In this document: one piece after another, positions 1 to 64,000 of the stretch | Layout: the number at the start of each line of letters is the position of its first letter | How positions within the stretch are numbered: position 1 is the stretch's first letter | DNA from: an uncultured Gammaproteobacteria bacterium | GTDB lineage: Bacteria > Patescibacteriota > Patescibacteriia > VMEV01 > CAYQCH01 | Direction of reading: 5' to 3' | Length of the DNA: 64,000 nucleotides | Assembly: GCA_964503955.1 (NCBI GenBank) | Contig: CAZDCG010000003.1 | Location: forward strand, 65,522 to 129,521 | Translations under genes and position numbers: made by a program | Notes under the pieces: generated by a model | The model's database searches: none | Told to the model about the DNA's origin: nothing | What the model saw: only the letters and a program-made list of their open reading frames with translations

Positions 1-179
1 GGCCAGGTTATGAGAAGGAGCAGGGGGAATAAGAAACATTATCCACAATTGTTATATTAGCTTGACAGGGTATATGCATAAAATTATCAATGTTTCAAGG
101 TGTTTCGCGGGTTTTTTCGTGTTGTCGTCAACCAGTTCTGACAATTTGCTGAAGTTTGCGAAAAAATGAAACCAAGCCC

Positions 180-208
180 TTGACAAATATTTTCAAAACA
201 AGTAAGTT
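180..208 (+). promoter_or_regulatory. candidate sigma70-like promoter (-35 TTGACA 180-185, 17 bp spacer, -10 TAAGTT 203-208) upstream of GC-rich lipoprotein gene
   Basis: hexamers read directly; weak -10. Confidence 0.3.
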
Positions 209-327
209 TTCCTGTTTCCTCGCTTCGTTATCCACAGTACAATGTGAGTAGGACGAGGCGGGGAATAACCCCGTTCTTGATTGTACTTTCCAATAGTCAG
301 ACCGGCGCCCCGCCGGAGGAGATCATC

Positions 328-2373
328 ATGATGAAGCATAGCCGTTTCCCGGCGGCCCGCGGGGTCGTCGGTTCCTGTCTTGCCATCCTGCTCTGTTCGC
401 TTGCCGCCATTGGCTGCAAGGGCGGAAGCAGCGGCGGCGGAGGCGGTGGCGGCGGCGTCACTCCTCCTCCCGGCGGCGGCGCCAACAACACGGCCCCCGC
501 CTTCACGAGCTCGACGGCTTCGCCGTCCACGCTCAAGAGCAACGAGACGCTGAACCTGCACGCCAGCGCCACCGACGGCGACGGCGACACGCTCTCCTAC
601 GCGTGGTCGCAGACGGCCGGGCCGAGCTTCGGCTCGATCCCGGCCGGTGCCAACGTCAGCCTGACCGCGCCGGCCGTGGCCAGCTCGCAGACGGCTTCGT
701 TCAAGATCGTCGTCAGCGACGGCAAGGGCGGCATCATCGAGCAGACCCACAACGTCACGGTCAACCCGGCCGGCGGCGGTGGGCCTCCTCCTCCGCCGCC
801 TCCGCCTCCGGGGCTCTCGCTCAACGGCATCAGCATCATTCAGATGCCCGAGCTTCAGCAGAGCTCGATCACTCGTCCGACCAATACGTCGGGAAAGATG
901 ATCCGTCTGCACGGCGACTTCTCGTCGTACCATCGCGATCAGTACGCTCTGCGTTACGACAATGGCGGTACGGCGGCGGTCACTTCGCTGCGCCAGGTTC
1001 TCCAGGGCAAGGCCATCGCCTGGGCTGAAGCACCCCGTCTGAGCATGACCGGAATCTACACGCTCTATCTGGACGTGTATGACACGACGACCCAGACCCT
1101 GATCCGCACGGCGGAGGCCCCTCCCGGGGGGCGGCCGGTGATCTCGTACAGCGATCCGGGGACCACCTACGTCGTGTTCAACGGCGAGGACGGCACGATC
1201 AACAACAACGGTCGTGTCTACAGCTTCGAGGTGGCCAATGACGGCACGCCGAGCAATAACCGCTTCATCGCGAGCGGCAACGGGCACGTCAACCGGCCTC
1301 GGTTCACCGCGGCTGGTTCGCAGCATGTCTTCGCCCCCGGCAATGCCGGGTTCGACGGCCTGCTGTTCAAGCTCGATGCCACCAAGACGAGCGGTCAGCT
1401 GTCGCCGTTTGACATCTCTGCTGGCATCCAGCGTGTCGTGATGGACTGCGCGACCTCGACGGTGGGTAATGCCGTGCTCCTGACGCAGACGCCTGGAGAT
1501 GTGTTCGTGGTTGTCGAGGTCGCCAATGACCTCTCCGCCATGGCGATCACCCCGCTGAACAATGCGGGAGTGGGGGCGCTGCTGGCGGGCACGACCATCG
1601 CCGGGTTCGACGTGATCCACTACCAGGAGCACAACGAGGTGGCAAGCGACTACGCGGTCATCGCGACTGCGAGCGGCAGCGACAATGCTGTCTACCTCGT
1701 TCGCCTGAAGGATCAGACGTACCGCCGTGTCGACCTCGGGAGCTTCGTACCCCAGGCCATGAGCGTCATCCTGGATCAGTCGAGCGGGCTGTGGCTGATC
1801 TCGGTTGCTGGGGTGACCTCTGGCACAGGAGCAGCTACTCTCACGGGGCATCAGTTCATGACGATCAAGCTCGACCCTCTCATTCTGATGCCTAGCCCGG
1901 TTGGACCGACGGCTCTGTCTTCGATCACGGCAAACGTGAAATCCTTCCACGTGTTCTGGGATGCTGCCAACAAGCGTCATGTCGGGTGGGTGATCAGTAA
2001 CGGCCTGAATGTGTACACCTGCTACGACCTGACGAACGGAGGGGCTCAGGTCGTCACGTCGGTTTCGAGTCCGTCGAGTACTGGCCCCACGGAGTCGTTG
2101 CGAGCTCGTGGTATGGACGGGTTCGTTGTCTGCTACAGCGGAGCAGCCTTCGGGGCGCTCTTCACGAGCTGGGACGGCAACACCACGGTCAACATCCCGA
2201 CCACCGACGCCCCCGACGCGGTTGCTGTGGGGGATCAGGTGATCGCAGTCGAAGATCGTCACTCCACTGGTCATCTGGTCAAGGTCTATCATGGTCCGAC
2301 CAATGCAACGGTCGACCACATGCCTCCCTTCAGCGCTTCGAGCAATGGAGGGTTGGGAACCGCGCTGCAGTAA
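328..2373 (+). CDS. GC-rich secreted lipoprotein with Gly/Pro-rich linkers and cadherin-like/Ig-like repeat (TDGDGDTLSYAW)
   Basis: GGAGGA 315-320 then ATG 328. Signal peptide with lipobox LAAIGC. Poly-G and poly-P linkers. About 66% GC against a 50% background. The antisense 742-aa ORF is a high-GC artefact. Confidence 0.6.
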   Translation: MMKHSRFPAARGVVGSCLAILLCSLAAIGCKGGSSGGGGGGGGVTPPPGGGANNTAPAFTSSTASPSTLKSNETLNLHASATDGDGDTLSYAWSQTAGPSFGSIPAGANVSLTAPAVASSQTASFKIVVSDGKGGIIEQTHNVTVNPAGGGGPPPPPPPPPGLSLNGISIIQMPELQQSSITRPTNTSGKMIRLHGDFSSYHRDQYALRYDNGGTAAVTSLRQVLQGKAIAWAEAPRLSMTGIYTLYLDVYDTTTQTLIRTAEAPPGGRPVISYSDPGTTYVVFNGEDGTINNNGRVYSFEVANDGTPSNNRFIASGNGHVNRPRFTAAGSQHVFAPGNAGFDGLLFKLDATKTSGQLSPFDISAGIQRVVMDCATSTVGNAVLLTQTPGDVFVVVEVANDLSAMAITPLNNAGVGALLAGTTIAGFDVIHYQEHNEVASDYAVIATASGSDNAVYLVRLKDQTYRRVDLGSFVPQAMSVILDQSSGLWLISVAGVTSGTGAATLTGHQFMTIKLDPLILMPSPVGPTALSSITANVKSFHVFWDAANKRHVGWVISNGLNVYTCYDLTNGGAQVVTSVSSPSSTGPTESLRARGMDGFVVCYSGAAFGALFTSWDGNTTVNIPTTDAPDAVAVGDQVIAVEDRHSTGHLVKVYHGPTNATVDHMPPFSASSNGGLGTALQ

Positions 2374-2410
2374 TGCGGCTCGGATAGAAGAACTCCCGTA
2401 AACGGGAAAC

Positions 2411-2452
2411 GCGCCTCGCAAGGTTTCAAACCATGCGAGGCGCTGTTCTTTA
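2411..2452 (+). terminator. rho-independent terminator, 10-bp perfect stem GCGCCTCGCA/TGCGAGGCGC followed by T-run
   Basis: inverted repeat 2411-2420 / 2435-2444 then tgttcttt. Confidence 0.7.
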
Positions 2453-2464
2453 TAGCGGGCTTTA

Positions 2465-2473
2465 TGGTATAAT
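2465..2473 (+). promoter_or_regulatory. extended -10 element TGgTATAAT for large surface protein gene
   Basis: TG 2465-2466, TATAAT 2468-2473, 28 nt before ATG 2502. Confidence 0.4.
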
Positions 2474-2501
2474 TTACTCTCAATCCGTGTGTGTGAGGAT
2501 T

Positions 2502-5500
2502 ATGCCAACAAAAAGACATCATATTTATAATTTCCATATTGGTTTTTGGGGAGCGGTTTTTGTTTCTCTTTCGATTTTATTTCATTCGGCAATTTTGTTG
2601 ATTGCTGGTGCAGCTGTCAGTACGGCTCAAACTCAGCCTCAGGCTATCGCCATTGAAAGTCCTGCTTCAGGGCAAAGTTTCTTAGTTGGAGATCAATTGA
2701 TTTTGAGAGCGCGGACGATAGTTCCTGTTCCTGGGGTTTCTTTTTCAATTACAAACTCAACAGGAGAATTTGTGCTGCCTTTGACTCCTGCTACGGGTGA
2801 CGCGAATTTCACATTATGGCAAATCCCCGATTGGGCTGCTACCCAAAGTGGTAACTTCACAATTACTGCAGTAATTCCTTCTACTCAACAATCAACCTCC
2901 CTCAATGTTTCAATTCAGGAATCGTTGGCTATTACAATGAGAAATCCGAATCATGGACAGGTATTAACGCAACCTACAATTTTCACTGCAATCGTAACAG
3001 GTATAGCTGACAGAGTAGAGTTTGATTTGGGGAATGGATTACCGACGATAGATGCTACTCAGAATCCAAATGCTGCTGGTGAATGGTCCGCTAATGTGGA
3101 TCCTTCAACTTTAATAGACGGTAATCATACTGTAGTCGCAAGAGCTTATTCTTCTTTGAGTACAGATGGCGTGCCGAGCACTCCTGTAAGCTTTACCGTG
3201 CAGACAGAGCAACCAATTCAAGGCACAATCTCAATCAATACACCATCTCAGAATCAGGAGATTTCAGGCTCATTTACCTTGCGAGCAACCACCAATCTCG
3301 ATGGATCAGAGGTCCAATTCACCATTACCCCCGGCAAGACAAATCCATCTGATCCACTTAACGCGGTGCAGGCGGGGACCGATTTAAAAAATTGGATTCT
3401 TACTATCGACACCACTCAATACCCCAACGGAACGTATACCGTAGTAGCATCAGGGAATGTTGGTGGTACAACCCAGCTCAGTGATGTTGTCTCATTCACG
3501 ATCAATAATCAAGCGCAAACAACACAACCACTCGCTATTTCAACAACTTCTTTGCCAAACGGCACGGTCGCGGTTCCTTATAATGCGACATTGACCGCAA
3601 CCGGAGGGACTCCGCCTTATACGTGGGGAATTGCATCAGGCAATCTGCCGCTTGGTTTGAGACTCAGCAATGCCGGTGTCATTAGCGGTATTCCGCTCGC
3701 GCCAGGTGCCTCAACAGTGGAATTCAGAGCTCAAGACAGTGCAGCGCCGGCCGCATCGGCCGCCATTACAAAAACCCTTGTTTTGACCATTAACCTTGCA
3801 CCGACAAATCCAGTCATCCCCGTTTGCGGCAATGGAACAAAAGAGGGAACAGAACAATGCGATGACGGTAATCTTGCCAATGGAGACGGCTGTTCTTCCC
3901 TCTGTACAACGGAACAGACAACAACTCCGCCGGCAATTACCACGCCTCCTGCTGGCGACACGACAACTCCGCCAGCCACGAATCAGCCTCAAGTGACTCC
4001 TGTTCTCTCATTTCTTGAACCTGCCGCGAATACCACATTAACCGGCACCAATAACCTTGTTCGTGTCAGCTCTAATGTGCCGGTAGAAAAGCCAACTATT
4101 TTATTTGTAAATAGCAGCGGGCAGAATATCCTTCCGGCAAATCAAAATATCTTTGCTCCTTTGGGCAATGCGAGCGGCACGATATGGCACACCATTATTG
4201 ATGCTTCTAAACTGGCAGACGGCACATACAGCTTGCGCGCGACGGCAAAAGTTATAGGCGGGGAAACGATTGGAGCGGCCCCGGTTTCCTTGAAAGTGGA
4301 TAATCCTGATGAAGAGACATTTCAGGGAGGATCTATTGTCCGCCCCGCTGAAGGTTCTCAATTCAGCGGAATCGTGCCTTTACAGGCTGAAGTGAATGGG
4401 GAAATTGAATCAGTGACATTTACCATTGATACGCAATTTGACGGCAGCAAACCTCCGATCACCGCGCGCTTTAACGCCTCAAAGAATCTGTGGGAAGCAA
4501 GCTGGGATTCAAGCGGAGTGCGGCCGGGCACGGTAATCATTCGTACGGAGATTCGTACATCGCAAAATAAGGTGCACCAGCTTGCACGCCGTACCTTCAC
4601 ATTGATTGCGGCTACGACTCCCGTTGCGCAGAATACACAAACAGCAGAACCTCGGATTGAAGAGGTGATTGAGCCGGCTGTCTTAAACAATGTGCAGCCC
4701 GATGGCACGATCAGCCCGCTTCCTGTCGAATGTCAGATTGCAGGAGTGAGAGAAGAAAAAGCTTGTAATGATTATCTGCGCAGCCGGGCGATTCGCTTAT
4801 TGAATGAACAGGAACAGCAAAAAGTGCGTGAGGATCTCAATCTCTTTGTCACTCGCCATATCGAAGTAGGAGATGGCAAGGCGGTACGAAAAGACCAGGA
4901 GGGAACAAGCTCTCAGACAATTGTTGAAGATCCGCTTGCTGAAATCCTGCCGATTCGAAAAGAAGAAACAAGAGGTGAAAGATTCCTGGTCGCGCCTTCA
5001 ACAACGCCTCCTGCCAATGTTGCGCGTTTTGTGGAACAAACCGTTCCGGCTGTTTTGATCTCTGATCGTGACGGCGACGGGCTCTCAGATGACGCGGAAG
5101 CCCGCTACGGAACGGATCCGTCAAATCCGGATACGGACGGTGACGGCTACCTCGACGGGGAGGAAGTACGCAATGGTTTCAGCCCTACCGGTCCGGGGCT
5201 CTTGTCGACCGTTGTTGCTCCGGCCGATTTAGCCATCTTGAATCGCCGCCCGCTCGATCAGCCGAAATTTGCCGGACGCACTGAAGAAGTGATCAAAGTC
5301 GAAGAAGTGCAGTCGGTGCAGGAAGGAGAGCAAAATGTCTTGCGCATGCGAGGAAAGGCGGAACCAAGCGCCTTTGTCACCTTGTTCGTGTACAGTTCGC
5401 TGCCGATTGTGGTTACAGTGCAGGCGGACGCGTCTGGAAACTGGCAATATGACCTCACGCATCCGCTGGTAGACGGCAAACATGACGTTTACGCGACCGT

Positions 5501-5723
5501 TACTAATGAAACAGGAGCGATCGCTAAAAAATCGAGAGCGCTTAGCTTCTTTGTGCAGTCCGCACAGGCTGTTTCTGAGGAAGAATTCCTCGCGGCAGGA
5601 CCGGTTCTGCGTGACAGCTCGTCTACCTTTGTTCTGTACTATGTGCTTGCCGGCGTATTGATCATCATGCTTGGAGGATTGATGGTCTTCTACTATATCC
5701 GCTCGCAAAAGTCGCTGATTTAA
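2502..5723 (+). CDS. large cell-surface protein: signal peptide, Ig-like repeats, Myxococcus-type cysteine-rich repeat (CGNGTKEGTEQCDDGNLANGDGCSSLC), TSP3-like Ca-binding repeats (DRDGDGLSDD, DTDGDGYLDG), C-terminal TM anchor
   Basis: GAGGA RBS before ATG 2502. Motifs read from translation. C-terminal hydrophobic helix VLAGVLIIMLGGLMVFYYI. Confidence 0.7.
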   Translation: MPTKRHHIYNFHIGFWGAVFVSLSILFHSAILLIAGAAVSTAQTQPQAIAIESPASGQSFLVGDQLILRARTIVPVPGVSFSITNSTGEFVLPLTPATGDANFTLWQIPDWAATQSGNFTITAVIPSTQQSTSLNVSIQESLAITMRNPNHGQVLTQPTIFTAIVTGIADRVEFDLGNGLPTIDATQNPNAAGEWSANVDPSTLIDGNHTVVARAYSSLSTDGVPSTPVSFTVQTEQPIQGTISINTPSQNQEISGSFTLRATTNLDGSEVQFTITPGKTNPSDPLNAVQAGTDLKNWILTIDTTQYPNGTYTVVASGNVGGTTQLSDVVSFTINNQAQTTQPLAISTTSLPNGTVAVPYNATLTATGGTPPYTWGIASGNLPLGLRLSNAGVISGIPLAPGASTVEFRAQDSAAPAASAAITKTLVLTINLAPTNPVIPVCGNGTKEGTEQCDDGNLANGDGCSSLCTTEQTTTPPAITTPPAGDTTTPPATNQPQVTPVLSFLEPAANTTLTGTNNLVRVSSNVPVEKPTILFVNSSGQNILPANQNIFAPLGNASGTIWHTIIDASKLADGTYSLRATAKVIGGETIGAAPVSLKVDNPDEETFQGGSIVRPAEGSQFSGIVPLQAEVNGEIESVTFTIDTQFDGSKPPITARFNASKNLWEASWDSSGVRPGTVIIRTEIRTSQNKVHQLARRTFTLIAATTPVAQNTQTAEPRIEEVIEPAVLNNVQPDGTISPLPVECQIAGVREEKACNDYLRSRAIRLLNEQEQQKVREDLNLFVTRHIEVGDGKAVRKDQEGTSSQTIVEDPLAEILPIRKEETRGERFLVAPSTTPPANVARFVEQTVPAVLISDRDGDGLSDDAEARYGTDPSNPDTDGDGYLDGEEVRNGFSPTGPGLLSTVVAPADLAILNRRPLDQPKFAGRTEEVIKVEEVQSVQEGEQNVLRMRGKAEPSAFVTLFVYSSLPIVVTVQADASGNWQYDLTHPLVDGKHDVYATVTNETGAIAKKSRALSFFVQSAQAVSEEEFLAAGPVLRDSSSTFVLYYVLAGVLIIMLGGLMVFYYIRSQKSLI

Positions 5724-5732
5724 TTCGCATCC

Positions 5733-7238
5733 ATGCAGTTTAAGGAGAATATCCTGGCATTGAAAAAATACTGGCAGATCATTTACGCGTCTCTGCTGAT
5801 TGTTCTTATTCCGCTCACCATCATCGTCAATACGGTCTGGGTGACGGGAGAATTCAAGAGCAATATCGACGTGCAATTGCAGCGCCAGGCGCTTTCCATG
5901 GGAGAGGTATTCAACGGCGCTTTGCAGGACGCGCTTGACCATCCTGAAGAATTGCAGGACGAACTTGAGCGCGTGGCCGCGCTAAATCCCGATATCGTGC
6001 TTGCCGACATTCTCGTGCCGGAAGGGGATCAGTTCAAAGTGGTGGCAAGTTTGACTGAAGAGAGCATTGGAAAAACATCCGGCGAGCTTGTATACGTGAT
6101 TTCCTGGCATCAGAAGCAGGCCATTGCTAATCTGACCAACGCCGCATATCTTACGCGGGATAATCCGCTTGCGACCAGAAAATTTGAAGACCTGCAGGAA
6201 CGCTTCTGGTCCGTTTCCATCCCGCTTGTGGACTTGGAAGGCAATAAACGCGCGTTGCTGAGCCTGAATATGTCGCTGGCTATTGTGGATGAACTCGTTA
6301 GCCGGACATTGATCCGCTCTTACATCATCCTGACCTTTGCGGTCATCGTGATCGTCTTGCTGCTCATGGCGAATACCCGCTTATTCCAATACGCGGCTTT
6401 GGCCAAGAAGTTGAAAGAAGTGGAAAAACTCAAAGACGAATTTATTTCCATGGCTTCGCATGAACTGCGCACGCCGATCACAAGCCTTCGCGGATATCTT
6501 TCCATGTTGAAAGAGGGAGCGCTGGGCGAACTCAGCGATCTTGCCAAAGCGCGCGTCAATATGATGATGGGATCAGCTGACCGTCTCAATGAGCTCGTGG
6601 AGGATTTGTTGAACGTTTCGCGCATCGAACAGGGCAGGCTGACCATGAATTACGAAGTTGTCCAGGTTGAACCTGTGATCGAAGAAGTTATGAACGAACT
6701 GCAGGTGCAAGCTGACGAGAAAAAGCTTGCCTTTGCGTACAATCGTCCTGCATCGCCTTTGCCTGCGCTTCTGGTCGATGCGAATAGATTGAAGCAGGTG
6801 CTCGTCAACATAATCGGCAACGCGATCAAGTACACGCCAAAGGGCTCCGTTACGGTAACGAGTACATTCCGGGAAGAAGATAATCTGGTTGAGATCAAAT
6901 GCGCTGATACCGGACTTGGAATGACGCAGAAGCAGCGTGAACGCCTCTTTACAAAATTCTATCGCGTCAAAACTCAGGAGACAGAGCAGATCAAAGGAAC
7001 GGGACTTGGGTTATGGATTACCAAACAAATTGTTGAAATCATGGGCGGTGAAATTCTCGTTGACAGTATTAAAGATGTTGGAACGCAGATGTCGGTTAAC
7101 CTCCCTGTGCGCTCTGAAAAACAGATAAAAGAAACGTTGAAAAAACAAACTTCCATCGTGAAAAAAGAAGCCGTGAAGCTGAGCGAAAGCCAGAAATTGC
7201 CTGAACCGGACCCCGATGATGAGGAAGAGATGGCTTGA
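5733..7238 (+). CDS. sensor histidine kinase (two TM segments, HisKA H-box SHELRTP, HATPase G-box GTGLGLWI)
   Basis: conserved H-box and G1/G2 boxes in translation. Confidence 0.85.
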   Translation: MQFKENILALKKYWQIIYASLLIVLIPLTIIVNTVWVTGEFKSNIDVQLQRQALSMGEVFNGALQDALDHPEELQDELERVAALNPDIVLADILVPEGDQFKVVASLTEESIGKTSGELVYVISWHQKQAIANLTNAAYLTRDNPLATRKFEDLQERFWSVSIPLVDLEGNKRALLSLNMSLAIVDELVSRTLIRSYIILTFAVIVIVLLLMANTRLFQYAALAKKLKEVEKLKDEFISMASHELRTPITSLRGYLSMLKEGALGELSDLAKARVNMMMGSADRLNELVEDLLNVSRIEQGRLTMNYEVVQVEPVIEEVMNELQVQADEKKLAFAYNRPASPLPALLVDANRLKQVLVNIIGNAIKYTPKGSVTVTSTFREEDNLVEIKCADTGLGMTQKQRERLFTKFYRVKTQETEQIKGTGLGLWITKQIVEIMGGEILVDSIKDVGTQMSVNLPVRSEKQIKETLKKQTSIVKKEAVKLSESQKLPEPDPDDEEEMA

Positions 7239-7422
7239 TTTTCGATCGAAAATATGGTATGATCGTTTTCAGAGGCCGAATTGGCGCCTCTTTTTCTTTA
7301 CATTCAAAGAAGTTCCCGATCTTTGGGAAAAATGCGTATTCTGGCTCATAGGTCTGCCAAGACCTTGTGCCGGCATCGTATGTTTCTGAGAGGGGGTTAA
7401 GCGGAAACCTCGGCCCTTAATT

Positions 7423-7440
7423 GTGCCCGTAGCTCAGCTT
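7423..7440 (+). repeat. truncated 5' tRNA fragment (GTGCCCGTAGCTCAGCTT) resembling acceptor/D-arm of the adjacent tRNA-Arg
   Basis: 16/18 identity to 7480-7497. Confidence 0.5.
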
Positions 7441-7479
7441 CCGCCGGCGCTGCCAAACGAAAATAGCTGATTTCTTCGC

Positions 7480-7553
7480 GTACCCGTAGCTCAGCTGGAT
7501 AGAGCAACAGCCTTCTAAGCTGTAGGTCGAAGGTTCAAATCCTTCCGGGTACG
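7480..7553 (+). tRNA. tRNA-Arg(TCT)
   Basis: manual cloverleaf. Acceptor GTACCCG/CGGGTAC. Anticodon loop CTTCTAA. T-loop TTCAAAT. Confidence 0.9.
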
Positions 7554-7589
7554 CGAAGGGATTAACATCAACGTTCGGTGCGGGGCGGG

Positions 7590-7661
7590 GAGCAACAGCC
7601 TTCTAAGCTGTAGGTCGAAGGTTCGCCTGCCTGCCGGCAGGCAGGAATCCTTCCGGGTACG
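7590..7661 (+). repeat. partial duplicate of tRNA-Arg (D-stem 3' strand to discriminator) with a 21-nt perfect palindrome (GCCTGCCTGCCGGCAGGCAGG, 7625-7645) inserted in the T-loop; a third short copy at 7703-7716
   Basis: sequence identity to 7502-7553 apart from the insertion; lacks 5' acceptor strand. Confidence 0.7.
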
Positions 7662-7804
7662 CGAAGGGATTAGCGACAACCGTTTTAGGAGAGCGCGGCG
7701 GGGAGCAACAGCCTTCCTTGTTCATTGACGGCGAATCTCCTTTTCCATAACATAGATGCACGCTAGCTGGTTGGCGATTCCAATCACGACAAGATCAATA
7801 ACGG

Positions 7805-7880
7805 GGTGCCCATGGTGAAACGGTTATCACGGAAGCTTGTGGCGCTTCAATTACGGGTTCGATTCCCGTTGGGCACCCCA
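7805..7880 (+). tRNA. tRNA-His(GTG) with encoded G-1 and CCA
   Basis: acceptor GTGCCCA/TGGGCAC. D-stem GTGA/TCAC. Anticodon loop TTGTGGC. G at -1 and discriminator C. Confidence 0.9.
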
Positions 7881-7898
7881 TTGTTGATCTTCATACAT

Positions 7899-7950
7899 TC
7901 GATTCCCGCCTGCCCGCCGAAGCGTGAGCGGAGGAGGGTTGAGCACCCCA
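7899..7950 (+). repeat. partial duplicate of tRNA-His 3' end (TCGATTCCCG...GAGCACCCCATTG) split by a 32-nt insertion
   Basis: matches 7859-7883 on both sides of insert 7909-7940. Confidence 0.6.
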
Positions 7951-8062
7951 TTGAACATCTCTAGTTTCTGTTAGCAAAGACTCCCTTGACGGGGAGTTTT
8001 CTGTTGGCTGGACGATTAAGCTATTGCGGGGTACAGTGCCAAATAGGAAAAGGAGGTGGATC

Positions 8063-8761
8063 GTGAGATTGTTCATTTTCATACTATTACTCTGTTTTCT
8101 GCCTATTGCCGCGCTTCTGGCCCAGGACATTCAGGGGAGCGTTTCCCCTGACACCCCGCGCCTGACGGGATCGCAGGAGGATCCGTCCCCCGCCTACAGG
8201 GTTGTCCGCCGTCCACGCGAAGATTGGCGCATGTCCGAATATATCCTGTTTGTCATCGACATTTCAGGATCAATGGACTCCGCCAACCGCTTTGAGAAGG
8301 CGCTGCAGATCGCTCATGACCTCATGGAGGTCAGCACCGACCTCTACTATATCGGCGTGATCGTTTTCAACGATAATCACGAGCGATGGGAAGGCATTCC
8401 GGACGAGGAGAATCGCGTGCCTCCGGGCTGGGCAGCCATGCCCAATGGCGATAACTCCAAGGCGGCGAGGGAATGGGTGCGCTCTAGAGGCACAAGCAGG
8501 AGCACGAACCCGGCAACCGCCTTTCACGCCGCTCTGGCGGAACCGCAGCCCGAGCTCACGGTGGTGTTGATCACGGACGGGGAGTTCAACTACGGCATCA
8601 ACGCGAGGGATCTCTTCGCCGAGGGGCAGGCAAACCGCGTCCGAAACGAACAACCCGAAGCCGGTTTCATCATCTTCGGCGTCGGGGAGAAGTCGGCGCA
8701 AGAACAAAAACTGCTCGACCTCGCCGAGCACGCAACAGGGGGATTTTATGTGCAGGATTAA
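8063..8761 (+). CDS. secreted von Willebrand factor A (vWA) domain protein with MIDAS motif DISGSMDS; GC-rich
   Basis: GGAGG 8052-8056, GTG start 8063. Signal peptide. DxSxS motif. About 60% GC. Confidence 0.7.
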   Translation: MRLFIFILLLCFLPIAALLAQDIQGSVSPDTPRLTGSQEDPSPAYRVVRRPREDWRMSEYILFVIDISGSMDSANRFEKALQIAHDLMEVSTDLYYIGVIVFNDNHERWEGIPDEENRVPPGWAAMPNGDNSKAAREWVRSRGTSRSTNPATAFHAALAEPQPELTVVLITDGEFNYGINARDLFAEGQANRVRNEQPEAGFIIFGVGEKSAQEQKLLDLAEHATGGFYVQD

Positions 8762-8849
8762 CGGAACGGAGGCCGTTGATCCGCTTACGGGGAAGTTGCT
8801 GGAAAACCGCGCTTCCCCGTTCGATTTTCTTGATTTCTCTTCCCATTTA

Positions 8850-8898
8850 CCAGAAGCGTCGTATTGCAATACGACGCTTCTGGTTGAATTTTTTCTTC
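8850..8898 (+). terminator. terminator: 17-bp perfect palindrome CCAGAAGCGTCGTATTG/CAATACGACGCTTCTGG then TTGAATTTTTTCTTC
   Basis: read directly. Confidence 0.7.
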
Positions 8899-9059
8899 AA
8901 ACAGATGGGATTCCTAAAACCCAAACATAAAAAATGCCCGACAATGGCAATAATTGTGGGCAGATCTGAATACAGTATAGCAGATTTTACGGTGGATGCT
9001 AGATCAAGATTTAGAAATCAGATACTGGAGCAAAAAATCGCACATCGTACGATTTTTTG

Positions 9060-9145
9060 TGGTACCCGGGGCGGGACTCGAACCCGCACGTCCTTGCGGA
9101 CACAAGATTTTAAGTCTTGAGCGTCTACCATTCCGCCACCCGGGC
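9060..9145 (-). tRNA. tRNA-Leu(TAA), type II with long variable arm, CCA encoded
   Basis: reverse complement folds: anticodon loop CTTAAAA, variable arm GTGTCCGCAAGGACGT, T-loop TTCGAGT. Confidence 0.9.
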
Positions 9146-9165
9146 ATGCATAGAAAAAACCTGAG

Positions 9166-9237
9166 AGCGGGAGACGGGGATCGAACCCGCGATCTTCTCC
9201 TTGGCAAGGAGACGCGATACCACTTCGCCACTCCCGC
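9166..9237 (-). tRNA. tRNA-Gly(GCC)
   Basis: reverse complement: GCGGGAG acceptor, anticodon loop TTGCCAA, T-loop TTCGATC. A further 7 nt of flanking complementarity (CCTGAGA/TCTCAGG) lies outside the acceptor stem. Confidence 0.85.
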
Positions 9238-9373
9238 TCTCAGGCTTCTTAGAATAAAACGATCGGAAGGGCAGGGCTTCCGAAGTGAGTATACAGTAGC
9301 AAATATGCCGGAAAAAATAAAGAGGGGGATTCTTCTCTAAACAACCTTCCATTCTATGCTACACTAACTTCCC

Positions 9374-10609
9374 ATGACCCAAAAACAAGCCCTCAAAATG
9401 ATGAAATCCGGGGAGAATATCTTTCTCACCGGCGCGGCGGGTTCAGGCAAAACCTATGTCCTGAACGAATTTATTCTTGGCGCGAAAAAACGCGAGCTTG
9501 AGGTGGCTGTGACCGCGTCCACCGGCATTGCCGCGACGCATATGCAGGGGATGACCATTCATTCCTGGTCCGGGATCGGCATCAAACAGGCCTTGCCGGA
9601 AACAGAATTGAAGCGCATGCAGAATAACCCGGCTCTCGTGCAGCGATACAAACGGACCGATGTGCTGATCATCGATGAAGTGTCCATGATTTCTGCCGAG
9701 CTGCTGGATCTTATCGACAAAGCCGCCAGATACCTGCGGGAAAATGACTGGCCGTTTGGCGGAATGCAGGTGATTCTCTGCGGCGACTTCTTTCAGCTGC
9801 CTCCTGTCTCTCGGGAAAGACAAGCGCGCTTTGCTTTTGACGCGCAATCCTGGCAGCAAGCCGGTTTGCACATTTGCTATCTTGAAAAAAATTACCGCCA
9901 ATCCGATACCACGCTTGAGGCGATCCTTTCCGCCATGCGCCGCAATACGGTCAGCCAGCATATGATTGACCGGCTGCTTGAATGCCAGGAAACGTCCGTC
10001 GATGATCTCTACCGTCCGACAAAACTCTTCACGCATAATGTTGATGTGGATAAAATGAATCTGATGCATCTTGAAGATTTGGAAACAGAAGAACGGAGCT
10101 ATGCCATGACATCAAAAGGAGAGAAATCCTGGGTACAGTCAATCAAGAAAGGGTGTCTGGCGCCTGAGGAGCTGCGCGTGAGAATCGGGGCGGTCGTGAT
10201 GTTTGTAAAGAATAATTTCGCGCAAGGATATGTGAATGGAACCATCGGAGAGGTGGTTGATTTCGGCGACGATAACTTTCCCATTGTGCAGCTCGCAACA
10301 GGCAAGGAAGTCACTGTTTATCCTGAGTCATGGGCTTTGCAGGACGGTGAAACGATCCTCGGTGAGATTGCGCAAGTGCCTCTTCGTTTGGCATGGGCGA
10401 TGACGGTTCATAAGAGCCAGGGAATGAGTCTTGACGCGGCAGAAATCGATTTGCGCAAATGCTTTTTGCCGGGCATGGGATATGTTGCTCTTTCGCGCGT
10501 ACGGTCTTTAGACGGACTCGCACTGAGAGGGATGAACAAAATGGCCTTTGCCGTGAATGAACGCGTCCTCGCATTTGACAGACAGATCAGCCAAGACGCG
10601 AATCTCTAA
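9374..10609 (+). CDS. Pif1/RecD-family 5'-3' DNA helicase (Walker A GAAGSGKT, C-terminal VHKSQGMSLD)
   Basis: motifs in translation. Confidence 0.8.
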   Translation: MTQKQALKMMKSGENIFLTGAAGSGKTYVLNEFILGAKKRELEVAVTASTGIAATHMQGMTIHSWSGIGIKQALPETELKRMQNNPALVQRYKRTDVLIIDEVSMISAELLDLIDKAARYLRENDWPFGGMQVILCGDFFQLPPVSRERQARFAFDAQSWQQAGLHICYLEKNYRQSDTTLEAILSAMRRNTVSQHMIDRLLECQETSVDDLYRPTKLFTHNVDVDKMNLMHLEDLETEERSYAMTSKGEKSWVQSIKKGCLAPEELRVRIGAVVMFVKNNFAQGYVNGTIGEVVDFGDDNFPIVQLATGKEVTVYPESWALQDGETILGEIAQVPLRLAWAMTVHKSQGMSLDAAEIDLRKCFLPGMGYVALSRVRSLDGLALRGMNKMAFAVNERVLAFDRQISQDANL

Positions 10610-10612
10610 GCA

Positions 10613-10648
10613 AAAGAAAAACCCCGCTTCCATGCGGGGCTTGAATCT
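10613..10648. terminator. bidirectional terminator hairpin CCCCGC-ttccat-GCGGGG between convergent helicase genes
   Basis: A-run upstream and T-rich downstream. Confidence 0.6.
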
Positions 10649-11958
10649 TAGAAGTGTACGCGTCGTTTTCGTTTCGGCTGGGATGCGTTTCGGCTTTCTT
10701 GTTTTTTACGCGATACCTGTTTCTCACGCCGTTCAAAACGGCTCGACTGATTGCGGCGTCTTGGGCCGCGATGATGGTGCCTGGTTTGCGCCGGTCCGGC
10801 GAAATCAGAAAGGTCGCTATGATCGCGCTCTTTCAGTTCAGGGAGGGGAGTGATCGGCAGGCGAATTTTGATAAGACGTTCAATCGCTTCCACGTCGCGG
10901 CGCTGTTCAGGCGCGACAAACGAGATTGCTTTTCCTCGCCGGCCTCCGCGCCCCGTGCGTCCGATGCGATGCACATAGTCTTCCGAGTTATCCGGCAAGT
11001 CGTAGTTGATGACAAGTTCGATTCCGGTCACGTCAATCCCGCGCGCTGCGATATCGGTTGCTACAAGGATGCGGTATTTGCCTTTTTTAAATCCCTCAAG
11101 CGCTTCTCGCCGCTGGTTCAGTGAACGGTTTGAATGCAGTTCCGCGGCAGTATGTCCGTTATTGCGGATGATGCGCGCGATTTTTTTCGCACCGTGTTTG
11201 GTGCGGCTGAATACCAGAACGGTTCCTTTGTATTCACCAAGCAAGTTGATAAGCAGGTCAACTTTTTTCTGCTTAGGAACCACAAATAATTCCTGATCCA
11301 CGGTTTTTGCCGTGCTTCCGGCAGGCGCTACCTCCACGCGCAGCGGCTGCTGCATATAGGTGCGAGCGAGATTGCCGATTTTTGCAGGCATGGTGGCTGA
11401 AAAAAGCATGGTCTGGCGTTCTTTTGGAATGACAGCCAAAATCTTTCTGATCTGCGGTTCAAATCCCATATCAAGCATGCGGTCGGCTTCATCAAGCACA
11501 AGCACGCCTACATTTGAGAGGGAAATTTTTTTCTGCATCAAGTGGTCATTCAAGCGGCCCGGTGTGGCAATGATGACATGCGGCTTGGCCTTAATGGCGC
11601 GGATCTGTCTGTCCATAGAGGCGCCGCCAATAAGTACAGCGGTACGCAAGCCAAGCGTTTTGGCCAGTTTAGCCAGCTCTTCTTCCACCTGCAAAGCAAG
11701 TTCGCGCGTAGGGAGCAGCACAAGACCGATGCGTTTGGTTGCGGCAATACGCTGCAGCATGGGAATGGAAAACGCGAGCGTTTTGCCGGTTCCGGTTTGC
11801 GCGATACCGATCAAATCTTCTCCGGTAACGGCAATCGGGATGGCCTTTTGCTGAATAGGAGTTGGCTGTGAGAACGAAAGTTGTTCAAGCCGGCTCAGGA
11901 GACTTGGCGCAATGCCAAGTCCAAAAAAAGACGGCTTTTCTGATGTAACAGTTTTCAT
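10648..11958 (-). CDS. DEAD-box ATP-dependent RNA helicase with basic C-terminal tail
   Basis: GTGKT, PTRELA, DEAD, SAT, HRIGRTGR motifs. Confidence 0.9.
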   Translation of the reverse strand: MKTVTSEKPSFFGLGIAPSLLSRLEQLSFSQPTPIQQKAIPIAVTGEDLIGIAQTGTGKTLAFSIPMLQRIAATKRIGLVLLPTRELALQVEEELAKLAKTLGLRTAVLIGGASMDRQIRAIKAKPHVIIATPGRLNDHLMQKKISLSNVGVLVLDEADRMLDMGFEPQIRKILAVIPKERQTMLFSATMPAKIGNLARTYMQQPLRVEVAPAGSTAKTVDQELFVVPKQKKVDLLINLLGEYKGTVLVFSRTKHGAKKIARIIRNNGHTAAELHSNRSLNQRREALEGFKKGKYRILVATDIAARGIDVTGIELVINYDLPDNSEDYVHRIGRTGRGGRRGKAISFVAPEQRRDVEAIERLIKIRLPITPLPELKERDHSDLSDFAGPAQTRHHHRGPRRRNQSSRFERREKQVSRKKQESRNASQPKRKRRVHF

Positions 11959-12193
11959 AAAATGACCTCATTCCTTATGCCAAATAATCCATCGACAGAG
12001 GCCTGAGAGCGGGAAAAAAATAATTGAGTTCCAATCATACCATGAAATATATTTGTTGTCAACCAAGGGCCGGTTACGGGGACAACTCTCAACCTGAAGC
12101 CGCAATGCATAACATCCGAAACGCAAAGACCCCGCCGGCGAACAATTGATGTTCATGGCGGGGTCTGCAAGTCATGCCGGTACAATAGCCCTC

Positions 12194-12637
12194 CTAGGCC
12201 GGCTTCTTCTTGATGAGACGCACCACGGTATTCCCGCGGCTCGTGGCTGCGAGCACCACTCTGCCGTCACGCACCAGCGCGTCGACATACTTCTTGAGCA
12301 CCTTCACGTCAATTGCCAGATCCCGGCTGAGCCGTTCCACGGTGCGGCTCCCGTGCATCTCCAGATGCAGCATGAGCTCCTGGGTATTGAGCCCCTGGAG
12401 ATCCACGGCCTTGTGCCCCTTCTTGGAGACGAGCTTCTCCTCCAGCTGCTGATCCGCGAGCGTCTGGAGAATCTGCTGCACATACGGATGTTCACCCGTA
12501 TGGTCTGGGCAGTAAGGCTTGCCTTCTCGGGTGGTCTGAGCACAGCCCTCCTTCTCGCAGAAGCGCGACCCGTGGCGTCCGGCGCTGCTACTGGCGAATC
12601 GATCCAGGATACGGACATTGTGCGGTTTCTGTGGCAT
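12194..12637 (-). CDS. GC-rich hypothetical protein with Cys/His zinc-ribbon-like segment (CEKEGC...CPDH) and C-terminal winged-helix-like region
   Basis: AAGGAGGAA RBS then ATG at 12637 (MPQKPH). The ORF-track start at 12730 lacks an RBS. Confidence 0.5.
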   Translation of the reverse strand: MPQKPHNVRILDRFASSSAGRHGSRFCEKEGCAQTTREGKPYCPDHTGEHPYVQQILQTLADQQLEEKLVSKKGHKAVDLQGLNTQELMLHLEMHGSRTVERLSRDLAIDVKVLKKYVDALVRDGRVVLAATSRGNTVVRLIKKKPA

Positions 12638-12751
12638 GCGATTCCTCCTTCTAGCATCATGTAAACCACATTTTGCCATTGTCGTCAAAGCTGTTGACGC
12701 AAGCATAAAATAACTGGACGGAGAGGACATCCATGCTATGATAGTTTCAAT

Positions 12752-13948
12752 ATGATGTCGATATTGCGAATCATTTTCACTTTGAGCTTCTTTTCTCTCG
12801 CATTTCTTCCGTCCGCGGCATTTGCGCAGGAATCACAATTTGAATCTCTTGAGGTAAACGGAGAAGAAGTACTGTCGATCACCCCCGCGGAAATCCGCAG
12901 CGAGTATTTCCGAGGGAAAGTTCTTCGTGTTCTTGAAGACGGTATGATCGAAATCGGCACGTTTCGACAGCCATATCAGAAAGTGGAAGTAGAAATTGTC
13001 AGCGGGCCGGATAAGGGGACAACCTTTGAGCATGAATACCAGATTACCGAATCAAATCAAGAGCAGCAGAAGCTCGAAGCAGGGGACATTGTCGTCGTGG
13101 CCAAAGTCATCGGCCAGCAGACGAGTTATTATGTGGCTGAGCCGTACCGCCTTCCGTCGGTTTTGATGTTTGTGTTCCTTTTCTTCCTGTTGGCGGTCGC
13201 GTTTGGAGGCAAGAAGGGGATTTCAGCTATTGTCGGCTTGGCATTTAGTTTGCTTATCATCGTAAAATTCATTGTTCCCGGCATTGCCGCTGGCAGAGAC
13301 CCGCTGCTGGTCAGCCTTGTCGGATCATTTTTGATTCTGCTGTTTGCGCTCTATCTCGCGCATGGATTTCACAAACGGACAACGATTGCGCTTGGCGGAA
13401 CATTCATCACGCTGGTACTTGCCGCGATTATCTCCTATGTGACGGTTTCTGTTAGCAAGCTTTTCGGACTTGGCTCGGAAGAAGCGCTCTCGCTTTTGCA
13501 GGGACAGTATAAATCCATCAATCTGCAGGGATTGTTGCTTGGAGGTATCATCATCGGTGCGCTTGGCGTGCTTGACGATGTTACCACGGCGCAATCAGCG
13601 ACGGTTCAGGAAATCCATCGGGCAAATCCAAAGCTCGATGCGCGCGAATTGTATCGGCGAGGCATTTCGGTTGGGAAGGAACATATCGCTTCGCTGGTCA
13701 ATACGCTGGCGCTGGCCTATGTCGGCGCCTCATTACCGCTCATGCTGATTTTTACCAAAGTTGATCTCCCGCTCTGGGTGAGTATGAACAGCGAATTCCT
13801 GGTAGAAGAAATTGTCCGCACACTGATTGGCAGCGCCTCGCTTATTCTCGCCGTGCCTATTACCACGTATCTGGCGGCCAAAGCCTTTGAACATGATCCT
13901 ATTGTAGAGGGCGATCATGACGGGCATGTGCATGCGCATATCCACTAG
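12752..13948 (+). CDS. YibE/F-family membrane protein with signal peptide and His-rich C-terminus (GDHDGHVHAHIH)
   Basis: multi-TM YibE/F-like core; His-rich tail. Confidence 0.6.
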   Translation: MMSILRIIFTLSFFSLAFLPSAAFAQESQFESLEVNGEEVLSITPAEIRSEYFRGKVLRVLEDGMIEIGTFRQPYQKVEVEIVSGPDKGTTFEHEYQITESNQEQQKLEAGDIVVVAKVIGQQTSYYVAEPYRLPSVLMFVFLFFLLAVAFGGKKGISAIVGLAFSLLIIVKFIVPGIAAGRDPLLVSLVGSFLILLFALYLAHGFHKRTTIALGGTFITLVLAAIISYVTVSVSKLFGLGSEEALSLLQGQYKSINLQGLLLGGIIIGALGVLDDVTTAQSATVQEIHRANPKLDARELYRRGISVGKEHIASLVNTLALAYVGASLPLMLIFTKVDLPLWVSMNSEFLVEEIVRTLIGSASLILAVPITTYLAAKAFEHDPIVEGDHDGHVHAHIH

Positions 13949-13951
13949 TGT

Positions 13952-14362
13952 ATGCATGATTCATTCAATGAAATCCTTCATGCGGCCGAGCTGAAGGCGA
14001 CTCCGGCCAGACTTGAGCTGATGCGCATCCTGCAACAGAGCGGGGAGCCCTTAAGCGCGTCTGAGATTATCGAACGATTCAAGGCAAGGGGGGTGGATCA
14101 GGCAACCGTCTATCGAAACCTCAGCGCTTTGTCGGCAGCCGGGGTGATTCGCCAAATTGATTTGCGCCATTCGCACGCGCATTATGAACTCGCAAGCGAT
14201 GATCATCATCATCTTGTCTGCCGCCGCTGCGGAACGGTTGAAGATTTTCATGGCTGCGATGCGCGTTCATTGATCACAAAAGCGCTCAGACAAAGCAGCC
14301 GCTTTGAACAGGTAGACGATCATGCAATCGAGTTGTACGGTATTTGCAAAAAGTGTCTTTGA
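13952..14362 (+). CDS. Fur-family metalloregulator (likely Zur-like)
   Basis: wHTH N-term, HHHLVCRRCG...CKKC metal sites. Confidence 0.8.
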   Translation: MHDSFNEILHAAELKATPARLELMRILQQSGEPLSASEIIERFKARGVDQATVYRNLSALSAAGVIRQIDLRHSHAHYELASDDHHHLVCRRCGTVEDFHGCDARSLITKALRQSSRFEQVDDHAIELYGICKKCL

Positions 14363-14602
14363 TTCAAACTCGCCAGACTAACGAGATTAGCCAGACGGAG
14401 TTATCTCTGAATACTGACATGCTGACACGCTGAACGCTTGAGCTGAGTGCTCTCTTTAAGGCCGCAGAACTCAGCCTCAGCATCAGCGCTCAGCAATCAG
14501 CGTTTAGCTTTCGAACTTGTTTTACCCGTCGCCGTATAGCTAAGATTCGTTTTCGTCTAGCCAATCTGGTGAAAATAGGTCATTGGGTGATTACAACGTC
14601 GG

Positions 14603-14631
14603 TTGACAATCCCCTTATTTTTCTGTAATTT
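14603..14631 (+). promoter_or_regulatory. sigma70-like promoter for infB (-35 TTGACA 14603-14608, 17 bp, -10 TAATTT 14626-14631); about 120-nt leader
   Basis: hexamers read directly. Confidence 0.45.
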
Positions 14632-14760
14632 TTAGACACCACAGGCTTAAGAAGAGAGGCCTTGTTTTTGTATCATCATTATTGAACCAATCGCCGCAAG
14701 TATTCAGATCCCAGGGCTCAAATCTCATGAACGCTGAAATCTGAACGCTGCGCCTGAACT

Positions 14761-16764
14761 ATGAGAGATATCAACGTAACCGAACTGGCTCGCCGCCTGA
14801 AAATCCCCACTAAAGACCTTCTCGAACGTTTGCCCGAGATGGGGTTTAGCATTGGAAAGCGCGCCATCAAAATTAACGGAAAAATGGCGCAGGAAATTAT
14901 TGAGAAATGGGATATTCTCAATAAGCTCTATGAAGGAAAACAGGCCAAAGAAAAAGAACAGGCAAAATCTCAGCGAGGGCCTGCAATGGCGATCAAAAAA
15001 TCGATCAGCATTCCTGCATTTATTACGGTGCGGGAATTCTCCGAGCGGGCGGATCTGCCGGTTCCGCAGGTGATACAGGTGCTGATGAAGAACGGTATTT
15101 TCGCTTCGCTGAATGAACGCATCGATTTTGATACCGCGCAGGTTATTGGCGATGATCTTGGCATTGAAGTGCTTGCCGATCAAGCAGATGAGGCTGAATC
15201 GTCCGGCGCGAAAGGTGAACAGGTGGAGCGCGTGCTTGAAAGCGAGAATAAGAAGGACATGAAAAACCGAGCTCCGGTGGTGGTGATCATGGGACATGTC
15301 GATCATGGAAAAACCAAGCTGCTCGATACCATCCGCCAGACCAATGTTGTGGCCGGCGAAGCTGGTGGAATCACCCAGCATATCGGTGCGTATCAGGTTG
15401 AAAAGAAAGAGAAGAAGATCACCTTCATCGATACTCCCGGGCATGAAGCCTTCACCGCGATGCGTTCGCGCGGCGCGCGTATTGCCGATATCGCGATTCT
15501 GATTGTCGCGGCTGATGACAGCGTGAAGCCTCAAACGATTGAAGCCTTGCGCATCATTCAGCAGGCGGAATTGCCAATGATTGTGGCCATCAACAAGATC
15601 GACAAGCCGGATGCCAATATCGACCGCGTGAAATCCGACCTCGCGCAGCATAACTTGACTCCTGAAGAATGGGGAGGCTCCACCATGGTCGCGCAGGTTT
15701 CCGCCATGACAGGCCAGGGCATTGACGATTTGCTTGAAATGATTTTGTTCGTGGCAGAAGACAAGCAGGAAGACATCAAGGCAAATCCAAAAGGCCAGGT
15801 GGTGGGAACAGTTATTGAGTCGCATGTTGACCGCGGAGAGGGACCCGTCGCGACCATTCTGGTACAAAACGGATCGCTTGAACCGGGCGGGTATATCGGT
15901 ATTGAGGGAACGCTCTATGGCCGTGTTCGCGCAATGAAAGACTGGAATGGCAAGAATTTGAAAAAGGCGGTTCCTTCAACCCCGGTAAAAATTCTCGGAT
16001 TTAAAGTAGCGCCAAAAGTCGGAGATATTGTTCTTGTAACGGAAGATCAGCGCGAGCTGAAGAAGAAGATCGCGTATCAGGATTTGGTTAAAGACCGGAC
16101 AGTCGCTGCGGCCAAAACAATTGTCACTGACGAAGAGGAAGACGCAGAAAAGAAGAAATTCAATTTGGTGGTCAAGGCCGACACGCTTGGGTCGCTTGAA
16201 GCTATTGTGGAGTCGCTTGAAAAAATCCATCATCCCGAAATCAGCTTGAAGGTCGCTCAAAAAGGACTTGGCAATATCACGGAAACCGACGTGGCCGCAG
16301 CGGAATCGTCAGGAGCATGGATTCTGGCTTTTCACGTGAAGCCCACAACCAACGCACAGTCATTGGCTCGTGACAAACAAGTAGCCATCCGTGAATACAA
16401 GGTGATCTACGATCTGATCAACGACGTGAAGAAAGAGCTGCAGGCTCTGCTTGGCGAAGAACGCATCGAAACGGAAATCGGCCGCGTGGAAGTACTGGCT
16501 ATTTTCCGTGAAGATCAGGGATTGACGGTAGCCGGGGGCAAGGTGCTGAAAGGCAAGGTCGCCATCAATGGCAAGGTAAAGGTATTGCGGTCCGATATTG
16601 AAATCGGAGAAGGGGATATTACAAGCCTTCAGATCGGCCGCGAATCCGTAACGGACGTAGAAGCGGGCAATGAATGCGGATTTGGTTTCAAAGGCAAGGT
16701 AGGCCTTGAAAAAGGGGACATCTTGCAAATTTTCCATGTTGAGGTCAAGAAAAAACTTCTATGA
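14761..16764 (+). CDS. infB: translation initiation factor IF-2 (short N-terminal form)
   Basis: G-domain [20 protein letters not shown]. Confidence 0.95.
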
Positions 16765-17105
16765 GCCAGCGTACCGAACAAGTTGCTTCCGTAATCAAAC
16801 AGAGGCTTGGAGAGCTTATCTCCCGCGAAGTCGAGCTGCCATTAGATCATTTGGCCACGATCACAAGGGTTGAGGTTACGCCTGATCTGAAAGAAGCGAA
16901 TGTCTTTATCAGCGTCTTGCCATTTGATTCATCAGAAGAAATTCTTGGCCTGCTCAACGAACAAAGAGGCCGGCTGCAGAAAATGCTGCATGAAGATATG
17001 ACCATGAAATTTTCTCCAAAACTGAATTTGCTGCAGGATACCCAGCCGGAACAGGCATCCGAAATTGAGCGGCTTATCGACGAAGAACTATCGATGTTTG
17101 GGTAG
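16761..17105 (+). CDS. rbfA: ribosome-binding factor A
   Basis: ATGA overlap with infB; RbfA-like sequence. Confidence 0.85.
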   Translation: MSQRTEQVASVIKQRLGELISREVELPLDHLATITRVEVTPDLKEANVFISVLPFDSSEEILGLLNEQRGRLQKMLHEDMTMKFSPKLNLLQDTQPEQASEIERLIDEELSMFG

Positions 17106-17118
17106 GATAGCTTTAGGC

Positions 17119-17147
17119 TTGACATCCCCGCATCCGCACGTTACTAT
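17119..17147 (+). promoter_or_regulatory. sigma70-like promoter (-35 TTGACA 17119-17124, 17 bp, -10 TACTAT 17142-17147) for the DHH gene
   Basis: hexamers read directly. Confidence 0.45.
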
Positions 17148-17169
17148 AACCTGCTTATCGCAGGTTTTT

Positions 17170-18138
17170 ATGTCTTTGACCCAGCTTGAATTCGAAGCGG
17201 CTTTTCAGCTGCTGCAAAGCGCGCAGCGTGTTTTGCTCGTGTCGCATCAAAAGCCGGATGGGGATACGGCAGGGTCCGCTTTGGCGCTCATGCATTGGAT
17301 CCGCTCGCTTGGCAAAGAGGCTGAGCTTTTTTGCTTGCATCCTGTCCCTGATCAATATCATTATTTGCCAGGAGCGCATGAAGTCGTGACGGAACCAACG
17401 ATTTTCACGCGCGAGTGGGATTTGTTGATCACCTGTGATTCTGGCGATCTGGCCTATGCGGGGGTTGCGGAATTCATGCAGCAGCTTCCAAAAAAGCCGG
17501 CCATTATCAATTTTGACCATCATGTCAGCAATACATTCTTTGGCGACGTGAATCTGGTTGATGTGCAGGCTTCGTCTACAGCCGAAGTTGTGTATGCCTT
17601 CTTTCGCCGCAACAATATTGAAATTTCAAAAGAAGTAGCCACCTGCCTGATGACCGGGGTTTTCACGGACACGGGTGGGTTCAGCAATGCTGCTACCAAT
17701 GACCGTGCTTTGCAGATCGCGTCGGAGTTCGTGAAACGCGGGGCATCGGTCCGCCAGGTGCATGACGCAGTTATCGCCAATAAGCATTTGGCCGTTTTCA
17801 AGCTTTGGGGCAAGGTATTGAACCGGCTAAAACAAACCGGACGTGGAATTGCTTATACCTATGTTTTGCAAAAAGATCTGCTGGAGCATGGCCTTGATGA
17901 CGAAGCGGTTGAAGGATTGTCGAATTATCTGAGCAATCTTAGAGATGTGAAAGCAGTCATGGTGCTGATCGAGCGCGAGCACGGAAAAGTGAAAGTCAGC
18001 ATGCGCACTTATCGAAATGATGTGGACTTGGCACGCCTTGCCACGGCATTGGGAGGCGGGGGGCATAAAAAAGCGGCCGGGTTCACATTTGCCGGCCGGC
18101 TTTTAGAGCTTGATGGCGGTATCAAAGTCGCGGCATAA
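17170..18138 (+). CDS. nrnA: DHH/DHHA1 phosphoesterase, NrnA-like oligoribonuclease/pAp phosphatase
   Basis: DHH motif FDHHVSN, GGGH DHHA1 motif. Start taken at internal ATG 17170 to avoid overlap with rbfA. Confidence 0.75.
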   Translation: MSLTQLEFEAAFQLLQSAQRVLLVSHQKPDGDTAGSALALMHWIRSLGKEAELFCLHPVPDQYHYLPGAHEVVTEPTIFTREWDLLITCDSGDLAYAGVAEFMQQLPKKPAIINFDHHVSNTFFGDVNLVDVQASSTAEVVYAFFRRNNIEISKEVATCLMTGVFTDTGGFSNAATNDRALQIASEFVKRGASVRQVHDAVIANKHLAVFKLWGKVLNRLKQTGRGIAYTYVLQKDLLEHGLDDEAVEGLSNYLSNLRDVKAVMVLIEREHGKVKVSMRTYRNDVDLARLATALGGGGHKKAAGFTFAGRLLELDGGIKVAA

Positions 18139-18197
18139 AGCTAAAAAGCTGAAAAACTGAGAATCTGAAAATGAATAAAGAGCCGGTTTTCAGTTTT

Positions 18198-18452
18198 TTA
18201 GTTTTTCAGATTTTCCGTTTTGCCGCCAAAAATCTCGTTCAACAGCGATCTCGCCAACCGGTCTCGCTCTTCCTGGTCGGTTTTTTTATCGTGAATAATA
18301 ATTCTTACGGATGCGCCTTTTTCCGCGCCGTTTGGCAAGAGGTGTTTTGGCCAGCGCAGCTCCTGCCCGTCGTTCAATGCCAAAACCGCTTCGTTTTCAA
18401 GAAGCTCTTTAATCTTCGCGCTCTGCGCATGTGGATGGTTTAGTTCGGCCAT
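18198..18452 (-). CDS. small hypothetical protein (84 aa)
   Basis: ORF bounded by hairpin terminator at 18140-18200. Confidence 0.5.
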   Translation of the reverse strand: MAELNHPHAQSAKIKELLENEAVLALNDGQELRWPKHLLPNGAEKGASVRIIIHDKKTDQEERDRLARSLLNEIFGGKTENLKN

Positions 18453-18553
18453 AAAAGATCACTTACTATATGACGAAGCGGCTGCCATGTCAAGCAGGCA
18501 GGAAAAAGAAAAACCCCGGGACGGGGCTTTTTGCATGAGAGCGGGAAGAGGGA

Positions 18554-19036
18554 TTAAGCTGATTTTACGGTAATCTTTCGCGAAGGAGTCGCTTTTGGCA
18601 TGCGGATGGTTAAAATACCGTCTTTAAGAATCGCCTCGATTCGATCAGAAACAACGTCTACAGGCAGGACAATGGAACGGCTGAACTGGCCCCAGTGGCA
18701 TTCCTGGTAAAGGAGATTTTTACTATGCACTTCTGAGCTTCGCTTGCGCTCTCCCTTGATCGTTAAAACATCGTCGTGAATGGAGATATCCAGGTCTTCC
18801 GGTCGCACGCCCGCAATTGGAGCTTCAATAATCAAATCAGCCGGAGTTTGATAGATATCCAAAGCAAGCTGGCCATGTTCGCGTTCCTGAGAAAGCAAAG
18901 CCAGCTGGGAATGATGTTCATCAAGATCATGGTCAACCGGAAGAGATGGCTTGATCTCGTCCTTCATCCGCTTCGCGATCTCTTTCCAGGATGCCTGATT
19001 GTCGACAAGGAAATAATTGGAGTCTGAAATTTGCAT
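18554..19036 (-). CDS. Hsp20/alpha-crystallin family small heat-shock protein
   Basis: alpha-crystallin domain, GILTIRMPK. Confidence 0.85.
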   Translation of the reverse strand: MQISDSNYFLVDNQASWKEIAKRMKDEIKPSLPVDHDLDEHHSQLALLSQEREHGQLALDIYQTPADLIIEAPIAGVRPEDLDISIHDDVLTIKGERKRSSEVHSKNLLYQECHWGQFSRSIVLPVDVVSDRIEAILKDGILTIRMPKATPSRKITVKSA

Positions 19037-19114
19037 AGAACCTCTGCCAATAGTTTACCATATTTGCAGACGGGGGATCCATAAACGAAAAAGCCCCGTT
19101 TAGGGGCGGCTTTT

Positions 19115-19639
19115 TCAGGCTCTTTGCGGAGCGTACTGCTTTCCAAGATGCATATCTTCTTTGGCGAGCACCATAATCCATTGCGGATGCCTGCCGGTTC
19201 CGTCAATCCAGCGTTTATGAAATTCATCGAGCGTAAAGGAAAAGTTTTTCCCATTCCAAGGATCGTTGAGCGTGATCATTTCGTCTTTCAACCCGGAAAC
19301 AACCGCATAGTGTCCGATTTCTTCATCCGGTTCGATGTAATTCACGATGACCGGTAATCCTTTGCCGAGAAAATGTTTGAGTTCATCAAAGCTGGATTCA
19401 TTATTCACGTAACAATGAAATCCGGCTTTGGTGGCCGCCTCGATCATTCCCTGATTCGAGGTTCCGACAAAGGGTTTTGATTCAGCGATTTGAGCGATTT
19501 CTTCCTGCTCCTTGAAAATCGAAAAATAGGCAAAGACCATTTGCAGGCTTGCCGGTCCGCAGTAGTAATCATTTTTCTGCCAGCGAAGAGGAATTTTAAG
19601 ATGCATAGGCGTGTGAAAATCGTTTGGGTAGTAAACCAT
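19115..19639 (-). CDS. stand-alone papain-like C39-type peptidase domain protein (YYCGPASLQMV)
   Basis: Cys motif and downstream His consistent with C39_2. Confidence 0.65.
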   Translation of the reverse strand: MVYYPNDFHTPMHLKIPLRWQKNDYYCGPASLQMVFAYFSIFKEQEEIAQIAESKPFVGTSNQGMIEAATKAGFHCYVNNESSFDELKHFLGKGLPVIVNYIEPDEEIGHYAVVSGLKDEMITLNDPWNGKNFSFTLDEFHKRWIDGTGRHPQWIMVLAKEDMHLGKQYAPQRA

Positions 19640-19809
19640 GGTGGAGCAATCAAATCAAGAGAAATCTGAATGGAAACGAAGGAGGGTGGACTTTCATGGT
19701 ATTTTATGTTATATTGCGATGCTACCCGTACGGGTGGAATCGGGGTTTTCCCGATGCGTGAAGTCTTCACACGCAAGACATGAAGGCATGTTCAAATCGG
19801 AGGTGCCGT

Positions 19810-20172
19810 ATGGCGCTTCAGTCCGCTCTGGTTCATGCAACCTACAAGATCATCGGCGGGCCGAGCAAGATGGAACTTATGCTCGGGCTCTTCGACTCCA
19901 CGAGGGCTTTCTCAAGACCCGTCTCCTTCACAGTCGAGACGGAGCCCATGGCCGGACCCATGCTCGCCGGCAGCAAGGGAGATGAGAACTTCCTGCAGCG
20001 CAACATGCAGATCTCCATCACATCGGTAGGAAAGGAGGACGGCTCCGGTGAGAGCTGGAACGTCGAGGGTATGGTCAAGCCTCTGGATCACACCAAAGGC
20101 GACTACGCTCGCGTGCGGATCTACTTCTCGACCCATCGGCGCAACGGCATCTTGAGTTTCATGCATTCCTAA
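19810..20172 (+). CDS. GC-rich orphan protein (120 aa), unknown function
   Basis: GGAGGTG RBS then ATG 19810; about 62% GC; strong terminator follows. Confidence 0.55.
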   Translation: MALQSALVHATYKIIGGPSKMELMLGLFDSTRAFSRPVSFTVETEPMAGPMLAGSKGDENFLQRNMQISITSVGKEDGSGESWNVEGMVKPLDHTKGDYARVRIYFSTHRRNGILSFMHS

Positions 20173-20193
20173 GCACCGCACCCGTGTAAGCGG

Positions 20194-20238
20194 CAGAAGC
20201 GCACCCGCGCCATGCTGCTTCCGGGTGCGCTTCTGTTT
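20194..20238 (+). terminator. terminator: 14-bp perfect stem CAGAAGCGCACCCG/CGGGTGCGCTTCTG, 14-nt loop, TTT
   Basis: read directly. Confidence 0.8.
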
Positions 20239-20340
20239 AGAAAGAAAAAGAGAAGAGACAAGTTGATTGACAAAACCATCTCATTTTTCTATGATTATGT
20301 CGCGCCTCATCAGCAGGCCGTTTTCTTTTATGCCAATTTT

Positions 20341-20415
20341 GGCCCCATCGTCTAACGGTTAGGACGCCAGGTTTTCATCCTGGAAATCGGGGTTCGATTC
20401 CCCGTGGGGTCACCA
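20341..20415 (+). tRNA. tRNA-Glu(TTC), CCA encoded
   Basis: GGCCCCATCGTCTAACGGTTAGGACG...; anticodon loop TTTTCAT. Confidence 0.9.
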
Positions 20416-20470
20416 TCAAAAAGCCGTAGAAAGTTTATTCAATTCTGGATGAGCTCTCTACGGCTTTTTG
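20397..20470 (+). repeat. direct repeat copy A: tRNA-Glu 3' end (ATTCCCCGTGGGGTCACCATCAAAAAG) plus hairpin AGCCGTAGA...TCTACGGCT TTTTG
   Basis: shares an ATTCCCC...TCACCA(C/T)(A/C)AAAAA core with copies B and C. Confidence 0.8.
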
Positions 20471-20552
20471 AGATCCAGATCAAGATCTGGATATCTGGAT
20501 TCAAGATCCGAAGGCAGGGAAGCCCTATGGAAGGCCCGCCAGGGCGAGTGAG

Positions 20553-20602
20553 ATTCCCCGTGGTGTCACCACAAAAAGCACCAGTATTTCTGGTGCCTTT
20601 TG
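20553..20602 (+). repeat. direct repeat copy B: ATTCCCCGTGGTGTCACCACAAAAAG plus hairpin GCACCAG-tattt-CTGGTGC CTTTTG
   Basis: 24/27 identity to tRNA-Glu 3' end; different hairpin sequence. Confidence 0.8.
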
Positions 20603-20654
20603 TATGGACCAAAGGAGAGACTAAAACCAAGTGTGCTATAATTGCCCAAGTTAA

Positions 20655-21494
20655 TTGAATTCAATGCCTTCAAAAAGCTCCATTGGTAAATCTGATAAGT
20701 TATTTGCGTTTCCGAAAGATAAGTCGGCACTGGTTAAAATCCAGCGCTCCTTAGAGGAGTACGGAAAAGAACACTGTGATACAGAATCCTTACCCATTGA
20801 CTTGAGTAAGGCTTACGATTTTTTGAAAGACAATGATGGCAAAAACAGGTTGTGGGCGGCATTGATTGATTTTTTGCTTGCATATCTCCATCTCTTCAGG
20901 TCCTTTATGCGTTTCTCAATCAACTGGTCTGATGAGGTGGTTGGTGGCCAAGATACCATACAAGATAGACTTGATCTTCACTATGATCTTTCAAGTTTCA
21001 CTATTAGATATCGAGCTGTGTGGGATAAGTTTATGGGAGTGTACTTGCTCTTGTATGCTCCAAATAAGTACAAAGATTTTTGGAAGGCAAACTCAAAACG
21101 AAAATACTTCTTAAACTTTTTACGAGCTGATCTCGAGAAGCATGAGCTGGCCACTTACATGGAAAAGGTTTTTAATAAGTTCGAGAAAGAATTTAGAACT
21201 GGCGAGATTCATGGCTCAGGAAAGCTTAGATTGTGGAGCTTCCTCCCACCCAAAGAGATAGTTTCGAAAGGTAGTGATGATATGAAAGAGAATATGGTTT
21301 TTCATCTTGTAATGTATTACAACACCCTACTTCAATCTATCCATGTTTTAGGACATTGCTTATCAGGGGAAGATGATTGTTCATGCTATGGGCAAAAAAA
21401 GTCAGTCAAAGTGAAAGCCATATCAAAGAAAAAGCTTCAAACTGCAGAGATTAGTGAAGACGACATTGTTCGAGTAAAAAATTTCTTTGATTGA
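20655..21494 (+). CDS. low-GC (about 37%) orphan protein with an Rx4H motif (RTGEIHGSG); possible HEPN-like nuclease/abortive-infection-type protein
   Basis: compositional outlier bracketed by repeat copies B and C. Confidence 0.5.
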   Translation: MNSMPSKSSIGKSDKLFAFPKDKSALVKIQRSLEEYGKEHCDTESLPIDLSKAYDFLKDNDGKNRLWAALIDFLLAYLHLFRSFMRFSINWSDEVVGGQDTIQDRLDLHYDLSSFTIRYRAVWDKFMGVYLLLYAPNKYKDFWKANSKRKYFLNFLRADLEKHELATYMEKVFNKFEKEFRTGEIHGSGKLRLWSFLPPKEIVSKGSDDMKENMVFHLVMYYNTLLQSIHVLGHCLSGEDDCSCYGQKKSVKVKAISKKKLQTAEISEDDIVRVKNFFD

Positions 21495-21526
21495 GTGAAA
21501 CTACCTGAAATCAGATTTTAATTCTT

Positions 21527-21570
21527 ATTCCCCAAGCTCACCACAAAAACCGCTCAGTGAGCGGTTTTTG
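21527..21570 (+). repeat. direct repeat copy C: ATTCCCCAAGCTCACCACAAAAA plus hairpin CCGCTCA-g-TGAGCGG TTTTTG
   Basis: same core as A/B, again with a distinct hairpin. Confidence 0.75.
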
Positions 21571-21819
21571 TAATCTAGCGTCTAAATCTATATCTGTTAC
21601 CAGATCTAAACGAAGTCATAATCTTCTCTGTGTTATAGAGAGAGATCCAGGCCTAGCAGGTAGATAGAGCTCTTGGTATCGCTTCGCGAGCTATATAATA
21701 TGCGGGCCAGTATGGCCTAAAACGATTTATCAAAAATGGATACGTCTGTTCATTCTGCTGCGAAGAAAATCCATGTATCCTTATTCGAAAGTGAGTAGGT
21801 TTTGCGCTTTCGTCTCCCC

Positions 21820-21852
21820 ATAAAAAAACCGCCCTTGCGGGCGGCTTTTTAT
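21820..21852. terminator. bidirectional terminator AAAAAAA-CCGCCC-ttgc-GGGCGG-CTTTTTA
   Basis: read directly; ends the minus-strand DUF4349-like gene. Confidence 0.8.
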
Positions 21853-21861
21853 CGGCCAAGC

Positions 21862-22866
21862 TTATTTCTCCCAAAAGCTCCTGATAAATCTCCAGCCGTA
21901 TTTTGCCACAAAGAGGAGAATCAATCCGTAGAGCATGTACTGGACAAGCATGAGGAGCAGCGCGATCAAACCAATGCTGAGTCCCTGCAGAATTTCATTC
22001 ACGCTTGAGACAAAATCACGCACCGCCTGCTTCCAGGAATCCTTGATATTCTCGATGTCAACGTATTTATTCTCAAGAACCTGTACGGTGAAGAACGTAT
22101 ACTGCAGGCGGTCAAGCTGCTGCGTTTTCATGCGTTCGATACGGTCAAGCTGCTCATTGATCGCGATGCGTTCCTGCGTAAGCTGTTCGATAATGCGGAT
22201 TTTGCTTTCGATAATTTTGGCCAGCGTTTCAACGTCATTATTATCGGTAGCAAGCCCCGTGATCTGGTCGTAGGCAGCAATGGCATTTTCCAGCGTTTCA
22301 TCAATAGAAGCTTTCTTGCGTTCGAGAATGTCGATTTCGCTTGTGAAGTCATCGACTTGCTGCTTGATCGTATAAACATTTTCCGAGAGATCTTTTGGAT
22401 CAAGGCTGTTAAGCAGGACAAGGATATCATCAGCCTGAGCGTTTTCAACCTTGAAGGTGAAGTGGCAGCCGCGTTCATACTCATACGCGTTCTCAAAAAT
22501 CACATCGGAGCGGGTTTTCAGGCCGCTGATTTTTGCGCAAACCGTTTCTTTGTCGCGGGTTTCAATGGTGGCATTGTATGATTTGACTTCAAACTCTTCC
22601 GCGTCATTGCCAACCGGGGAAGTCGGTACGGGCGCGATGCCTGGCTGTGAAACCTGGTACGTGTCTCTTGCTGCAAAGCTCGAGGCGCTGCCGTCAAACC
22701 CGCCCATGCCCATAGGGACAATGGAGTTTCGCTTGATGGCAAGTTCGCCAAAAGGTTTGCCAAATAAGGTTGAAATAAATGCCAGCAGCAGAATACCGAG
22801 GAGAACGGCGATCCCTGCTTTGAGCGCGGTCATCGGTTTGAGACCGAGCTTTTTAAAGATATCCAT
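21862..22866 (-). CDS. membrane-anchored coiled-coil protein (N-terminal TM, long coiled coil, C-terminal TM); DUF4349-like architecture
   Basis: hydrophobic segments at both ends; heptad-rich middle. Confidence 0.55.
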   Translation of the reverse strand: MDIFKKLGLKPMTALKAGIAVLLGILLLAFISTLFGKPFGELAIKRNSIVPMGMGGFDGSASSFAARDTYQVSQPGIAPVPTSPVGNDAEEFEVKSYNATIETRDKETVCAKISGLKTRSDVIFENAYEYERGCHFTFKVENAQADDILVLLNSLDPKDLSENVYTIKQQVDDFTSEIDILERKKASIDETLENAIAAYDQITGLATDNNDVETLAKIIESKIRIIEQLTQERIAINEQLDRIERMKTQQLDRLQYTFFTVQVLENKYVDIENIKDSWKQAVRDFVSSVNEILQGLSIGLIALLLMLVQYMLYGLILLFVAKYGWRFIRSFWEK

Positions 22867-22947
22867 AAAAATGGGGATTAGATTGCCTGCATTATAGCAT
22901 GCATAGCTTTAGTCTATGCTAAACTGTTCAAAAAGAATGATCGCATC

Positions 22948-25035
22948 ATGCTGAGTCGTCTGTTTGTCCGTACGATAATCACTTTCTCTTTTACGCTTCT
23001 CTTACAGACGCTCTTTTTCATTTTGTACTATCAAGCATTGGGACTCGCGTTCAGCTTCAATGCGTTTATTTACATTTTGTTCGGATCGCTTATCTGTATC
23101 GGGGCGATGCTGCTGTTCAAGCGCTCAGCCGCTGCTATCGGATTAACGCTGTTTGTGGCGCTGTTGACGATCTACGCCTTGATCAACTTCGCTTTTTTCC
23201 GCGTCTTTCATACCTTCTGGCGCGCACAGCTAGACCGGGTGGCGGCATTGAATCGTTCAATGCTTGAGCTGCTCAGTGATTTTGTCTATCTGATCCCGGC
23301 CTGGCTTTGGGGCATGAGCTTTGCGGTGGTAGCGGGATCAGGCGTTGCCTTCTTTCTCTTTGCCAGCTTTTTACGGAAAAATTTGCATTGGCAGTCCTCG
23401 AAGATCAGACTCGGCGCGCCTGTCGCAGGGATCGCGCTTATCGCTTTTGCTTCCATATCGATGTATTTCTTTACTTCGCATCTTGTCCACCAACTCTCAA
23501 AACAGTCCTACGATCGCGAACGGATCTTAAGCGAACTAAGCCTCTACGGGTTTCTCCTGCAAAGCGGATTTTCGCAACCTTCTTCGGTATCAGCGGCGCA
23601 GGTTTCTGAAGCGCAACCGCAGCAGGAGGAAACGCTCGTCCACGACGAGCCAAGCGATTTTGCGATTTTGCGCGAGCGTATCGCGGGTTTATCACAAGCA
23701 AAACCAAGAGCGGCCGCCTTGCCGCAGATGCGCGGAACATTCCCGCATATCGTCATTTACCAAATGGAATCCGTCGCTTCCTGGGCGGCGGATATGCCGG
23801 GTGTCATGCCTTTTTTCACGCAGCTCAAACAGCATGGGATCACGGCCGATCGATTCTTTTCCAATAGCTGCATGACCATCAATGCGGAATTTTCCACGCT
23901 ATGCAGTTTTCTGCCTGAATCTTACGGCCCCATGAGTGATCTTTATGCAAGCAATACCTATGCTTGTTTGCCAGAAATTCTCAGCAGTCAGTATCGATAC
24001 TCTTCCACCATATATCATGCCAATGACCCGGAATTTTGGAACCGCACGCAGCTGGCGCCGGCATGGGGATTTAATGAGCTCAAATTTTCTCCTGATTATC
24101 AATACCGTCAGAATGACGCTTCGATTCTGCAGGATATTGTTGAAGATATCAAAGCCGCTGACGCACCAACCTTGCACTATCTTGTCGGCTTTACCTCGCA
24201 TGCTCCGCATAATAAAGAGTTCCGCCAGGCACATAATGCGCAGGGCGGGCTTCAAATGCATCCTTTTCACGGGGATATTGATCCCTCAGTTAATGGCGTG
24301 GAGATTGATGAGCAGACAATCAGAGAGTATCTTGGCAATCTGCGCACCATTGATCAGGGTATTGAGCTCTTCTTTCAGCGGTTAAGCAAAGAAGGATTAC
24401 TTGAGGACACCATTGTTATTATTTTTGGGGATCATCGCTACTACAATTTCAAAACGGAGAATAAGGTAAACGATTTTTTGCGATACAATGAGCTGCCATT
24501 CGTGATGGTAGTGCCAAAAGCCTATGGCGGAACCAATCCTTCCATCGCAAGCCAGATGGATATCGCGCCGACCATTTTACATTTGCTTGAAGGCTCCATG
24601 GTGCATTTGCCTGAGCAGTTTATCGGACATAGCCTGCTTGATCCGGCCCATCCGCAAAATGCCCTCAGCAAATGTCTGGGGGAAGTTTCTTATATCGATG
24701 AGCAACAAATCATCAAAGGAGACGCATCTTTGCAGATATACAATCAGCTTCTTGGTATTTCCAATGCGCAGGCGCAAGAACAAATCCGCTTGATTACGCA
24801 GACCACCGACGACCTTATCAGGCAAAACCGCTTGCAAGGGCAGGAGGGTCAAGCAGATTTCGTGCCTGAGCTAGTCTTTACGCAGGAAACGGATACGGAC
24901 CAGGACGGCCTCTCTGATTTGCGGGAGAAGACAATCGCTACGAACAGGCTCAATAAGGATACGGACGGCGATGGGTTTCTTGACGGCGTTGAAGTAGCCA
25001 ATGGCTATGATCCGCTCGGTCCGGGACGGCGCTGA
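22948..25035 (+). CDS. LtaS/sulfatase-family phosphoglycerol-transferase-like membrane enzyme (5 TM N-terminus, extracellular sulfatase domain) with C-terminal TSP3-like Ca-binding repeats
   Basis: GDHRYYN and sulfatase-like segments. Tail DTDQDGLSDL...DTDGDGFLDG matches the tail of 2502..5723. Confidence 0.7.
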   Translation: MLSRLFVRTIITFSFTLLLQTLFFILYYQALGLAFSFNAFIYILFGSLICIGAMLLFKRSAAAIGLTLFVALLTIYALINFAFFRVFHTFWRAQLDRVAALNRSMLELLSDFVYLIPAWLWGMSFAVVAGSGVAFFLFASFLRKNLHWQSSKIRLGAPVAGIALIAFASISMYFFTSHLVHQLSKQSYDRERILSELSLYGFLLQSGFSQPSSVSAAQVSEAQPQQEETLVHDEPSDFAILRERIAGLSQAKPRAAALPQMRGTFPHIVIYQMESVASWAADMPGVMPFFTQLKQHGITADRFFSNSCMTINAEFSTLCSFLPESYGPMSDLYASNTYACLPEILSSQYRYSSTIYHANDPEFWNRTQLAPAWGFNELKFSPDYQYRQNDASILQDIVEDIKAADAPTLHYLVGFTSHAPHNKEFRQAHNAQGGLQMHPFHGDIDPSVNGVEIDEQTIREYLGNLRTIDQGIELFFQRLSKEGLLEDTIVIIFGDHRYYNFKTENKVNDFLRYNELPFVMVVPKAYGGTNPSIASQMDIAPTILHLLEGSMVHLPEQFIGHSLLDPAHPQNALSKCLGEVSYIDEQQIIKGDASLQIYNQLLGISNAQAQEQIRLITQTTDDLIRQNRLQGQEGQADFVPELVFTQETDTDQDGLSDLREKTIATNRLNKDTDGDGFLDGVEVANGYDPLGPGRR

Positions 25036-25080
25036 GCGGCTTTGATGTCTGCTATACTGTAAACAACTTTATAGATTTCT

Positions 25081-25563
25081 ATGTTCAAGCATGTACAGGC
25101 GGCGTGCGCGACATGCGCGCCATGGGGGTTTACCTTTTTAAGATTGATGGTTGGCGCCATTCTCATCAATCATGGGTTTCCAAAACTCTTTGGAGAAACA
25201 GCGCAGATGCTGGCATTCTTTGAATCAACGATCTTGCCATTTCCCGCGTTCATGCTTTGGCTTGCGGGCGTGCTGGAATTCTTTGGCGGTATCGCGCTTC
25301 TTCTTGGCGCGGCAACGAGGTTTATATCCACGATGCTCGTGCTGGAATTTCTCGTCATTGTTCTCTTCGTGAAACTCCGCGTCGGATTCTCCGCCATGGA
25401 ATTTGACCTGCTGCTGCTTGCTTCTCTATACGCGCTTGCATCTGTTGGTGCGGGGAAGTGGAGCATCGACTGGCTTATTGCGAGACGAAAAAATCCTGAA
25501 GGAAAGGACGCTCAGAGCCAGCAGGCATCCAAACACGCAAGCCAGACACATTCATCCAAGTAA
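25081..25563 (+). CDS. DoxX-family membrane protein
   Basis: FLRLMVGAILINHGFPKLFG; 4 TM. Confidence 0.65.
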   Translation: MFKHVQAACATCAPWGFTFLRLMVGAILINHGFPKLFGETAQMLAFFESTILPFPAFMLWLAGVLEFFGGIALLLGAATRFISTMLVLEFLVIVLFVKLRVGFSAMEFDLLLLASLYALASVGAGKWSIDWLIARRKNPEGKDAQSQQASKHASQTHSSK

Positions 25564-25577
25564 CTATTGCGCGGTTT

Positions 25578-26930
25578 ATGAAACTCACTTTTTTTGCCGG
25601 AGCAAAGACCGTGACAGGAGCTAACTATTTGCTTGAAATCGGTTCCAAAAAAGTCTTGATAGACTGCGGGATGCTGCAGGGTGTTGATTTTGTTGAAACG
25701 TTCAACTATCAGCCATTTCCATATGATCCCGCATCGATTGACTATGTCTTTTTAACGCATGCGCATATCGACCATGTGGGCCGCGTGCCAAAGCTTGTCA
25801 GAGAAGGGTTTAAAGGAAAAATTATCGCGACCGCGCCAACCGTGGAGCTGGCCAAGCTCGCTTTGCGCGACAGCGTGCACATTATCGAACAGGAATCGCG
25901 CGAGCTTGAAAAAGATCCGTATTACACCATGGATGACGTGCAGAAAACGGACAAATTCTGGGTCAAACATAATTATCATGAGGTGATTGACCTTGGCGAG
26001 GGACTATCCGTTCAGCTGCTCAGCGCGGGCCATGTGCTAGGTTCAACCATGTACCGGTTCGTCAACGAACAGACTTCCGTCACATTTACGGGCGATCTTG
26101 GCAATGATCCTTCACCCTTGATCGGTCCGGCGGAAGATATCAGCGAAACCGATTACCTGGTCATGGAAGCTGTGTACGGAGACCGCGACCATGATCCGGC
26201 CAAAATTGGATCCAAGCTGCTGAAAGAAATTATTGAGGAAACCATTGGCCGCGGAGGCACCTTGCTGATCCCGTCATTTGCTTTGGAGCGAACCCAGGTG
26301 TTGTTGTACTACCTGAACAATATGATTGAACAGGGGAAAATCCCACAAGTACCCGTATTTGTCGACAGCCCGCTGGCCATCAAAATGACTAATGTGTTCA
26401 GTAAGCAGATTCAGTATTTCCGCAAAGAGCTGGTTACGCAGGTCAACGGGGGAGACAAGATCTTTGAATTTCCAGGCCTGCGTTTTACGGAAACGGTAGA
26501 GGAATCAAAGGCGATCAATAATCACAAAGGGCCAAAAATCATTATCGCCGGAAACGGCATGAGCACGGCCGGACGTATTCTGCATCATGAAAAGTTTAAT
26601 CTCAGCGATCCAAAGAATACCGTGCTGATTGTCGGCTACCAGGTAAAAAATTCGCTTGGGCGTCAATTGCTTGATGGCAAAAAGAAGGTGCGAATTCACC
26701 GCAAAGAAGTGGAGGTGCGAGCGGATGTCCATCAAATCACAGCGTTTAGCGCGCATGCGGATAAGCGCCAACTCATCGATTTTGTGACTCAAAAAGTACA
26801 TAACAAGCCAAAGCGCATCTTCATCGTTCAGGGTGAAGAAAACGCGGCGGAGCATTTAGCTTTCGAGCTTGATCAGCGGGGGTATAATGCGTATGTACCC
26901 AACTATAAAGAGATATTTGAATTGAGTTAA
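25578..26930 (+). CDS. MBL-fold beta-CASP ribonuclease (RNase J/CPSF-like)
   Basis: HAHIDHVG, beta-CASP motifs, AFSAHADKRQL. Confidence 0.8.
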   Translation: MKLTFFAGAKTVTGANYLLEIGSKKVLIDCGMLQGVDFVETFNYQPFPYDPASIDYVFLTHAHIDHVGRVPKLVREGFKGKIIATAPTVELAKLALRDSVHIIEQESRELEKDPYYTMDDVQKTDKFWVKHNYHEVIDLGEGLSVQLLSAGHVLGSTMYRFVNEQTSVTFTGDLGNDPSPLIGPAEDISETDYLVMEAVYGDRDHDPAKIGSKLLKEIIEETIGRGGTLLIPSFALERTQVLLYYLNNMIEQGKIPQVPVFVDSPLAIKMTNVFSKQIQYFRKELVTQVNGGDKIFEFPGLRFTETVEESKAINNHKGPKIIIAGNGMSTAGRILHHEKFNLSDPKNTVLIVGYQVKNSLGRQLLDGKKKVRIHRKEVEVRADVHQITAFSAHADKRQLIDFVTQKVHNKPKRIFIVQGEENAAEHLAFELDQRGYNAYVPNYKEIFELS

Positions 26931-27037
26931 CGGGATTAAAAACATGTAATACGTTAACCCATGAACCCATTCACTCGTTAACGGTTGCGAAAGCATCATT
27001 CATTGCCTCATAGCGGCAAATCTGCTAAGCATAGTGC

Positions 27038-28078
27038 ATGCGTATTCTTGGTATTGAAACATCCTGCGATGAAACGGCCGCGGCCGTACTCGACGTTGAC
27101 GACAAACGCATCAGCGTTCTTTCTAATATCATCAGCTCGCAAATGGGTATTCATAAAGCCTTTGGAGGTGTCGTTCCTGAGGTCGCCGCGCGTCAGCACG
27201 CAAGCCATATCCATACCATCGTGCAAAAAGCACTTGAATCGACCCCGTCCGGCGATGGATCCGATATCGATCTTGTCGCCGTAACGCAAGGGCCGGGATT
27301 AAAAACTTCGTTGCTTGTTGGAACAAATGCGGCGCAGACCTTGGCCGCGGCATGGACTATTCCGGTCATCGGCGTGAATCATCTTGAGGGACATGTGCTT
27401 TCTCCCTTTATTGATCATGCCGAGTATCCGCCGCAGAAAGATTTTTTCCCCGTCATTGTGCTTACCGTTTCAGGCGGACATACGCAAATTATTCTCATGC
27501 GCGGCATCGGCCAGTACGAAGTGCTTGGCTCAACCATTGATGATGCTGCGGGAGAAGCATTTGATAAAGTTTCCAAGATGCTGGGGCTTGGATATCCCGG
27601 CGGGCCGGTTATTGATCGTTTAGCCAAAGAAGGAAATCCTAACGCCTTTGATTTTCCTCGTCCAATGGAACACACGGATAATTACGATTTCAGTTTCAGC
27701 GGATTAAAAACCGCCGTGAAGTATGCCATCCGCGATCTGGCAGGGGACCGTGAATTAACAGATCAGGAAAAGCATGACATTGCTGCTTCTTTTCAGCGGG
27801 CTGTTGTGTCTGTTCTTGTCAAAAAAACGATCAAAGCGGCCAAAACGTATTCAGCCAGGACGGTTTTTCTTGCCGGCGGCGTGGGAGCCAACTCCGAGCT
27901 GCGCGAGATGCTGGAATCAGCCGTGAAGCATGATCTTTCAGACGCAAAGTGTCTGCTCATCGACCGGCGTTATTCAGGCGACAATGCCGCGATGATCGCT
28001 TTGGCGGGGTATTTTACGTTTTTGAGGAATAAAACGAACCTACCTGAGATCAAGGTAGATCCAAAGTTGAGATTTTGA
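27038..28078 (+). CDS. tsaD: tRNA N6-adenosine threonylcarbamoyltransferase TsaD (Kae1/Gcp)
   Basis: MRILGIETSCDETAAAV, SGGH. Confidence 0.9.
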   Translation: MRILGIETSCDETAAAVLDVDDKRISVLSNIISSQMGIHKAFGGVVPEVAARQHASHIHTIVQKALESTPSGDGSDIDLVAVTQGPGLKTSLLVGTNAAQTLAAAWTIPVIGVNHLEGHVLSPFIDHAEYPPQKDFFPVIVLTVSGGHTQIILMRGIGQYEVLGSTIDDAAGEAFDKVSKMLGLGYPGGPVIDRLAKEGNPNAFDFPRPMEHTDNYDFSFSGLKTAVKYAIRDLAGDRELTDQEKHDIAASFQRAVVSVLVKKTIKAAKTYSARTVFLAGGVGANSELREMLESAVKHDLSDAKCLLIDRRYSGDNAAMIALAGYFTFLRNKTNLPEIKVDPKLRF

Positions 28079-28205
28079 GGAGACTTTACAGATTCACAGA
28101 GTGGGCAGACTCACAGACATCAAAAAGCATGTCGGTAACCAAAAACTCACAGACGAAATTATTTCGTGTCTGTGCGTCTGATAAGTCTGTGATATCTGTG
28201 CGTCT
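28079..28205. repeat. intergenic inverted-repeat element built of CACAGAC/GTCTGTG units (GACTTTACAGATTCACAGAG...GTCTGTGCGTCTG), between convergent tsaD and the PilB-like gene
   Basis: related copies at 47895-47935 and 51672-51682. Confidence 0.6.
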
Positions 28206-29942
28206 TTACTCAAGCGATTTCGCCACTCTAAACACTTCCGACACTTTGGTCAGCCCGTCGGCGGCTTTTAAAATACCATCGCCAACCATGGAAACCATGC
28301 CCTGGCTCACGGCAGTTTCCTGAATCGCGTATTCAGAAACTTTGTCTGAAGAAATAAGCGCCTCTAGTTCCTTGCTCATGGCCATGATTTCGTAGATACC
28401 GATACGGCCTTTAAATCCAAGTCCATTGCAGGCCTCGCAGCCGCCGCCTTTTTTCCATTCGATCTCAGCCGCTTTTTTGCCCGCATGCCCTCCTTTTTCT
28501 TTATCCGGTATTTGCGCAAGGATCTTATCAAGTTCGGCCAGCATCTCTTGATCAAGTTCGTCTTTGGCCACGCATTCTGAACAGATACGGCGCACGAGGC
28601 GCTGGCCGATAATCGCGTTCAAGGCAGGGGAGAGCAAAAAGGGTTTTACTCCCATGGAGAGAAAACGCGGAATCGCGCCGGCCGCGCTGTTGGTGTGCAA
28701 AGTTGAAATAACCAAATGTCCGGTCAGTGAGGCATTGATGGCCGTATCAGCCGTTTCAAAGTCGCGGATTTCACCCACCATGATCACATCAGGGTCTTGC
28801 CGCAGAATCGAGCGGAGACCGCCTGCAAAATCATAGCCGCGTTTTTTATCGACCTGGCTTTGATTGATGCCGGGCAATTTATATTCAACCGGATCTTCAA
28901 GCGTGATGATTTTTGTTCCCTCCGTATTTAAGGTAAGCAGAATAGAGTACAATGTTGTTGTTTTACCTGAACCAGTCGGACCGGTCGTGATAATCATGCC
29001 ATTAGGCTTGGTGATTTCTTCTTTAAGACGTTCATACGCGCCGCCCCGCAAACCAAGGTCGTCAAATTCCAACCCCGCAGAAGATGCTTTCAGCAAGCGC
29101 ATCACAATGCTTTCTCCAAAGGTGGTCGGCAAAATAGAAACACGCACGTCGATTTTGTCTTTGGTCAAAAAGATGGTGAAACGGCCGTCCTGCGGTTCGC
29201 CTGATACGTTTAATTTCAGTTTGGAAAGCAGCTTTAGGCGGCTTGAGATGCGGGGAAAGACGGTTTTTGAAAGGGAAGCGGCATCATGCAGCACGCCGTC
29301 AATGCGGTAGCGGATTTTTACGTCGTATTCTTCGCTTTCAACGTGAATATCAGATGCGCGCACCTGCAAGCCAAGCGCGATGACGGCCGTGACAATATCG
29401 GACGTGTTCACGCCTTCGATGATCTTTTGCAAATCAGTGAGGGTAACGACTTCCTGAGAGAAGCGTTTAACATCGTCTTCAGAAATCTCCACACCCGAAA
29501 CGACTTTGCGCAGCTTGGGAAGATTCTCGTACTGTTTATGCGCCAATGAAAAACTTCGCTCCGAGATCAGGTATAACTTCACCGGGCGATGCTCGCGCTC
29601 TTCAAGCGTTTTTTTCAGCTCAAGGATTTGCGGGGTGCCTGGTCGAACCGCTCCAAGCCGGATTTCCTGCGCGCTCTGAAAAAAAGGAACAGCCAATAAT
29701 TCTTTGGACTGTTTCTGGTCCATGAGCTTGAGTGTTTCCGGACCGATCGGGAACTGTTCCAGGTTGATATACGGCAGGCCAAGCATAGATGCCTGGACTT
29801 TGGACATCCGCTCTTTCTGCTCAATCTGCATTTGCTCCATTTTTTGAGCAAAAGCCTGTTCCGCGCTTTTTGTCTGTGCCGGACTTGCTGGTTTTTGTGA
29901 TCCAGGCTTTGCGCCTGAGAGGAGGGAGGAAATATTGTCCAT
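28206..29942 (-). CDS. GspE/PilB-family type II/IV secretion (type IV pilus assembly) ATPase
   Basis: Walker A GPTGSGKTTT, Asp box, His box, C-terminal CxxC...CEAC. Confidence 0.85.
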   Translation of the reverse strand: MDNISSLLSGAKPGSQKPASPAQTKSAEQAFAQKMEQMQIEQKERMSKVQASMLGLPYINLEQFPIGPETLKLMDQKQSKELLAVPFFQSAQEIRLGAVRPGTPQILELKKTLEEREHRPVKLYLISERSFSLAHKQYENLPKLRKVVSGVEISEDDVKRFSQEVVTLTDLQKIIEGVNTSDIVTAVIALGLQVRASDIHVESEEYDVKIRYRIDGVLHDAASLSKTVFPRISSRLKLLSKLKLNVSGEPQDGRFTIFLTKDKIDVRVSILPTTFGESIVMRLLKASSAGLEFDDLGLRGGAYERLKEEITKPNGMIITTGPTGSGKTTTLYSILLTLNTEGTKIITLEDPVEYKLPGINQSQVDKKRGYDFAGGLRSILRQDPDVIMVGEIRDFETADTAINASLTGHLVISTLHTNSAAGAIPRFLSMGVKPFLLSPALNAIIGQRLVRRICSECVAKDELDQEMLAELDKILAQIPDKEKGGHAGKKAAEIEWKKGGGCEACNGLGFKGRIGIYEIMAMSKELEALISSDKVSEYAIQETAVSQGMVSMVGDGILKAADGLTKVSEVFRVAKSLE

Positions 29943-30167
29943 AACCGATCCTGTTTTTTCTTCATGATACTGGGTTTTCAGCTGAAAGGAAAGGATTTCC
30001 TCGTTCGTTTTACAAAGGAGCTGCGTCCGCTGATGCGCAAATAGCGGAACTCCGCCAAATCTTGCGAAAAGGGGCTTTTTCTTTTATAGTGAACCCACTT
30101 TGACGAAAGGTTTTTCTTCATTCCTGAGTATAAGTTGAGTCGTCTTTAGACTCATTTTTTTCACGCT

Positions 30168-31988
30168 ATGAACAGAGTTAGTAAAAATATCATCATTGCC
30201 GTGCTCGCGATTTTGATCATGTCTCTTGGATTCTATTTCATTCAGTTTGATCCGACCGAACCGGAACGTATCGGCGTGCAGACATTTATCTCCCAGGTCA
30301 AAGAGGGAAATGTGCAGAAAGTCGTGGTGGAGGGGTCTCAGGTAACAGTCACATTGCGCGACGAAAATGCGCGCCCGCAGGTGTTTCAAAAAGAGCCGCA
30401 GGATTCGCTTTCTGATCTCTTTGCGAATTACGGCGTGACTCCTGAGCAGATCGCGACGATTGACGACAGCTTTGTTGAGAAATCAACCAATGAATCGTTT
30501 TTCGTATCCGCCTTGCTGCCTATTCTGTTGCCGGTACTTTTGCTTGGCTTTATTTTCTGGATCATTTTCCGCCAGATGCAGGGAGCAAGCAACCGCACCA
30601 TGTCCTTTGGCCAGAGCAGCGCACGCGAAGTAGATACGACCCGCAAGGACCGTATTACCTTTAAAGATGTTGCCGGCGCGCGCGAAGCAAAAGAAGAGCT
30701 CATGGAAGTGGTGGAATTTCTAAAGCATCCAAAAAAGTTTCACGCGCTTGGAGCGAAAATTCCCAAAGGCGTTCTGCTCATGGGCGCGCCGGGAACAGGG
30801 AAAACCCTTTTGGCCAAAGCCGTTGCCGGACAGGCGGGCGTGCCGTTCTTTTCCGCGTCCGGTTCAGAATTCGTGGAAATGTTCGTTGGTGTTGGCGCGT
30901 CCCGCGTGCGCGATCTCTTTAAGAAAGCGAAAAAGAATGCTCCATGCATTATCTTTGTTGATGAAATCGATGCCGTAGGCCGCCAGCGCGGTTCAGGGCT
31001 TGGCGGTTCTCATGATGAACGCGAACAGACGCTCAACCAGATTCTCGTGGAAATGGACGGCTTTGATACAGATACCAGCGTGATTGTGATTGCCGCTACC
31101 AACCGCCCTGATGTGCTCGACCCCGCGCTCTTGCGCCCTGGCCGCTTTGATCGTCAGGTGGTACTTGATAAGCCCGATGTCAAAGAACGAAAAGAAATTC
31201 TTGAAGTACATGCCAAAAACAAACCCATGGGCAGTGATGTGGATCTGGAAGAAGTGGCCAAGCGAACGCCTGGATTTGCCGGCGCGGATCTCTCCAATAT
31301 CATCAATGAAGCGGCGATTCTTGCGGCCCGCCACGATAAAAAACAGATCGGCCAGGCGGAATTGCTGGAAAGCATTGAAAAGGTTTCCCTTGGCCCTGAG
31401 CGCAAGAGCCACCTGATGTCGCCAGAAGAAAAGAAACTCACCGCGTATCATGAAGGAGGGCATGCGATTGTGGCGCATATGCTTGAACATGCCGATCCGG
31501 TCCATAAAGTCTCCATCATTTCACGAGGACGGGCGGCCGGCTATACCATGACCATTCCGGTAGACGACAAGAAAATGCGCCGCAAGTCCATGTTCTTAGA
31601 CGAGCTCGCCGTCATGCTTGGCGGCCATGCGGCGGAAAAGGAAATCTATGGAGAAGTCACCACCGGTCCGCACAGCGATATCAAGCGAGCGACTTCGTTG
31701 GCCCGCGATATGATCATGCAATACGGCATGGCCGACGCATTGCCTCCGCGCACCTATGGAGAACGCGGCGAGATGATTTTCCTTGGCCGGGAACTGCATG
31801 AACAGCGCGATTATTCAGAAAAGATCGCCGAGGCTATTGACGAAGAAGTCGGCAAATTTATCAATACCGCGCTTGACCGCGCGACCCAGCTTGTCCGCCA
31901 GCATCGCCCCAAGCTCGACAAGATTGTTGAGGTCCTCCTGGAAAAAGAAACCATTGAAAAAGATGAATTCGCCGCATTGATGGCATAA
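30168..31988 (+). CDS. ftsH: ATP-dependent zinc metalloprotease FtsH
   Basis: AAA+ [17 protein letters not shown] zinc site. Confidence 0.95.
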
Positions 31989-32095
31989 GAGACAACCTAA
32001 TTCTACAATCATTAAATCATCAGATCGGTTGGTCTGGTGATTTTTTGATTTTCCTATTCTCATGCTCCGGTGATCTTGTGATATAATACATTCGT

Positions 32096-33103
32096 ATGAA
32101 AAAACAAAAAGACTTGTTTAAACCTATTTTACTTGACGCGCTTCTTTTAACCTGGCGGCGAAAAACCTGGTGGATTTTTGGTTTCCTCGCTTTGTTTCTG
32201 AGCGGCACCATGGGTTACCAAATCGTGTTCCAGGGAATCCGCAGCCTTGTCCAGCCTGAGCAATGGTGGGTACGCTGGGAAACCTGGGCGCAAGGCCTTT
32301 CTCCTTTTGAACTCATTTCTGCGCAAGGGAAATTGCTACTGGCCGATCCAAAAGGCTGGTTCGCCATGCTTTTTGTCTGGGGCATTATCTTTCTTGTGCT
32401 CCTGCTATTGCTGGCTGTCTGCTCGTATGCGGCCATCGCGCTTATTTCCGTGGTAAAAATCCGTCAGATCGAACAGAGCGAGGATCATTTATTCCTTGCC
32501 CTGCGCGAAGCCTTTTTGCATGTAAAACCCGTGGTGGGAGCGGTTCTTCTCGTGCAGTTTCTCGCCAATTTGTTGATTATCCTGTTCAGCATTCCGGTGA
32601 TCTGGATCGGCGTTGACGATTTGAATCTGGTGCAATCCGGCATGCTGCTTTTCTTTTTGGCGCTCTTCTTCTTCAGCGCATTTGTGCTTTCAAGCATGGC
32701 CATCTATACCATCCAGCATATTGTGTACCAGGATCTTTCTCTTTCCGACGCGATTGTGGCTTCCTGGAAACTCTTCTGGCGGCATTGGTTGCTGACGCTT
32801 GAAATGTTTCTTATCCAGCTCTTTATCGGGGTTCTCGCATTAGCGGGTGTCTTCCTTTTGATTTCACTCATTACGGTTCCTGTCACCATTGTCGGATTCA
32901 TTCTGGTTTCAAACCAGCTGTTTGATATTACAACCTATCTGCCGCAAACGGTGTTCTATCTGATCATGCTTCTATCCGTGATTATGGGGGCGGTTTATAC
33001 GGTATTTTATCTCTATAGCTGGACCATGCTGTTCAGCCGCTTTGACGAAGTCCGTCCGCATTCTCGCTTCGCACAATTTATTGAAATACATTTGCTGAGC
33101 TAA
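32096..33103 (+). CDS. polytopic membrane protein, unknown function
   Basis: 7 or more hydrophobic segments. Confidence 0.6.
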   Translation: MKKQKDLFKPILLDALLLTWRRKTWWIFGFLALFLSGTMGYQIVFQGIRSLVQPEQWWVRWETWAQGLSPFELISAQGKLLLADPKGWFAMLFVWGIIFLVLLLLLAVCSYAAIALISVVKIRQIEQSEDHLFLALREAFLHVKPVVGAVLLVQFLANLLIILFSIPVIWIGVDDLNLVQSGMLLFFLALFFFSAFVLSSMAIYTIQHIVYQDLSLSDAIVASWKLFWRHWLLTLEMFLIQLFIGVLALAGVFLLISLITVPVTIVGFILVSNQLFDITTYLPQTVFYLIMLLSVIMGAVYTVFYLYSWTMLFSRFDEVRPHSRFAQFIEIHLLS

Positions 33104-33253
33104 AAAAATAGCTTGACAATGCGTTAAGGACATTTTAAGGTTCCTGGCCGGCTTACGATGAGCCGGCCGTTTCATCCAGACGTCCTGGATGAGTTCGCTT
33201 GCCAGACCGGTACGCACTGCTCCTGGCAAGCATGTTTTTAGAAGGGAACCGAC

Positions 33254-34012
33254 ATGGATCGCTACCCCGACCAGGAACTGGCCCGCGTCGCCAAGTTCAT
33301 GGGCATCCTGCGTAAAGCAGGTCTGCCTGATCAGTTCTACCAGCGTGTGATCGACGATGACGCGTATCGCACGTGGCTGGTAACTGAGACCACTGCTCGC
33401 ATGCACCTGGTGGTCGAGGAAACCGAGGAACAGATCGAAGCCCGCAAGCTCCTGAAGCGGTTCTACCTCGGCCTGCCCGAGATTGAGCGCCACTTCGGTC
33501 GGCTCTCGCCATCGCAGAAGTCCTTCCTCGAGCTCATGCCGTTCTCGCCGGCGAGCCTTCGGGCTTCCCATGGCCAGCACGTGCTCTTCGCCGACACTGG
33601 CTTGAGCATTGCTGAACTGAGTGAGAAGTTCGCTCCGATCTTCTCTAAGGCGGAGCAGCAGCATGGGCATCAGGATTTTTGGCGCAAAAAGTCCGAATCA
33701 TACTGGAGACTGGTCACACGCGGAGTGCGTGTTCAGTGTGGAACCTGGGAGGAGCAGGTGGGGAAGCTTAGGGCAAACGAGCGCTGCGTTACCGCGCGTG
33801 AGCTCTGCTACCTGCAAATCCTTCATCTCTGTGTCACCGGTGGGTGGCTGTACGATGGCGCACCCATTCGCACGGCCTCCCAGTTGCCTAACGGACAGAG
33901 GGTGGTGCTTTCCTTCAACACCCGTCGGCCCCTCCGCGTCACAGCCGCCGACTACTACAAGGATGATGACATCGTACCGAGAATGGTAGCGGCTAGCTCG
34001 CTCTTCGAGTAG
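33254..34012 (+). CDS. GC-rich orphan protein (252 aa), unknown function
   Basis: about 59% GC; weak AAGGGA RBS. The antisense 232-aa ORF has no RBS and is judged an artefact. Confidence 0.45.
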   Translation: MDRYPDQELARVAKFMGILRKAGLPDQFYQRVIDDDAYRTWLVTETTARMHLVVEETEEQIEARKLLKRFYLGLPEIERHFGRLSPSQKSFLELMPFSPASLRASHGQHVLFADTGLSIAELSEKFAPIFSKAEQQHGHQDFWRKKSESYWRLVTRGVRVQCGTWEEQVGKLRANERCVTARELCYLQILHLCVTGGWLYDGAPIRTASQLPNGQRVVLSFNTRRPLRVTAADYYKDDDIVPRMVAASSLFE

Positions 34013-34077
34013 AAGCCGTTTCATCGGCCCTCCGTCAACGCAGTTTCTCTGTGGACGGGGGGCCGCTTCGTTTATGA

Positions 34078-34110
34078 ACAAAAAACCGCCCCGGAGGGCG
34101 GTTTTGTTGT
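34078..34110. terminator. bidirectional terminator CCGCCC-cgga-GGGCGG flanked by A-run and T-run
   Basis: read directly. Confidence 0.75.
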
Positions 34111-34116
34111 CGCGTA

Positions 34117-35316
34117 TTACGCGGCCTGCTTTTCTTCAACTTTTTCCGCTTTGGCAGGAGCGTTTTTCTGTTTCAGGCTGAGGCCCAAGCGATGCTGTTC
34201 TGATTCGATAGAGATGATCTTAAATTCCATCTCATCGCCAGGTTTGGCAATGGTTGTTGGATCTTCAACCGGTTTGTCGGAAAGCTCTGAAACGTGAGCG
34301 AGACCGTGGATCTCTTCATCCAGTTCCACAAAGAGTCCGAATGGATTAACCTTGAGCACTTTGCCTTTGACGATGTCGCCGACTTTGTAGCGCTCAGCGG
34401 CCTTCTTCCAAGGATCTTCCTGCAGTTTCTTGATAGAGAGGGAGATCTTTGATCCGTCTACCGCGATGATTTCCGCTTTGACTTTGTCGCCGATTTTCAC
34501 GAGATCATGCGGATTCTCGATGCGCTGCCAAGCAAGCTCAGAAATGTGCACAAGTCCTTCAAGCCCCTCGTCGAATTCCACGAAAGCGCCGAAATCAACA
34601 ACGCCGGTAACGGTTCCTTCAACAACGGTTCCAACCTTGTATTTCTCAAGAAGGTCCTTCTGGCGTTCTTCCCAGGCAGCTTTTTCAGAAACGATGAGTT
34701 TCTCATCTTCTTCTGAAACGTCAATCACTTTTACTTCAAGCGATTTATTAACGAGCTGATTGAGTTTTTCAAGGATCTTGTTCTTGTCGCCGCCTTCAAC
34801 GCGCGGGTAGTGCTCGGTTGTCAGCTGTGAAACAGGGAGGAAGCCGACTACATGTCCGACACGGGCCATCAGACCGCCTTTGTTCGCGCTGATGATTTTG
34901 GCCGCGATAATCTTGCCGCTCTTCATCAAGCCTTCAAGATTGTCCCAGGCTTTCTGATGTCCGGCATGGCGGAATGACAATTCCACTTCGCCGTTTTCGT
35001 TTTCAAGTTCAACCACGGTCGCTTCAACGCTGTCGCCCGGCTTGATGTCGGAGTATTCTCCGCTTTCGTCTTCAAGTTCCGGACCGCGCACGACACCGGT
35101 TGCAACACCGCCCAAATCGAGGCGGACAAGGTTTTTTGCTGTGCTGATAACGGTTCCCTGAACAAGCTCGCCCGGTTTTGGAATCAGGGACTGCTGTTCT
35201 TCCATCAGCTTCTGCATGGCATCCAGCTGCTCGGTGTCTTCAAGCTGCTGGCCGATTTTTGATGATACTGGCATAAGAATCGGGAATTTAGGCATAAAAA
35301 AAGAGGATATGCCCAA
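34117..35316 (-). CDS. rpsA: 30S ribosomal protein S1 (four S1 domains, short form)
   Basis: repeated S1 motifs G..V.G.V..V..FGAFV. Confidence 0.9.
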   Translation of the reverse strand: MGISSFFMPKFPILMPVSSKIGQQLEDTEQLDAMQKLMEEQQSLIPKPGELVQGTVISTAKNLVRLDLGGVATGVVRGPELEDESGEYSDIKPGDSVEATVVELENENGEVELSFRHAGHQKAWDNLEGLMKSGKIIAAKIISANKGGLMARVGHVVGFLPVSQLTTEHYPRVEGGDKNKILEKLNQLVNKSLEVKVIDVSEEDEKLIVSEKAAWEERQKDLLEKYKVGTVVEGTVTGVVDFGAFVEFDEGLEGLVHISELAWQRIENPHDLVKIGDKVKAEIIAVDGSKISLSIKKLQEDPWKKAAERYKVGDIVKGKVLKVNPFGLFVELDEEIHGLAHVSELSDKPVEDPTTIAKPGDEMEFKIISIESEQHRLGLSLKQKNAPAKAEKVEEKQAA

Positions 35317-35575
35317 AAACCCTCGTGTGAGTTAACCCCTCGAATCGAGGAGTCCTCTTGCAAAAACACGTTGTTTCTCGTGTTTTAAGAGGTTGGTTTA
35401 TGAAGTGCGAGCAGTATATCCTAAAAGCCGGTTTTTGCCAAGTCTGCCCAGGATATTCGGGGCTTTTTCCGCTTGTTGGCGGTGGTTTTGTATGGTAAAA
35501 TTCTTCATATACTAATGAGGATCCCGCGAGGAAAAAATAAGCTCATTCAGGCTTATTTTTCCTTGTCCAACCGCT

Positions 35576-36187
35576 ATGCATATTACCTGGCATGGAATGA
35601 ATTGCATCCGCATTCAAGGAAAAGACGTGACCATTGTTCTTGATCCGTACGCAGAAGGCGACGGTCCAAAGCTGCCGCGCTGGCAGGCGGACATCGTCAC
35701 GGTTTCGTCTCCTGAGTCTGATGACACAAAGGGCGGGGCCGGGGCATTTATCATCAATACGCCCGGCGAATTCGAAGTAAAGGGAGCATTTGTGTACGGC
35801 GTTGAATGGAAACGCGAAAAGAAAGAAGACAAGAGCGTGCTGTATCGCATCAACTTGGAAGATATTTCCATCGCGCATGTCGGAGGTCTTGACCAGGTGC
35901 TTTCCAATCAAACGCTTGAACTGCTTGAGGGGGCGGATATTCTCTGCCTGCCGGTTGGAGACAAAGATCTTCTCAGCGTAAAAGATGCTGTTGAGGTCGT
36001 CGCTCGCATTGAGCCCCGCATCGTGATCCCTATGTCCTATGCGGCCAAGGGATTCAGGCAGCTTGCTCCGGTGCAGGATTTCTTCAAAGAATTGGGTGTC
36101 ACGCCGCAAATCCAGGATAAGCTGAAAATCACGAGAAAAGATCTCCCGGAAGAAGACCGCCATGTTTACCAATTAGAACTTGCCTAG
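35576..36187 (+). CDS. small MBL-fold metal-dependent hydrolase
   Basis: beta-lactamase-like fold signature. Confidence 0.6.
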   Translation: MHITWHGMNCIRIQGKDVTIVLDPYAEGDGPKLPRWQADIVTVSSPESDDTKGGAGAFIINTPGEFEVKGAFVYGVEWKREKKEDKSVLYRINLEDISIAHVGGLDQVLSNQTLELLEGADILCLPVGDKDLLSVKDAVEVVARIEPRIVIPMSYAAKGFRQLAPVQDFFKELGVTPQIQDKLKITRKDLPEEDRHVYQLELA

Positions 36188-36199
36188 CACTCCGAATCT

Positions 36200-38692
36200 A
36201 TGCCAAAGAAAAAAAGCGAAGAAAAGAACGCCGTGCCCATGGTCGGCAAGGTCGAACCACAGCCGCTGGTGGATGAACTGAAAACATCGTATCTGGATTA
36301 TGCCATGTCGGTGATCGTCCAGCGCGCGCTGCCCGACGTCCGCGACGGGCAAAAGCCGGTGCATCGCCGCATTTTATACGCGATGTGGAAAATCGGTTTG
36401 CGTTCCGGAAGTAAATTCAGAAAGTCCGCAACCGTGGTCGGTGAAGTGCTTGGTAAATACCATCCGCATGGCGATCAGGCCGTTTATATGACTTTGGTAC
36501 GCATGGCACAGGATTTTGCTATGCGCTATGAGCTTGTGCGAGGGCAGGGAAACTTCGGCTCTATCGACGGCGACAATCCAGCCGCTATGCGTTATACGGA
36601 GGTGAAAATGGCCGCCATTGCCGAAGAGCTTCTCTTTGATATTGAAAAAAACACGGTTGATTTTGCTCCAAACTACGACGGTTCGCATCAGGAACCAAAA
36701 GTTCTGCCGGCAAAACTTCCGGCTTTGCTGCTGAATGGAAGCGTTGGGATCGCCGTTGGTATGGCGACCAATATTCCTCCGCATAATCTTCGCGAGCTTT
36801 GCAGCGCCATTCAGCATTTGATCGATCATCCCGATGCCTCGGTCGATGATCTCATGGCTCATATCAAAGGTCCGGATTTCCCGACCGGCGGCATTATCTA
36901 TGACATCAATGAAATCCGCCGCGCTTATGCGGAAGGGAAGGGCGCGATTGTCATGCGCGCGCGGGCCGAAATTGTGGAATCAAAGGGCGGACATGCGATT
37001 GTGGTGACCGAAATTCCGTATCAGGTGAATAAAGCTTCGGTGCTTGAAAAAATCGCGAGCCTCGTCAAAGACAAAAAGCTTGAAGGCATCAAAGATTTGC
37101 GCGACGAATCCGACAAAGACGGCATCCGCATGGTGATTGAACTCAAGCGCGATGCATATCCAAAGAAGATTCTCAACAGTCTCTTCAAGTATACGCAGCT
37201 GCAGGATACATTCCATTACAACTGTCTCGCGCTTGTCGACGGCATTCAGCCGCGCATGCTCACGCTCAAGATGGTGCTTGAAGAATATATCAAGCACCGT
37301 GAAACCGTCGTGACGCGCCGCGCGCAGTATGACTTGGCCAAAGCCGAAGACCGTGCGCATATTTTGGAAGGGTTGGTCCGCGCGCTTGAAGACATCGACA
37401 AAATCATCAATACCATCAAGAAATCCAAAGACAAAGAACAGGCCAAGGTAAATTTGATGAAGCAATTCAAATTCAGCGAACGTCAGACCATCGCGATTCT
37501 TGAAATGCGGCTGTCGCAACTTGCGAATTTGGAACGCCTTGAAGTGGAAAAGGAATTGAAGGAAAAGCAAAAGCTCATCAAAGAATTGAAAGACTTGCTC
37601 AAGAGCCGCAAGAAGATTTTAGGCGTGATCCATACCGAAGTCAGCGAAATTGCCGAAAAATACGGAGACGACCGCAAGACGGAAGTGGTTGCCAATGCCG
37701 TGGACAAAATTTCAACAACCGATCTGATTCCAAACGAATCAACGGTGATTATGTTCACCAAAGAGGGATACATCAAACGCCTTCCGCCGGATACCTTCAA
37801 GGTGCAGCGCCGCGGCGGCAAAGGGGTGATCGGTTTGACAACCAAGGAACAGGATTTTGTCGACCTGCTATTTACTACCATGACCCATTCGGATCTGCTG
37901 TTTTTCACAAGCCGCGGCCGCGTCTTCAAGCTAAAGGCTTACGAAGTACCGCAGGCTTCCAGAACAGCGAAAGGCCAGGCCATCGTCAACTTCCTGCAGC
38001 TTGCTCCAAGCGAAGAAGTCAAGGCGATTCTGCCGGTTGCTGACCTGCTCAAGTTCAAGAATTTGGTCATGACAACGCAGCAGGGCGTGATCAAGAAAAC
38101 GGCCATCGAACAGTTTACCAATATTCGCAGCAATGGTTTGATCGCGATCAAGCTGAAAGGGGACGATGTCCTGCGCTGGATTGAACCTTCCACCGGCAAA
38201 GACGAGATTCTTATTGTCACAGCCAAAGGCCAGGCAATCCGATTCAAGGAAAAAGATGTCCGCGAAATGGGGCGAACGGCATCCGGCGTTCGGGCGATCA
38301 AGCTGAAATCAGGAGACCGTGTGGTAGGAATGGACGTGATCGGCTCAATGCAGAAGGCTTATGTGCTTGTTGTCATGCAGAATGGATTTGGAAAACGCAC
38401 TCAATTGGGCCAGTACCGTTTGCAGAGCCGAGCCGGATCAGGCATCAAAACAGCTAAAATTACACCTAAAACAGGAGAAATCGTCTTTGCCAAGGTTTTG
38501 GATGAAGCCGAAGAAGAGGATCTCATGATTATCTCCAAGAAAGGCCAGGTTATCCGCCTGCCCATGAAAGGGGTAAACACGGTGGGCCGAGCAACGCAGG
38601 GAGTCCGCCTCATGCGCTTTAAGGAGCAAGGCGACCAGGTGGCTTCGACCACGGTTCTTGTGGGCGCGGAAGAGATCGACGAAGCCGAATAA
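36200..38692 (+). CDS. gyrA: DNA gyrase subunit A
   Basis: AAMRYTEVKMA, YHPHGD, C-terminal beta-pinwheel repeats. Confidence 0.9.
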   Translation: MPKKKSEEKNAVPMVGKVEPQPLVDELKTSYLDYAMSVIVQRALPDVRDGQKPVHRRILYAMWKIGLRSGSKFRKSATVVGEVLGKYHPHGDQAVYMTLVRMAQDFAMRYELVRGQGNFGSIDGDNPAAMRYTEVKMAAIAEELLFDIEKNTVDFAPNYDGSHQEPKVLPAKLPALLLNGSVGIAVGMATNIPPHNLRELCSAIQHLIDHPDASVDDLMAHIKGPDFPTGGIIYDINEIRRAYAEGKGAIVMRARAEIVESKGGHAIVVTEIPYQVNKASVLEKIASLVKDKKLEGIKDLRDESDKDGIRMVIELKRDAYPKKILNSLFKYTQLQDTFHYNCLALVDGIQPRMLTLKMVLEEYIKHRETVVTRRAQYDLAKAEDRAHILEGLVRALEDIDKIINTIKKSKDKEQAKVNLMKQFKFSERQTIAILEMRLSQLANLERLEVEKELKEKQKLIKELKDLLKSRKKILGVIHTEVSEIAEKYGDDRKTEVVANAVDKISTTDLIPNESTVIMFTKEGYIKRLPPDTFKVQRRGGKGVIGLTTKEQDFVDLLFTTMTHSDLLFFTSRGRVFKLKAYEVPQASRTAKGQAIVNFLQLAPSEEVKAILPVADLLKFKNLVMTTQQGVIKKTAIEQFTNIRSNGLIAIKLKGDDVLRWIEPSTGKDEILIVTAKGQAIRFKEKDVREMGRTASGVRAIKLKSGDRVVGMDVIGSMQKAYVLVVMQNGFGKRTQLGQYRLQSRAGSGIKTAKITPKTGEIVFAKVLDEAEEEDLMIISKKGQVIRLPMKGVNTVGRATQGVRLMRFKEQGDQVASTTVLVGAEEIDEAE

Positions 38693-38814
38693 CTTGCGTA
38701 ATTAGCGAATTCCTGATATAACTAGAAAGTAAAAGGACTGGTTGATCATTTGACAACCAGCCCTGAATGCGTCAGTCTAAGGGAACTTTTCGCTCACTTA
38801 TAAAATCCTTAACT

Positions 38815-38991
38815 ATGGCAAATCCAGTAAAACGCACCAGCAGAACGAAGAAAGGCATGCGCCGTTCTCATCACGCGCTCAAGCCGCAGCAAATCATGCA
38901 CTGCAAGAAATGCGGAAATTCAGTTCTTCCTCATCATGCTTGCCAGATGTGCGGTACCTACAAAGGAAAGCAAGTCATTGCCGTTGAGTAA
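38815..38991 (+). CDS. rpmF: 50S ribosomal protein L32
   Basis: MANPVKRTSRTKKGMRRSHH plus CxxC...CxxC; internal ATG chosen over ORF-track start. Confidence 0.85.
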   Translation: MANPVKRTSRTKKGMRRSHHALKPQQIMHCKKCGNSVLPHHACQMCGTYKGKQVIAVE

Positions 38992-39016
38992 ACTGGCCCT
39001 TTAAGCTGTCGCGATT

Positions 39017-39463
39017 ATGTCCAATCGCCATTTGGCAAGAACCATTGCCATGCAGACATTGTACGAATGGGATTTCCATTCGGCAGACAAAAAAACCGCT
39101 CTTGCATATCTCAGCATGAATAAACAGGAATTCGCTCCTGCTTTTGATGATCATGGCTTCATGGAAAATCTCGTTCAGTCGGTCATCGAGAAACAACCGG
39201 AAGTTGATACGTACATTACAAAGTATGCTCCGGAATGGCCTCTGGATCAGATCACCATGGTTGACCGCAATATCCTGCGCGTCGGTGTGTACGAGCTCGT
39301 CTTTTCTCCGGATGTTCCTTCAAAAGTCGCCATCAATGAAGCCATCGAATTAGCAAAAACATTCGGAGGACAGGCTTCCGGCAAATTCGTGAATGGCGTG
39401 CTTGGGGCGATCTACAAGGATCTTTCAGAGAGCGGGGAACTGAAAGAGCAGAAACAAGGCTAA
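39017..39463 (+). CDS. nusB: transcription antitermination factor NusB
   Basis: NusB fold signature. Confidence 0.85.
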   Translation: MSNRHLARTIAMQTLYEWDFHSADKKTALAYLSMNKQEFAPAFDDHGFMENLVQSVIEKQPEVDTYITKYAPEWPLDQITMVDRNILRVGVYELVFSPDVPSKVAINEAIELAKTFGGQASGKFVNGVLGAIYKDLSESGELKEQKQG

Positions 39464-39543
39464 CCCATACCTTATACTTAATGGTAGAGTATTGTCGCGA
39501 AATGTTCAGCAGAACCGTTGGCGACAGTTGTCTATCTGGGACC

Positions 39544-40242
39544 ATGAATACCGAGAAAGACTTTCATGAGCTTGCCAAACAGCTCAATCTCAAGTTTTCA
39601 AATATTGATCTTTTAAAGCAGGCGCTCGTGCATCGCTCCTATCTGAACGAGCATCGTGATTTTCCGCTCGACCACAATGAACGGCTGGAATTTCTGGGAG
39701 ACGCGGTGCTGGAGCTTGTCGTCACCGAATACCTGTACCTGAACTATCCAAATCCGGAAGGGGAGCTGACAAACTGGCGCGCGAGTCTGGTTAACTCAAA
39801 TATGCTTTCAGAGCTGGCGCGCGAAGCAAGGCTTGAAGACTATCTCTTTTTAAGCAAAGGAGAATCCAAAGACAAAGGAAAGGCGCGTCAGTATATTCTT
39901 GCCAATGCGTTTGAAGCCGTGATTGGAGCCATTTACCTGGATCAGGGTTGGGAAGCCTCAAAGGTTTTTATCACCGATAATCTGCTTTCCCGCCTTGAAT
40001 ACATTCTTGAACACAAATTGTATTTGGATCCAAAGTCGAAATTTCAGGAAATGGCGCAGGAGCGGCTTGGCATTACGCCATCCTATCAGGTAATCAATGA
40101 AACCGGTCCTGACCATGAAAAGGAATTTGAAGTAGCCGCCTTGCTTAAAGACCAGGTGATCGCGACCGGAAAAGGGACAAGCAAGCAGGAAGCCCAGGTT
40201 CACGCGGCAGCCGCTGCGTTAAAAGCAAAAGGCTGGGATTAA
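39544..40242 (+). CDS. rnc: ribonuclease III
   Basis: ERLEFLGDAVL catalytic signature plus dsRBD. Confidence 0.9.
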   Translation: MNTEKDFHELAKQLNLKFSNIDLLKQALVHRSYLNEHRDFPLDHNERLEFLGDAVLELVVTEYLYLNYPNPEGELTNWRASLVNSNMLSELAREARLEDYLFLSKGESKDKGKARQYILANAFEAVIGAIYLDQGWEASKVFITDNLLSRLEYILEHKLYLDPKSKFQEMAQERLGITPSYQVINETGPDHEKEFEVAALLKDQVIATGKGTSKQEAQVHAAAAALKAKGWD

Positions 40243-40261
40243 TCCCGCAGGGAAAACAAAC

Positions 40262-41311
40262 ATGAAAAAATCCATCGATGAACTGCTCCTAGCAGCAGCA
40301 AAGCTCGAAGCGTCCGATTTGCACCTTACGGTAGGGCATCCGCCGATTGTTCGTATCGACGGAGAATTGCGCGTGCTCAAGGGCACTGATGAGATCACGG
40401 AGCGCCAAACGCAGGAATACGTGACAGAGCTGCTCATCAAGCCGCAACAGGAACGATTTTATCTTGACAAAGAGCTCGACACTTCCTATCAAACGGAAGA
40501 CGGCACGCGCTATCGTGTCAACTTTCATTGGACGCTAGGAACCATTGCGCTTGCGATCCGCGTCTTGAAACGCGATATTCCCTCCATGGAAGAAATCACC
40601 ATGCCCCCGGTTTCCTATGACCTTTTGCAATCAAGAGCCGGGTTCATTCTGATTACAGGGCCAACCGGTTCAGGGAAAACGACCACCATGGCTTCCATGA
40701 TCGAGCGCATCAATCAGGATCGCGGGCATCATATCGTCACGCTGGAGGATCCGATTGAGTATATTTTCACCTCCAAGAAGAGCGTGGTAAAACAGCGTGA
40801 ATTCGGTGCAGACTTTCTGTCATTTCCTCAAGGGTTAAAACGCGTCTTGCGCCAGGATCCAAATGTCATCATGGTAGGAGAAATGCGCGACCTTGAAACA
40901 ATTGGATTGGCAATCACTCTGGCGGAAACCGGCCATCTCGTTTTTGGAACATTACATACGTACAGCGGCCCGCAAACCATTGACCGTATTGTTGACAGCT
41001 TTCCTCCGTATCAGCAAAACCAGATTCGTTTGCAGCTTTCCATTACGCTTAAAGCCGTCATTTCCCAGCAATTGATCCCTCGTATTGACGGCGGCCGAGT
41101 CGCTGCCAGGGAGGTATTGATCAATACAAATGCAGTCAGCAACCTGATCAGGGAAAATAAAATCGCCCAATTGTATACGGTGATTGAAACCGGTGCCAAA
41201 TACGGAATGATTCCGATGTCACGCGCGGTCAAGCAGTTGGCGGATAATGGTATCATCTCTGAAGAACGCGCGGCAATGGCAGACGATAAGCCGCGTGTTT
41301 ACAGTAAATAG
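40262..41311 (+). CDS. pilT: twitching-motility ATPase PilT (type IV pilus retraction)
   Basis: GPTGSGKTTT Walker A, PilT-size 349 aa. Confidence 0.85.
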   Translation: MKKSIDELLLAAAKLEASDLHLTVGHPPIVRIDGELRVLKGTDEITERQTQEYVTELLIKPQQERFYLDKELDTSYQTEDGTRYRVNFHWTLGTIALAIRVLKRDIPSMEEITMPPVSYDLLQSRAGFILITGPTGSGKTTTMASMIERINQDRGHHIVTLEDPIEYIFTSKKSVVKQREFGADFLSFPQGLKRVLRQDPNVIMVGEMRDLETIGLAITLAETGHLVFGTLHTYSGPQTIDRIVDSFPPYQQNQIRLQLSITLKAVISQQLIPRIDGGRVAAREVLINTNAVSNLIRENKIAQLYTVIETGAKYGMIPMSRAVKQLADNGIISEERAAMADDKPRVYSK

Positions 41312-41629
41312 TCTGGGCATCCCGCCTGGTTGATTTTCGTTGATGTTTTTGCTATAGTTTCCACGAACAAGGGAACGCTTGCCTTGTTTTTTGTTCCTTT
41401 TCTTCGCTCACAATAAATGAAAGCAGAGATTTAAACCTGCAACGAAGAAAGACCACTGTTTATCAGATTGGATATTCAGCATAGTGCAAGACTGCCTGCC
41501 GCAGGCAGGGAAGCATGAGTAGCGCAAGGTAGGAAGTAACAAATGAAAGCAGAGATTTAGCACAGTGCGAGGAAATGCGAGTAGCGCAGCGAAGTGTACA
41601 TAGATGTACATGCAGCGAGCAACGGAGCG

Positions 41630-41658
41630 CTGACAAAGCAATGTGCTGAAGATATGCT
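41630..41658 (+). promoter_or_regulatory. promoter for tRNA operon (-35 CTGACA, 17 bp, -10 TATGCT)
   Basis: -10 ends 9 nt before tRNA-Lys. Confidence 0.45.
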
Positions 41659-41666
41659 TTCATCGA

Positions 41667-41742
41667 GGGTCCGTAGCTCAGCTGGTAGAGCAGTTGCCTC
41701 TTAAGCAAACGGTCCTGGGTTCGAATCCCAGCGGGCCCACCA
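41667..41742 (+). tRNA. tRNA-Lys(CTT)
   Basis: anticodon loop CTCTTAA; CCA encoded. Confidence 0.85.
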
Positions 41743-41749
41743 TTTCTAC

Positions 41750-41826
41750 GCACTCGTAGCTCAACTGGATAGAGCACCTGGCTTCGGACCAGGGGGTTGG
41801 GGGTTCGAATCCCTCCGAGTGCACCA
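41750..41826 (+). tRNA. tRNA-Arg(TCG)
   Basis: anticodon loop CTTCGGA (G37 unusual); CCA encoded. Confidence 0.75.
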
Positions 41827-41906
41827 TATAAATCTGCTTCGCAGATCGCATTATGCGGCCTAACGATGACGGCGGGCATCTGCGTGAGGCGATGGGTATT
41901 ATGCGC

Positions 41907-41983
41907 GGGCGCGTAGCTCAGCTGGTTAGAGTGCTACATTGACATTGTAGAGGTCAGAGGTTCGAGTCCTCTCGCGCCCACCA
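41907..41983 (+). tRNA. tRNA-Val(GAC)
   Basis: anticodon loop TTGACAT; CCA encoded. Confidence 0.9.
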
Positions 41984-42024
41984 TGATTTAATCAGGGTGA
42001 ACAAACCGATCCTGCACAACCATG

Positions 42025-42045
42025 ACCCCGCAAGGGGTTTTTCTA
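42025..42045 (+). terminator. short terminator ACCCC-gcaa-GGGGT TTTTT after tRNA operon
   Basis: read directly. Confidence 0.4.
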
Positions 42046-42089
42046 TTACGCTTGAATATTCGTTGCCTCTGAAATAACATGAGAACACT

Positions 42090-42590
42090 ATGAAACAACT
42101 CATTTCATTCGTGCTCGCAACAAGTCTGCTCCTTACCGGATGTATTTCAAAACTGGAAGAACCTGTTGCTTTCACGCAGGAAAATTCCGTGCAAGCCAAT
42201 CCCGAGGGGAGAAATTTTCACGTGAGAATTCCTTCCGGCACCAAGTTGGTTTTGACGGAAGAGAATGAGGCAGCCAAGCTTTATCGCGTGTCAGACGCGT
42301 CGTCGGGGATGACCTATGCGTTTGTCGAGGAGACACCGATGTCGGTGGAGCAGGCAATCTCCTTGCTTGGAAATCTTGATGAGGTGACATTGCTGGACAA
42401 GCAGGCCGTTGAACTCAACGGCTATGACGGACAAAAAGTGTATGCCGAGCTGGACCACAAAAGAGGCCAACGCGTGCCGTATTACTTTCTTCATGCGGGA
42501 AATCGAACCTATGTCTTCAGCCTGGCTGGAGGGCAGCCCTGGGAATATTTCGATGCATTCGCGCAAAGCCTTGTTTTATCGAACGAGTGA
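42090..42590 (+). CDS. lipoprotein (lipobox LLTGC), unknown function
   Basis: signal peptide plus Cys. Confidence 0.65.
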   Translation: MKQLISFVLATSLLLTGCISKLEEPVAFTQENSVQANPEGRNFHVRIPSGTKLVLTEENEAAKLYRVSDASSGMTYAFVEETPMSVEQAISLLGNLDEVTLLDKQAVELNGYDGQKVYAELDHKRGQRVPYYFLHAGNRTYVFSLAGGQPWEYFDAFAQSLVLSNE

Positions 42591-43433
42591 ACCGAGGACA
42601 GGGATATAGTGCTTGAGCTTTAGGGAAAGACTCAATTTTGGCTGCGAGAAAAGATTGTATTCTCTTTGCCGGATCGATTGTACGAGGTGGTGCTGCGTTT
42701 CAATAAGCGATGCAAAGGCGTGATGAAGCGAAGACGGCAAGTGCTTAATTTGTTTTGCGGCGGCCTGGGCTTCTTCTTCAATAAGCGCGAGATAGCGTTC
42801 CACAAGCTGCTGAAAACCTTCCGTGATGATCTGCACTTCAAAATCATGCTTGCTATAACCTATTTTTTTCATTTCTGAACGAGGCAATACGCATACAGTT
42901 CGTCGATAATCCTGCCCTGCATAGGTTAAAAGCAAAAGCAGCTCTCCATTTTTCATAAGGGTTTTGATCGCTCTGCGGCCATGCGCGTGTTTTACGTTCA
43001 GCAGGGGAGCAAGCAAATCCGTATAGGCCTGCGCAACGGCATGAACATGGCGCCGCAACTGAAGCGCATTGTCAAAATGAGGCTTTTTCTGCTGCGCGAT
43101 CCGCAATTGTGCGATTTTTGTGACGCGTTTGGGTGGTAAATGGAAAATTTTGCAGGTATGAACCACCGCGTGCATATAGGCATTTGAACAATGATCGGTT
43201 TTCATTGCTTCTTCAAATATTGTTTTCCAGGAGCGCATGGCCGCAGCCTGCTCCTTTTTTGTCACGCCGTGTTTTGGGTTATGCAGCATCTCAAGAAGAA
43301 TCCGGTCATAGGCAAAAATTCCATGCAGATGCGGTTGGATCTCCTTGGGCAGCAGATGAAGGGTATGATGCAATTTGGTGCCGTAGTGCCGGTTCAGCTG
43401 GCGGCATTCTTCAAAGCTTTGTGTTAAAGACAT
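42576..43433 (-). CDS. squalene/phytoene-synthase-fold protein lacking the Asp-rich catalytic motifs (possible pseudoenzyme)
   Basis: CRQLNRHYGTKLHHTLHLLPKEIQPHLHGIFAYDR resembles the CrtB/HpnD N-terminal signature. Start set at ATG 43433 (MSLTQ) because the longer ORF would run through xerC. Confidence 0.4.
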   Translation of the reverse strand: MSLTQSFEECRQLNRHYGTKLHHTLHLLPKEIQPHLHGIFAYDRILLEMLHNPKHGVTKKEQAAAMRSWKTIFEEAMKTDHCSNAYMHAVVHTCKIFHLPPKRVTKIAQLRIAQQKKPHFDNALQLRRHVHAVAQAYTDLLAPLLNVKHAHGRRAIKTLMKNGELLLLLTYAGQDYRRTVCVLPRSEMKKIGYSKHDFEVQIITEGFQQLVERYLALIEEEAQAAAKQIKHLPSSLHHAFASLIETQHHLVQSIRQREYNLFSQPKLSLSLKLKHYIPVLGSLVR

Positions 43434-43434
43434 G

Positions 43435-44406
43435 TCAGTTGTTTTTCGTTTTTTTTCTGGAACGATCGTGAAAGGCCTTATGCACGTCACGCAATTGCTG
43501 GTTGGTGATATGCGTATAGATCTGCGTGGTGGTAATGCTTGAATGGCCAAGCATAGATTGTACGGATCGGATATCCGCTCCATTGAGCAGCAAGTCAGTG
43601 GCAAACGAGTGGCGGATCGTATGCGGGGTGACATGCTTGGTGATGCCTGCTTCGCGGGCATATTTCTCAACCATGCGCTGGACGCTGCGCGGGGTGAGCG
43701 GCATATATTCGGCCGACCGCTTGCTCGCGCGGTCATGGCGTACAAAGAGAAACAGGGCATCATCATTCCTTGCGTCAAAATATTCTTTCAGTGCGTAACG
43801 CGCCGCGTGCGAGAGAAAGGCTACGCGCAGCTTCCGTCCTTTTCCACGAACGGTGAACTCATCTTTTTTGAGATTCACTGAATCGCGCTTCAGGCTGACA
43901 AGCTCCGAGACGCGCAAGCCGGCGCTGAACAAAAGTTCCAAAATAGCTTTGTCCCGGAGTTTGAGGATTTTGGCCTGCTTCGATTTCAGCGGAGCTTCAA
44001 GAAACGCCTGCAAGTCGCTGCCGTCAAGAAAGTCCACCTGCCGTTCAGGGATTTTGCCAAGCTCAATTTTTTCGGGAGCCATGGTTTTTACGTCGCGCTT
44101 GGCAAGATATTTCAACCAGGAACGGAGCGCGACCAAATGGTAATTCTTCGTATTCGATTTTAATCCATCGCCTTGTTGATTTGTTTGTTCGTTCAGCCAG
44201 AGGCGATACCGTTTCACCAGATTTTGATCGATGTCCTTTGGATGTTTGGCACCCTTCGCTTTTGCAAAACCGACAAATCTGCGCAAATAGAAATCGTAGT
44301 TCTGAATGGTTTGCGGGCTCCGCTCTTTCTCAAGTTCCATGTATTCCAAGAAGTCGGTAACGGCGCGATCGAGCGGGGAAGAAGTTGTTTTTGTTTGCGT
44401 CGACAT
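43435..44406 (-). CDS. xerC: tyrosine recombinase XerC/XerD family
   Basis: R..HxxR..Y catalytic signature HTIRHSFAT...LGHSSITTTQIYTH. Confidence 0.9.
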   Translation of the reverse strand: MSTQTKTTSSPLDRAVTDFLEYMELEKERSPQTIQNYDFYLRRFVGFAKAKGAKHPKDIDQNLVKRYRLWLNEQTNQQGDGLKSNTKNYHLVALRSWLKYLAKRDVKTMAPEKIELGKIPERQVDFLDGSDLQAFLEAPLKSKQAKILKLRDKAILELLFSAGLRVSELVSLKRDSVNLKKDEFTVRGKGRKLRVAFLSHAARYALKEYFDARNDDALFLFVRHDRASKRSAEYMPLTPRSVQRMVEKYAREAGITKHVTPHTIRHSFATDLLLNGADIRSVQSMLGHSSITTTQIYTHITNQQLRDVHKAFHDRSRKKTKNN

Positions 44407-44509
44407 ATGGAAACATTATACGACGCATCAGCGCGCGGAAGCAATCGGGATAACAGTTGATTTGAACAGTTCACCATGCTAACGTGGCCTCCAGCCTGGA
44501 GGCAAGACC

Positions 44510-44692
44510 ATGCAGGATCCGACGAATCCGGTTTCTTTCGGTCGTTATCTGTCCAAGGGCGATGCCACTTCGACGGTCGTGGGCATCGTCATCCTGGTCA
44601 TCGCGTTGGTGGCCGTTGCGATCTATAAGGGGAGTCAGCCTGTTTCGAATCCGAACCAGGAGCCCCCCGCGGCGACGACCAGTCCTCGGTAG
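44510..44692 (+). CDS. small GC-rich single-TM protein (60 aa), speculative
   Basis: ATG after hairpin; TM VVGIVILVIALVAVAIY. Confidence 0.3.
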   Translation: MQDPTNPVSFGRYLSKGDATSTVVGIVILVIALVAVAIYKGSQPVSNPNQEPPAATTSPR

Positions 44693-44752
44693 AGACCGCG
44701 ATGCCGCCGCTGTACAGGCGGCCGGCTCGTCAAACTGAAAAGGGGAAAGAAA

Positions 44753-45355
44753 ATGGATACGGATATCAGGGATGCCTATCTACTCTGGCAGCATACCGGC
44801 ACGCCTGGTGATGAGGCCGAATGGCTGCTTGAGTGTCTGCGTGCCGGACGCATTTGCAAACTTCGCTTGCAGGCGGCGGCCGAGCTTGGGCATCAGGCTT
44901 CGCGCATAGTGCTCAACCTCACGGATGACGGCAGCGAGAACGCTGAATGGCCGCGCGCGCTTGCCATGGTGGGGAGGGAAGCCTGTGTGATGGCTGGCGC
45001 GGTCGTCACGCGGGAGATCGCGCAATCGGTCTTTGGGGAGGACATACCTGAGCTCGTCGGCGAAATCGTCCGCCTCTCGTCTGAGTGGCTTGAAGCGGAC
45101 AATGGACGAGACGAGCTTGAGCAGCAGGCCAGGCGATTGGCCCGGCACTGTTTTGACACCAGGCTTGAAGGGGATGAATACCTGGTCTTTGAGGCGGCAA
45201 GCATCCTGGGCTTGTTCATGTATGCTCCGCTCGAGCAGCCGGTAGACAGCCTTCTCAGCCTGATCCGTGAGCAGCGCATTCCTGTTTTTTCGACGATCCG
45301 CACCGCGGTGTCCCGGGAGCTTGTCTCATGGCTTGTGCATCGCCATGCTGAATAA
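44753..45355 (+). CDS. GC-rich orphan protein (200 aa), unknown function
   Basis: about 62% GC. Confidence 0.5.
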   Translation: MDTDIRDAYLLWQHTGTPGDEAEWLLECLRAGRICKLRLQAAAELGHQASRIVLNLTDDGSENAEWPRALAMVGREACVMAGAVVTREIAQSVFGEDIPELVGEIVRLSSEWLEADNGRDELEQQARRLARHCFDTRLEGDEYLVFEAASILGLFMYAPLEQPVDSLLSLIREQRIPVFSTIRTAVSRELVSWLVHRHAE

Positions 45356-45449
45356 GGCCGGTCCTTTCCCTTCGCGGGGAGGGGGCCGGTTCTTCTTTTT
45401 ACGATGAGAAGGAAGGGGAAACGTACCACCCCAAAGAGTCCCTTTGCTG

Positions 45450-45560
45450 CTTATCTAGTCTCTGATATCTAGTTTCTAGAGATCTAGAAACCAGATGCTA
45501 GATCAGATAGGAGGAGATAAACAGATTAGGCTTCGTGCTAGATATGCTGATCCAGATCTG
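45450..45560. repeat. cluster of six or more CTAGAT/ATCTAG units plus near-palindrome GTTTCTAGAGATCTAGAAAC and GATCCAGATCTG: iteron/operator-like array
   Basis: read directly. Confidence 0.5.
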
Positions 45561-45960
45561 TCTGAGAATCTGGTATGTTTGGCAACGCCCGCCTGCCTGC
45601 GACTCTCGCCCGCTAACGCCTGATGCGTAGCTATGGCGAGCTGGGAGGGCAAGCGATGGCGGGCAGGTCTGATACGTCTGGCACCAACCACCCTTGCTCT
45701 CATCCTCGTTCCTCAAATATCAAGACCCCCGCTGGCGATGCGCCTGCCTTGCTTTGCAAGAAGAAACCTTCTGCGCGGGGGTGACGAAGGGGAGGCTGTT
45801 CGGGATGATGTGTTGCACTTACGTGTTGAACCCGTTGGCGGGGACTTTACAAACTTTGTGCTTTATAGTACATTACCGCCACTAAACAATAACTTTCCCT
45901 GTGGTTTGCGCCGCGTAGAATTCATAGAAATTCGGGCGTTTACTGCGGAGAACAGCCACT

Positions 45961-46290
45961 ATGCTTGACCCAAAAGTCAAACAGAAGCTCATTAAAAAGT
46001 TCCGCACCCATGAATCAGATACGGGTTCAACCCAGATTCAGGTTGCGATTCTGACAGAAGAAATCAAACTTCTGACCGAGCATCTTAAAGACCACAAAAA
46101 GGATTTTTCTTCCCGACGCGGTCTGATCAAAAAAGTAAACGAGCGACGCAAGCTGTTGAATTATTTACGACGTACGGCTTACGATGAATACGTGGACCTT
46201 TCAAAGAAATTGAAGCTCAAGTACGCTGCTCCAAAAATCGACGCAGCGGCTGAAGAAGCCGACGCGGCAGCTGCTGCAGCACAGGCATAA
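45961..46290 (+). CDS. rpsO: 30S ribosomal protein S15 with about 19-aa Ala-rich C-terminal extension
   Basis: DTGSTQIQVAILT, RRGL, KLLNYL. Confidence 0.9.
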   Translation: MLDPKVKQKLIKKFRTHESDTGSTQIQVAILTEEIKLLTEHLKDHKKDFSSRRGLIKKVNERRKLLNYLRRTAYDEYVDLSKKLKLKYAAPKIDAAAEEADAAAAAAQA

Positions 46291-46297
46291 ATCTTGC

Positions 46298-46326
46298 CCC
46301 CCTCCTCTCCGGAGGGGGATTTTGTT
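46298..46326 (+). terminator. terminator CCCCCTCC-tctcc-GGAGGGGG ATTTTGTT
   Basis: read directly. Confidence 0.8.
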
Positions 46327-46473
46327 ACTATAGAGTTGTGGGTCACAAATGATGAGCGAGTGTTATGCGGAAGGTCGTTGTATTACGTCCTAACCCGCAA
46401 CGCAAAACTCATGATCCAACTTTTTAAAAACTAATTTTTTTCTCCTCTCATTTTGTTTGAAGAGGATAGCAAT

Positions 46474-47067
46474 ATGTTTAAGCATGTAGAACAGCGCGTA
46501 GGTGTTTTTATCGATACGGCCAATATGTATCACTCGGCCAAAAACCTCTACAACGCGAACGTGAACTTTGGGGAAGTACTCAACGAGGTCGTAGCCGGAC
46601 GCAAATTAATCCGAGCGATTGCCTACGTGATCAAATCATCATCAGATGAAGAGTCCACTTTTTTTGACGCGCTTGATAAGCAAGGCTTTGAAGTGAAGCA
46701 AAAAGAGTTGCAGGTCTTTGCCAGCGGCATGAAAAAAGCCGACTGGGATGTCGGGCTTGCGGTCGACACGATCAAAATGGCTGACCGGCTTGATTCCGTA
46801 ATCATTGTTTCCGGCGACGGAGACTACACTCCATTAGTAATCTATCTTCAGGAGAATAAGGGGTGTCTCGTTGAAGTTGCGGCTTTTGGAGAAACCACTT
46901 CAAGCAAATTGCGCGAAGTCGCGGATGATTTCCTGAACCTGAGCGACAAGCTTGATCAATTTCTTATCCGCAAAGGGAAGCGCCCGATGCAGCGGAATAT
47001 GGGAAGCACGGCACCGGCACCGCGCGCGGGTATGCTTGGCAAGCGTAAACGAAAAATTACGTTTTAA
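46474..47067 (+). CDS. NYN-domain (LabA/DUF88-like PIN-fold) protein
   Basis: VFIDTANMY...VSGDGDY. Confidence 0.7.
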   Translation: MFKHVEQRVGVFIDTANMYHSAKNLYNANVNFGEVLNEVVAGRKLIRAIAYVIKSSSDEESTFFDALDKQGFEVKQKELQVFASGMKKADWDVGLAVDTIKMADRLDSVIIVSGDGDYTPLVIYLQENKGCLVEVAAFGETTSSKLREVADDFLNLSDKLDQFLIRKGKRPMQRNMGSTAPAPRAGMLGKRKRKITF

Positions 47068-47069
47068 GC

Positions 47070-47894
47070 ATGCAGAGGCAACAGCTCAATCAGGGAATCG
47101 CCGCATTGGCCCTGGCCGCAATGTTGCTGGCCGGAGGGTTTTACGCGGACAAGGTATATGAACCTCCTGAGGAACCGCCCACCGTTGTGCTTACCCAGAA
47201 CGGGCCGGTCATTTTAGAAAAGGAAGCGCAGCCGGGGGATTTGCTTACGGCTCCGGATCTGAAAACGATCTATTATCTTAACGAGCAACGTGAGCGAATT
47301 GTTTTTCCCGATCCGCAAACATTTGAATCCTGGTATCCCGATTACAGCGGAGTAAAGCATATTGCCCGCGACTATTTGGAATCTTTTCCGCTTTCCGGCC
47401 GGAACGCGACCATTCGACCTGGTACCTGGCTTGTGACTATTCCTTCTTCAAGCCAGGTCTGGATGATCGGCCAGCCAAATCACTTGCATTGGCTCAGCGG
47501 AGGAGAACAGCAGGCGGTCGCATTGTTTGGAGAGCACTGGCTTGAACGTTTAGTTGATTTGCCTGAATACTATTTTGCCAATTACGTCGACGCCCAGCCT
47601 ATAGATTCAACGGATACCTATCCCGTCGGCTTGCTGATTCACGTAAAGAGCAATAATCAGTACTATCTCGTGACCTCAAACGGGCAGCGCCTCGTCACGG
47701 AAGAAGGGATGCAAGCAAATCATTTGCAGAAACGTTTCGCCATTGAACGCGAAGAACCGGTCAGTTTCGCGCAATTCGGTCCGCCTCTTGATGCCTACGA
47801 GCCTCGCTGGGGATCGCCGGATGTGTTTGAGCAGCAGGCTGATCAGGGTCCGGATGATATTGACGTGGGGGATGCGGAGGTGGGACTGCAGTAG
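47070..47894 (+). CDS. membrane-anchored or secreted hypothetical protein
   Basis: N-terminal hydrophobic segment. Confidence 0.55.
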   Translation: MQRQQLNQGIAALALAAMLLAGGFYADKVYEPPEEPPTVVLTQNGPVILEKEAQPGDLLTAPDLKTIYYLNEQRERIVFPDPQTFESWYPDYSGVKHIARDYLESFPLSGRNATIRPGTWLVTIPSSSQVWMIGQPNHLHWLSGGEQQAVALFGEHWLERLVDLPEYYFANYVDAQPIDSTDTYPVGLLIHVKSNNQYYLVTSNGQRLVTEEGMQANHLQKRFAIEREEPVSFAQFGPPLDAYEPRWGSPDVFEQQADQGPDDIDVGDAEVGLQ

Positions 47895-48080
47895 ACTTAC
47901 AGACGCACAGACGTTTAAGACGCACAGACAAAGGCTGTCTAGGTGTCTTTTCATTCTCCTTGAAAAATCATGGAAAACATGGTATCTTCGCCTCAGGAAT
48001 AATCAGTAAATTAATCATGGCATTTGACCGGGAAACAGGTAGACTGTGATCATTTCTCATAGTCTAAAGTCTCTCGGGCA

Positions 48081-50342
48081 ATGCCCGAAACTATGTTTGT
48101 ACAACCAAACAATGCGTGGATTCAACCGCGCGAGTTTTCTTTGCAGTGGGGAGGACGCGAGCTCAAAATCAAAACAGGCACCGTGGCCCAGCAGGCGAAC
48201 GGGTCCGCGCTTGTGCAGTACGGCGACACCGTCGTGCTTGTCACCGCGACCATGGCGCCTGAACAGCGCGGAGATATCGACTACTTCCCGTTGATGGTGG
48301 ATTACGAAGAGCGTTTGTACGCCGCCGGTATCATCAAGGGTTCTCGATTCATCAAACGAGAAACCAAGCCTTCAGACGAAGCGGTACTGACCGCGCGTTT
48401 GATCGACCGTTCTATTCGTCCGCTATTTGACGATGCGACCCGCTTGGATGTTCAGGTCGTCGTAACCGTTCTTTCCGTTGATGGCGAGAACGACGCGGAT
48501 CTTCCCGCGCTTATCGGTTCGGTGGCGGCCCTTATCACATCTGATATCCCATGGAGCGGACCGATTGCCGGTTCTCGCGTGGGGCGCGTGGATGGGGCAT
48601 GGGTGCTGAATCCCACCTACGAACAGCTCGCGCAGAGTGAAATCGATTTGTTTGTTTCAGGCGACGGAGAAACCACCATCATGCTTGAAGCCGGGGCCAA
48701 TGAAATTCCTGAAGCCGTCGTGCATGAGGGAATCCGTTTCGGTTTGAAGGAAATGAAACCGGTCATTGAGCTGCTTAAGCAGATTCAATCTGAAATGGGG
48801 CGTGAAAAACGCAATATCACCGTTGAATTGTCTGAAGAAGAACGCGCTGCAAAAGCGGAGGTTCAGCAATTGCGCGAACAGGTGAGCCAGGCGATTGCTC
48901 AGGAGCTTGAACAGTATTTCACTCCAGGCAAAAATCCTACCAAACAGCTGCGCAAACAGTCGCTTTCTGAGCTGAAGGCGAAAATGGACGGCATGCTTAA
49001 GGAGCAGCAGGTTGGCAAAGACAAGCGAAAGGAAGTGCTCAAAGTCTTCAAAGAACTTGTTGAAGAACATATCGGTGAAATGATTCTCAAAACCGGACGC
49101 CGTGTTGACGGCCGGGTGGTCACTGAAGTGCGTCCGCTGGACGTGACGGTGGGCGTATTGCCTCGCACGCATGGCAGCGGCCTGTTCACACGCGGAGAAA
49201 CCCAGGTTCTTACCATCGCGACCTTGGCTGGTCCTGGTGCTGAACAGATTCTTGAAGGAATCGATGAAAAGGGAACCAAGCGCTACATGCACCACTACAA
49301 TTTTCCTGGTTTTTCCGTGGGAGAAGTCAAACCGCTCCGAGGCCCTTCCCGCCGCGATATCGGCCACGGGGCATTGGCGGAAAAAGCGCTTTTGCCGGTT
49401 CTTCCAAAGAAGGAAGATTTCCCGTATACCATTCGTCTCGTGAGTGAAGTTCTTGGTTCAAACGGATCAAGTTCCATGGCTTCAGCTTGCGGTTCTTCGC
49501 TTGCTTTGATGGATGCGGGTGTGCCAATCAAGGCGCCTGTTGCCGGCGTAGCCATGGGATTGATCTCAAATGATAAGGGAGAATGGGTGGTTTTGACCGA
49601 TTTGCAGGATCTTGAAGATGCCAAAGGCGGAATGGATTTCAAGATCACGGGTACAGAAAACGGCATTACCGCCATTCAGCTCGATACGAAAACAACGGGC
49701 CTGAGCGATGAAATTGTTGCGCAGACCTTGTCGCAGGCTCGAGACGGCCGCATGGTGATTCTGACTTCCATGAAATCCGTGATTGCCGCTCCTCGCGCCG
49801 AAATGTCCAAATACGCTCCTCGGGTAGAGAAGATGATGATCAATCCGGATAAGATCCGCGATGTCATTGGTCCTGGCGGAAAGATGATCAATAAGATTAT
49901 TGAAGAAACCGGCGTGGAAATCGACATCGAGCAGGATGGAAGCGTCTTTATCTCTTCCGCGAATGCCGAAGGCATGGCAAAGGCAATGCAGTGGATTACC
50001 AATCTGACCAAAGAAGTGCAGGCCGGAGAGGTCTATACGGGCAAAGTGACCCGTCTGATGGACTTTGGCGCATTCGTTGAAATCCTGCCTGGACAAGAAG
50101 GACTCGTTCATATCTCTGAAATTGCTCATGAACGAACAAATGCGGTTTCTGATGCGTTGAAAGTCGGCCAGGAAGTGCAGGTAAAGGTGAAAGAGATCGA
50201 TGATCTGGGCCGTATCAACCTATCGATGAAGGCGCTTATCGAACGTCCTGCGCATCTGGCGCAAGACGAAGCGCGCCCACCTCGCTCAAATGATAAAGGA
50301 GATCGAGGAAATCGTCGCTTCATGCGTGGAAAACGAAGCTAG
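48081..50342 (+). CDS. pnp: polynucleotide phosphorylase
   Basis: two RNase PH domains, KH, S1. Confidence 0.9.
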   Translation: MPETMFVQPNNAWIQPREFSLQWGGRELKIKTGTVAQQANGSALVQYGDTVVLVTATMAPEQRGDIDYFPLMVDYEERLYAAGIIKGSRFIKRETKPSDEAVLTARLIDRSIRPLFDDATRLDVQVVVTVLSVDGENDADLPALIGSVAALITSDIPWSGPIAGSRVGRVDGAWVLNPTYEQLAQSEIDLFVSGDGETTIMLEAGANEIPEAVVHEGIRFGLKEMKPVIELLKQIQSEMGREKRNITVELSEEERAAKAEVQQLREQVSQAIAQELEQYFTPGKNPTKQLRKQSLSELKAKMDGMLKEQQVGKDKRKEVLKVFKELVEEHIGEMILKTGRRVDGRVVTEVRPLDVTVGVLPRTHGSGLFTRGETQVLTIATLAGPGAEQILEGIDEKGTKRYMHHYNFPGFSVGEVKPLRGPSRRDIGHGALAEKALLPVLPKKEDFPYTIRLVSEVLGSNGSSSMASACGSSLALMDAGVPIKAPVAGVAMGLISNDKGEWVVLTDLQDLEDAKGGMDFKITGTENGITAIQLDTKTTGLSDEIVAQTLSQARDGRMVILTSMKSVIAAPRAEMSKYAPRVEKMMINPDKIRDVIGPGGKMINKIIEETGVEIDIEQDGSVFISSANAEGMAKAMQWITNLTKEVQAGEVYTGKVTRLMDFGAFVEILPGQEGLVHISEIAHERTNAVSDALKVGQEVQVKVKEIDDLGRINLSMKALIERPAHLAQDEARPPRSNDKGDRGNRRFMRGKRS

Positions 50343-50345
50343 TCT

Positions 50346-51671
50346 ATGAAAAAATTGCTTGGGGGTTTATTGATAGCAGCTGTCTTTGCTGTGTCAGCAC
50401 CGATGGTGCCGCCGGCCAACGCGCAATTGCTGCCCAATTTTGTCGTCGGGGCTGTTGCGGAAGTCTCCGCGTACAAAGATGTTCCGTTCGTGAAAGAGAA
50501 TCGTCTGAAACAGGGGTCCGGAGTTTTTGTGGATCACCGTGGCTGCTTATATACGAATTCACATGTTGCTTTGGATCTGACGATTGATGAACCGGTTCCG
50601 CATATCGTGGTTAAGGTCACCAAAGACCGTTCCCGCCCGCCTGAATTTGCATTTGAGGGGGAAGTGATCTATGTAGATCAGGGGCTTGATCTTGCCTATG
50701 TCTGTCCCAAAGAGGAAACGGATCTGTTCACCCATTTCTTCTTGCGTCGGGATTCAGCCCAGTATGAGCAGGTTCCTTTCGGCAAGGAAGTCTGGGTCAT
50801 GGGATATCCGGGAGCAGGAGAAGGGACCATTACGATTTCTCCCGGCCATGTTGTCGGTTTTATTGAGCAGCCGGATACCACTCAATGGGTCGGTGTTCCT
50901 GACCTTGATCCAAGCCGCTTAAGCCTGTACAAGGCTGACGCGCTTGCCGGTCCCGGGATTTCTGGCGGCTTGCTGGTGGATGAAGATCTGAATCTAATGG
51001 GCATCCCTTTTGCGGGATCGCTTGTGCCTGGAGCGTTTATCTTCGTCTTATCAGAAAAAGTATACATGCAGTTTGAGCGCCAGATCCGCCAGCACCTGCA
51101 TGAAGAAGGCATGGTTCCTTCCGACTGCGTTTATGACGAACAGACGAAGTATTACTATCGCGCGGGAGAAGCCTATTACGATGATCTATGCGAATATTCC
51201 TTTGACGCGGATATGGAAACCGAGGTTCGCAACGCATACATGGCTTTTTGCAAGGAAACAATCCCGCAAAGCAGGCTCGTGCCGGCAATCGCGCGCAGCA
51301 AGGAACTTGGTTCATTGGCAAAGTGGTCAGCCAGTCTGTCAGAAATGTGCCCGCTGGGTGAAGAACAGGATGCGCATATGCCCGACACCCAGGTCAGTTT
51401 GCAGCCGGGCACCTTTGCGTATGGAAAGGCACGCCTTTCATTGCAGCAGGAGCAGGCTATGGCAAAAGAGCTGAAAAATATCATTGATGAACGATTTCCC
51501 GGCGTTGAGATTGATGCCAAACACTGGCCAACCATCGTGAACGCATATGTCTACGGCGGCTATCCGCCAAAAGCCATTATCCGCGCTGTTGAACTGGGCG
51601 GATATACCGTTCATCCAACCATTCCATTTGAGCAATGGCAGAAGAGCAGGGATTATTTGGAGCGGATATAG
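50346..51671 (+). CDS. secreted trypsin-like (S1 family) serine protease with C-terminal extension
   Basis: signal peptide; His TNSHV, Ser GISGG. Confidence 0.65.
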   Translation: MKKLLGGLLIAAVFAVSAPMVPPANAQLLPNFVVGAVAEVSAYKDVPFVKENRLKQGSGVFVDHRGCLYTNSHVALDLTIDEPVPHIVVKVTKDRSRPPEFAFEGEVIYVDQGLDLAYVCPKEETDLFTHFFLRRDSAQYEQVPFGKEVWVMGYPGAGEGTITISPGHVVGFIEQPDTTQWVGVPDLDPSRLSLYKADALAGPGISGGLLVDEDLNLMGIPFAGSLVPGAFIFVLSEKVYMQFERQIRQHLHEEGMVPSDCVYDEQTKYYYRAGEAYYDDLCEYSFDADMETEVRNAYMAFCKETIPQSRLVPAIARSKELGSLAKWSASLSEMCPLGEEQDAHMPDTQVSLQPGTFAYGKARLSLQQEQAMAKELKNIIDERFPGVEIDAKHWPTIVNAYVYGGYPPKAIIRAVELGGYTVHPTIPFEQWQKSRDYLERI

Positions 51672-51718
51672 CACAGACGAGTGATCCTGCAGATAACAAA
51701 ATAGCCATCTTTTCACGA

Positions 51719-51744
51719 GAAGCCTCCTTATGGAGGCTTCTTTG
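51719..51744 (+). terminator. terminator GAAGCCTCC-ttat-GGAGGCTTC TTTG
   Basis: read directly. Confidence 0.75.
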
Positions 51745-51859
51745 CTGATCCTGTGGATAAACCACCCCTTGCAATCTCCCTCAAACCAAGTACAATGTAA
51801 TTGTAAGCGCCGTCGCAAATATTGAGACGGCGCTATTTTTGTTCTATTATCAACTCACT

Positions 51860-52234
51860 ATGAATGTAAATTCAGTCACATTGATCGGACACCTTACGCA
51901 GGATCCGGTTTCAAAAGCCTACGGAGATAACCAGGCTTTAACGAAGTTCAATCTGGCCACCAATGGCCGGACAAGAGGCAAGCAACATGACGCGGCGGAG
52001 TTCCATACAGTTATCACTTTTGGCAAGCTGGCGGAAATCTGCAAGGAATATCTCAGGAAAGGCAGACTGGTCTATGTCAACGGACGTTTAAAAACATCTC
52101 GCTGGAAGGATGACAAAGAGGTCCTTCACACCAAAACCGAAATCATCGCCAATGAGATGCTGCTCCTTGATAAGAAACATGCTTTGGCAAGCGCTGCTTC
52201 CGAGGAGGCGGTTGCCGCTGAGGCGCACAGCTGA
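51860..52234 (+). CDS. ssb: single-stranded DNA-binding protein
   Basis: OB-fold MNVNSVTLIGHLTQDP; start at internal ATG. Confidence 0.8.
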   Translation: MNVNSVTLIGHLTQDPVSKAYGDNQALTKFNLATNGRTRGKQHDAAEFHTVITFGKLAEICKEYLRKGRLVYVNGRLKTSRWKDDKEVLHTKTEIIANEMLLLDKKHALASAASEEAVAAEAHS

Positions 52235-52482
52235 TCGACTGCGCAGCTGCATTCTTTGAGGAGCGACGGCGTGCGACTCAAAGAAGGAGATCAGCCTTGG
52301 AGAAATTTCCGCGTTGATTATTGTGTCCATAGGAGCCATAATCCAAAAAACGATCATGGCGGACCAGGTCGACGGTAAATTTCTCCATCCCTCTCGCGGT
52401 TATGCTTGATAACGGGGTGTGGGCAGAAACCGTTTATCATTATCCTTCATGACCGCGGGAGAGATGCGTTAACTTTCATCAT

Positions 52483-53256
52483 ATGCATAAACATGTTCTG
52501 ATCACGATGTTCTTTTTTGGGGCTGTACTAACGTTAAGCGGTTGCCAGTTAATCCGCCAGAGCTCTGAGGCAGACGAGCTGGTTCAGTCTGAACAGCAGG
52601 CAAGCCATCCTGAATTGTCTGGCGAGATGCTGCTTGATGGCCAGCACTATCAGTTGGTTCTTACAAAACAGCCGGCTGGAGCAAGCTTCTTTCTATCAGG
52701 CAGAGAACTCTGCTTTGAACAAAATCCAACCCAGAGCGAATTGGCAGAGTTAGAGTTCATTGTTCTGAAAAAACAATCAGGTGGTACCCGCGAAGTAAAC
52801 GGAACGCTGCTTTCTGGCGCATTTGCCGAGAAAGGCTGTCTGCTCTTTGAGAAGATTGTTTCTTCACAACAGATCATCTTTTCCCTGAGAACGGGAGATG
52901 GTCTTGCGAGCACAAAAGAGTATTTCAGCCTGGCCGGGACACAATCGGAATCGTTGTACCTGGTACGCAGCTGGGAAACCATGGATGACGAAGGCGTTGT
53001 TGAGTATACGGCCTGGGTTGTCGCAAACAGATACTTTCTACAGGCAAAGGCAGGAAAAGACGGCGGATCGGTTTTCAGGGGAGCAAATCCAAGCATTTCA
53101 TCCGGCCATTTTATGCTTGAGCCGGAGGGGGAGGTCGTTTTGCAAACAAATCAGCCGCTTGAGTTTAACGCACTTGATGAACGCAATATCAACGGATATA
53201 AAAACGGTTTGACCTTTAAGCATGCCGGACAGGATATCACGCTAGGGTGGGAGTAG
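52483..53256 (+). CDS. lipoprotein (LTLSGCQ), unknown function
   Basis: lipobox. Confidence 0.6.
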   Translation: MHKHVLITMFFFGAVLTLSGCQLIRQSSEADELVQSEQQASHPELSGEMLLDGQHYQLVLTKQPAGASFFLSGRELCFEQNPTQSELAELEFIVLKKQSGGTREVNGTLLSGAFAEKGCLLFEKIVSSQQIIFSLRTGDGLASTKEYFSLAGTQSESLYLVRSWETMDDEGVVEYTAWVVANRYFLQAKAGKDGGSVFRGANPSISSGHFMLEPEGEVVLQTNQPLEFNALDERNINGYKNGLTFKHAGQDITLGWE

Positions 53257-53353
53257 GTTTCTGCTCTCCGAACCGGCCTGCCCCGGCTCGGAGTACGCCT
53301 GTACTCTCATCGGAGAAATCTGATGCGTCCTTTTAACATCGAGGAGATGCATC

Positions 53354-55687
53354 ATGCCGCGAGCCATCTTGGCTTTGCTCCTGCTTGGATCCTTGCCAGG
53401 CACCTGCCTGGCCCAGGCCGAGCGATGCGCGTTTTATGCGCAGAACCCTTCCCTCATTCAGGTGGGGCAAGGGCAAGTCATCGAGCGCGAGGTGGAAATC
53501 GTCTACACCAATACGGGGACATCCACCTGGCAGAGGACGGGAGGTGTTTCTAATCTCTCGTACATCGAGCTGCGCGCGGTCAATCAGCAAGGAGCCGTCA
53601 TCGACGGCCCGCTCTACCATCCTACCTGGATCAACCGCCAGCGCGTGGGGTCGTATCTCAGCATTCAGGGCGGGGTTGCTCCTTCGCAGCGCGCCAGATT
53701 CGTGTTCAAGGTTCTCGTGGATGGTTCAATACTCGCGCCCGGATCGCATGATTTCTACTTCCGCCCATATCATGCGAGCGGAGGATATATCAGCGACTGG
53801 GGCGGCTGCCATATCACCGTGACGGTGACACAGGGCGGGGCTACGCAGCCTCAGGTTCCTGCCGCGACCATCCTCTCCATCACGCCCAATCCGGCCGCAA
53901 GCGGTCAAGCGGTTTCGATCTCCGGTTCAGCAACGAATCAGCCGATCGAGTATCGATGGGAAAGCCAGGGGCAACTCCTGTCTGATCAAGCGTCCTTTTC
54001 GCGCGTATTCGCTTCCGGCGTGCATCAGATTGGTTTTCGCGCCAGAAACGCGCAAGGCTGGGGTACTTGGCAATACGCCACGCTCACGGTCAACAGCCCG
54101 TCGCCAACTTCCCAGCAATCCTACATCGACCAGGTGCTCGTGCCTCAGGTCGAGTACGCGGGGCCGGGGACGGTCGGACAGCCGGTCAACCTGGTTACGT
54201 CCGCCGCCGAGGTGCGCAAGTACCATGAGCTGCAGCTGGCTGGTCACGGGGTTCCGTCTTCAACAGGGCACGAATGGTTCGTGCGCCAGAACGGCCAGAT
54301 CAAGCCGGTTGCTACTCAGGCTGCTGCTATCGTGAACACGGCTGACTTCTTTGACGGACAGCAGGAGCTGCTCTACCGGACGCGCGGCGCGAACGGAGTC
54401 TGGAGCAGCTACGCGGTCCTGCCGATCAATGTCAGTCCCTGGCCGAAGCTGATCCCGCCGGTGCATGGTTCCTGGGCGCGAAGCGGCAACGATTACGGGG
54501 AGGGGGATCATACTCGGTCCGGCTCATACGACCATCTCCACGCGCAGGATTACAACCAGGCGAATGGAGAACCGGCCAATGCGGATTTCGGGCGTGAAAT
54601 CATCGCGCCGCTTTCCGGCAAGGTGACTGCTCTTGGCGCATCGGCCAACGGAGGCCGGTATGTGACCATTGAGTCATCCGACTCCGGTGTTCTGTACCGC
54701 GCATCGTTTTACCATCTCATGACGATAGCCGTCGAACAGAATGAGGTGGTTGCGCAGGGGCAGCCTATCGGTCTTTGCGGTAATACGGGACAGGCTTCCA
54801 CCGGATCGCATCTGCATTATGTGCTGCATCGCCAGCAAGGCGGGGCATGGGTTTCGGTTGCGCCCGAGCCGGTCTGGGTGGAACCCGCCCGGCTTGAGCA
54901 AAGCATCCCGCATGACTGGCAGCGCGATATTCGCGCAAACAGCCGAGTCTTGCCAAGCAGCTTGCTGATCCTTCAGGAGCAGGTCAGCGGTGGGGTGACG
55001 GATATGCACGGCTGGGGGCATGTGATGAAATACGCGCCAACGGTTTCCGGCCAGCCCACGGCGAGCCAGATCCTGCAGTGCGTTATCCCCGTTGCCGGGC
55101 GATGGAAGCTCTTTGCGCATAACCCAAGCGGTTTTACCAATAGCAATGCTGGATCGCCCGCTCACAATACGAGCGGAAAGGCAGTATTTGAGGTGACCAG
55201 ATCCTCGCAGCCAGGTCCTGCTACGCATGAAGTAGACCAGCACAATGGGGAAAAGGGAGCGCTGGTGTTCATCTGCGAAATCGATGCGCAGCAAGGAGAA
55301 ACCCTGATGATCCGGCAGCACAATGCAACCGGGGAACAGGGTAAGGAAGTTGCTTTTGACGAGCTCATCCTCAAGCTCGTGCATGCTTCTGGAGCAGGAG
55401 GAGGAGGTTCTGGAGGCGGATCCTCAAGCGGGGGATCTTCTTCCGGCGGGGGTTCAGGTGGAACATCTCCCTCAAACCCGCCTTCTCCACCGCCACCGCC
55501 CCCACCTTCATCTTCTTCGTCTTCTCCATCTCAAGGAGGTGCCGCAACGACTCCATCAGCAGGCGGGGGAGGCGGCGGTGGTGGCGGATGCAGCATGAGC
55601 AGCTCGGGCGGTCCGTCGTCTGCCTCGCTCTCGCTGCTCATCTGCAGCCTGTTTCTCGTTTTCGTCTTCAGGAGAGTCATCTCCTAA
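53354..55687 (+). CDS. GC-rich secreted M23/LytM-family metallopeptidase with long N-terminal domains and Gly/Ser/Pro-rich tail ending in a hydrophobic helix plus RR
   Basis: GGAG RBS; HxxxD and HLHYVLH M23 motifs; C-terminal GGGGGGGGGCSMSSSGG...LFLVFVFRRVIS. Confidence 0.75.
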   Translation: MPRAILALLLLGSLPGTCLAQAERCAFYAQNPSLIQVGQGQVIEREVEIVYTNTGTSTWQRTGGVSNLSYIELRAVNQQGAVIDGPLYHPTWINRQRVGSYLSIQGGVAPSQRARFVFKVLVDGSILAPGSHDFYFRPYHASGGYISDWGGCHITVTVTQGGATQPQVPAATILSITPNPAASGQAVSISGSATNQPIEYRWESQGQLLSDQASFSRVFASGVHQIGFRARNAQGWGTWQYATLTVNSPSPTSQQSYIDQVLVPQVEYAGPGTVGQPVNLVTSAAEVRKYHELQLAGHGVPSSTGHEWFVRQNGQIKPVATQAAAIVNTADFFDGQQELLYRTRGANGVWSSYAVLPINVSPWPKLIPPVHGSWARSGNDYGEGDHTRSGSYDHLHAQDYNQANGEPANADFGREIIAPLSGKVTALGASANGGRYVTIESSDSGVLYRASFYHLMTIAVEQNEVVAQGQPIGLCGNTGQASTGSHLHYVLHRQQGGAWVSVAPEPVWVEPARLEQSIPHDWQRDIRANSRVLPSSLLILQEQVSGGVTDMHGWGHVMKYAPTVSGQPTASQILQCVIPVAGRWKLFAHNPSGFTNSNAGSPAHNTSGKAVFEVTRSSQPGPATHEVDQHNGEKGALVFICEIDAQQGETLMIRQHNATGEQGKEVAFDELILKLVHASGAGGGGSGGGSSSGGSSSGGGSGGTSPSNPPSPPPPPPPSSSSSSPSQGGAATTPSAGGGGGGGGGCSMSSSGGPSSASLSLLICSLFLVFVFRRVIS

Positions 55688-55981
55688 AGACAGGGAGGGT
55701 AAGTCTTCTGAACTTGCCCTCCTTTTCACATTCTGCGGATATAGATCGAGCTGCTCCTCTTCAGACGGATGGATGGGCAAGCAGGTACCTGATACCTCAA
55801 GCGTTACAGCTGGATTCGAGATTCATCCGCGCCGTTAGTGCTCCAGCGTAGTGGAAAAAGCTTTCTTCTCAACGAATATAGTTAAATGCCTCTAAATCGT
55901 TGATTTTTTCGATATTCATTGCCAGCCCGGTTTCAAGGAGGTATAGTGATTCTGCGCCGTCGTTAATATCGAGGTGGCTTT

Positions 55982-56869
55982 ATGAATATCCTGGCAATAA
56001 TTCCCACAAGCAAACAGGAGGCCGTTGAATGGGTCGAGCAATTACCTGAGTTGAAGCTGTTTACTCAGGTGAAAGCCATGACCATTCCCTGGCATCAAAC
56101 AGGCATTGGCACGACACAGGACTGGATTGAGCTTGTCCGGGCTGTTGCTGCGCATGCGGATGCAGATGGTTTTATTGTCTGGGCTCCTGATCAATCATTG
56201 CTTGAAACGGCGGGGCTCTTGCAATTATCATTGCGGACTCCAGGGAAGCCGGTTATTGTTTTTTCCGCGCCCGCTCCGGAAAAATTGAACGGGAAAAAAT
56301 TTGAAAAACTCGGATTAAAAGCCACGCTCGTGCGCGCGGCATTTCTTGCGCAGTCGGATCTTGGCGAGGTGGTTATTTTAAACGGCGAACAAGTTTTGCG
56401 TCCGTCTCAGTGCGCTGCTTTGCTTGAGCATGGGATACGTCTTCATGAAGAACAGCCGCTGGCGTCTGTCAGCTTCAAGTTGGAATTTCATCAAGCGTAT
56501 GTAAAACGAAGTCAAACTCCGATGATTGCCGACCTTCCAGCAACCTTGGTTGAAGAAGCCAGGCCGATTGAATGGTCGCCAGCGCTTCCATTCAAGGGAC
56601 AGGAAACACCGGCTATTCCGCTTATTCGTTTTCAGCCAAGCCATTGGCATGTGCAGCCGCTTCAAACGCTTCGCAGGGAATTGCTTGAAAAACGAAAGGC
56701 AATCGTTTGGCATACGGACCAGCCCTTTGCCCCCGGTGAGCTGGATGCTCGGGAGCGGGTTTTAGACAACCGGGCGAACTGGTGGGCGGCATTGACTTGG
56801 CAGTATGCCTATTCGTTGAATCCGGAAAACCCATTAGCGGTTCTGGATGCATTGAATCAACAAGTATGA
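55982..56869 (+). CDS. asparaginase-fold protein with catalytic threonines replaced (TGGTIAG becomes IPTSKQE, HGTDT becomes WAPDQ): probable non-catalytic asparaginase-like domain protein
   Basis: collinear similarity to type II asparaginase N-domain (DGFIVWAPDQSLLETAGLLQLSLRTPGKPVIVFSAP). Confidence 0.5.
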   Translation: MNILAIIPTSKQEAVEWVEQLPELKLFTQVKAMTIPWHQTGIGTTQDWIELVRAVAAHADADGFIVWAPDQSLLETAGLLQLSLRTPGKPVIVFSAPAPEKLNGKKFEKLGLKATLVRAAFLAQSDLGEVVILNGEQVLRPSQCAALLEHGIRLHEEQPLASVSFKLEFHQAYVKRSQTPMIADLPATLVEEARPIEWSPALPFKGQETPAIPLIRFQPSHWHVQPLQTLRRELLEKRKAIVWHTDQPFAPGELDARERVLDNRANWWAALTWQYAYSLNPENPLAVLDALNQQV

Positions 56870-57378
56870 ACATCTCTCTTTTAGAAACAGCCTGGATTCA
56901 TGATGAAAATGGTACCGGACTTGAAGGAATGCTCAAGTCGCTTGGGGCGCGCGTGCATGATGCCCGGGAAATGGAAGCCGGCATGGAGCGGATTGATGCC
57001 CTTGTCATCGGTTCGGCAGCAGACGCAAAGGCAAAATATTTAGTCGCCTTGGCAAGCTCGCAGAAGAAACCTGTTTTATGGATCGTGCGTGACAAACGAG
57101 AAGAGCAAGGAATAAAAAAAACGTTTTCAACAGTTTCAGATCTCGTTGTGGTTCGGTTTGATCCACAAACCCTCAGCGAAGCGTGTAAACGATTTTTCGC
57201 GCAGCATGCTACTATTGAGGAGAAGCCGACGATAAAGTTTACCTTGCGCATTACCCCCGCAATGGATAAATACCTGCAGTGGAAAAGCAAGCAAACCGGT
57301 TTATCCAAAGCCGATTTCTTGCGTGAAACAATCCAGTCGCAGATTATCGATCAGGATCAAGCCTATACAAACGAGTAA
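56866..57378 (+). CDS. protein with C-terminal ribbon-helix-helix (CopG/MetJ-like) domain
   Basis: ATGA overlap with upstream gene; KFTLRITPAMDKYLQWKSKQTGLSKADFLRETI. Confidence 0.5.
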   Translation: MNISLLETAWIHDENGTGLEGMLKSLGARVHDAREMEAGMERIDALVIGSAADAKAKYLVALASSQKKPVLWIVRDKREEQGIKKTFSTVSDLVVVRFDPQTLSEACKRFFAQHATIEEKPTIKFTLRITPAMDKYLQWKSKQTGLSKADFLRETIQSQIIDQDQAYTNE

Positions 57379-57380
57379 TT

Positions 57381-58118
57381 ATGGCCGTGGAGGCGCCGGA
57401 AAGAATCAAAAGCAATTTAGACGACGCTCGCAATCGAGCGGCGCGGCCTTCGCCGTCAAATCAGCAGGCGGACCGGCCGGGCAATCTGTCGCCTTCTCTT
57501 GAAGGAGGACTCGGAACGCCATTGCCGTCTTTTCCTGCGGCCTCATCACAAAATCCGCAAACACAGCCGCAAGATGCTCAGCAGGAGGGCGCGCAGAGGA
57601 TGAGGGCAACTCTGGAAGGTGTCCGCAATCAGGCTCGGGCAAAACAAAACGGAGAAACCAAAGAAGAACAGAAGAAAACAAAAACTTCGCAGGCTGCATC
57701 GATTGATCTGAAGGATTTTTTCCGCCGTTCGATTGGGTTTGCTTTGCTGGGTTTGGCTTACGACCTGCTCATGGCCGCCCTGGATTTTCTTTTGGGACTG
57801 GGCTCTATTGTCAGCATTCCCGGTAATTTTGTCATGTGGGGAATTTACTGGTTCCGAGTCTGGAGATTTATGCCTAAATCCCTGAGAGGAAACGGGATGC
57901 TCGAATTCAGTAAAGCGCGTAAACATTTTGCGTTGAACATGATTATTGAAACCATTCCAATCGTTGGCCAAATCTGGCTGGGATGGTTTGGCATCGGGCT
58001 AGATGCTTATATCATGGTTTCGCGCGAGAAAAAGAAGCAGGATCTTGCGCAAGGCGGAGCTAATGGGGAGAAAAAAGCAGGCAACGGCAAAGGGCAGCCG
58101 CAAGCCGCTAAATCATGA
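57381..58118 (+). CDS. membrane protein with Pro/Gln-rich N-terminus, unknown function
   Basis: start 3 nt after upstream stop; 3-4 TM. Confidence 0.55.
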   Translation: MAVEAPERIKSNLDDARNRAARPSPSNQQADRPGNLSPSLEGGLGTPLPSFPAASSQNPQTQPQDAQQEGAQRMRATLEGVRNQARAKQNGETKEEQKKTKTSQAASIDLKDFFRRSIGFALLGLAYDLLMAALDFLLGLGSIVSIPGNFVMWGIYWFRVWRFMPKSLRGNGMLEFSKARKHFALNMIIETIPIVGQIWLGWFGIGLDAYIMVSREKKKQDLAQGGANGEKKAGNGKGQPQAAKS

Positions 58119-58620
58119 GCAGGCGGATAAAGACCTCGGCGTTGATTTTGACATCCTCAAGCGCACGATGCGCTTTTGAATAGTCGATGCCAAACTCGCC
58201 GGCCAGCGTTCCTAAACGATGCGACCCCAGATGGGGCATTTTTTGTCTGGAGAGATCCAGTGTGTCAATCAGCGAGTTTTCAACGGGAGCAAGACCGAGC
58301 TGGAGCAGGTGGCGGTTAAGAAATTTCATGTCAAAATCGCGAATATTATGGCCCACAAGCGTGGTGTCGGAAATAAACTCAATGAATTCCGGAATCACCT
58401 GATTAAGCGGCTGCCCATGTTTGGCGATAAATTGGTCGGTGAGCCCATGAATTTTGATCGTTTCCGGATGAGAGGGGATGCCTGTGTGGATAAATCGCTG
58501 GAACTCGGCAAGATGATTACCTTGTTTGTCGATGCGCAGAGCGGCAATTTCAATAATCGCGTCACCTAAATGCGGGTAAAGACCTGTTGTTTCGGTATCA
58601 AAGACAATAAATTGTTCCAT
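58108..58620 (-). CDS. DEDDh 3'-5' exonuclease (DnaQ/epsilon-like)
   Basis: Exo I FDTETTG, Exo II, Exo III H...D. Internal ATG 58620 chosen because the ORF-track start overlaps the divergent promoter. Confidence 0.75.
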   Translation of the reverse strand: MEQFIVFDTETTGLYPHLGDAIIEIAALRIDKQGNHLAEFQRFIHTGIPSHPETIKIHGLTDQFIAKHGQPLNQVIPEFIEFISDTTLVGHNIRDFDMKFLNRHLLQLGLAPVENSLIDTLDLSRQKMPHLGSHRLGTLAGEFGIDYSKAHRALEDVKINAEVFIRLLMI

Positions 58621-58698
58621 ACGTAAGTTGGTATTGGTTGAACTATTATGAACCACATCATGCGCGCAGACAAGCTCTTGGTTCAGCTTAGGAAAACA

Positions 58699-58707
58699 TG
58701 GTATAAT
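58699..58707 (+). promoter_or_regulatory. extended -10 TGgTATAAT for the T4SS-like operon
   Basis: read directly; the ORF-track TTG start lies inside it. Confidence 0.45.
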
Positions 58708-58736
58708 TGCACTCGAAAAGGACATTTTTTCCGTGC

Positions 58737-61394
58737 ATGAATAAAAAGAAAAAAATAGGTTTTTTGCTTTTGTTAGCTGCGTTGTTTGTCACGGGCAGTC
58801 TTTTTGCTCATGTTGAACCTGCACATGCAATCATTCCTACCCTGGAAGATGCTGCAAAAGCTTCTGTAGCGCCTTTTCTGGTACTCATAGCCAGTATTCT
58901 TTACTTTATATTGCGCGCCGTCACATGGCTTGGCTCCTTTGCGGTGGATGCGTTGCGCATCGTAACTTCGTACAACCAGTTTAACATTGAAGAGGTACAG
59001 ATTGGATGGAGGATCGTGCGCGATATCATCAATAGTTTCTATATTGTAGTTCTGATTGCGATCGCGATATCCACGATTATCCGCTTCCAAAAATTCGATT
59101 TTCGTCAGACGCTTCCAAGACTTCTGATTTCGGCAGTTTTAGTGAATTTCAGCTTTTCCATTTGCCTCTTGGCGATCAATTTCACTAGCTCGGTAATGTT
59201 CACCTTTGTTCGTGGTATTGACCAGTCGTGGCCTGGTTTGCTTATTGGATTGCGCGCTCCTCAGATTACGGCATTGGGGGCAGGCACGCTTGGACCCTTG
59301 AGTGTTGAAGGTTTGGAAAACGCAGCGAGAGAACCATTAGGATACTTAAATGCCATTGTCGCGGTGCTGTTCGGGATTGTTATTATGGGCATCGCAATCT
59401 TTGCGATGCTTACATATCTTCTCATTCTCGTCGTTCGCATTGTGGTGCTATGGCTTCTCATCATTCTCTCTCCATTGGCCTTCTTTTTATGGGGGACGCC
59501 AGGGAGAGCGCAAAATTATTGGGGGGATTGGCTGGGTGAATTCATCAAGGCACTTATTACAGGGCCGGTACTTATGTTCTTTTTATATCTTAACATTATG
59601 TTTTTTGTTGAGAATGCAGCCGATCCTGCTCCCTACGGTTTTAATATCGCAGCTAGCCAGCTTTCAAGCCAGGGCACTGTAACCGCAATAGGGAGCGTGG
59701 GAGCGCTCTTCCCGTTCATAGTAGGTATCACATTGATGTTCGCCGGTCTTGAAATTGCCAATAGTCTCGGCGCCCGCGGAACGGCTTTTGCTCAGAATGC
59801 CTCTAAGAAACTATTGAGCGCGCCGCTGAAATATGCGGGGCGGAAGCTTCAAGAATACGATTCCAAACGATATAAGGATGATAAGTTCAGTGTACAGTCT
59901 GTCATGCAAGGACTTGCGACTCTCAGTGGAGCAAGCGATGCAAAAATCAAAGCGAATATCGCAGAAGGGCAGCGCAAACGGCAGGAGCTCGCTGGGAAGC
60001 TCCCTGCGGGTGTTGGGCAGTATGTTAAGGGGCTTACCGGCGGAAGTGTTGACCTTACAAAAGATGTAAATGCTTTATTTGGTGAAGATAGTCTTTTAAA
60101 GCGAACGGGAAAAAGCATTGTTGGTATAGGGGATAAAAATTGGAAAAATCTGGATGCTTTGACGGATGAACGGAGCAAGCTGCAAAGCAGACAGCTCTCA
60201 AGAAAATTATTGGCAAATGCGGAGCCCGGGGATTTAGTTAAAACCAGGGCCGATCTTGAAAACGAAATCGGTCAAAGGAATGGTTCAATCCAATTACATC
60301 AAAATCAGCTCTCGGAAATTCGTCGTTTAGAGGAGCTTAATGACAAATATTACAATCAGCGGATCCCGCTTAGCGATCAGGAGAAAATGGAATATAAGCA
60401 GCTTGAATCCAGTCTGGATGTAAATGGAGCAGAGAAAGAAGACATGCAGCGCCTTGCTGCCGAAGCTGCGGAACACGAACAAACTATTGAAGAACTCGAA
60501 GCCAAAAATAGAGAACAAAATGAATTGGCTACCACACTTAAAGCGGCAGGTATTTCAGACGAACAAACTGCGGGGCAATTCAAACAGGAAGTTGATTCGG
60601 CTTATATCTCGGATGATGCTCGTGAGAAGGAACTCCAAAAGGTTATCAGAGGTCGCCGCCAGCAGCTGCAGGCTATTAGATCAACCCAACGGCATAATGA
60701 TCGCAAAGCGGAAAAAGAATATCGCGATGTCGCTTATGAAACCAATGAGCGATATCCTGAAGAGTATATCTTTGCGCAGGCTCTTAGTAATGCCACGAAT
60801 AAAAATCAAATTGAATTTGGAGCTGATCTTGTCAAGGCGGCGGACCAAGGCATGTTTGATAACATTGTGCTCAAAATCATGAAAGAGCAGATGGATATCG
60901 ACAATCCGGTGCTGGATGAACAAGGTATGAAAACATTTGTAGATAAATATATGGTTGAAAAAGTAGGAATGAGAAAACAGCAGGCGCTCGATGTCATTAC
61001 ACGTGTCAGTGGCAGAAATCAGGCCGATTTTCACCCAACGCAATCGTTCTTTACCAAAATGGACGATTCGGGAGATTATCGCTTGTCTTCCAAAACTGAA
61101 CGCAGTGAAATGATTCAAAAAACAATTGAGAAAAAGCTCAAAGCCGTTCTCACAAAAGGCGGAGCAGATGGTATTACCATTCGTGATAAGACTGGCAAGA
61201 AAGTGATCCACCCTGCTGTTCGCAAGGCGTTTAAAGAGCAATCAGGAACGCTTAAACAAGTTTTACAGGATCAGCGTTTCTACACGGATCTCGAACGAGA
61301 AGTGGCTGTCATGTTGCGCCAGGAGGCTAATGCCTCTGGTATACCGGACAGTGAGATCAAAGGCTTCGTGGATTCATTGACCTCAACTTCTTAA
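58737..61394 (+). CDS. polytopic membrane protein with large coiled-coil C-terminal domain; PrgH/TcpH/VirB6-like conjugation/T4SS channel component
   Basis: signal peptide, 6 or more TM, long charged C-terminus; operon with PrgI-like gene. Confidence 0.5.
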   Translation: MNKKKKIGFLLLLAALFVTGSLFAHVEPAHAIIPTLEDAAKASVAPFLVLIASILYFILRAVTWLGSFAVDALRIVTSYNQFNIEEVQIGWRIVRDIINSFYIVVLIAIAISTIIRFQKFDFRQTLPRLLISAVLVNFSFSICLLAINFTSSVMFTFVRGIDQSWPGLLIGLRAPQITALGAGTLGPLSVEGLENAAREPLGYLNAIVAVLFGIVIMGIAIFAMLTYLLILVVRIVVLWLLIILSPLAFFLWGTPGRAQNYWGDWLGEFIKALITGPVLMFFLYLNIMFFVENAADPAPYGFNIAASQLSSQGTVTAIGSVGALFPFIVGITLMFAGLEIANSLGARGTAFAQNASKKLLSAPLKYAGRKLQEYDSKRYKDDKFSVQSVMQGLATLSGASDAKIKANIAEGQRKRQELAGKLPAGVGQYVKGLTGGSVDLTKDVNALFGEDSLLKRTGKSIVGIGDKNWKNLDALTDERSKLQSRQLSRKLLANAEPGDLVKTRADLENEIGQRNGSIQLHQNQLSEIRRLEELNDKYYNQRIPLSDQEKMEYKQLESSLDVNGAEKEDMQRLAAEAAEHEQTIEELEAKNREQNELATTLKAAGISDEQTAGQFKQEVDSAYISDDAREKELQKVIRGRRQQLQAIRSTQRHNDRKAEKEYRDVAYETNERYPEEYIFAQALSNATNKNQIEFGADLVKAADQGMFDNIVLKIMKEQMDIDNPVLDEQGMKTFVDKYMVEKVGMRKQQALDVITRVSGRNQADFHPTQSFFTKMDDSGDYRLSSKTERSEMIQKTIEKKLKAVLTKGGADGITIRDKTGKKVIHPAVRKAFKEQSGTLKQVLQDQRFYTDLEREVAVMLRQEANASGIPDSEIKGFVDSLTSTS

Positions 61395-61395
61395 T

Positions 61396-62679
61396 ATGGC
61401 CGAACAAAGTCTCAAACAAAGAATTCAAAATGCTTTGACGGGGTTCAAGCCTCACGAGGCTTTTGAGCTTGTTCGAGAAGTTGAAGCATTGATCGCGCAA
61501 ACAGATCCTGGCAATCTCAGGCTTGCTGAGAATCTTGAGAATGTAAGAGCACAGTTGATTATGGTTGCGATGCGCTATTACAAGGAAAAAGATCTGGAGC
61601 GTGTCTTTGAAAACAGGGTCGCCGGTATCCTGAACTTGCCAGAGGATGTCGATCTCGTCGAATTGTTCAAAAACCGGCTTGCTTCAGAAAGCCTTTTAGA
61701 CGATAAAAATAGCTTAAAAAAAACCATCAAGGGTGCTATTGAACGGAGCGTTCAACGTCTTGGTTCATCAGACATCAGTCTAGGAACGGAGATCGTTAAG
61801 CCAACTGTGCAGAATTGGGTAAAAGTCTATACATCAGAAGTGGGCAGCAACAGAGCTGGAGCAGTCGAAATTGCGAGATTCTTCTCCAAAAATCCTGATG
61901 TTCAAAAACTGTCATCCTTAGATGCATCACGGCTTCGCAGATTGCTTCGCTTCTACGAATATTTGAAAATCGATGCGGATGAAATTGAGGGGTATGATCA
62001 GGTGTACCTTCTCGATGACCCGAACATTGGATTGGTTGCGCTTGATGATACCGGGGCCACACCTATTTTTACGGAAACAGTCTTGCGAGAATTGGAAAAT
62101 CAGGCTCGCAACGGTGAATTGTCTGCCGTAGACTTATCACAATTGCAGGTTCAATTTCCAGAACGATTCGATCGATATAAACCGAAGCGGCTTCCTGGTG
62201 ACGAGTTTACAGATGATACTTTGCAACAGCTCACGGAAACATACTTTCAAACAATGAAAGAACGTTACACAAATAGCAGTACGATCAAGGCAAAAAGCAA
62301 ATATAGTCCATTGCTTTCCAGCTTAGCCGTCACCCAGATGAATCCTGCGATTGAACATATTATTGAGCTTTTATCAAAGCATCTCTCAGATCGTTCATCG
62401 CTTTCAACCTTGTTGAATAACCCAGAGGTAAAGATCGCAGTTCTGAAGAGATTAGGGGCGAAAGACCAACAACTCATCAACCAGCAGCCGTTTCATCCCG
62501 TTGCATTGCAGGAATTTTTGCGAGCCCTCTTTGAAGGTGAATTAGGCTTAACGGAAGAAGAGAGTCTCTGGCGTTCTTACTTATTGCTCTCAAGGTTGCC
62601 GCTTACCCTCAAAGACTTCAAAACCATCGTTTCCTACGATGTTGCACAAAACCAGCTTGTCTGGCGGCATCAAACCTGA
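61396..62679 (+). CDS. hypothetical protein (427 aa) in T4SS-like operon
   Basis: tight coupling, 1 nt after upstream stop. Confidence 0.5.
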   Translation: MAEQSLKQRIQNALTGFKPHEAFELVREVEALIAQTDPGNLRLAENLENVRAQLIMVAMRYYKEKDLERVFENRVAGILNLPEDVDLVELFKNRLASESLLDDKNSLKKTIKGAIERSVQRLGSSDISLGTEIVKPTVQNWVKVYTSEVGSNRAGAVEIARFFSKNPDVQKLSSLDASRLRRLLRFYEYLKIDADEIEGYDQVYLLDDPNIGLVALDDTGATPIFTETVLRELENQARNGELSAVDLSQLQVQFPERFDRYKPKRLPGDEFTDDTLQQLTETYFQTMKERYTNSSTIKAKSKYSPLLSSLAVTQMNPAIEHIIELLSKHLSDRSSLSTLLNNPEVKIAVLKRLGAKDQQLINQQPFHPVALQEFLRALFEGELGLTEEESLWRSYLLLSRLPLTLKDFKTIVSYDVAQNQLVWRHQT

Positions 62680-62698
62680 GTTTGTTACAATCAACTAT

Positions 62699-63730
62699 AT
62701 GGATCACGGACCAAAACACCAGCATTCATCAGATGACATTATCATCAGGGATCAGGACGGCACTTACAAAATCCTGAAGGATGGGAAATTCGTGCCGCTT
62801 GATGAAGCTGCCGCGCAACATGTTGCCGACGAACAACCGGATGGTCCCAAGCGTGGCGTTGAGGAAAAGAAAAAGCCTCTGCCGGATTTTGCCAGAATGA
62901 ACAAAGAACGCATGCAACAGAAAGCGGCAAATGAGCAGCCAGTCCAAAAACCGGAACCTAAAGCTGCGTCTGAACAGCAAAAAGCAGAAGCTATTCTTGC
63001 GCAAAGCAAGGTGACATTCGCCAGCACGCAAATCCGTCAGCGCGTGCTCAATGCGTTGGTGGCGCATATGAAAGGAGTACGCAAACCGTTTGAAACCCGC
63101 CAGCAGCTGGCAAAATCCGTTGCTGAAGGCGGCGCGGGCCTTGAAGCCGCAGAAGTAGAACGCATCATGACCGCAGCCGGAGGCGGCAGGGTGGAGGAGC
63201 GCCCGGAAATGGATATCAGCAGAACCAAGCAGCCGGTTAATGAAGTCATGCCTGCCAAACGGCCGCCTGTCGCTCAGGATATTTTTGCTCCCACGGCGGT
63301 AAAGCCCATGCAGGAAGAGCCGGTTTATCAGATCCCTTCAAAGCCGGCACCTGCTGTTTCAGCACCGGCTGTGGCTCCAAAACCGCGTGTGGCGGACGTG
63401 CAAAAACCTGCCCGGGCCGTGGTAGGGCTTTCCGGCCAGCTTTCCTACAGCCTTGCCGACTGGAGGCGCGTGGCGGTGCAGCCAAAAGACCGGGTAAAAA
63501 AGATTGAAACTCAGCTTGATGTTCTTGAGCAGGAAGGATTGCCCGAGCGGCTTCGGGGTCTGCAGGCTTGGCGCTCAAGCGAAGTGATGCGCATGTATTT
63601 GGAATCAGGCAAAGAAAGTCTTGAACAGGGCACGCCTTTGCAGCAAATGCTTGGCGCCGGAAAGCCGGACGCGCTTTCCTGGGATGAATGGACGGCCATT
63701 GCTGAACTTAATGAGCGATTAAAATACTGA
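62699..63730 (+). CDS. hypothetical Pro/Ala/Gln-rich protein in T4SS-like operon
   Basis: start uncertain; ATG 62699 chosen to avoid overlap. Confidence 0.4.
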   Translation: MDHGPKHQHSSDDIIIRDQDGTYKILKDGKFVPLDEAAAQHVADEQPDGPKRGVEEKKKPLPDFARMNKERMQQKAANEQPVQKPEPKAASEQQKAEAILAQSKVTFASTQIRQRVLNALVAHMKGVRKPFETRQQLAKSVAEGGAGLEAAEVERIMTAAGGGRVEERPEMDISRTKQPVNEVMPAKRPPVAQDIFAPTAVKPMQEEPVYQIPSKPAPAVSAPAVAPKPRVADVQKPARAVVGLSGQLSYSLADWRRVAVQPKDRVKKIETQLDVLEQEGLPERLRGLQAWRSSEVMRMYLESGKESLEQGTPLQQMLGAGKPDALSWDEWTAIAELNERLKY

Positions 63731-63732
63731 TA

Positions 63733-64000
63733 TGCAGTATACCGTTCCGCAATTTATTGATCAGGAGGACAAAATCATCGCCTTCATTACCGTGCGGCAA
63801 TTTTTGATCATGATTGTGGCGGCTATTTTCATGGCAATCTGTTACGCTTTGCTCCGATTCGCGTACTTTGTTGCCGCCTCCGTTGTCATCGCTCTCATCA
63901 CGGGAGTGGTGGCTTTCCTGAAAGTGAACGGACGGCCCTTTCATTTCTTCCTGATCAGCTATATCGAGCGCATGAAGAAGCCGAATGTGCGTGTCTGGAA
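63733..64000 (+). CDS. PrgI/VirB3-like small membrane protein (partial, runs off window)
   Basis: MQYTVPQFIDQEDKIIAFITVRQF matches the PrgI-family N-terminus, followed by a TM helix. Confidence 0.55.

What the first reader, a model, noticed from the sequence alone, without database searches (positions are those of the whole stretch)
1..55700. Multiple discrete high-GC islands (60-66%) in a 50% GC background, mostly encoding secreted or surface proteins
The islands lie at 328-2373 (lipoprotein), 8063-8761 (vWA), 12194-12637 (Zn-ribbon/wHTH), 19810-20172, 33254-34012, 44510-45355 and 53354-55687 (M23 peptidase). Each is a single gene or gene pair bounded by strong hairpin terminators or tRNAs. 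Each shows spurious long antisense ORFs typical of foreign high-GC DNA. This suggests repeated horizontal acquisition from a high-GC donor, for example an actinobacterial host if this is an episymbiont.
Basis: partly seen in the sequence, partly recalled or inferred. Interest (0 to 1): 0.6.

Follow-up and report, generated by a model that had tools for sequence, protein, structure and literature searches.

The report
GC-rich, Shine-Dalgarno-led gene cassettes
Seven GC-rich single-gene islands in this small symbiont-type (CPR/Patescibacteria) genome are real, and each carries its own ribosome-binding site and strong terminator in a genome whose ordinary genes use neither; they look like long-resident accessory genes, not fresh imports from a high-GC host.

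Summary
All seven islands have GC 0.58-0.64 against a 0.50 background. Their third-codon-position GC is 3.7-13 SD above what the genome's own codon usage predicts for the same proteins.

- The M23 peptidase island has full-length homologues only in related CPR genomes. It is syntenic there, its divergence tracks housekeeping genes, and it is GC-enriched in all six genomes examined.
- The islands' GC-normalised tetranucleotide signature is native, not foreign.
- Island 5 is an orphan that exists as two old alleles (dS 0.66) between identical flanks.
- Only island 6 belongs to a family that otherwise looks high-GC.

New finding: the islands form a distinct gene class.
- Each has a canonical Shine-Dalgarno site (mean -9.6 versus -1.8 kcal/mol for core genes; core genes show no enrichment over chance).
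- Each ends in an unusually long GC-stem hairpin (-27.9 versus -16.2 kcal/mol).
- Several have long structured leaders, whereas core genes are short-leader or leaderless.

Best reading: these are self-contained accessory cassettes of non-core ancestry, acquired at different times, whose GC excess is maintained rather than residual. What maintains it is unresolved.

The parts
243..2449 (+). Island 1 cassette. Leader with hairpins (about 218-318), SD GGAGGAG, CDS 328-2373 (681 aa; signal peptide with a lipobox-like Cys, G/P linkers, one PKD domain, orphan C-terminal 500 aa), and 3' hairpin 2405-2449.
   Evidence: GC 0.639, GC3 0.80, z = +13. PKD Pfam hit 35.6 bits versus cut-off 27. Only PKD-domain homologues were found. 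SD -9.5 kcal/mol. Hairpin -27.0 kcal/mol.
8063..8885 (+). Island 2 cassette. SD AAGGAGGTG, GTG start at 8063, vWA-domain protein with an N-terminal hydrophobic segment and DxSxS (DISGS), and 3' hairpins 8781-8825 and 8841-8885. It lies between tRNA-His (7806-7880) and tRNA-Leu (9060-9145, minus strand).
   Evidence: GC3 0.71, z = +5.3. VWA 30.6 bits versus cut-off 23.8. SD -12.9. Hairpin -27.1. The tRNA-His 3' end is duplicated at 7938-7960.
12124..12660 (-). Island 3 cassette. SD AAGGAGG, CDS 12637-12194 (147 aa; Cys/His cluster plus a basic C-terminal half), and 3' hairpin 12124-12168.
   Evidence: GC 0.61, GC3 0.77. SD -11.7. Hairpin -27.3/-28.0. No Pfam, PADLOC or PHROG family; one weak ORF80-family hit, E = 0.003.
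19700..20236 (+). Island 4 cassette. A -10-like box about 94 nt upstream, structured leader, SD GGAGGTG, CDS 19810-20172 (120 aa, no family), and 3' hairpin 20192-20236. It lies just upstream of tRNA-Glu (20341-20415).
   Evidence: GC3 0.76-0.78. SD -10.8. Hairpin -31.0. -10 box distance.
33104..34126 (+). Island 5 cassette. Leader with two hairpins, weak SD GAAGGGA, CDS 33254-34012 (252 aa orphan), and 3' hairpins 34022-34066 and 34082-34126. The segment 33279-34100 is an allelic-replacement tract.
   Evidence: GC3 0.73, z = +6.2. Its single homologue is P0041, 78% aa identity. L091 is 100% identical for 526 nt upstream and 98-100% downstream, but 74-88% identical inside. dS 0.66, dN 0.12, omega 0.18.
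44484..45393 (+). Island 6 cassette. GC-rich upstream segment with a possible SD-led 60-aa ORF (44510-44692), SD AAGGGGA, CDS 44753-45355 (200 aa, all-alpha), and 3' hairpin 45349-45393. It sits between a Xer-type tyrosine recombinase (43435-44406, minus strand) and rpsO (45961-46290).
   Evidence: GC 0.60, GC3 0.675. 80 distant homologues with high-GC-type composition. One homologue lies on a 67% GC contig. Absent near rpsO in L085, L086, L089 and L090. AF2 pLDDT 94, no specific fold match. Hairpin -28.3.
53257..55733 (+). Island 7 cassette. Conserved two-hairpin leader, SD GAGGAG, CDS 53354-55687 (777 aa: signal peptide, conserved N-domain, Ig-like insert, M23 peptidase, C-domain, poly-G/P/S linker, invariant Cys, TM, RR), and 3' hairpin 55689-55733.
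   Evidence: GC 0.602, GC3 0.656, z = +5.9. Peptidase_M23 55.1 bits versus cut-off 28.7. Orthologues are syntenic and GC-enriched. Descent is vertical. Leader covariation. SD is present in all six orthologues.
20396..21549 (+). Contrast case. A low-GC (0.38) orphan gene, 20655-21494, is bracketed by repeats of the tRNA-Glu 3' end (20396-20421 / 20552-20577; TCACCACAAAAA at 20566 and 21538). It has no SD and looks like a classical tRNA-integrated mini-island.
   Evidence: GC3 z = -3.9. Repeats. SD -0.2.

Best explanation
The seven islands form one gene class. Each is a monocistronic, self-contained expression cassette: usually a long, hairpin-rich leader, a canonical Shine-Dalgarno site 4-7 nt before the start, a GC3-rich ORF, and a long perfect GC stem-loop. 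The host is a Patescibacteria (CPR) genome whose roughly 43 core genes in this window have short leaders or none, and no SD signal above chance.

The cassettes encode accessory, lineage-restricted proteins. Three are surface or host-contact proteins (PKD lipoprotein, vWA protein, M23 peptidoglycan hydrolase). Four are small cytoplasmic proteins of unknown function.

Inferred history: they have non-core, probably xenologous ancestry and entered the lineage at different times.
- M23 was present before the sampled clade diverged and has descended vertically since.
- Island 6 arrived after the window's lineage split from its relatives.
- Island 5 is exchanged as whole-gene alleles by homologous recombination between strains that are about 99.5-100% identical.

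The GC excess is not a leftover of recent import from a high-GC host. It persists in a vertically inherited gene between genomes so diverged that I infer synonymous sites are saturated, and it coexists with a native oligonucleotide signature. It is therefore actively maintained.

Inferred mechanism: in a host that initiates translation on unstructured, AU-rich, leaderless mRNAs, a GC-rich and therefore structured mRNA can be translated only through an SD. SD, structured leader, GC-rich body and strong terminator would then be retained together as an insulated, separately regulated unit.

What is shown: the composition, SD and terminator dichotomy; synteny and vertical descent of M23; allelic replacement at island 5; the native tetranucleotide signature.
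What is inferred: foreign ancestry, the functional link between SD and GC, and the force that maintains GC.
For: GC3 excess controlled for protein sequence.

SD dichotomy.
- Islands average -9.6 kcal/mol and core genes -1.8 (p = 2.8e-5).
- Six of 7 island starts reach -7.5 or lower, against 7.8% of random island positions (P = 1.4e-6).
- Six of 43 core starts reach -6 or lower, against 3.9 expected by chance (P = 0.19).
- The result survives testing alternative start codons.

Terminator dichotomy.

Leaders. Core -10 boxes end 8-24 nt before start codons. The two detectable island -10 boxes lie 84 and 94 nt upstream.

The same dichotomy appears in relatives. Core genes there are SD-less. M23 orthologues and other GC-rich small ORFs are SD-led.

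M23 history.
- Homologues occur only in the CPR clade.
- Synteny is conserved.
- Identities track PNPase.
- GC is enriched in all six genomes. GC3 is clearly above background in four of them, for example 0.53 versus 0.16-0.30 in L084.
- The leader is conserved with compensatory changes.

Native signature. Tetranucleotide r = 0.568, inside the native range (0.60 +/- 0.06) and above all 138 foreign pieces. The five small islands give r = 0.532, above all 160 foreign pieces.

Island 5 alleles, against a strain background about 99.5% identical.

Island 6 high-GC-type family.

The GC excess extends modestly into UTRs: 0.50 versus 0.45.
Against: - The force that keeps GC high is not identified.
- In the two relatives with GC3-rich backgrounds (L089, L090), M23's GC3 (0.71-0.73) is not above background. 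An alternative is that these genes simply did not follow a genome-wide GC decline.
- Foreign ancestry is directly suggested only for island 6, and weakly for the PKD domain of island 1. M23 has no detectable homologue outside the clade.
- No direct repeats flank the GC-rich islands.
- The 16S 3' end is not in the window, so SD function is inferred from conservation only.
- The sample is 50 genes from one 64-kb window plus five 17-22 kb relatives.
Confidence: 0.55

Rival explanations
1. Each island is a separate, fairly recent horizontal acquisition from a high-GC donor such as an actinobacterial host, and its GC is the donor's composition not yet ameliorated.
For: Atypical GC3. SD sites and long U-tract-poor GC hairpins that do not match the host's style. 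tRNA or Xer adjacency for islands 2, 4 and 6. Island 6's family has a high-GC-type composition, and one member lies on a 67% GC contig. The island 1 PKD domain's named relatives include Myxococcota.
Against: M23 is restricted to the clade, syntenic, vertically inherited and GC-enriched in all six genomes. The tetranucleotide signature is native and better than every foreign or high-GC control. No donor-like homologue exists for islands 1 and 5 among 5.8 billion proteins. Island 6's best hits are at most 41% identical over 90 aa. No actinobacterial hit was found, and no flanking direct repeats.
Confidence: 0.12
2. Native genes with no foreign ancestry. A local process raises and holds their GC. 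Candidates are GC-biased gene conversion at loci that recombine often because they are under diversifying selection, or selection for stable, structured mRNAs.
For: Native tetranucleotide signature. Persistence in M23 orthologues. Whole-gene allelic exchange at island 5, with both alleles at about 0.60 GC and a symmetric substitution spectrum. GC excess reaches into UTRs. Sister-sample contigs break at island edges. Heterogeneity is stable in both directions: the T4SS-like genes are persistently GC3-poor.
Against: From my own knowledge, reported bacterial gBGC effects amount to a few GC3 points, not 10-25. Other fast-evolving genes here are not GC-rich (p257 is 19-33% identical with GC3 0.51; the T4SS-like genes have GC3 0.44). 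This model does not explain the SD and terminator style, or island 6's high-GC-type relatives.
Confidence: 0.25
3. Artefact. The islands are chimeric assembly or binning errors, or the GC peaks merely reflect Gly/Pro/Ala-rich low-complexity protein segments.
For: Islands 1 and 7 contain poly-G and poly-P linkers. GC2 is raised (0.52-0.53).
Against: The same junctions are assembled independently in several runs. GC3 is raised after conditioning on the protein sequence, and uniformly along the genes.
Confidence: 0.01

Closest known systems
Classical genomic islands / atypical (horizontally transferred) genes
   Same: Discrete blocks with deviant GC and codon usage. Some lie next to tRNA genes or a tyrosine recombinase. 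They encode accessory and orphan genes, and content varies between relatives (island 6; the rpsO-NYN spacer).
   Different: They are GC-richer than the host, whereas atypical genes are more often GC-poorer (PMC6028130). They are single genes without mobility genes or flanking repeats. The oligonucleotide signature is native. One island (M23) is vertically inherited across a deep clade yet still atypical. HGT and genomic islands in Patescibacteria are documented, mostly as transfer within the phylum (PMC12455944), but not this pattern.
Genomes with dual start signals: leaderless plus SD-led genes (GeneMarkS-2 group C, e.g. Mycobacterium, Deinococcus)
   Same: Pribnow-type boxes lie close to start codons for many genes, and a separate set of leadered genes uses an SD (PMC6028130).
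   Different: In group C genomes, internal operon genes and most leadered genes use SD. Here operon-internal core genes also lack SD, and SD use coincides almost exactly with the GC-rich atypical genes.
SD-poor lineages in which the anti-SD is lost or sequestered (part of Parcubacteria, PMC9297842; Bacteroidia, from my own knowledge)
   Same: Core genes initiate without an SD. A few SD-bearing genes stand out as a possible special translational class.
   Different: The window holds no rRNA or bS21 data. The SD-led genes here are accessory, GC-rich cassettes rather than ribosomal-protein autoregulators.
Flexible or hypervariable loci with allele replacement in natural populations (metagenomic islands; the hypervariable gene in a Gracilibacterium, PMC6851277)
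   Same: Island 5 is 19% divergent between identical flanks, and assemblies break at island edges.
   Different: Variation is whole-gene allelic under purifying selection (omega 0.18). It is not repeat-driven or DGR-like. The product is a small cytoplasmic orphan, not a surface repeat protein.

Membership tests
Horizontally acquired genomic island | Base composition and codon usage deviate from the host core | tested here: met
   GC3 z = +3.7 to +13 for all seven islands.
Horizontally acquired genomic island | Oligonucleotide signature deviates from the host | tested here: not met
   TETRA r = 0.568, at the 29th percentile of native pieces and above all 138 foreign controls. Islands 1 and 7 and the five small islands each look native.
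Horizontally acquired genomic island | Insertion at a tRNA or next to an integrase, with flanking direct repeats | tested here: inconclusive
   Islands 2 and 4 lie beside tRNAs and island 6 beside a Xer-type recombinase. No repeats bracket any GC-rich island. Repeats bracket only the low-GC gene 20655-21494.
Horizontally acquired genomic island | Absent from close relatives; homologues found in a donor lineage | tested here: inconclusive
   Met for island 6 (absent in four relatives; distant high-GC-type family). Not met for island 7 (syntenic, vertical). Islands 1 and 5 have no donor. Islands 2-4 were not searched.
Peptidase M23 (island 7) | M23 catalytic domain above the Pfam gathering score; conserved metal-binding His residues | tested here: met
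   PF01551 55.1 bits versus cut-off 28.7. H486-L-H488 and further His/Asp residues are invariant in 16 sequences. The HxxxD motif was not mapped residue by residue.
von Willebrand factor A domain (island 2) | VWA domain above cut-off; MIDAS DxSxS motif | tested here: met
   PF00092 30.6 bits versus cut-off 23.8. The sequence reads D-I-S-G-S.
Bacterial lipoprotein (island 1) | Signal peptide ending in a lipobox [LVI][ASTVI][GAS]C | tested here: inconclusive
   The sequence is ...LCSLAAIGC-KGG. Position -3 is Ala, not Leu/Val/Ile. No predictor was available.
MYXO-CTERM / JDVT-CTERM type C-terminal sorting signal (island 7 tail) | Cys-containing motif, then TM helix, then basic cluster; match to the NCBIfam model | tested here: inconclusive
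   The architecture is invariant in 16 sequences. One tail scores 20.2 bits against the MYXO-CTERM cut-off of 20. JDVT-CTERM scores 21.3 (below its cut-off of 27). GlyGly-CTERM scores 16.8 against 15.5 in another tail. The window's own tail is below all cut-offs. The cognate protease was not sought.
Leaderless-type genome (GeneMarkS-2 group C) | Pribnow box about 6-10 nt from the start of first-in-operon genes; other genes SD-led | tested here: inconclusive
   Eleven core genes have a -10 box ending 2-24 nt before the start, four of them at 8-9 nt. Operon-internal core genes lack SD. There are no TSS data.
Anti-SD-lacking or anti-SD-sequestering ribosome lineage | 16S 3' end without CCUCC, or bS21-dependent occlusion | not testable with these tools
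   The window has no rRNA or rpsU gene. PMC9297842 reports that the anti-SD is missing in part of Parcubacteria.

The most novel reading that the evidence does not exclude
This CPR clade may run two translation-initiation regimes. Housekeeping genes would be leaderless and SD-independent. A small regulon of GC-rich, structured-leader, SD-dependent cassettes, including the host-cell-wall hydrolase and adhesins, would be translated only under particular conditions, for example host contact, an RNA helicase, or a ribosome subpopulation with an exposed anti-SD. Under this reading the high GC is selected as part of that insulation, which would explain why it persists in vertically inherited members and why newly captured genes must conform to the same architecture.
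Probability: 0.2. Interest if true: 0.75.

Novelty: new variant of a known kind. Interest (0 to 1): 0.55.

Why it matters
Compositional islands are routinely read as recent horizontal transfer, and in episymbiotic CPR bacteria they are tempting evidence for gene flow from the host. Here that shortcut fails. The best-documented island is old, vertically inherited and still atypical, and the islands carry the host's own oligonucleotide signature.

The link between GC-richness and a canonical SD plus a private terminator, in a genome that otherwise ignores SD, suggests that expression architecture filters or shapes which genes can be GC-rich. If this holds genome-wide, it would have three uses.
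- It gives a simple sequence rule for picking out the accessory or host-interaction gene set of such uncultivated organisms.
- It warns against amelioration-based dating.
- It offers a testable case of dual translation-initiation modes in the CPR.

Tried and rejected
- Structured-RNA explanation. An Rfam gathering scan found only the 8 tRNAs.
- Phage, plasmid or defence origin. The five small island proteins gave no tblastn hit in 50,697 phage or 72,556 plasmid records. There were no PADLOC hits, and the PHROG hits were only generic M23 and vWA matches. IMG/VR had no relatives of islands 2, 3, 4 or the M23 family.
- A common repeat or MITE at island ends. No direct repeats bracket the islands.
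- Homology between the GC-rich rpsO-NYN spacer elements of relatives and the window. None by blastn or tblastx. Their small ORFs align only weakly.
- A link with secretion. Other secreted proteins are not GC-rich.
- A link with fast evolution as such. p257 and the T4SS-like genes evolve fast but are not GC-rich.
- Highly-expressed-gene codon bias. S15, S1, IF2, PNPase and SSB have average GC3.
- DGR-like hypermutation at island 5. All substitution types occur, third positions dominate, and omega is 0.18.
- Synteny search for the 0-21 kb region in JGI metagenomes. The query found nothing. The M23 profile scan returned only two truncated contigs.
- Strain variants at islands 4, 6 and 7 through exact look-ups of flanking proteins. 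Only identical copies were found.
- Structure of island 5. The model is unusable (pLDDT 37).
- Fold of island 6. The model is confident, but it gives only generic helical-bundle matches.
- The afdb50 fold library was unavailable.


Full report
**What the window is.** The 64-kb window has a median GC of 0.50 and carries ordinary housekeeping genes: IF2, RbfA, TsaD, FtsH, GyrA, NusB, RNase III, S15, PNPase, SSB, PilB/PilT and 8 tRNAs. Its PNPase is at most 57-58% identical to any species representative in GTDB. The best matches are Patescibacteria MAGs labelled Magasanikbacteria, Buchananbacteria, Falkowbacteria and Komeilibacteria. Identical DNA occurs in several single-run assemblies of one study, SRR11843815 to SRR11843836. 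The organism is therefore an uncultivated CPR bacterium with no close genome in the reference set. The junctions discussed below are not assembly chimeras.

**Checking the observation.** All seven islands are real and sharply bounded. Per-gene GC is 0.58-0.64. To separate codon choice from amino-acid content, I re-encoded each protein 300 times with the codon usage of the other 43 genes. Expected GC3 is about 0.55 for every gene. The islands have 0.66-0.80, z = +3.7 to +13. A-ending codons are the most depleted, 0.04-0.14 against 0.21.

- The excess is uniform along the two long genes, including conserved domains.
- An eighth GC peak at 63000-63500 has normal GC3 and is driven by amino acids. 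It serves as an internal control.
- Each island gene is followed by a much stronger hairpin than other genes, mean -27.9 versus -16.2 kcal/mol, p = 2e-5. These are long perfect GC stems without the A-tract/T-tract frame of the genome's usual bidirectional terminators.
- 'Mostly secreted or surface' holds for islands 1, 2 and 7 only. The largest surface protein of the window is GC3-poor.

**Testing the horizontal-transfer reading: island 7.** The M23 peptidase has 16 homologous clusters at 39-48% identity covering most of its length, and nothing else. I placed five of them on DNA.

- Three keep the whole order S15 - NYN - x - PNPase - trypsin-like - SSB - x - M23 - x - RNase T - T4SS-like genes.
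- One keeps SSB - x - M23 - asparaginase-like.
- One, from a genome with a 35% GC background, is in a different context.
- Pairwise identities of M23 follow those of PNPase, S15, SSB and the other neighbours. The trio L085/L086/L089 is closest, then L090, then the window. This indicates vertical descent since the common ancestor.
- The gene is GC-enriched in every genome: 0.515 versus about 0.35, 0.566 versus 0.47, 0.62 versus 0.50, 0.61 versus about 0.54, 0.595 versus about 0.55, and 0.60 versus 0.50.
- GC3 is far above all neighbours in four genomes. In the two relatives whose background GC3 is already 0.65-0.70, it merely equals the background.

At 70% PNPase identity I infer that synonymous sites are saturated, so a composition left over from a donor should have decayed. 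The excess must therefore be maintained, or the gene escaped a genome-wide decline.

**The other islands.**
- Island 1 is an orphan except for one PKD domain. That domain's repeat-rich relatives include Myxococcota proteins.
- Island 5 has a single homologue among 5.8 billion proteins. That homologue lies on a contig from a sister sample. The contig matches the window perfectly for 526 nt upstream and at 98-100% downstream, but at only 74-88% from codon 17 to the terminator.
- The two island 5 alleles differ by dS 0.66 and dN 0.12 (omega 0.18). Both have GC of about 0.60, and the substitution spectrum is symmetric. Another contig of that variant strain is 99.5% identical to the window. Island 5 is thus a real gene under purifying selection, swapped as a whole-gene allele between near-identical genomes.
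- Island 6 has about 80 distant relatives, at most 41% identical and mainly over the first 90 residues. Their composition (GARP 0.38, FYMINK 0.095, Lys 1.6%) is that of high-GC organisms. One sits on a 67% GC contig beside vWA and FHA/PKD genes.
- Island 6 is missing near rpsO in four relatives. This is the only island for which transfer from a high-GC lineage is positively indicated.
- The island 6 protein models confidently as an 11-helix bundle with no specific structural relative.
- Islands 2-4 could not be searched against the large databases. They have no phage, plasmid, IMG/VR or defence-system matches.

**Genome signature.** I computed tetranucleotide z-scores normalised for tri- and dinucleotide content. 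The seven islands correlate with the rest of the window at r = 0.568. Same-size native samples give 0.60 +/- 0.06, and 138 same-size pieces of other genomes give 0.28 +/- 0.12 (none reaches 0.568; the high-GC maximum is 0.45). The five small islands alone give 0.532, above all 160 foreign pieces. Islands 1 and 7 individually fall in the native range. The closest CPR relatives reach 0.34-0.56. Donors within the clade cannot therefore be excluded, but remote high-GC donors in the recent past are unlikely.

**A second, independent dichotomy.**
- Every island gene has a canonical SD 4-7 nt before its start: GGAGGAG, AAGGAGGTG, AAGGAGG, GGAGGTG, GAAGGGA, AAGGGGA and GAGGAG.
- Anti-SD duplex energy averages -9.6 kcal/mol for islands and -1.8 for 43 core genes, p = 2.8e-5.
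- Given the frequency of such motifs at random positions inside the islands (7.8%), six of seven is P = 1.4e-6. Core starts show no enrichment over chance, 6 observed against 3.9 expected. Allowing alternative starts does not change this.
- Many core genes instead have extended -10 boxes (TGnTAnnnT) ending 2-24 nt before the start codon, which implies leaderless or very short-leader mRNAs. The recognisable -10 boxes of islands 1 and 4 lie 84 and 94 nt upstream, followed by hairpins.
- The five relatives show the same pattern. Core genes lack SD. All six M23 orthologues have one after correcting two mis-called starts. The other GC-rich small ORFs, in the rpsO-NYN spacer, are SD-led.
- The M23 leader contains two hairpins conserved through compensatory changes: 6 of 12 pairs, 98.6% of cells paired, 0 of 500 shuffles reaching this, and slid controls at 12-50%. 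The hairpins are conserved even in the non-syntenic genome, so leader, SD and ORF travel as one unit.
- The GC excess reaches modestly into the flanking UTRs, 0.50 versus 0.45. It is therefore not purely a codon-level effect.

**Interpretation.** The islands are best described as a class of self-contained, SD-led, hairpin-terminated accessory cassettes in a genome that otherwise initiates without SD. Their expression signals, accessory content, variable presence and tRNA or Xer neighbourhoods point to non-core, probably xenologous ancestry. Their ages differ: M23 is ancient, island 6 is later, and island 5 is still being exchanged.

The native signature and the persistence of the excess in M23 show that 'unameliorated donor composition' is not the explanation. 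I infer a functional coupling. GC-rich, structured mRNAs cannot use the host's leaderless, unstructured mode of initiation and so depend on an SD. That dependence both filters which foreign genes can be expressed and keeps the cassette features together.

The force holding GC3 high is unresolved. Candidates are selection on mRNA structure or stability, biased gene conversion at frequently recombining loci, or exemption from a genome-wide GC decline. Reported bacterial gBGC effects are small (my own knowledge), and other fast-evolving genes here are not GC-rich, so gBGC alone seems insufficient.

**Relation to the literature.**
- Genomic islands and HGT are documented in Patescibacteria, mostly as transfer within the phylum (PMC12455944).
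- Atypical genes are usually GC-poorer than their host, and genomes with leaderless transcription use dual start models (PMC6028130).
- The anti-SD motif is missing in part of Parcubacteria (PMC9297842).
- I found no description of SD use coinciding with a GC-rich gene class in a CPR genome, but only a few literature searches were run.

**Verdict.**
- The feature is a new variant of known kinds (atypical-gene islands; dual initiation modes).
- It is of moderate interest, limited by the small sample and the unidentified maintaining force.

Noticed in passing
window 53257-53353; L084:9864-9976, L085:9855-9967, L086/L089:9891-10003, L090:4484-4596: There is a conserved two-hairpin 5' leader upstream of the SD of all six M23 orthologues. 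Six of its 12 base pairs show compensatory changes, 98.6% of cells are paired, and 0 of 500 shuffles reach this. It has no Rfam family and is a candidate cis-regulatory RNA.
   Followed up: partly
window 55560-55687 (C-terminus of the M23 protein) and all 16 family members: The C-terminal tail is invariant: poly-Gly, one invariant Cys, a short spacer, a TM helix and an Arg-Arg cluster. Some members give borderline matches to the MYXO-CTERM, JDVT-CTERM and GlyGly-CTERM sorting-signal models. This may be a sortase-like C-terminal processing signal in the CPR.
   Followed up: partly
window-wide, e.g. upstream of 9374, 12752, 32096, 43435(-), 18554(-), 20655, 21862(-), 22948, 25081: Core genes carry extended -10 boxes (TGnTAnnnT) ending 8-24 nt before the start codon, and show no SD enrichment over chance. 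This implies leaderless or very short-leader mRNAs as the default in this organism.
   Followed up: partly
window 20396-21549: The low-GC (0.38) orphan gene 20655-21494 is bracketed by repeats of the tRNA-Glu 3' end, including an exact 12-mer TCACCACAAAAA at 20566 and 21538. It looks like a classical tRNA-integrated mini-element, compositionally opposite to the GC-rich islands.
   Followed up: partly
window 7423-7737 and 7868-7960: tRNA-Arg(TCT) at 7480-7554 is surrounded by partial copies of itself. The 5' end recurs at 7423-7439. The anticodon-to-T-arm segment recurs exactly at 7590-7624. The 3' end recurs at 7646-7680 after a 21-nt insertion, and a degenerate copy lies at 7703-7737. The tRNA-His 3' end is also duplicated at 7938-7960. 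These may be remnant attachment sites or pseudo-tRNAs.
   Followed up: no
window 58707-63730; L085:13545-21909; L086:13681-18822; L089:13761-22039: A conserved T4SS-like block (large membrane protein, two unknown proteins, PrgI-like, TraC-like, VirB4/TraG-like ATPase) lies downstream of the M23 gene in four genomes. It is persistently GC3-poor relative to each genome. The M23 hydrolase may be the cell-wall-opening partner of this apparatus.
   Followed up: no
L085:1964-2503, L086:2602-3410, L089:2628-3417, L090:10516-11329: In four relatives the rpsO-NYN spacer holds a 0.5-0.8 kb GC-rich segment (ORF GC 0.60-0.71). It carries two small SD-led ORFs encoding basic, disordered-looking proteins (about 100 and 64 aa) that are barely alignable between genomes. 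The window has only 160 nt there.
   Followed up: partly
window 193-2421 (minus strand): A 742-codon antisense ORF spans the whole of island 1, because the sense gene contains no TTA, CTA or TCA codon among 48 Leu and 66 Ser. This is probably a by-product of GC3 0.80 and A3 0.04, but coding potential of the antisense frame was not tested.
   Followed up: partly
L093 ends at window 19778; L097 and L098 start at 45329 and 45262; L003 = window 53218-56092; L002 starts at 44367: Contigs from sister samples tend to break at island edges. This would be expected if island content or alleles vary between co-existing strains. Variation was proven only for island 5.
   Followed up: partly
window 62639-63730: The GC peak at 63000-63500 (0.59) lies inside a conserved T4SS-associated gene. 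It is caused by an Ala/Pro/Glu-rich segment (GC1 0.66, GC3 0.54) and is not part of the island class.
   Followed up: yes

What the first reader, a model, noticed from the sequence alone, without database searches (positions are those of the whole stretch)
7420..8000. tRNA-Arg/tRNA-His locus littered with truncated tRNA copies bearing palindromic T-loop insertions
A 5' fragment of tRNA-Arg precedes the intact gene. A 3' copy (7590-7661) is identical except for a perfect 21-nt palindrome (GCCTGCCTGCCGGCAGGCAGG) replacing one T-loop nucleotide, and a third short copy follows. tRNA-His is likewise followed by a duplicate of its T-arm and acceptor 3' end split by a 32-nt insert. The breakpoint lies in the T-loop, the classic integrase crossover region. 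The pattern suggests repeated integration and excision scars or a decaying tRNA array. A CCTGCC-containing motif recurs in both inserts and at 45587-45600.
Basis: seen in the sequence. Interest (0 to 1): 0.65.

Follow-up and report, generated by a model that had tools for sequence, protein, structure and literature searches.

The report
Tiny palindrome that disables spare tRNA copies
The broken tRNA copies are real, and the 20-base palindrome inside one of them belongs to a widespread, apparently undescribed family of precise insertions that marks redundant tRNA gene copies in many bacterial phyla, usually beside a very small GIY-YIG nuclease gene.

Summary
tRNA-Arg(TCT), tRNA-His and also tRNA-Glu are each flanked by truncated copies of themselves. 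Independent assemblies reproduce the structure.

The palindrome is not a local scar. CCTGCCTGCCGGCAGGCAGG ("PAL", 7626-7645) occurs as an exact 20-mer 171 times in viral and metagenomic contigs of 29-71% GC, with 162 different flanks. Two control palindromes gave zero hits. About 20 filled-versus-empty comparisons show an exact 20-nt insertion, with no target duplication and no flank consensus.

PAL lies in tRNA gene fragments about 16 times more often than expected, and almost never in an intact gene. A relative of this organism carries PAL in another tRNA-Arg fragment, at a different position.

The commonest gene beside PAL is an 80-aa GIY-YIG nuclease. All seven sampled members of that subfamily (CPR, Omnitrophica, Margulisiibacteriota, Flavobacterium) show the layout [redundant tRNA copy with PAL or a hairpin variant] - nuclease - [intact tRNA]. 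PAL often ends 18-22 nt before the start codon.

The window has no such nuclease gene, so I read its locus as nuclease-less relics of this system. Tyrosine-integrase scars are poorly supported. How PAL moves is unknown.

The parts
7423..7439 (+). 5' fragment of a tRNA-Arg gene (positions 1-17). Its acceptor arm reads GTGCCCG, as in relative L006, not GTACCCG as in the resident gene. It breaks in the D loop and is followed by GC-rich TCCGCCGGCGCTGCC.
   Evidence: 16/17 match to 7480-7496 (D5). L006 tRNA-Arg sequence.
7480..7554 (+). Intact tRNA-Arg(TCT). No CCA is encoded. The acceptor stem is extended 6 bp by leader/trailer pairing.
   Evidence: ARAGORN. Rfam 73.7 bits. Inverted repeat I5.
7590..7680 (+). 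Redundant 3' copy of tRNA-Arg (position 23 through 9+ nt of trailer). It is identical to the gene except for the insertion in the T loop.
   Evidence: 35/35 and 27/27 identity. Not called as a tRNA. Present in independent contig L242.
7626..7645 (.). PAL: the 20-nt perfect palindrome CCTGCCTGCCGGCAGGCAGG, inserted in the T loop at position 57/58, with A57 changed to G.
   Evidence: The same exact 20-mer occurs 171 times elsewhere, against 0 for two control palindromes. It stacks on the T stem as a hairpin (-12.4 kcal/mol, z -2.9).
7697..7716 (+). Third, short copy (GGGG + tRNA-Arg positions 23-35). It shares the GC-rich upstream junction of copy 2 and ends inside the anticodon.
   Evidence: (20/20 to 7585-7604).
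7806..7880 (+). Intact tRNA-His(GTG), with G-1 and an encoded CCA. Its leader and trailer are complementary.
   Evidence: Inverted repeat I1.
7898..7960 (+). Older, split 3' copy of tRNA-His: T loop and 3' T stem (7898-7908), then a 29-nt insert, then acceptor 3' strand plus trailer (7938-7960).
   Evidence: 11/11 and 19/23 matches (D8 and D3).
7909..7937 (.). GC-rich insert whose start, CGCCTGCCCGCCG, matches PAL's left arm at 12/13. It is probably a decayed PAL-type insertion. No significant hairpin remains.
   Evidence: D7. Fold z = 0. A similar insert, GCCTGCCCGCCAAAGCGAAGCGTCGGCAGG, sits in the T loop of a tRNA-Ser fragment in L170.
20552..20579 (+). 3' copy of tRNA-Glu (gene at 20341-20415), starting in the T loop (56/57) and preceded by a GC-rich GGCAGGG-containing segment.
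   Evidence: 27/29 match.
41493..41510 (.). Degenerate PAL copy, CTGCCTGCCG-CAGGCAGG, about 157 nt upstream of the tRNA-Lys/Arg/Val cluster.
   Evidence: 0.13 such hits expected per shuffled window.

Best explanation
The locus holds intact tRNA-Arg and tRNA-His genes, plus non-functional partial copies of them of different ages. tRNA-Glu, 13 kb away, shows the same thing.

The youngest copy has been hit by PAL. PAL is a 20-bp perfect palindrome that behaves as a dispersed micro-insertion in many bacterial phyla and their phages. It enters DNA as exactly 20 nt, without target duplication and without a flank consensus.

PAL is strongly concentrated in redundant tRNA gene copies and is not seen in the intact functional copy of such a pair. 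The only otherwise complete tRNA carrying it is a phage tRNA-Met.

In other genomes these PAL-bearing copies form one side of a recurrent three-part unit: [partial or whole tRNA copy interrupted by one to three PAL-type hairpins] - [gene for a minimal, Slx1-like GIY-YIG nuclease of about 80 aa] - [intact tRNA].

I infer that such nuclease cassettes enter tRNA genes by break-and-repair. That process duplicates part of the tRNA, so an intact gene survives. I also infer that PAL is part of this system, in one of three ways:
- it marks or disrupts the nuclease's cleavage site, which would explain its fixed distance from the start codon;
- it breaks up the homology that would otherwise delete the cassette;
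- it is itself moved by the nuclease.

The window contains no nuclease gene. Its fragments are therefore relics left after cassette loss, or products of a nuclease encoded elsewhere in the genome.

Shown: the anatomy, the precise insertion, the enrichments, and the link to the nuclease. Inferred: the break-repair origin, PAL's role, and the relic status of this particular locus.
For: 1. PAL is specific. The arm-swapped and composition-matched palindromes gave 0. The 171 copies have 162 non-redundant flanks.

2. PAL is a precise insertion. About 20 filled/empty pairs within loci differ by a gap of exactly 20 nt, with no target duplication. These include this window, L004, L115, L162, L166, L179, L212 and L217.

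3. The relative L004 (neighbouring kinase 71% identical) carries exact PAL in a 5' half-copy of tRNA-Arg(TCT), in the anticodon loop. This is a different site from the window's.

4. PAL is enriched in tRNA-derived sequence.
- After removing 3 hits that only reflect PAL inside the reference tRNA, 15 of 166 PAL sites are tRNA-derived, against 16 of 1838 random sites.
- 13 copies lie in tRNA fragments, against 0.8 expected if PAL were uniform over non-ORF space.
- Only one PAL copy sits in an otherwise complete tRNA (L108).

5. The same T-loop site is hit elsewhere: 56/57-57/58 carries PAL-type inserts in L170 (tRNA-Ser) and in Flavobacterium L247/L248 (tRNA-Arg).

6. GIY-YIG is the associated gene.
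- GIY-YIG (PF01541, E about 1e-16) is the most recurrent protein family near PAL (8 loci).
- An HMM of it finds 11 hits in 1.09 Mb of PAL loci and 0 in 1.3 Mb of unrelated control loci.

7. Loci chosen only by nuclease homology show the same unit. All 7 sampled proteins have it. PAL is exact in Yanofskybacteria, Margulisiibacteriota, Omnitrophica and a JGI contig. Flavobacterium carries hairpin-preserving variants.

8. PAL ends 18-22 nt before the ATG in 7 independent loci, whatever the tRNA.

9. Nucleases beside exact PAL are only 30-60% identical to each other.

10. Age series within the window: the Arg copy is 100% identical with an exact PAL, the Glu copy is 93%, and the His copy is 83% with a degenerate insert. 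This is decay, not maintenance.
Against: - No GIY-YIG gene, or any recognisable remnant of one, exists in the 64 kb. None was found in 21 kb of relative L004 either. The link between this particular locus and the nuclease therefore rests on analogy.
- About 90% of PAL copies are not in tRNA sequence, and most have no nuclease gene within the short contig.
- More distant GIY-YIG copies (L173, L202, L209) have no tRNA fragment or PAL beside them.
- The sampled nucleases were close relatives of PAL-linked ones, so '7 of 7' describes one subfamily, not the whole family.
- The intact tRNA copy in each unit still contains any sequence the nuclease might recognise. A simple homing-with-immunity model is therefore incomplete.
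- An 80-aa nuclease has no obvious DNA-binding domain.
- The tandem layout in the window (units starting 88 and 113 nt apart) could arise by plain slippage.
Confidence: 0.55

Rival explanations
1. Local tandem duplication by replication slippage or unequal crossing-over produced the partial tRNA copies. Separately, PAL is an autonomous-in-trans palindromic repeat (REP- or MITE-like) that lands in any neutral DNA. Its presence in tRNA fragments, and beside GIY-YIG genes, only reflects where insertions are tolerated.
For: - The Arg copies form a head-to-tail array with shared junction sequence (gcgg.gcgggg|agcaacagcc) and start-to-start spacings of 88 and 113 nt.
- PAL sits in locally repeated DNA 8 times more often than random sites do (31/165 against 10/443).
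- It often lies among short degenerate tandem repeats. Flank direct repeats of 7 nt or more occur at 13% of sites, against 1-4% in controls.
- Most copies are far from any tRNA or nuclease gene. The window has no nuclease gene.
Against: - The 16-fold excess in tRNA fragments is measured against non-ORF space, so it already allows for tolerance.
- Young fragments that are 100% identical to their parent already carry one or two PALs (L212, L217, L254). This needs targeting or coupling.
- PAL lies at a fixed 18-22 nt from the nuclease start codon.
- All 7 nuclease-selected loci carry it.
- No REP-like GTAG or other flank consensus exists.
- No transposase family recurs near PAL.
Confidence: 0.22
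2. One reading: the fragments are attL/attR-type scars of repeated integration and excision by tyrosine-integrase elements that cross over in the T loop or anticodon loop. The GC-rich inserts are leftovers of the element ends.
For: - Partial 3' tRNA copies downstream of the gene are what tRNA-targeting integrases leave (established knowledge).
- The third Arg copy ends in the anticodon loop, and several fragments elsewhere also end there.
- A tyrosine recombinase gene exists in the window at 43435-44406.
Against: - That recombinase has Xer-type domains and lies 36 kb away.
- Nothing island-like lies between the repeats (35 nt and 17 nt).
- PAL is internal to continuous tRNA sequence rather than at a junction.
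- PAL occurs at 162 unrelated flanks.
- 5' fragments upstream of intact genes are common.
- In no related locus is an integrase the gene between the copies. It is a GIY-YIG nuclease. A serine-recombinase gene lies about 0.7 kb downstream in L252, outside the repeat pair.
Confidence: 0.12
3. The PAL-bearing copy is a functional RNA: a tRNA-like molecule, a split or intron-containing tRNA whose hairpin is removed or tolerated, or a processing or terminator element for the tRNA transcript.
For: - The tRNA-derived parts of the copy are 100% conserved, while the spacer after it has diverged.
- PAL extends the T stem into a stable hairpin.
- In phage contig L108, PAL sits in the variable loop of an otherwise complete tRNA-Met that ARAGORN still calls.
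- PAL sites lie in or at the edges of cloverleaf loops.
Against: - The copy lacks the 5' acceptor strand and D arm. ARAGORN and Rfam do not call it.
- Removing PAL restores a credible complete tRNA in only 1 of 171 cases, L108. In the window it yields only a 69-nt ARAGORN call with a poor acceptor stem.
- Older copies in the same window are decaying (His 83%, degenerate insert with no hairpin).
- Fragment lengths vary from 17 to about 60 nt between loci.
Confidence: 0.05

Closest known systems
Free-standing GIY-YIG homing endonucleases in tRNA gene clusters (phage T4 SegB; PMC2330249), and I-TevI-type enzymes that cut at a fixed distance from their insertion site (PMC3943268 and own knowledge)
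   Same: A GIY-YIG nuclease gene sits among or inside tRNA genes. The layout suggests spread by break repair with co-conversion of flanks. PAL lies at a fixed distance from the cassette boundary, recalling the 23-25 nt offset between I-TevI's cleavage and insertion sites.
   Different: These proteins are only about 80 aa: the catalytic domain alone, Slx1-like, with no DNA-binding domain. The cassette is flanked by a duplicated part of the tRNA. The spare copy carries a conserved 20-nt palindrome, which has no counterpart in Seg, Mob or Tev systems. No cleavage has been tested.
Small palindromic dispersed repeats: REP/REPIN with RAYT transposases, MITEs, Rickettsia palindromic elements, GC clusters and double-hairpin elements of fungal mitochondria (own knowledge)
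   Same: Short GC-rich hairpin-forming sequences scattered through non-coding DNA. They are sometimes nested in other repeats and sometimes tolerated inside RNA genes.
   Different: PAL is only 20 nt and a perfect palindrome. It is identical across phyla and across 29-71% GC. REPs, by contrast, are species-specific. PAL has no target duplication and no GTAG-type flank. No Y1 transposase recurs nearby.
Integrase-mediated islands in tRNA genes, including tandem decayed arrays such as tycheposons (own knowledge)
   Same: Partial tRNA copies lie next to an intact gene, the same locus is hit repeatedly, and breakpoints fall in the anticodon and T arms.
   Different: There is no integrase and no island. 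5' fragments lie upstream as well as 3' fragments downstream. The palindrome is internal to the tRNA copy rather than at a junction.
Introns in tRNA genes: group I introns of Patescibacteria (PMC13011429) and archaeal introns at non-canonical loop positions (own knowledge)
   Same: Extra sequence sits in tRNA loops (D, anticodon, variable, T). The host phylum is known for interrupted tRNA genes.
   Different: PAL is far too small to be a ribozyme, and it sits in truncated copies that cannot make a tRNA. The cited paper does not mention palindromes or gene fragments.

Membership tests
Functional tRNA gene (for the fragments) | Covariance-model score above the Rfam tRNA gathering threshold, or a complete cloverleaf called by ARAGORN | tested here: not met
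   Best fragment score is 19.4 bits (E 0.29) against a threshold of 29. ARAGORN calls only the two intact genes.
Intron-containing tRNA | Removing the insert restores a complete tRNA | tested here: not met
   After removing PAL, ARAGORN gives only a 69-nt call with a poor acceptor stem in the window. Of 171 copies, only L108 becomes a normal tRNA.
Integrase att scar / integrated island | A tyrosine or serine recombinase gene and island DNA lie between the tRNA and its displaced partial copy | tested here: not met
   The gaps are 35 nt and 17 nt. The only recombinase is Xer-like, at 43435-44406.
Integrase att scar / integrated island | The repeat is the 3' part of the tRNA, in direct orientation downstream of the gene | tested here: met
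   Arg, His and Glu all have downstream 3' copies. However, an upstream 5' fragment is also present (7423-7439).
MITE / cut-and-paste transposon | Target-site duplication flanking the terminal inverted repeats | tested here: not met
   About 20 filled/empty pairs show exactly 20 extra nt and no duplicated flank.
REP/REPIN (RAYT-mobilised) | Conserved 5' tetranucleotide (GTAG) next to an imperfect palindrome, species-specific sequence, and a RAYT gene in the genome | tested here: not met
   No flank consensus over 162 contexts, apart from T being depleted at position -1. The sequence is identical across phyla. No recurrent transposase lies near PAL. Presence of a RAYT elsewhere in these genomes could not be tested.
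Free-standing GIY-YIG homing-endonuclease cassette | A GIY-YIG ORF is present at the locus | tested here: not met
   None is present in the window. It is met in related loci L115, L162, L168, L191, L212, L244, L247-L254 (PF01541, E about 1e-16).
Free-standing GIY-YIG homing-endonuclease cassette | The nuclease cleaves the cassette-free allele, and the cassette-bearing allele is immune | not testable with these tools
   This needs biochemistry or crosses. Cultured Flavobacterium strains carry the unit.
PAL family (defined here) | Exact or near-exact CCTGCCTGCCGGCAGGCAGG present as a clean 20-nt insertion relative to a paralogous or orthologous empty site | tested here: met
   Window 7626-7645 compared with 7502-7572. 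Controls gave 0 hits.

The most novel reading that the evidence does not exclude
PAL and the 80-aa Slx1-like GIY-YIG nuclease together form a new kind of minimal mobile system. A structure-specific nuclease would cut DNA at tRNA-gene stem-loop junctions and other sites. Then one of two things would happen:
- it excises and re-inserts the 20-bp palindrome as a hairpin or duplex, which would make PAL the smallest transposable unit known; or
- each break acquires PAL when the same 10-nt sequence is added to both ends, which automatically yields a perfect palindrome.

Either route would explain five observations:
- the sequence is identical across phyla while the nuclease itself diverges to 30-60% identity;
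- there is no target duplication;
- copies cluster locally;
- insertion sites fall at cloverleaf stem-loop junctions (11/12, 21-23, 31/32, 38/39, 53/54, 56-58);
- PAL lies at a fixed distance from the nuclease start codon.
Probability: 0.25. Interest if true: 0.92.

Novelty: new variant of a known kind. Interest (0 to 1): 0.8.

Why it matters
The finding matters in five ways if it holds.

- **A conserved micro-insertion.** A 20-bp sequence kept letter-for-letter from Patescibacteria to Omnitrophica, Margulisiibacteriota and phage-like contigs, and inserted with single-base precision, implies recognition by a conserved machine that has not been described.
- **Function of a large protein family.** Thousands of stand-alone GIY-YIG/Slx1-like genes in bacteria have no known role. 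This family has 5,494 homologues at E <= 1e-10. Here they are tied to tRNA genes and to a defined DNA motif.
- **How a selfish gene can enter an essential gene.** The cassette appears to duplicate part of a single-copy tRNA gene and then disable the spare copy, so the cell keeps a working tRNA.
- **Annotation.** The result explains the 'tRNA pseudogene litter' and the contig breaks seen in CPR and Flavobacterium assemblies.
- **Testability.** Cultured Flavobacterium strains carry the unit, so the hypotheses can be tested at the bench.

Tried and rejected
1. **Assembly artefact.** Rejected. Independent Logan contigs are identical across the palindrome, and other contigs break exactly at the triple repeat.

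2. **General preference of PAL for hairpin loops.** I folded 162 reconstructed empty sites and 1,585 random sites. There was no difference (44% against 45%). Loop or junction targeting is therefore only an impression from the roughly 16 tRNA cases.

3. **Target-sequence consensus.** None was found, beyond depletion of T at position -1.

4. **The His-type insert as a second dispersed family.** CCTGCCCGCCRAAGCG gave 111 viral hits, but only 1 had a matching right arm. That is chance level.

5. **A scan for CCCGCCTGCC-loop-GGCAGGCGGG hairpins.** It gave 31 hits. I draw no conclusion from it.

6. **Cultured phage and plasmid collections.** No clean exact PAL match among the listed hits.

7. **Nuclease homologues in viral contigs.** Only 3 loci were found, one of them already known.

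8. **Literature.**
   - The 20-mer and an 11-nt core gave no relevant paper.
   - Combinations of GIY-YIG, tRNA, palindrome and truncated gave only T4 SegB and organelle papers.
   - The paper on Patescibacteria tRNA introns does not mention palindromes or fragments.

9. **Split tRNA, BHB intron, telomere-resolvase site, integron attC or rolling-circle origin.** I considered these from memory and dropped them. PAL has no loop or nick motif, its hosts are truncated genes, and its flanks are unrelated.
Full report
**1.

ARAGORN and Rfam place tRNA-Arg(TCT) at 7480-7554 and tRNA-His(GTG) at 7806-7880. Around tRNA-Arg there are three partial copies.

- A 17-nt 5' fragment lies at 7423-7439 (16/17).
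- A 3' copy at 7590-7680 equals the gene from position 23 through 9 nt of trailer. It matches 35/35 and 27/27 on either side of an insert.
- A 14-nt third copy at 7703-7716 stops inside the anticodon.

The only difference between the 3' copy and its parent is that A7537 is replaced by G plus CCTGCCTGCCGGCAGGCAGG. The perfect palindrome is 20 nt long (7626-7645).

tRNA-His is followed by TTCGATTCCCG (11/11), then 29 nt of GC-rich insert, then its acceptor 3' strand and trailer (19/23).

Neither ARAGORN nor a permissive Rfam scan calls any fragment a tRNA. The best score is 19.4 bits against a threshold of 29.

The structure is not an assembly error. Logan contig L242, seen in three runs, is identical to 7595-8878, palindrome included. 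Two other contigs end at 7515, where the three-copy repeat makes the assembly graph branch.

**2. The host**

The flanking histidine kinase has relatives of 71%, 67% and 49% identity in MAGs, one of them labelled Patescibacteria. Pfam annotation of the window shows an ordinary small-genome chromosome: IF-2, GyrA, FtsH, TsaD, RNase III, PNPase, S1, pilus ATPases, PIF1 and DEAD helicases.

The only recombinase is Xer-like and lies at 43435-44406. The window contains no transposase, HNH or GIY-YIG gene.

In relative L006 the same tRNAs form a clean Arg-His-Gly-Leu cluster with no fragments. The litter is therefore lineage-specific.

**3. The palindrome is a dispersed, precisely inserted element**

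In relative L004, a 5' half-copy of tRNA-Arg(TCT) lies 90 nt upstream of the intact gene. It carries the same 20-mer, but in the anticodon loop.

Scanning public collections for the exact 20-mer gave two sets of hits:

- 44 copies in 35 viral-contig stretches;

The contigs range from 29% to 71% GC. An arm-swapped palindrome and a composition-matched palindrome each gave zero viral hits.

The 171 copies have 162 different flanks. For 31 of them an uninterrupted paralogue of the flanks exists in the same contig, against 10 of 443 random sites.

I aligned about 20 of these pairs. The difference is a gap of exactly 20 nt, with no duplicated or lost target bases. There is no flank consensus except depletion of T at position -1. 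A test for preferential insertion into predicted hairpin loops was negative.

I call the element PAL.

**4. PAL is concentrated in broken tRNA genes**

- After removing three hits that only reflect PAL inside the reference tRNA, 15 of 166 PAL sites lie in tRNA-derived sequence, against 16 of 1838 random sites.
- Counting only fragments, 13 copies are observed against 0.8 expected if PAL were spread evenly over non-ORF space.
- Only one PAL sits in an otherwise complete tRNA. This is a phage tRNA-Met, where PAL mimics a long variable arm (L108).
- In every other case the host is a truncated copy lying next to an intact tRNA, usually of the same kind.

Insertion points fall at or near cloverleaf stem-loop boundaries: 11/12, 16/17, 21/22, 22/23, 31/32, 38/39, 45/46, 53/54 and 57/58.

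The window's T-loop site recurs. A tRNA-Ser fragment in L170 has a PAL-type insert at GGTTCG|AATCC. Flavobacterium pseudo-tRNA-Arg copies carry one at GGTTC|GAACC.

**5. The associated gene**

Clustering all ORFs within 2.5 kb of PAL showed one family recurring across otherwise unrelated contigs. It is an 80-90-aa protein (8 loci), and Pfam identifies it as a bare GIY-YIG catalytic domain (E about 1e-16). An HMM of it finds 11 copies in the 1.09 Mb of PAL loci and none in 1.3 Mb of unrelated control loci.

The local layout is stereotyped:

- leader plus the 5' part of a tRNA, up to about the anticodon loop, interrupted by one or two PALs;
- then the nuclease ORF;
- then leader plus the intact tRNA.

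To remove the bias of having selected on PAL, I searched for homologues of the protein (5,494 at E <= 1e-10). I then fetched the genomic context of seven of them. All seven show the unit:

| Source | tRNA | PAL form |
|---|---|---|
| Candidatus Yanofskybacteria | Lys | exact |
| Margulisiibacteriota | Leu/Ser-type fragment | exact |
| Omnitrophica | Asn | exact |
| JGI contig | Ser (two PAL-bearing fragments) | exact |
| Flavobacterium nitratireducens | Arg | hairpin-preserving variant (CCTGTCTGCCGACAGGCAGG) |
| Flavobacterium sp. MAHUQ-51 (two proteins) | Arg | hairpin-preserving variants |

In strain MAHUQ-51 the order is reversed: intact tRNA, then nuclease, then a full-length pseudo-tRNA with three inserts, one of them in the T loop. 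That is the orientation seen in the window.

PAL ends 18-22 nt before the start codon in seven independent loci and 61 nt before it in two families, whatever the tRNA. The nucleases beside exact PAL are only 30-60% identical to each other. PAL is therefore far better conserved than the protein.

There are limits to this. The seven proteins are close to the PAL-linked query profile. More distant copies (L173, L202, L209) have neither a tRNA fragment nor PAL beside them.

**6. Reading the window**

The window shows an age series.

- The Arg 3' copy is identical to its parent and holds an exact PAL.
- The Glu copy is 93% identical. It begins at T-loop 56/57, next to a GC-rich stretch.
- The His copy is 83% identical. 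Its insert keeps only PAL's left arm (12/13) and no longer folds.

This looks like neutral decay of redundant copies, not maintenance of a functional RNA.

The 5' fragment at 7423 has the acceptor sequence of the L006-type tRNA-Arg rather than that of the resident gene. This suggests the gene has been replaced at least once. A second, degenerate PAL lies upstream of the tRNA-Lys/Arg/Val cluster.

No nuclease gene is present, so the locus is best read in one of two ways. It may be what remains after cassette loss: deleting the nuclease from the MAHUQ-51 arrangement would give exactly [tRNA]-spacer-[3' copy with T-loop PAL]. Or it may be the work of a nuclease encoded elsewhere in the genome. 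This step is inference.

**7. Mechanism**

*Shown:* precise 20-nt insertion; preference for redundant tRNA copies; linkage to a minimal GIY-YIG nuclease; fixed spacing to its start codon; cross-phylum identity.

*Inferred, most likely:* the cassette spreads by double-strand-break repair into tRNA genes. The repair duplicates the stretch between the cut and the insertion point, so an intact gene is preserved. PAL lies where the enzyme cuts, or breaks up the repeat so that the cassette is not lost by recombination.

Several points remain unexplained:

- how PAL reaches about 150 unrelated sites;
- how the intact copy escapes cleavage;
- how an 80-aa protein achieves specificity.

One attractive possibility follows from the symmetry of PAL. 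Adding the same 10 nt to both ends of a break, or leaving 10 nt of each terminal repeat behind, produces precisely this kind of perfect palindrome. Another is hairpin or cruciform cutting by an Slx1-like, structure-specific enzyme. Neither can be tested here.

**8. Rivals**

- **Integrase scars.** These fit the 3' copies and the anticodon breakpoints. They fail on the absence of an island and an integrase, on PAL being internal to the copy, and on the upstream 5' fragments.
- **Plain slippage plus an unrelated REP-like repeat.** This fits the tandem geometry and PAL's liking for repetitive DNA. It does not explain the 16-fold excess in tRNA fragments, the fixed distance to the nuclease gene, or the 7/7 result.
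- **A functional tRNA-like RNA.** This is contradicted by the truncation and the decay.

**9. Novelty**

I found no paper containing the sequence or describing truncated tRNA copies beside GIY-YIG genes. The library does not cover most subscription journals, so absence of a hit is not proof.

The pieces resemble known kinds: free-standing GIY-YIG homing endonucleases such as T4 SegB in a tRNA cluster, and small palindromic repeats. The combination, and PAL's size, precision and conservation, match none of them.

Noticed in passing
window 7474-7486 / 7546-7558 and 7791-7822 / 7860-7891: The leader and trailer of tRNA-Arg and tRNA-His are complementary, extending the acceptor stem by 6 bp and about 8-12 bp. 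The same is seen at tRNA-Asn in L162 (aatcctaa ... ttaggatt). tRNA-Arg(TCT) and tRNA-Gly encode no CCA, while the other six tRNAs do.
   Followed up: partly
window 8995-9030, 20472-20510, 45450-45570: Intergenic runs of short degenerate repeats built on AGATCT/CTAGAT-like units, often next to GC-rich GGCAGG hairpins and tRNA genes. In other genomes PAL is likewise embedded in genome-specific 7-8-nt degenerate tandem repeats (gtgagag, cgtacct, tcaaatc ...).
   Followed up: partly
window 45588-45667: GC-rich inverted repeat CCCGCCTGCC ... GGCGGGCAGG enclosing about 60 nt. Its arms resemble PAL and an element in L098 (CCCGCCTGCC-16 nt-GGCGGGCAGG). The fold is not significant (z -1.0). It lies 1.2 kb from the Xer-like recombinase gene.
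   Followed up: partly
L143 ~330-390, L203 ~1060-1135, L235 ~1600-1695, L173 2081-2361: A second repeat family with inverted ends CCCGTTAGAGGC ... GCCTCTAACGGG. In three contigs PAL sits just inside the right end (cgcg|PAL|GCCTCTAACGGG). In L173 similar inverted ends flank a GIY-YIG ORF.
   Followed up: partly
L170 (minus strand) after tRNA-Ser(GCT), and plus strand ~7400: A different 16-nt perfect palindrome, TGCACCGTACGGTGCA, follows the tRNA 3' end. CTCCGCCA is repeated on both sides of it, next to a GIY-YIG gene. The same module ends the PAL-bearing tRNA-Ser fragment 2 kb away, which looks chimeric between two tRNA-Ser genes.
   Followed up: no
L115 ~822-1000: The tRNA copy downstream of the nuclease gene is interrupted after GGTTGGCT in the anticodon loop by sequence that may be a group I intron, as reported for Patescibacteria tRNAs. 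I did not check it with a covariance model.
   Followed up: no
window 7200-9400 compared with L006 8880-9410 and L004 11600-13760: The tRNA cluster is rearranged between relatives. L006 has a compact Arg-His-Gly-Leu. In the window a VWA-domain gene (8063-8761) lies after His, and Gly-Leu are inverted. L004 has a lipoprotein-like ORF between Arg and His.
   Followed up: partly
window 8849-8884: A 36-nt perfect palindrome (cagaagcgtcgtattgcaatacgacgcttctg) lies about 90 nt downstream of the VWA gene. It is probably a terminator.
   Followed up: no
L117 3926-4142; L106 throughout: PAL variants form tandem arrays (a 21-nt unit, GCCATGCCTACCGGCAGGCAGG, at least 10 times at a contig end) or many scattered near-copies in high-GC viral contigs.
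   Followed up: no
window 1-2000 and 54000-56000: Two stretches of raised GC (61% and 58%, against about 50% elsewhere). They coincide with a large Ig/PKD-domain surface protein gene and an M23 peptidase gene.
   Followed up: no

Follow-up and report, generated by a model that had tools for sequence, protein, structure and literature searches.

Phased AGAC-core modules placed directly behind stop codons in a Patescibacteria-type genome, a possible REPIN/MITE-like palindromic repeat

The DNA treated here, a single stretch of 64 kb which is called the window hereafter, is probably a gene-dense part of a genome of the Patescibacteria/CPR type, to judge from its sequence. Intergenic DNA makes up 9.6% of it, and the homologues of its TsaD carry Candidatus, Patescibacteria or Parcubacteria names, the best of them being only 71-74% identical. 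Proteins identical to those of the window were found in one NCBI assembly and in Logan assemblies of the runs SRR11843815-35. The host DNA that was read, namely the 64 kb and about 2 kb more, yields three copies of a repeat module at two loci: locus A, which lies between the convergent genes tsaD and pilB, and locus B, which follows the last gene of an rpsO-NYN-hypothetical cluster or operon (Table 1). Textbook terminators with a GC stem and a T-tract, often bidirectional, are found behind many genes of the window. To our knowledge, the non-coding DNA of CPR/Patescibacteria, whose genomes are tiny and tightly packed, is almost undescribed. As for the two ends of the window, positions 58707-64000, like L155 11094-13494, contain large ORFs without Pfam match followed by PrgI-like and TraC-like genes, which hints at a gene cluster for type IV secretion or of a conjugation-like kind, and positions 1-2400 have 61% GC (window average about 50%), GCG/CCT triplet repeats, an ORF with PKD/Big_9 domains and overlapping long ORFs on both strands, 193..2421 (minus) and 244..2373 (plus).

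The repeat unit of both loci is a module of about 44 nt, in which five AGAC, AGAT or AGAG cores are placed 8-9 nt apart and which ends with AGAC[G/T]CACAGACA; besides a 44-nt profile, it can also be written as the pattern CACAGASNNNNNAGACKCACAGACA. The short units that make up the module are of the AGACNCAC-type and non-palindromic (AGACGCAC). In a preliminary description of this DNA, CACAGAC had been taken as the repeat unit, and this reading has to give way to the phased five-core module. The three copies, an inverted pair at locus A (A+ and A-) and one at locus B (B+), can be aligned over their full length, and the alignment, from which the profile was made, reveals position-specific traits common to all three: the third unit is a divergent 9-mer, unit four reads AGAC[G/T]CAC and unit five AGACA. 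When the position relative to stop codons was checked, all three modules turned out to be extragenic and to start at a distance of 0-2 nt from the stop with which the preceding gene ends. A single module is unstructured and has no palindrome of its own; the lone modules fold no better than shuffled sequences (-5.3, -1.8 and -3.2 kcal/mol; z from -0.3 to -1.1).

Table 1. Genes, repeat modules and further phased-unit hairpins, with positions counted from the first letter of the window.
Feature	Position	Strand	Description
GCTGA-unit hairpin	14404-14510		6-8-nt period; -44 kcal/mol, z -2.6; gap between fur (13952..14362) and infB (14761..16764)
CTGAAAAN (CTGAAAA-type) hairpin	18139-18225		arms of four 8-nt units each; -39.3 kcal/mol, z -7.2
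tsaD	27038..28078	+	stop TGA 28076-28078; convergent with pilB
Whole palindromic element, locus A	28079..28205	.	entire 127-nt gap from tsaD stop to pilB stop
A+ left module	28081..28122	+	profile match 28081-28123; begins 2 nt past tsaD stop
A+ cores	AGAC 28081, AGAT 28090, AGAG 28098, AGAC 28107, AGAC 28115		spacing 9, 8, 9, 8 nt
Spacer between A+ and A-	28123..28161	.	39 nt; extra CACAGAC 28148-28154
A- right module	28162..28205	-	begins directly after pilB stop; one exact AGACGCACAGAC
A- cores	AGAC 28205, AGAT 28197, AGAC 28188/28179/28171	-	spacing 8, 9, 9, 8 nt
pilB, PilB-type T2SSE ATPase	28206..29942	-	stop TAA (minus strand) 28206-28208
Looser CTAGAT/CAGAT-unit region	45440-45575		within 44407-45960
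Conserved hypothetical gene, 5' of locus B	47070..47894	+	stop TAG 47892-47894
B+ single module	47893..47934	+	first core overlaps TAG stop 47892-47894; two exact AGACGCACAGAC
B+ cores, all AGAC	47893, 47901, 47909, 47918, 47926		spacing 8, 8, 9, 8 nt
Locus B hairpin	47917..47961	+	last two AGAC cores pair with GTCT 47937-47940 and 47945-47948; then U-rich TTCATTCTCCTT
pnp	48081..50342		locus B about 150 nt upstream

What the lone modules lack is gained by their inversion at locus A. Folded as RNA, the whole element gives -53.5 kcal/mol on the plus strand and -54.2 kcal/mol on the minus strand (z -6.2 and -7.5), and none of 200 shuffled sequences was as stable, which bears out the long hairpin between convergent genes that had been noticed beforehand; as DNA, the fold has a z of -3.9. 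In both directions the RNA forms an interrupted hairpin of about 50 bp, where AGAC cores are paired with GTCT cores and the variable spacers become small internal loops, and its arms can be described as 31 nt at 77% complementarity or as 20 nt at 80%. By pairing between the extra CACAGAC of the spacer and 28168-28174, an inner hairpin arises (28145-28177), and a fold of 28140-28182 gives -11 kcal/mol (z -2.4). Two details of the preliminary description need correction: the string at 28079-28120 is present, though its left string ends with CACAGAG and not CACAGAC, and the inverted partner, GTCTGTGCGTCTG, is present at 28168-28180 and not at 28169-28181. A U-tract is absent on both strands of locus A, and the terminator scan of the window makes no call there. 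No direct repeat is visible as a target-site duplication around the element, which has TGA-GG as its left flank and TTA as its right one, and no sharply defined termini are seen. Within tsaD itself, CAGACGCAAAGTGTCTG (27938-27955) is similar to the AGACGCAC unit, and its complementarity to 28170-28181, a part of the right arm, is 92%. It lies at the position of TsaD where a relative carries a run of GTCAGTA, which may be a coincidence. Read-through of the tsaD UGA into the array was considered and rejected, as TsaD of the relatives ends at the same ...KLRF residues.

At locus B the related repeat that had been reported after gene 47070..47894 is found as described, with AGACGCACAGAC twice, at 47901-47912 and 47918-47929. 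The stem of the hairpin formed here is of 12 bp and interrupted, it is not steadier than shuffled sequences, and the terminator scan makes no call. The hairpin is a candidate terminator of the rpsO-NYN-hypothetical operon, a role that we infer with caution as z is just -1.25. The suggestion of a shared terminator is accordingly plausible only for locus B, with its stem and U-rich tail, while locus A is without a U-tract. After the tail, ahead of pnp, a promoter-like TTGAAA-17-TATCTT is seen, with TTGAAA at 47960, and B+ lies 27-67 bp upstream of this -35 hexamer. The order of rpsO, the gene for an NYN-domain protein, that for a 274-aa protein and pnp is conserved (window 45961-50342; L157, L158). 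The 274-aa protein has no Pfam match, and its homologues, about 40 in number, all belong to this Parcubacteria-type clade. The promoter of pnp, TTGAAAAAT...ATGGTA, is also conserved in three genomes, as is a leader hairpin with GTCT/AGTCTC. In two relatives the spacer before pnp is of similar length and has the same promoter and leader hairpin without an AGAC array; that of L158 carries, right after the stop codon, a hairpin with arms of 8-nt TTGCAAAN units.

Is such an arrangement more than chance? It depends on what is counted. The bare 7-mer CACAGAC, which had been expected to exceed shuffled sequences, is not enriched within the window: it occurs 8 times against 5.0 +/- 2.4, and 14 of 100 shuffles contain 8 or more copies. 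The 12-mer AGACGCACAGAC, with up to 2 mismatches, has 11 matches against 3.8 +/- 1.8, a number reached in none of 100 shuffles, and 7 of the 11 fall inside the intergenic loci A and B. Chains of at least four identical 4-mers at a spacing of 7-9 nt number 6 in the window against 0.17 in Markov shuffles; 5 of these 6 are intergenic, and 3 are the AGAC/CAGA/TCTG arrays of the two loci. A third site, CACAGAC at 51672-51678 on the plus strand, does lie right after the protease stop as had been stated, and a canonical terminator stands 3' of it at about 51705-51745. This one is a chance heptamer and not a member of the family, because the module profile misses it and the count of the 7-mer is at chance level. 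The idea of a dispersed REP-like repeat at gene 3' ends thus keeps two loci with three copies, each next to a stop codon, and the insertion at locus A, and it loses the third site. The profile built from the three aligned copies matches just those three copies in the window. In single-copy (non-circular) searches, the other copies are the top non-self matches, yet with E of 0.2-3. With such values the kinship of A and B rests on the phased architecture and a common 13-mer, and not on alignment scores; a 13-mer common to two intergenic regions of a 64-kb window is, by our estimate, not remarkable alone.

Comparison with relatives indicates how the element of locus A may have come into being. 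In the closest relative (L153), the stops of tsaD and pilB are 3 nt apart (TGA-AGA-TTA) and both protein ends are as in the window. In L121 the gap between the two genes is 48 nt and is a classic bidirectional terminator of A-tract, stem and T-tract, and in L154 the neighbour gene at the junction differs and the module is absent. These three represent different species (TsaD 71-74% identity) and not strains. No AGAC module was found in 68 kb of relatives' DNA. Since the stops are merely 3 nt apart in the closest relative, locus A is a lineage-specific insertion, that is, a gain of about 124 nt placed exactly between two stops. The copies retrieved from metagenome samples (3 for locus A, 6 for locus B) are identical, so that no presence/absence polymorphism was found among them.

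It is to be noted that the AGAC modules are not the sole phased-unit structures of this DNA. The CTGAAAA-type hairpin lies between a DHH-family gene (17065..18138) and a convergent DUF3006-like gene (18198..18452, minus). In L123 these two genes overlap by 4 nt, and the DUF3006-like protein of the window is about 6 aa longer, its last codons being supplied by the element. Another species has a homologue of it, though not at the orthologous site (L158 8597-8672, E 7e-4). A homologue at a non-orthologous place and a re-formed gene end are the behaviour expected of dispersed elements. A GCTGA-unit hairpin and a looser CTAGAT/CAGAT-unit region were also detected (Table 1). Besides, a short CTGAA-unit array (14728-14750) stands just ahead of the infB start codon, and the stretch of about 1.5 kb between an xerC/D-like integrase gene and rpsO (44407-45960), which is 138-230 nt long in L157 and L158, includes in its extra DNA a 200-aa ORF with no Pfam match. 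The relative GCA_964352335.1 has its own ACTGAC/ACTAAC arrays with units of 7-8 nt (L158 7545-7640; L123 8370-8405 and 10879-10910). In the same relative, the integrase gene is overlapped at its 3' end by one hairpin, an array comes after the stop of DoxX, and tsaD contains five GTCAGTA units in frame with the protein length unchanged. From the several unit families and the non-orthologous homologue it follows that phased-unit hairpins are dispersed and turned over between species; as far as the data reach, the AGAC family is the one specific to this organism. It might even be imagined, as a decidedly doubtful proposal, that the AGAC modules belong, as one family among others, to a class of phased-unit palindromes in Patescibacteria that is new to science and distinct from REPs and MITEs. 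The arms of that class would consist of 7-9-nt units with a common 4-5-nt core, and several families would coexist in a genome, such as AGAC, GCTGA, CTGAAAA and CTAGAT here and ACTGAC/ACTAAC and TGCAAAA in the relative. Its members would be inserted precisely at the stops of tightly packed genes, sometimes re-forming a gene end, and the phase would reflect a dedicated oligomeric protein or a novel copying mechanism.

Similar sequences were sought in public data. BLAST of locus A against plasmids and phages gave no match, and a pattern scan of viral contigs gave 0 matches. When genome contigs were scanned with CACAGACN{3,7}AGACGCACAGAC, at least 117 stretches were obtained, and among the matches listed none is homologous to the window. 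The matches listed are tandem (CAGACGCA)n octamer arrays of Streptomyces, Sorangium, Chloroflexia, Gemmatimonadales, Wenzhouxiangella and others, situated in 5' UTRs, intercistronic spacers and 3' UTRs, often beside other 7-9-nt arrays. In viral contigs, arrays of a control octamer of matched composition turn up about as often as (CAGACGCA)n; therefore these public matches reflect the search pattern. A rule of polarity, in which an AGAC array stands 5' of a GTCT array, found no support across phyla: among the matches listed, 44 of 59 arrays are solitary, and partners are found downstream 10 times and upstream 4 times. Some Gemmatimonadales copies (L030, L085, L086, L093, L105, L116) look MITE-like, with CTAGACGCACAGACGCA and TGCGTCTGTGCGTCTAG about 80 nt apart and CTAG-flanked ends made of octamer arrays, and their CTAG/TA flank resembles what we take to be an IS630-type target. 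A scan of metagenome contigs with a pattern that fits all three copies gave 23 matches, mostly eukaryote-like CA-rich low-complexity sequences, and none of the 23 is related to the window. One of them (L138 3483-3530, 70% GC) is a five-core AGAC array directly after tRNA-Ile and before a terminator, its last four cores being 8, 9 and 8 nt apart; an association with tRNA genes was rejected as a general pattern. Another metagenome contig, L131 56-140, has five 17-nt GTAGAGACRCRCGGACA units and then GGCTGTCTAAAAAGTCTTT, similar to the GGCTGTCTAGGTGTCTTT in the tail of locus B. Two other candidates were put aside, a Rho rut site, as the units inspected are without YC dinucleotides, and a DNA uptake sequence, as the 7-mer is not enriched outside the arrays.

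Could the palindromes simply have grown where they are? Slippage of units and template switching from arm to arm, known as quasipalindrome correction, might build such hairpins locally, and the likeness of A and B would then be convergence or a coincidence of low complexity. The pairwise E values and the 13-mer, which in our estimate is not in itself improbable in 64 kb, are compatible with this, and tandem arrays with 7-9-nt units of many different sequences abound between the genes of diverse bacteria, the genome matches above being examples; the control octamer array, too, is about as frequent as (CAGACGCA)n in viral contigs. The spacer between the hypothetical gene and pnp, too, holds differently built hairpins in different species. 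However, independent slippage is not expected to give the same five-unit layout with position-specific differences in three copies, nor is it likely by chance that one 4-mer core occupies three of six phased arrays. Moreover, locus A looks like a single gain at a junction of 3 nt, and for the CTGAAAA-type hairpin another species offers a significant homologue at a site that is not orthologous. Local growth is hence rather unlikely in our view, and copying of a repeat to gene ends is preferred.

A guide-RNA array or some other RNA array already known deserves mention, as TIGR arrays are common in CPR, often end in a terminator and, being made of short repeats, are hard to see with standard repeat finders (PMC12045711). 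TIGR units are of 36 nt, with alternating 8-12-nt edge and loop repeats and 9-nt spacers, in arrays of 5-15 repeats adjacent to a Tas gene with a Nop domain (PMC12045711). Loci A and B are likewise short-repeat arrays in a CPR genome, but with a period of 8-9 nt and a total array length of 44 nt, and the 36-nt unit, the two 9-nt spacers and the Tas gene are all lacking. Among the ORFs of the window, no transposase, RAYT (Y1_Tnp) or Nop/Tas domain was detected, and the unit size together with the lack of a Nop gene in the window effectively refutes TIGR-Tas. Searched against Rfam 15, the window has only tRNAs at the gathering threshold and nothing at E <= 1 around loci A and B. It is thus scarcely credible that the modules are TIGR, a CRISPR-like array or a known sRNA family, and we return to repeats of the extragenic palindromic kind.

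The closest precedent, as judged by build, is a group of paired tandem sites in Geobacter metallireducens, where hepta-, octa- and nonanucleotides form classes 1-3 of putative binding sites for global regulators (Aklujkar et al. 2009; PMC2700814). Several such families, which differ in unit sequence, coexist in one genome, with 8-24 pairs each, and they are absent from the sister species; their function is hypothesised only, as IHF/HU binding, and IS elements occur at a fixed distance from them (PMC2700814). The likeness lies in three to five tandem units of 7-9 nt, whose core is conserved and whose outer units are weaker, in a usual arrangement as inverted pairs on opposite strands at variable distance and in a species-specific, intergenic and multicopy occurrence. 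Here, five units are found, locus A has the inverted pair, locus B is a further site and the relatives lack the module, which places the modules in that class by architecture and not by homology. The differences are the units (GTTGCTYN, TCTCCGTS[Y] and MTYCTGA against the AGACNCAC-type here), the phylum, the 8-24 pairs per family against two loci seen here, and the IS elements at a fixed distance, for which no counterpart is seen here.

The precedent naturally leads to the question of whether the AGAC cores might be cooperative sites of an oligomerising protein, HU/IHF-like or ribbon-helix-helix, on DNA, or of an RNA-binding multimer, with the palindrome being secondary. Conserved cores of 4-5 nt, variable spacers of 3-5 nt and a fixed phase are a classic signature of iterated sites; the same core variant at loci 20 kb apart, and other cores in relatives, would fit a species-specific binder that co-evolves with its sites; the position of B+ upstream of the pnp promoter is suitable; and IHF/HU binding was what the Geobacter authors proposed for their paired octanucleotides (PMC2700814). 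On the other hand, locus A is located between convergent stops, where there is no promoter to regulate, a period of 8-9 bp does not fit the 10.5-bp helical repeat of DNA, and no candidate binder is encoded beside either locus. Loci of the same build carry unrelated cores (GCTGA, CTGAAAA), so one protein cannot explain the whole class. Another array of 8-bp phase is the metbox of MetJ, which consists of 2-5 tandem AGACGTCT operators, palindromic, in the met promoters of gamma-proteobacteria. It has AGAC at the unit start in common with the modules, which differ in that their units are non-palindromic (AGACGCAC) and located at 3' ends. All in all, arrays of protein sites are a live rival, though in our view an unlikely one, and we turn to the extragenic palindromic repeats.

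REP, BIME and REPIN sequences are known from enterobacteria and Pseudomonas; the canonical REP unit is an imperfect palindrome itself, and a REPIN consists of two inverted REPs and a spacer, about 100 nt in total. To REPs and BIMEs are attributed a stabilising effect on the mRNA upstream, weak termination and the binding of proteins. The modules resemble them in their lineage-specific sequence and in their place outside genes, either behind a 3' end or where two convergent genes meet, and locus A, an inverted doublet with a 39-nt spacer and a long hairpin (-54 kcal/mol), resembles a REPIN. They differ from REPs because the 44-nt module is unstructured alone and is built of phased direct sub-repeats. 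REPs count tens to hundreds of copies per genome, and the 64 kb and about 2 kb read here hold 3 copies at 2 loci; among the ORFs of the window no RAYT (Y1 transposase) was detected. MITEs, such as Correia elements, RPEs and Nezha, are non-coding elements of about 100-150 nt with terminal inverted repeats. Terminal inverted repeats (the arms of locus A), presence or absence at otherwise conserved junctions and the re-forming of a gene end, as in the CTGAAAA-type element, are MITE-like, whereas target-site duplication, sharply conserved termini and a cognate IS were not found. Cyanobacterial STRRs are near-perfect tandem heptamer arrays, intergenic and in many copies per genome, with function unresolved. 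The modules have short units in intergenic tandem arrays in common with them, while STRRs are typically not fixed five-unit modules and belong to another taxon with another sequence. Compared with an intrinsic terminator, finally, locus A does not have a U-tract on either strand, and locus B has a weak stem and a U-rich tail.

Taken as a whole, we favour, with a probability of roughly 0.55, a species-specific REPIN/MITE-like extragenic palindromic repeat that is copied behind stop codons and whose hairpin, in a transcript, can serve as a barrier or processing site at the 3' end. The repeat would be non-coding and dispersed, with the module of about 44 nt, unstructured alone, as its building block. 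At locus A, two inverted modules make up the imperfect palindrome of 127 nt, inserted exactly between the convergent tsaD and pilB stops, and transcription from either side would produce the interrupted hairpin of about 50 bp. The hairpin may protect against 3'-5' exonucleases, may be a substrate of RNase III or may work as a weak bidirectional terminator, this last activity being putative, given the lack of a U-tract there. The single module behind the stop at locus B would, by pairing of its final two cores with the two GTCT units, give a short hairpin with a U-rich tail. The role at 3' ends is suggested by the position, the stability, the terminator of a relative at the same place and general knowledge of REP and BIME sequences; copying between loci, or mobility, we infer from the multi-copy state, from the clean gain at a junction of 3 nt and from the way in which the sister family behaves. 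What stands against a dispersed repeat is that two loci and three copies were seen, that A and B match with E of 0.2-3, that target-site duplication, polymorphism and a transposase or RAYT in the window are lacking, and that the hairpin of locus B is no steadier than shuffled sequences.

What does this mean for the biology of these organisms? The architecture has published precedent, REP, REPIN, MITE and STRR form a well-known category, and the element is not a new kind of system; we know of essentially no description of such repeats in this phylum. As a single instance the locus is ordinary, and more interest attaches to the entire class of phased-unit elements as a lead. A phased build of 8-9 nt is also met in the unexplained Geobacter elements and in short-unit arrays of other phyla, and is thus a recurring and mechanistically unexplained one. 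Because repeats break contigs, such elements are relevant to metagenome assembly, and as they can replace canonical terminators and alter gene ends, they bear on gene calling and on the prediction of operons and terminators. Lineage-specific palindromes wedged between stop codons would mean that even tiny, packed genomes carry selfish or structural repeats.
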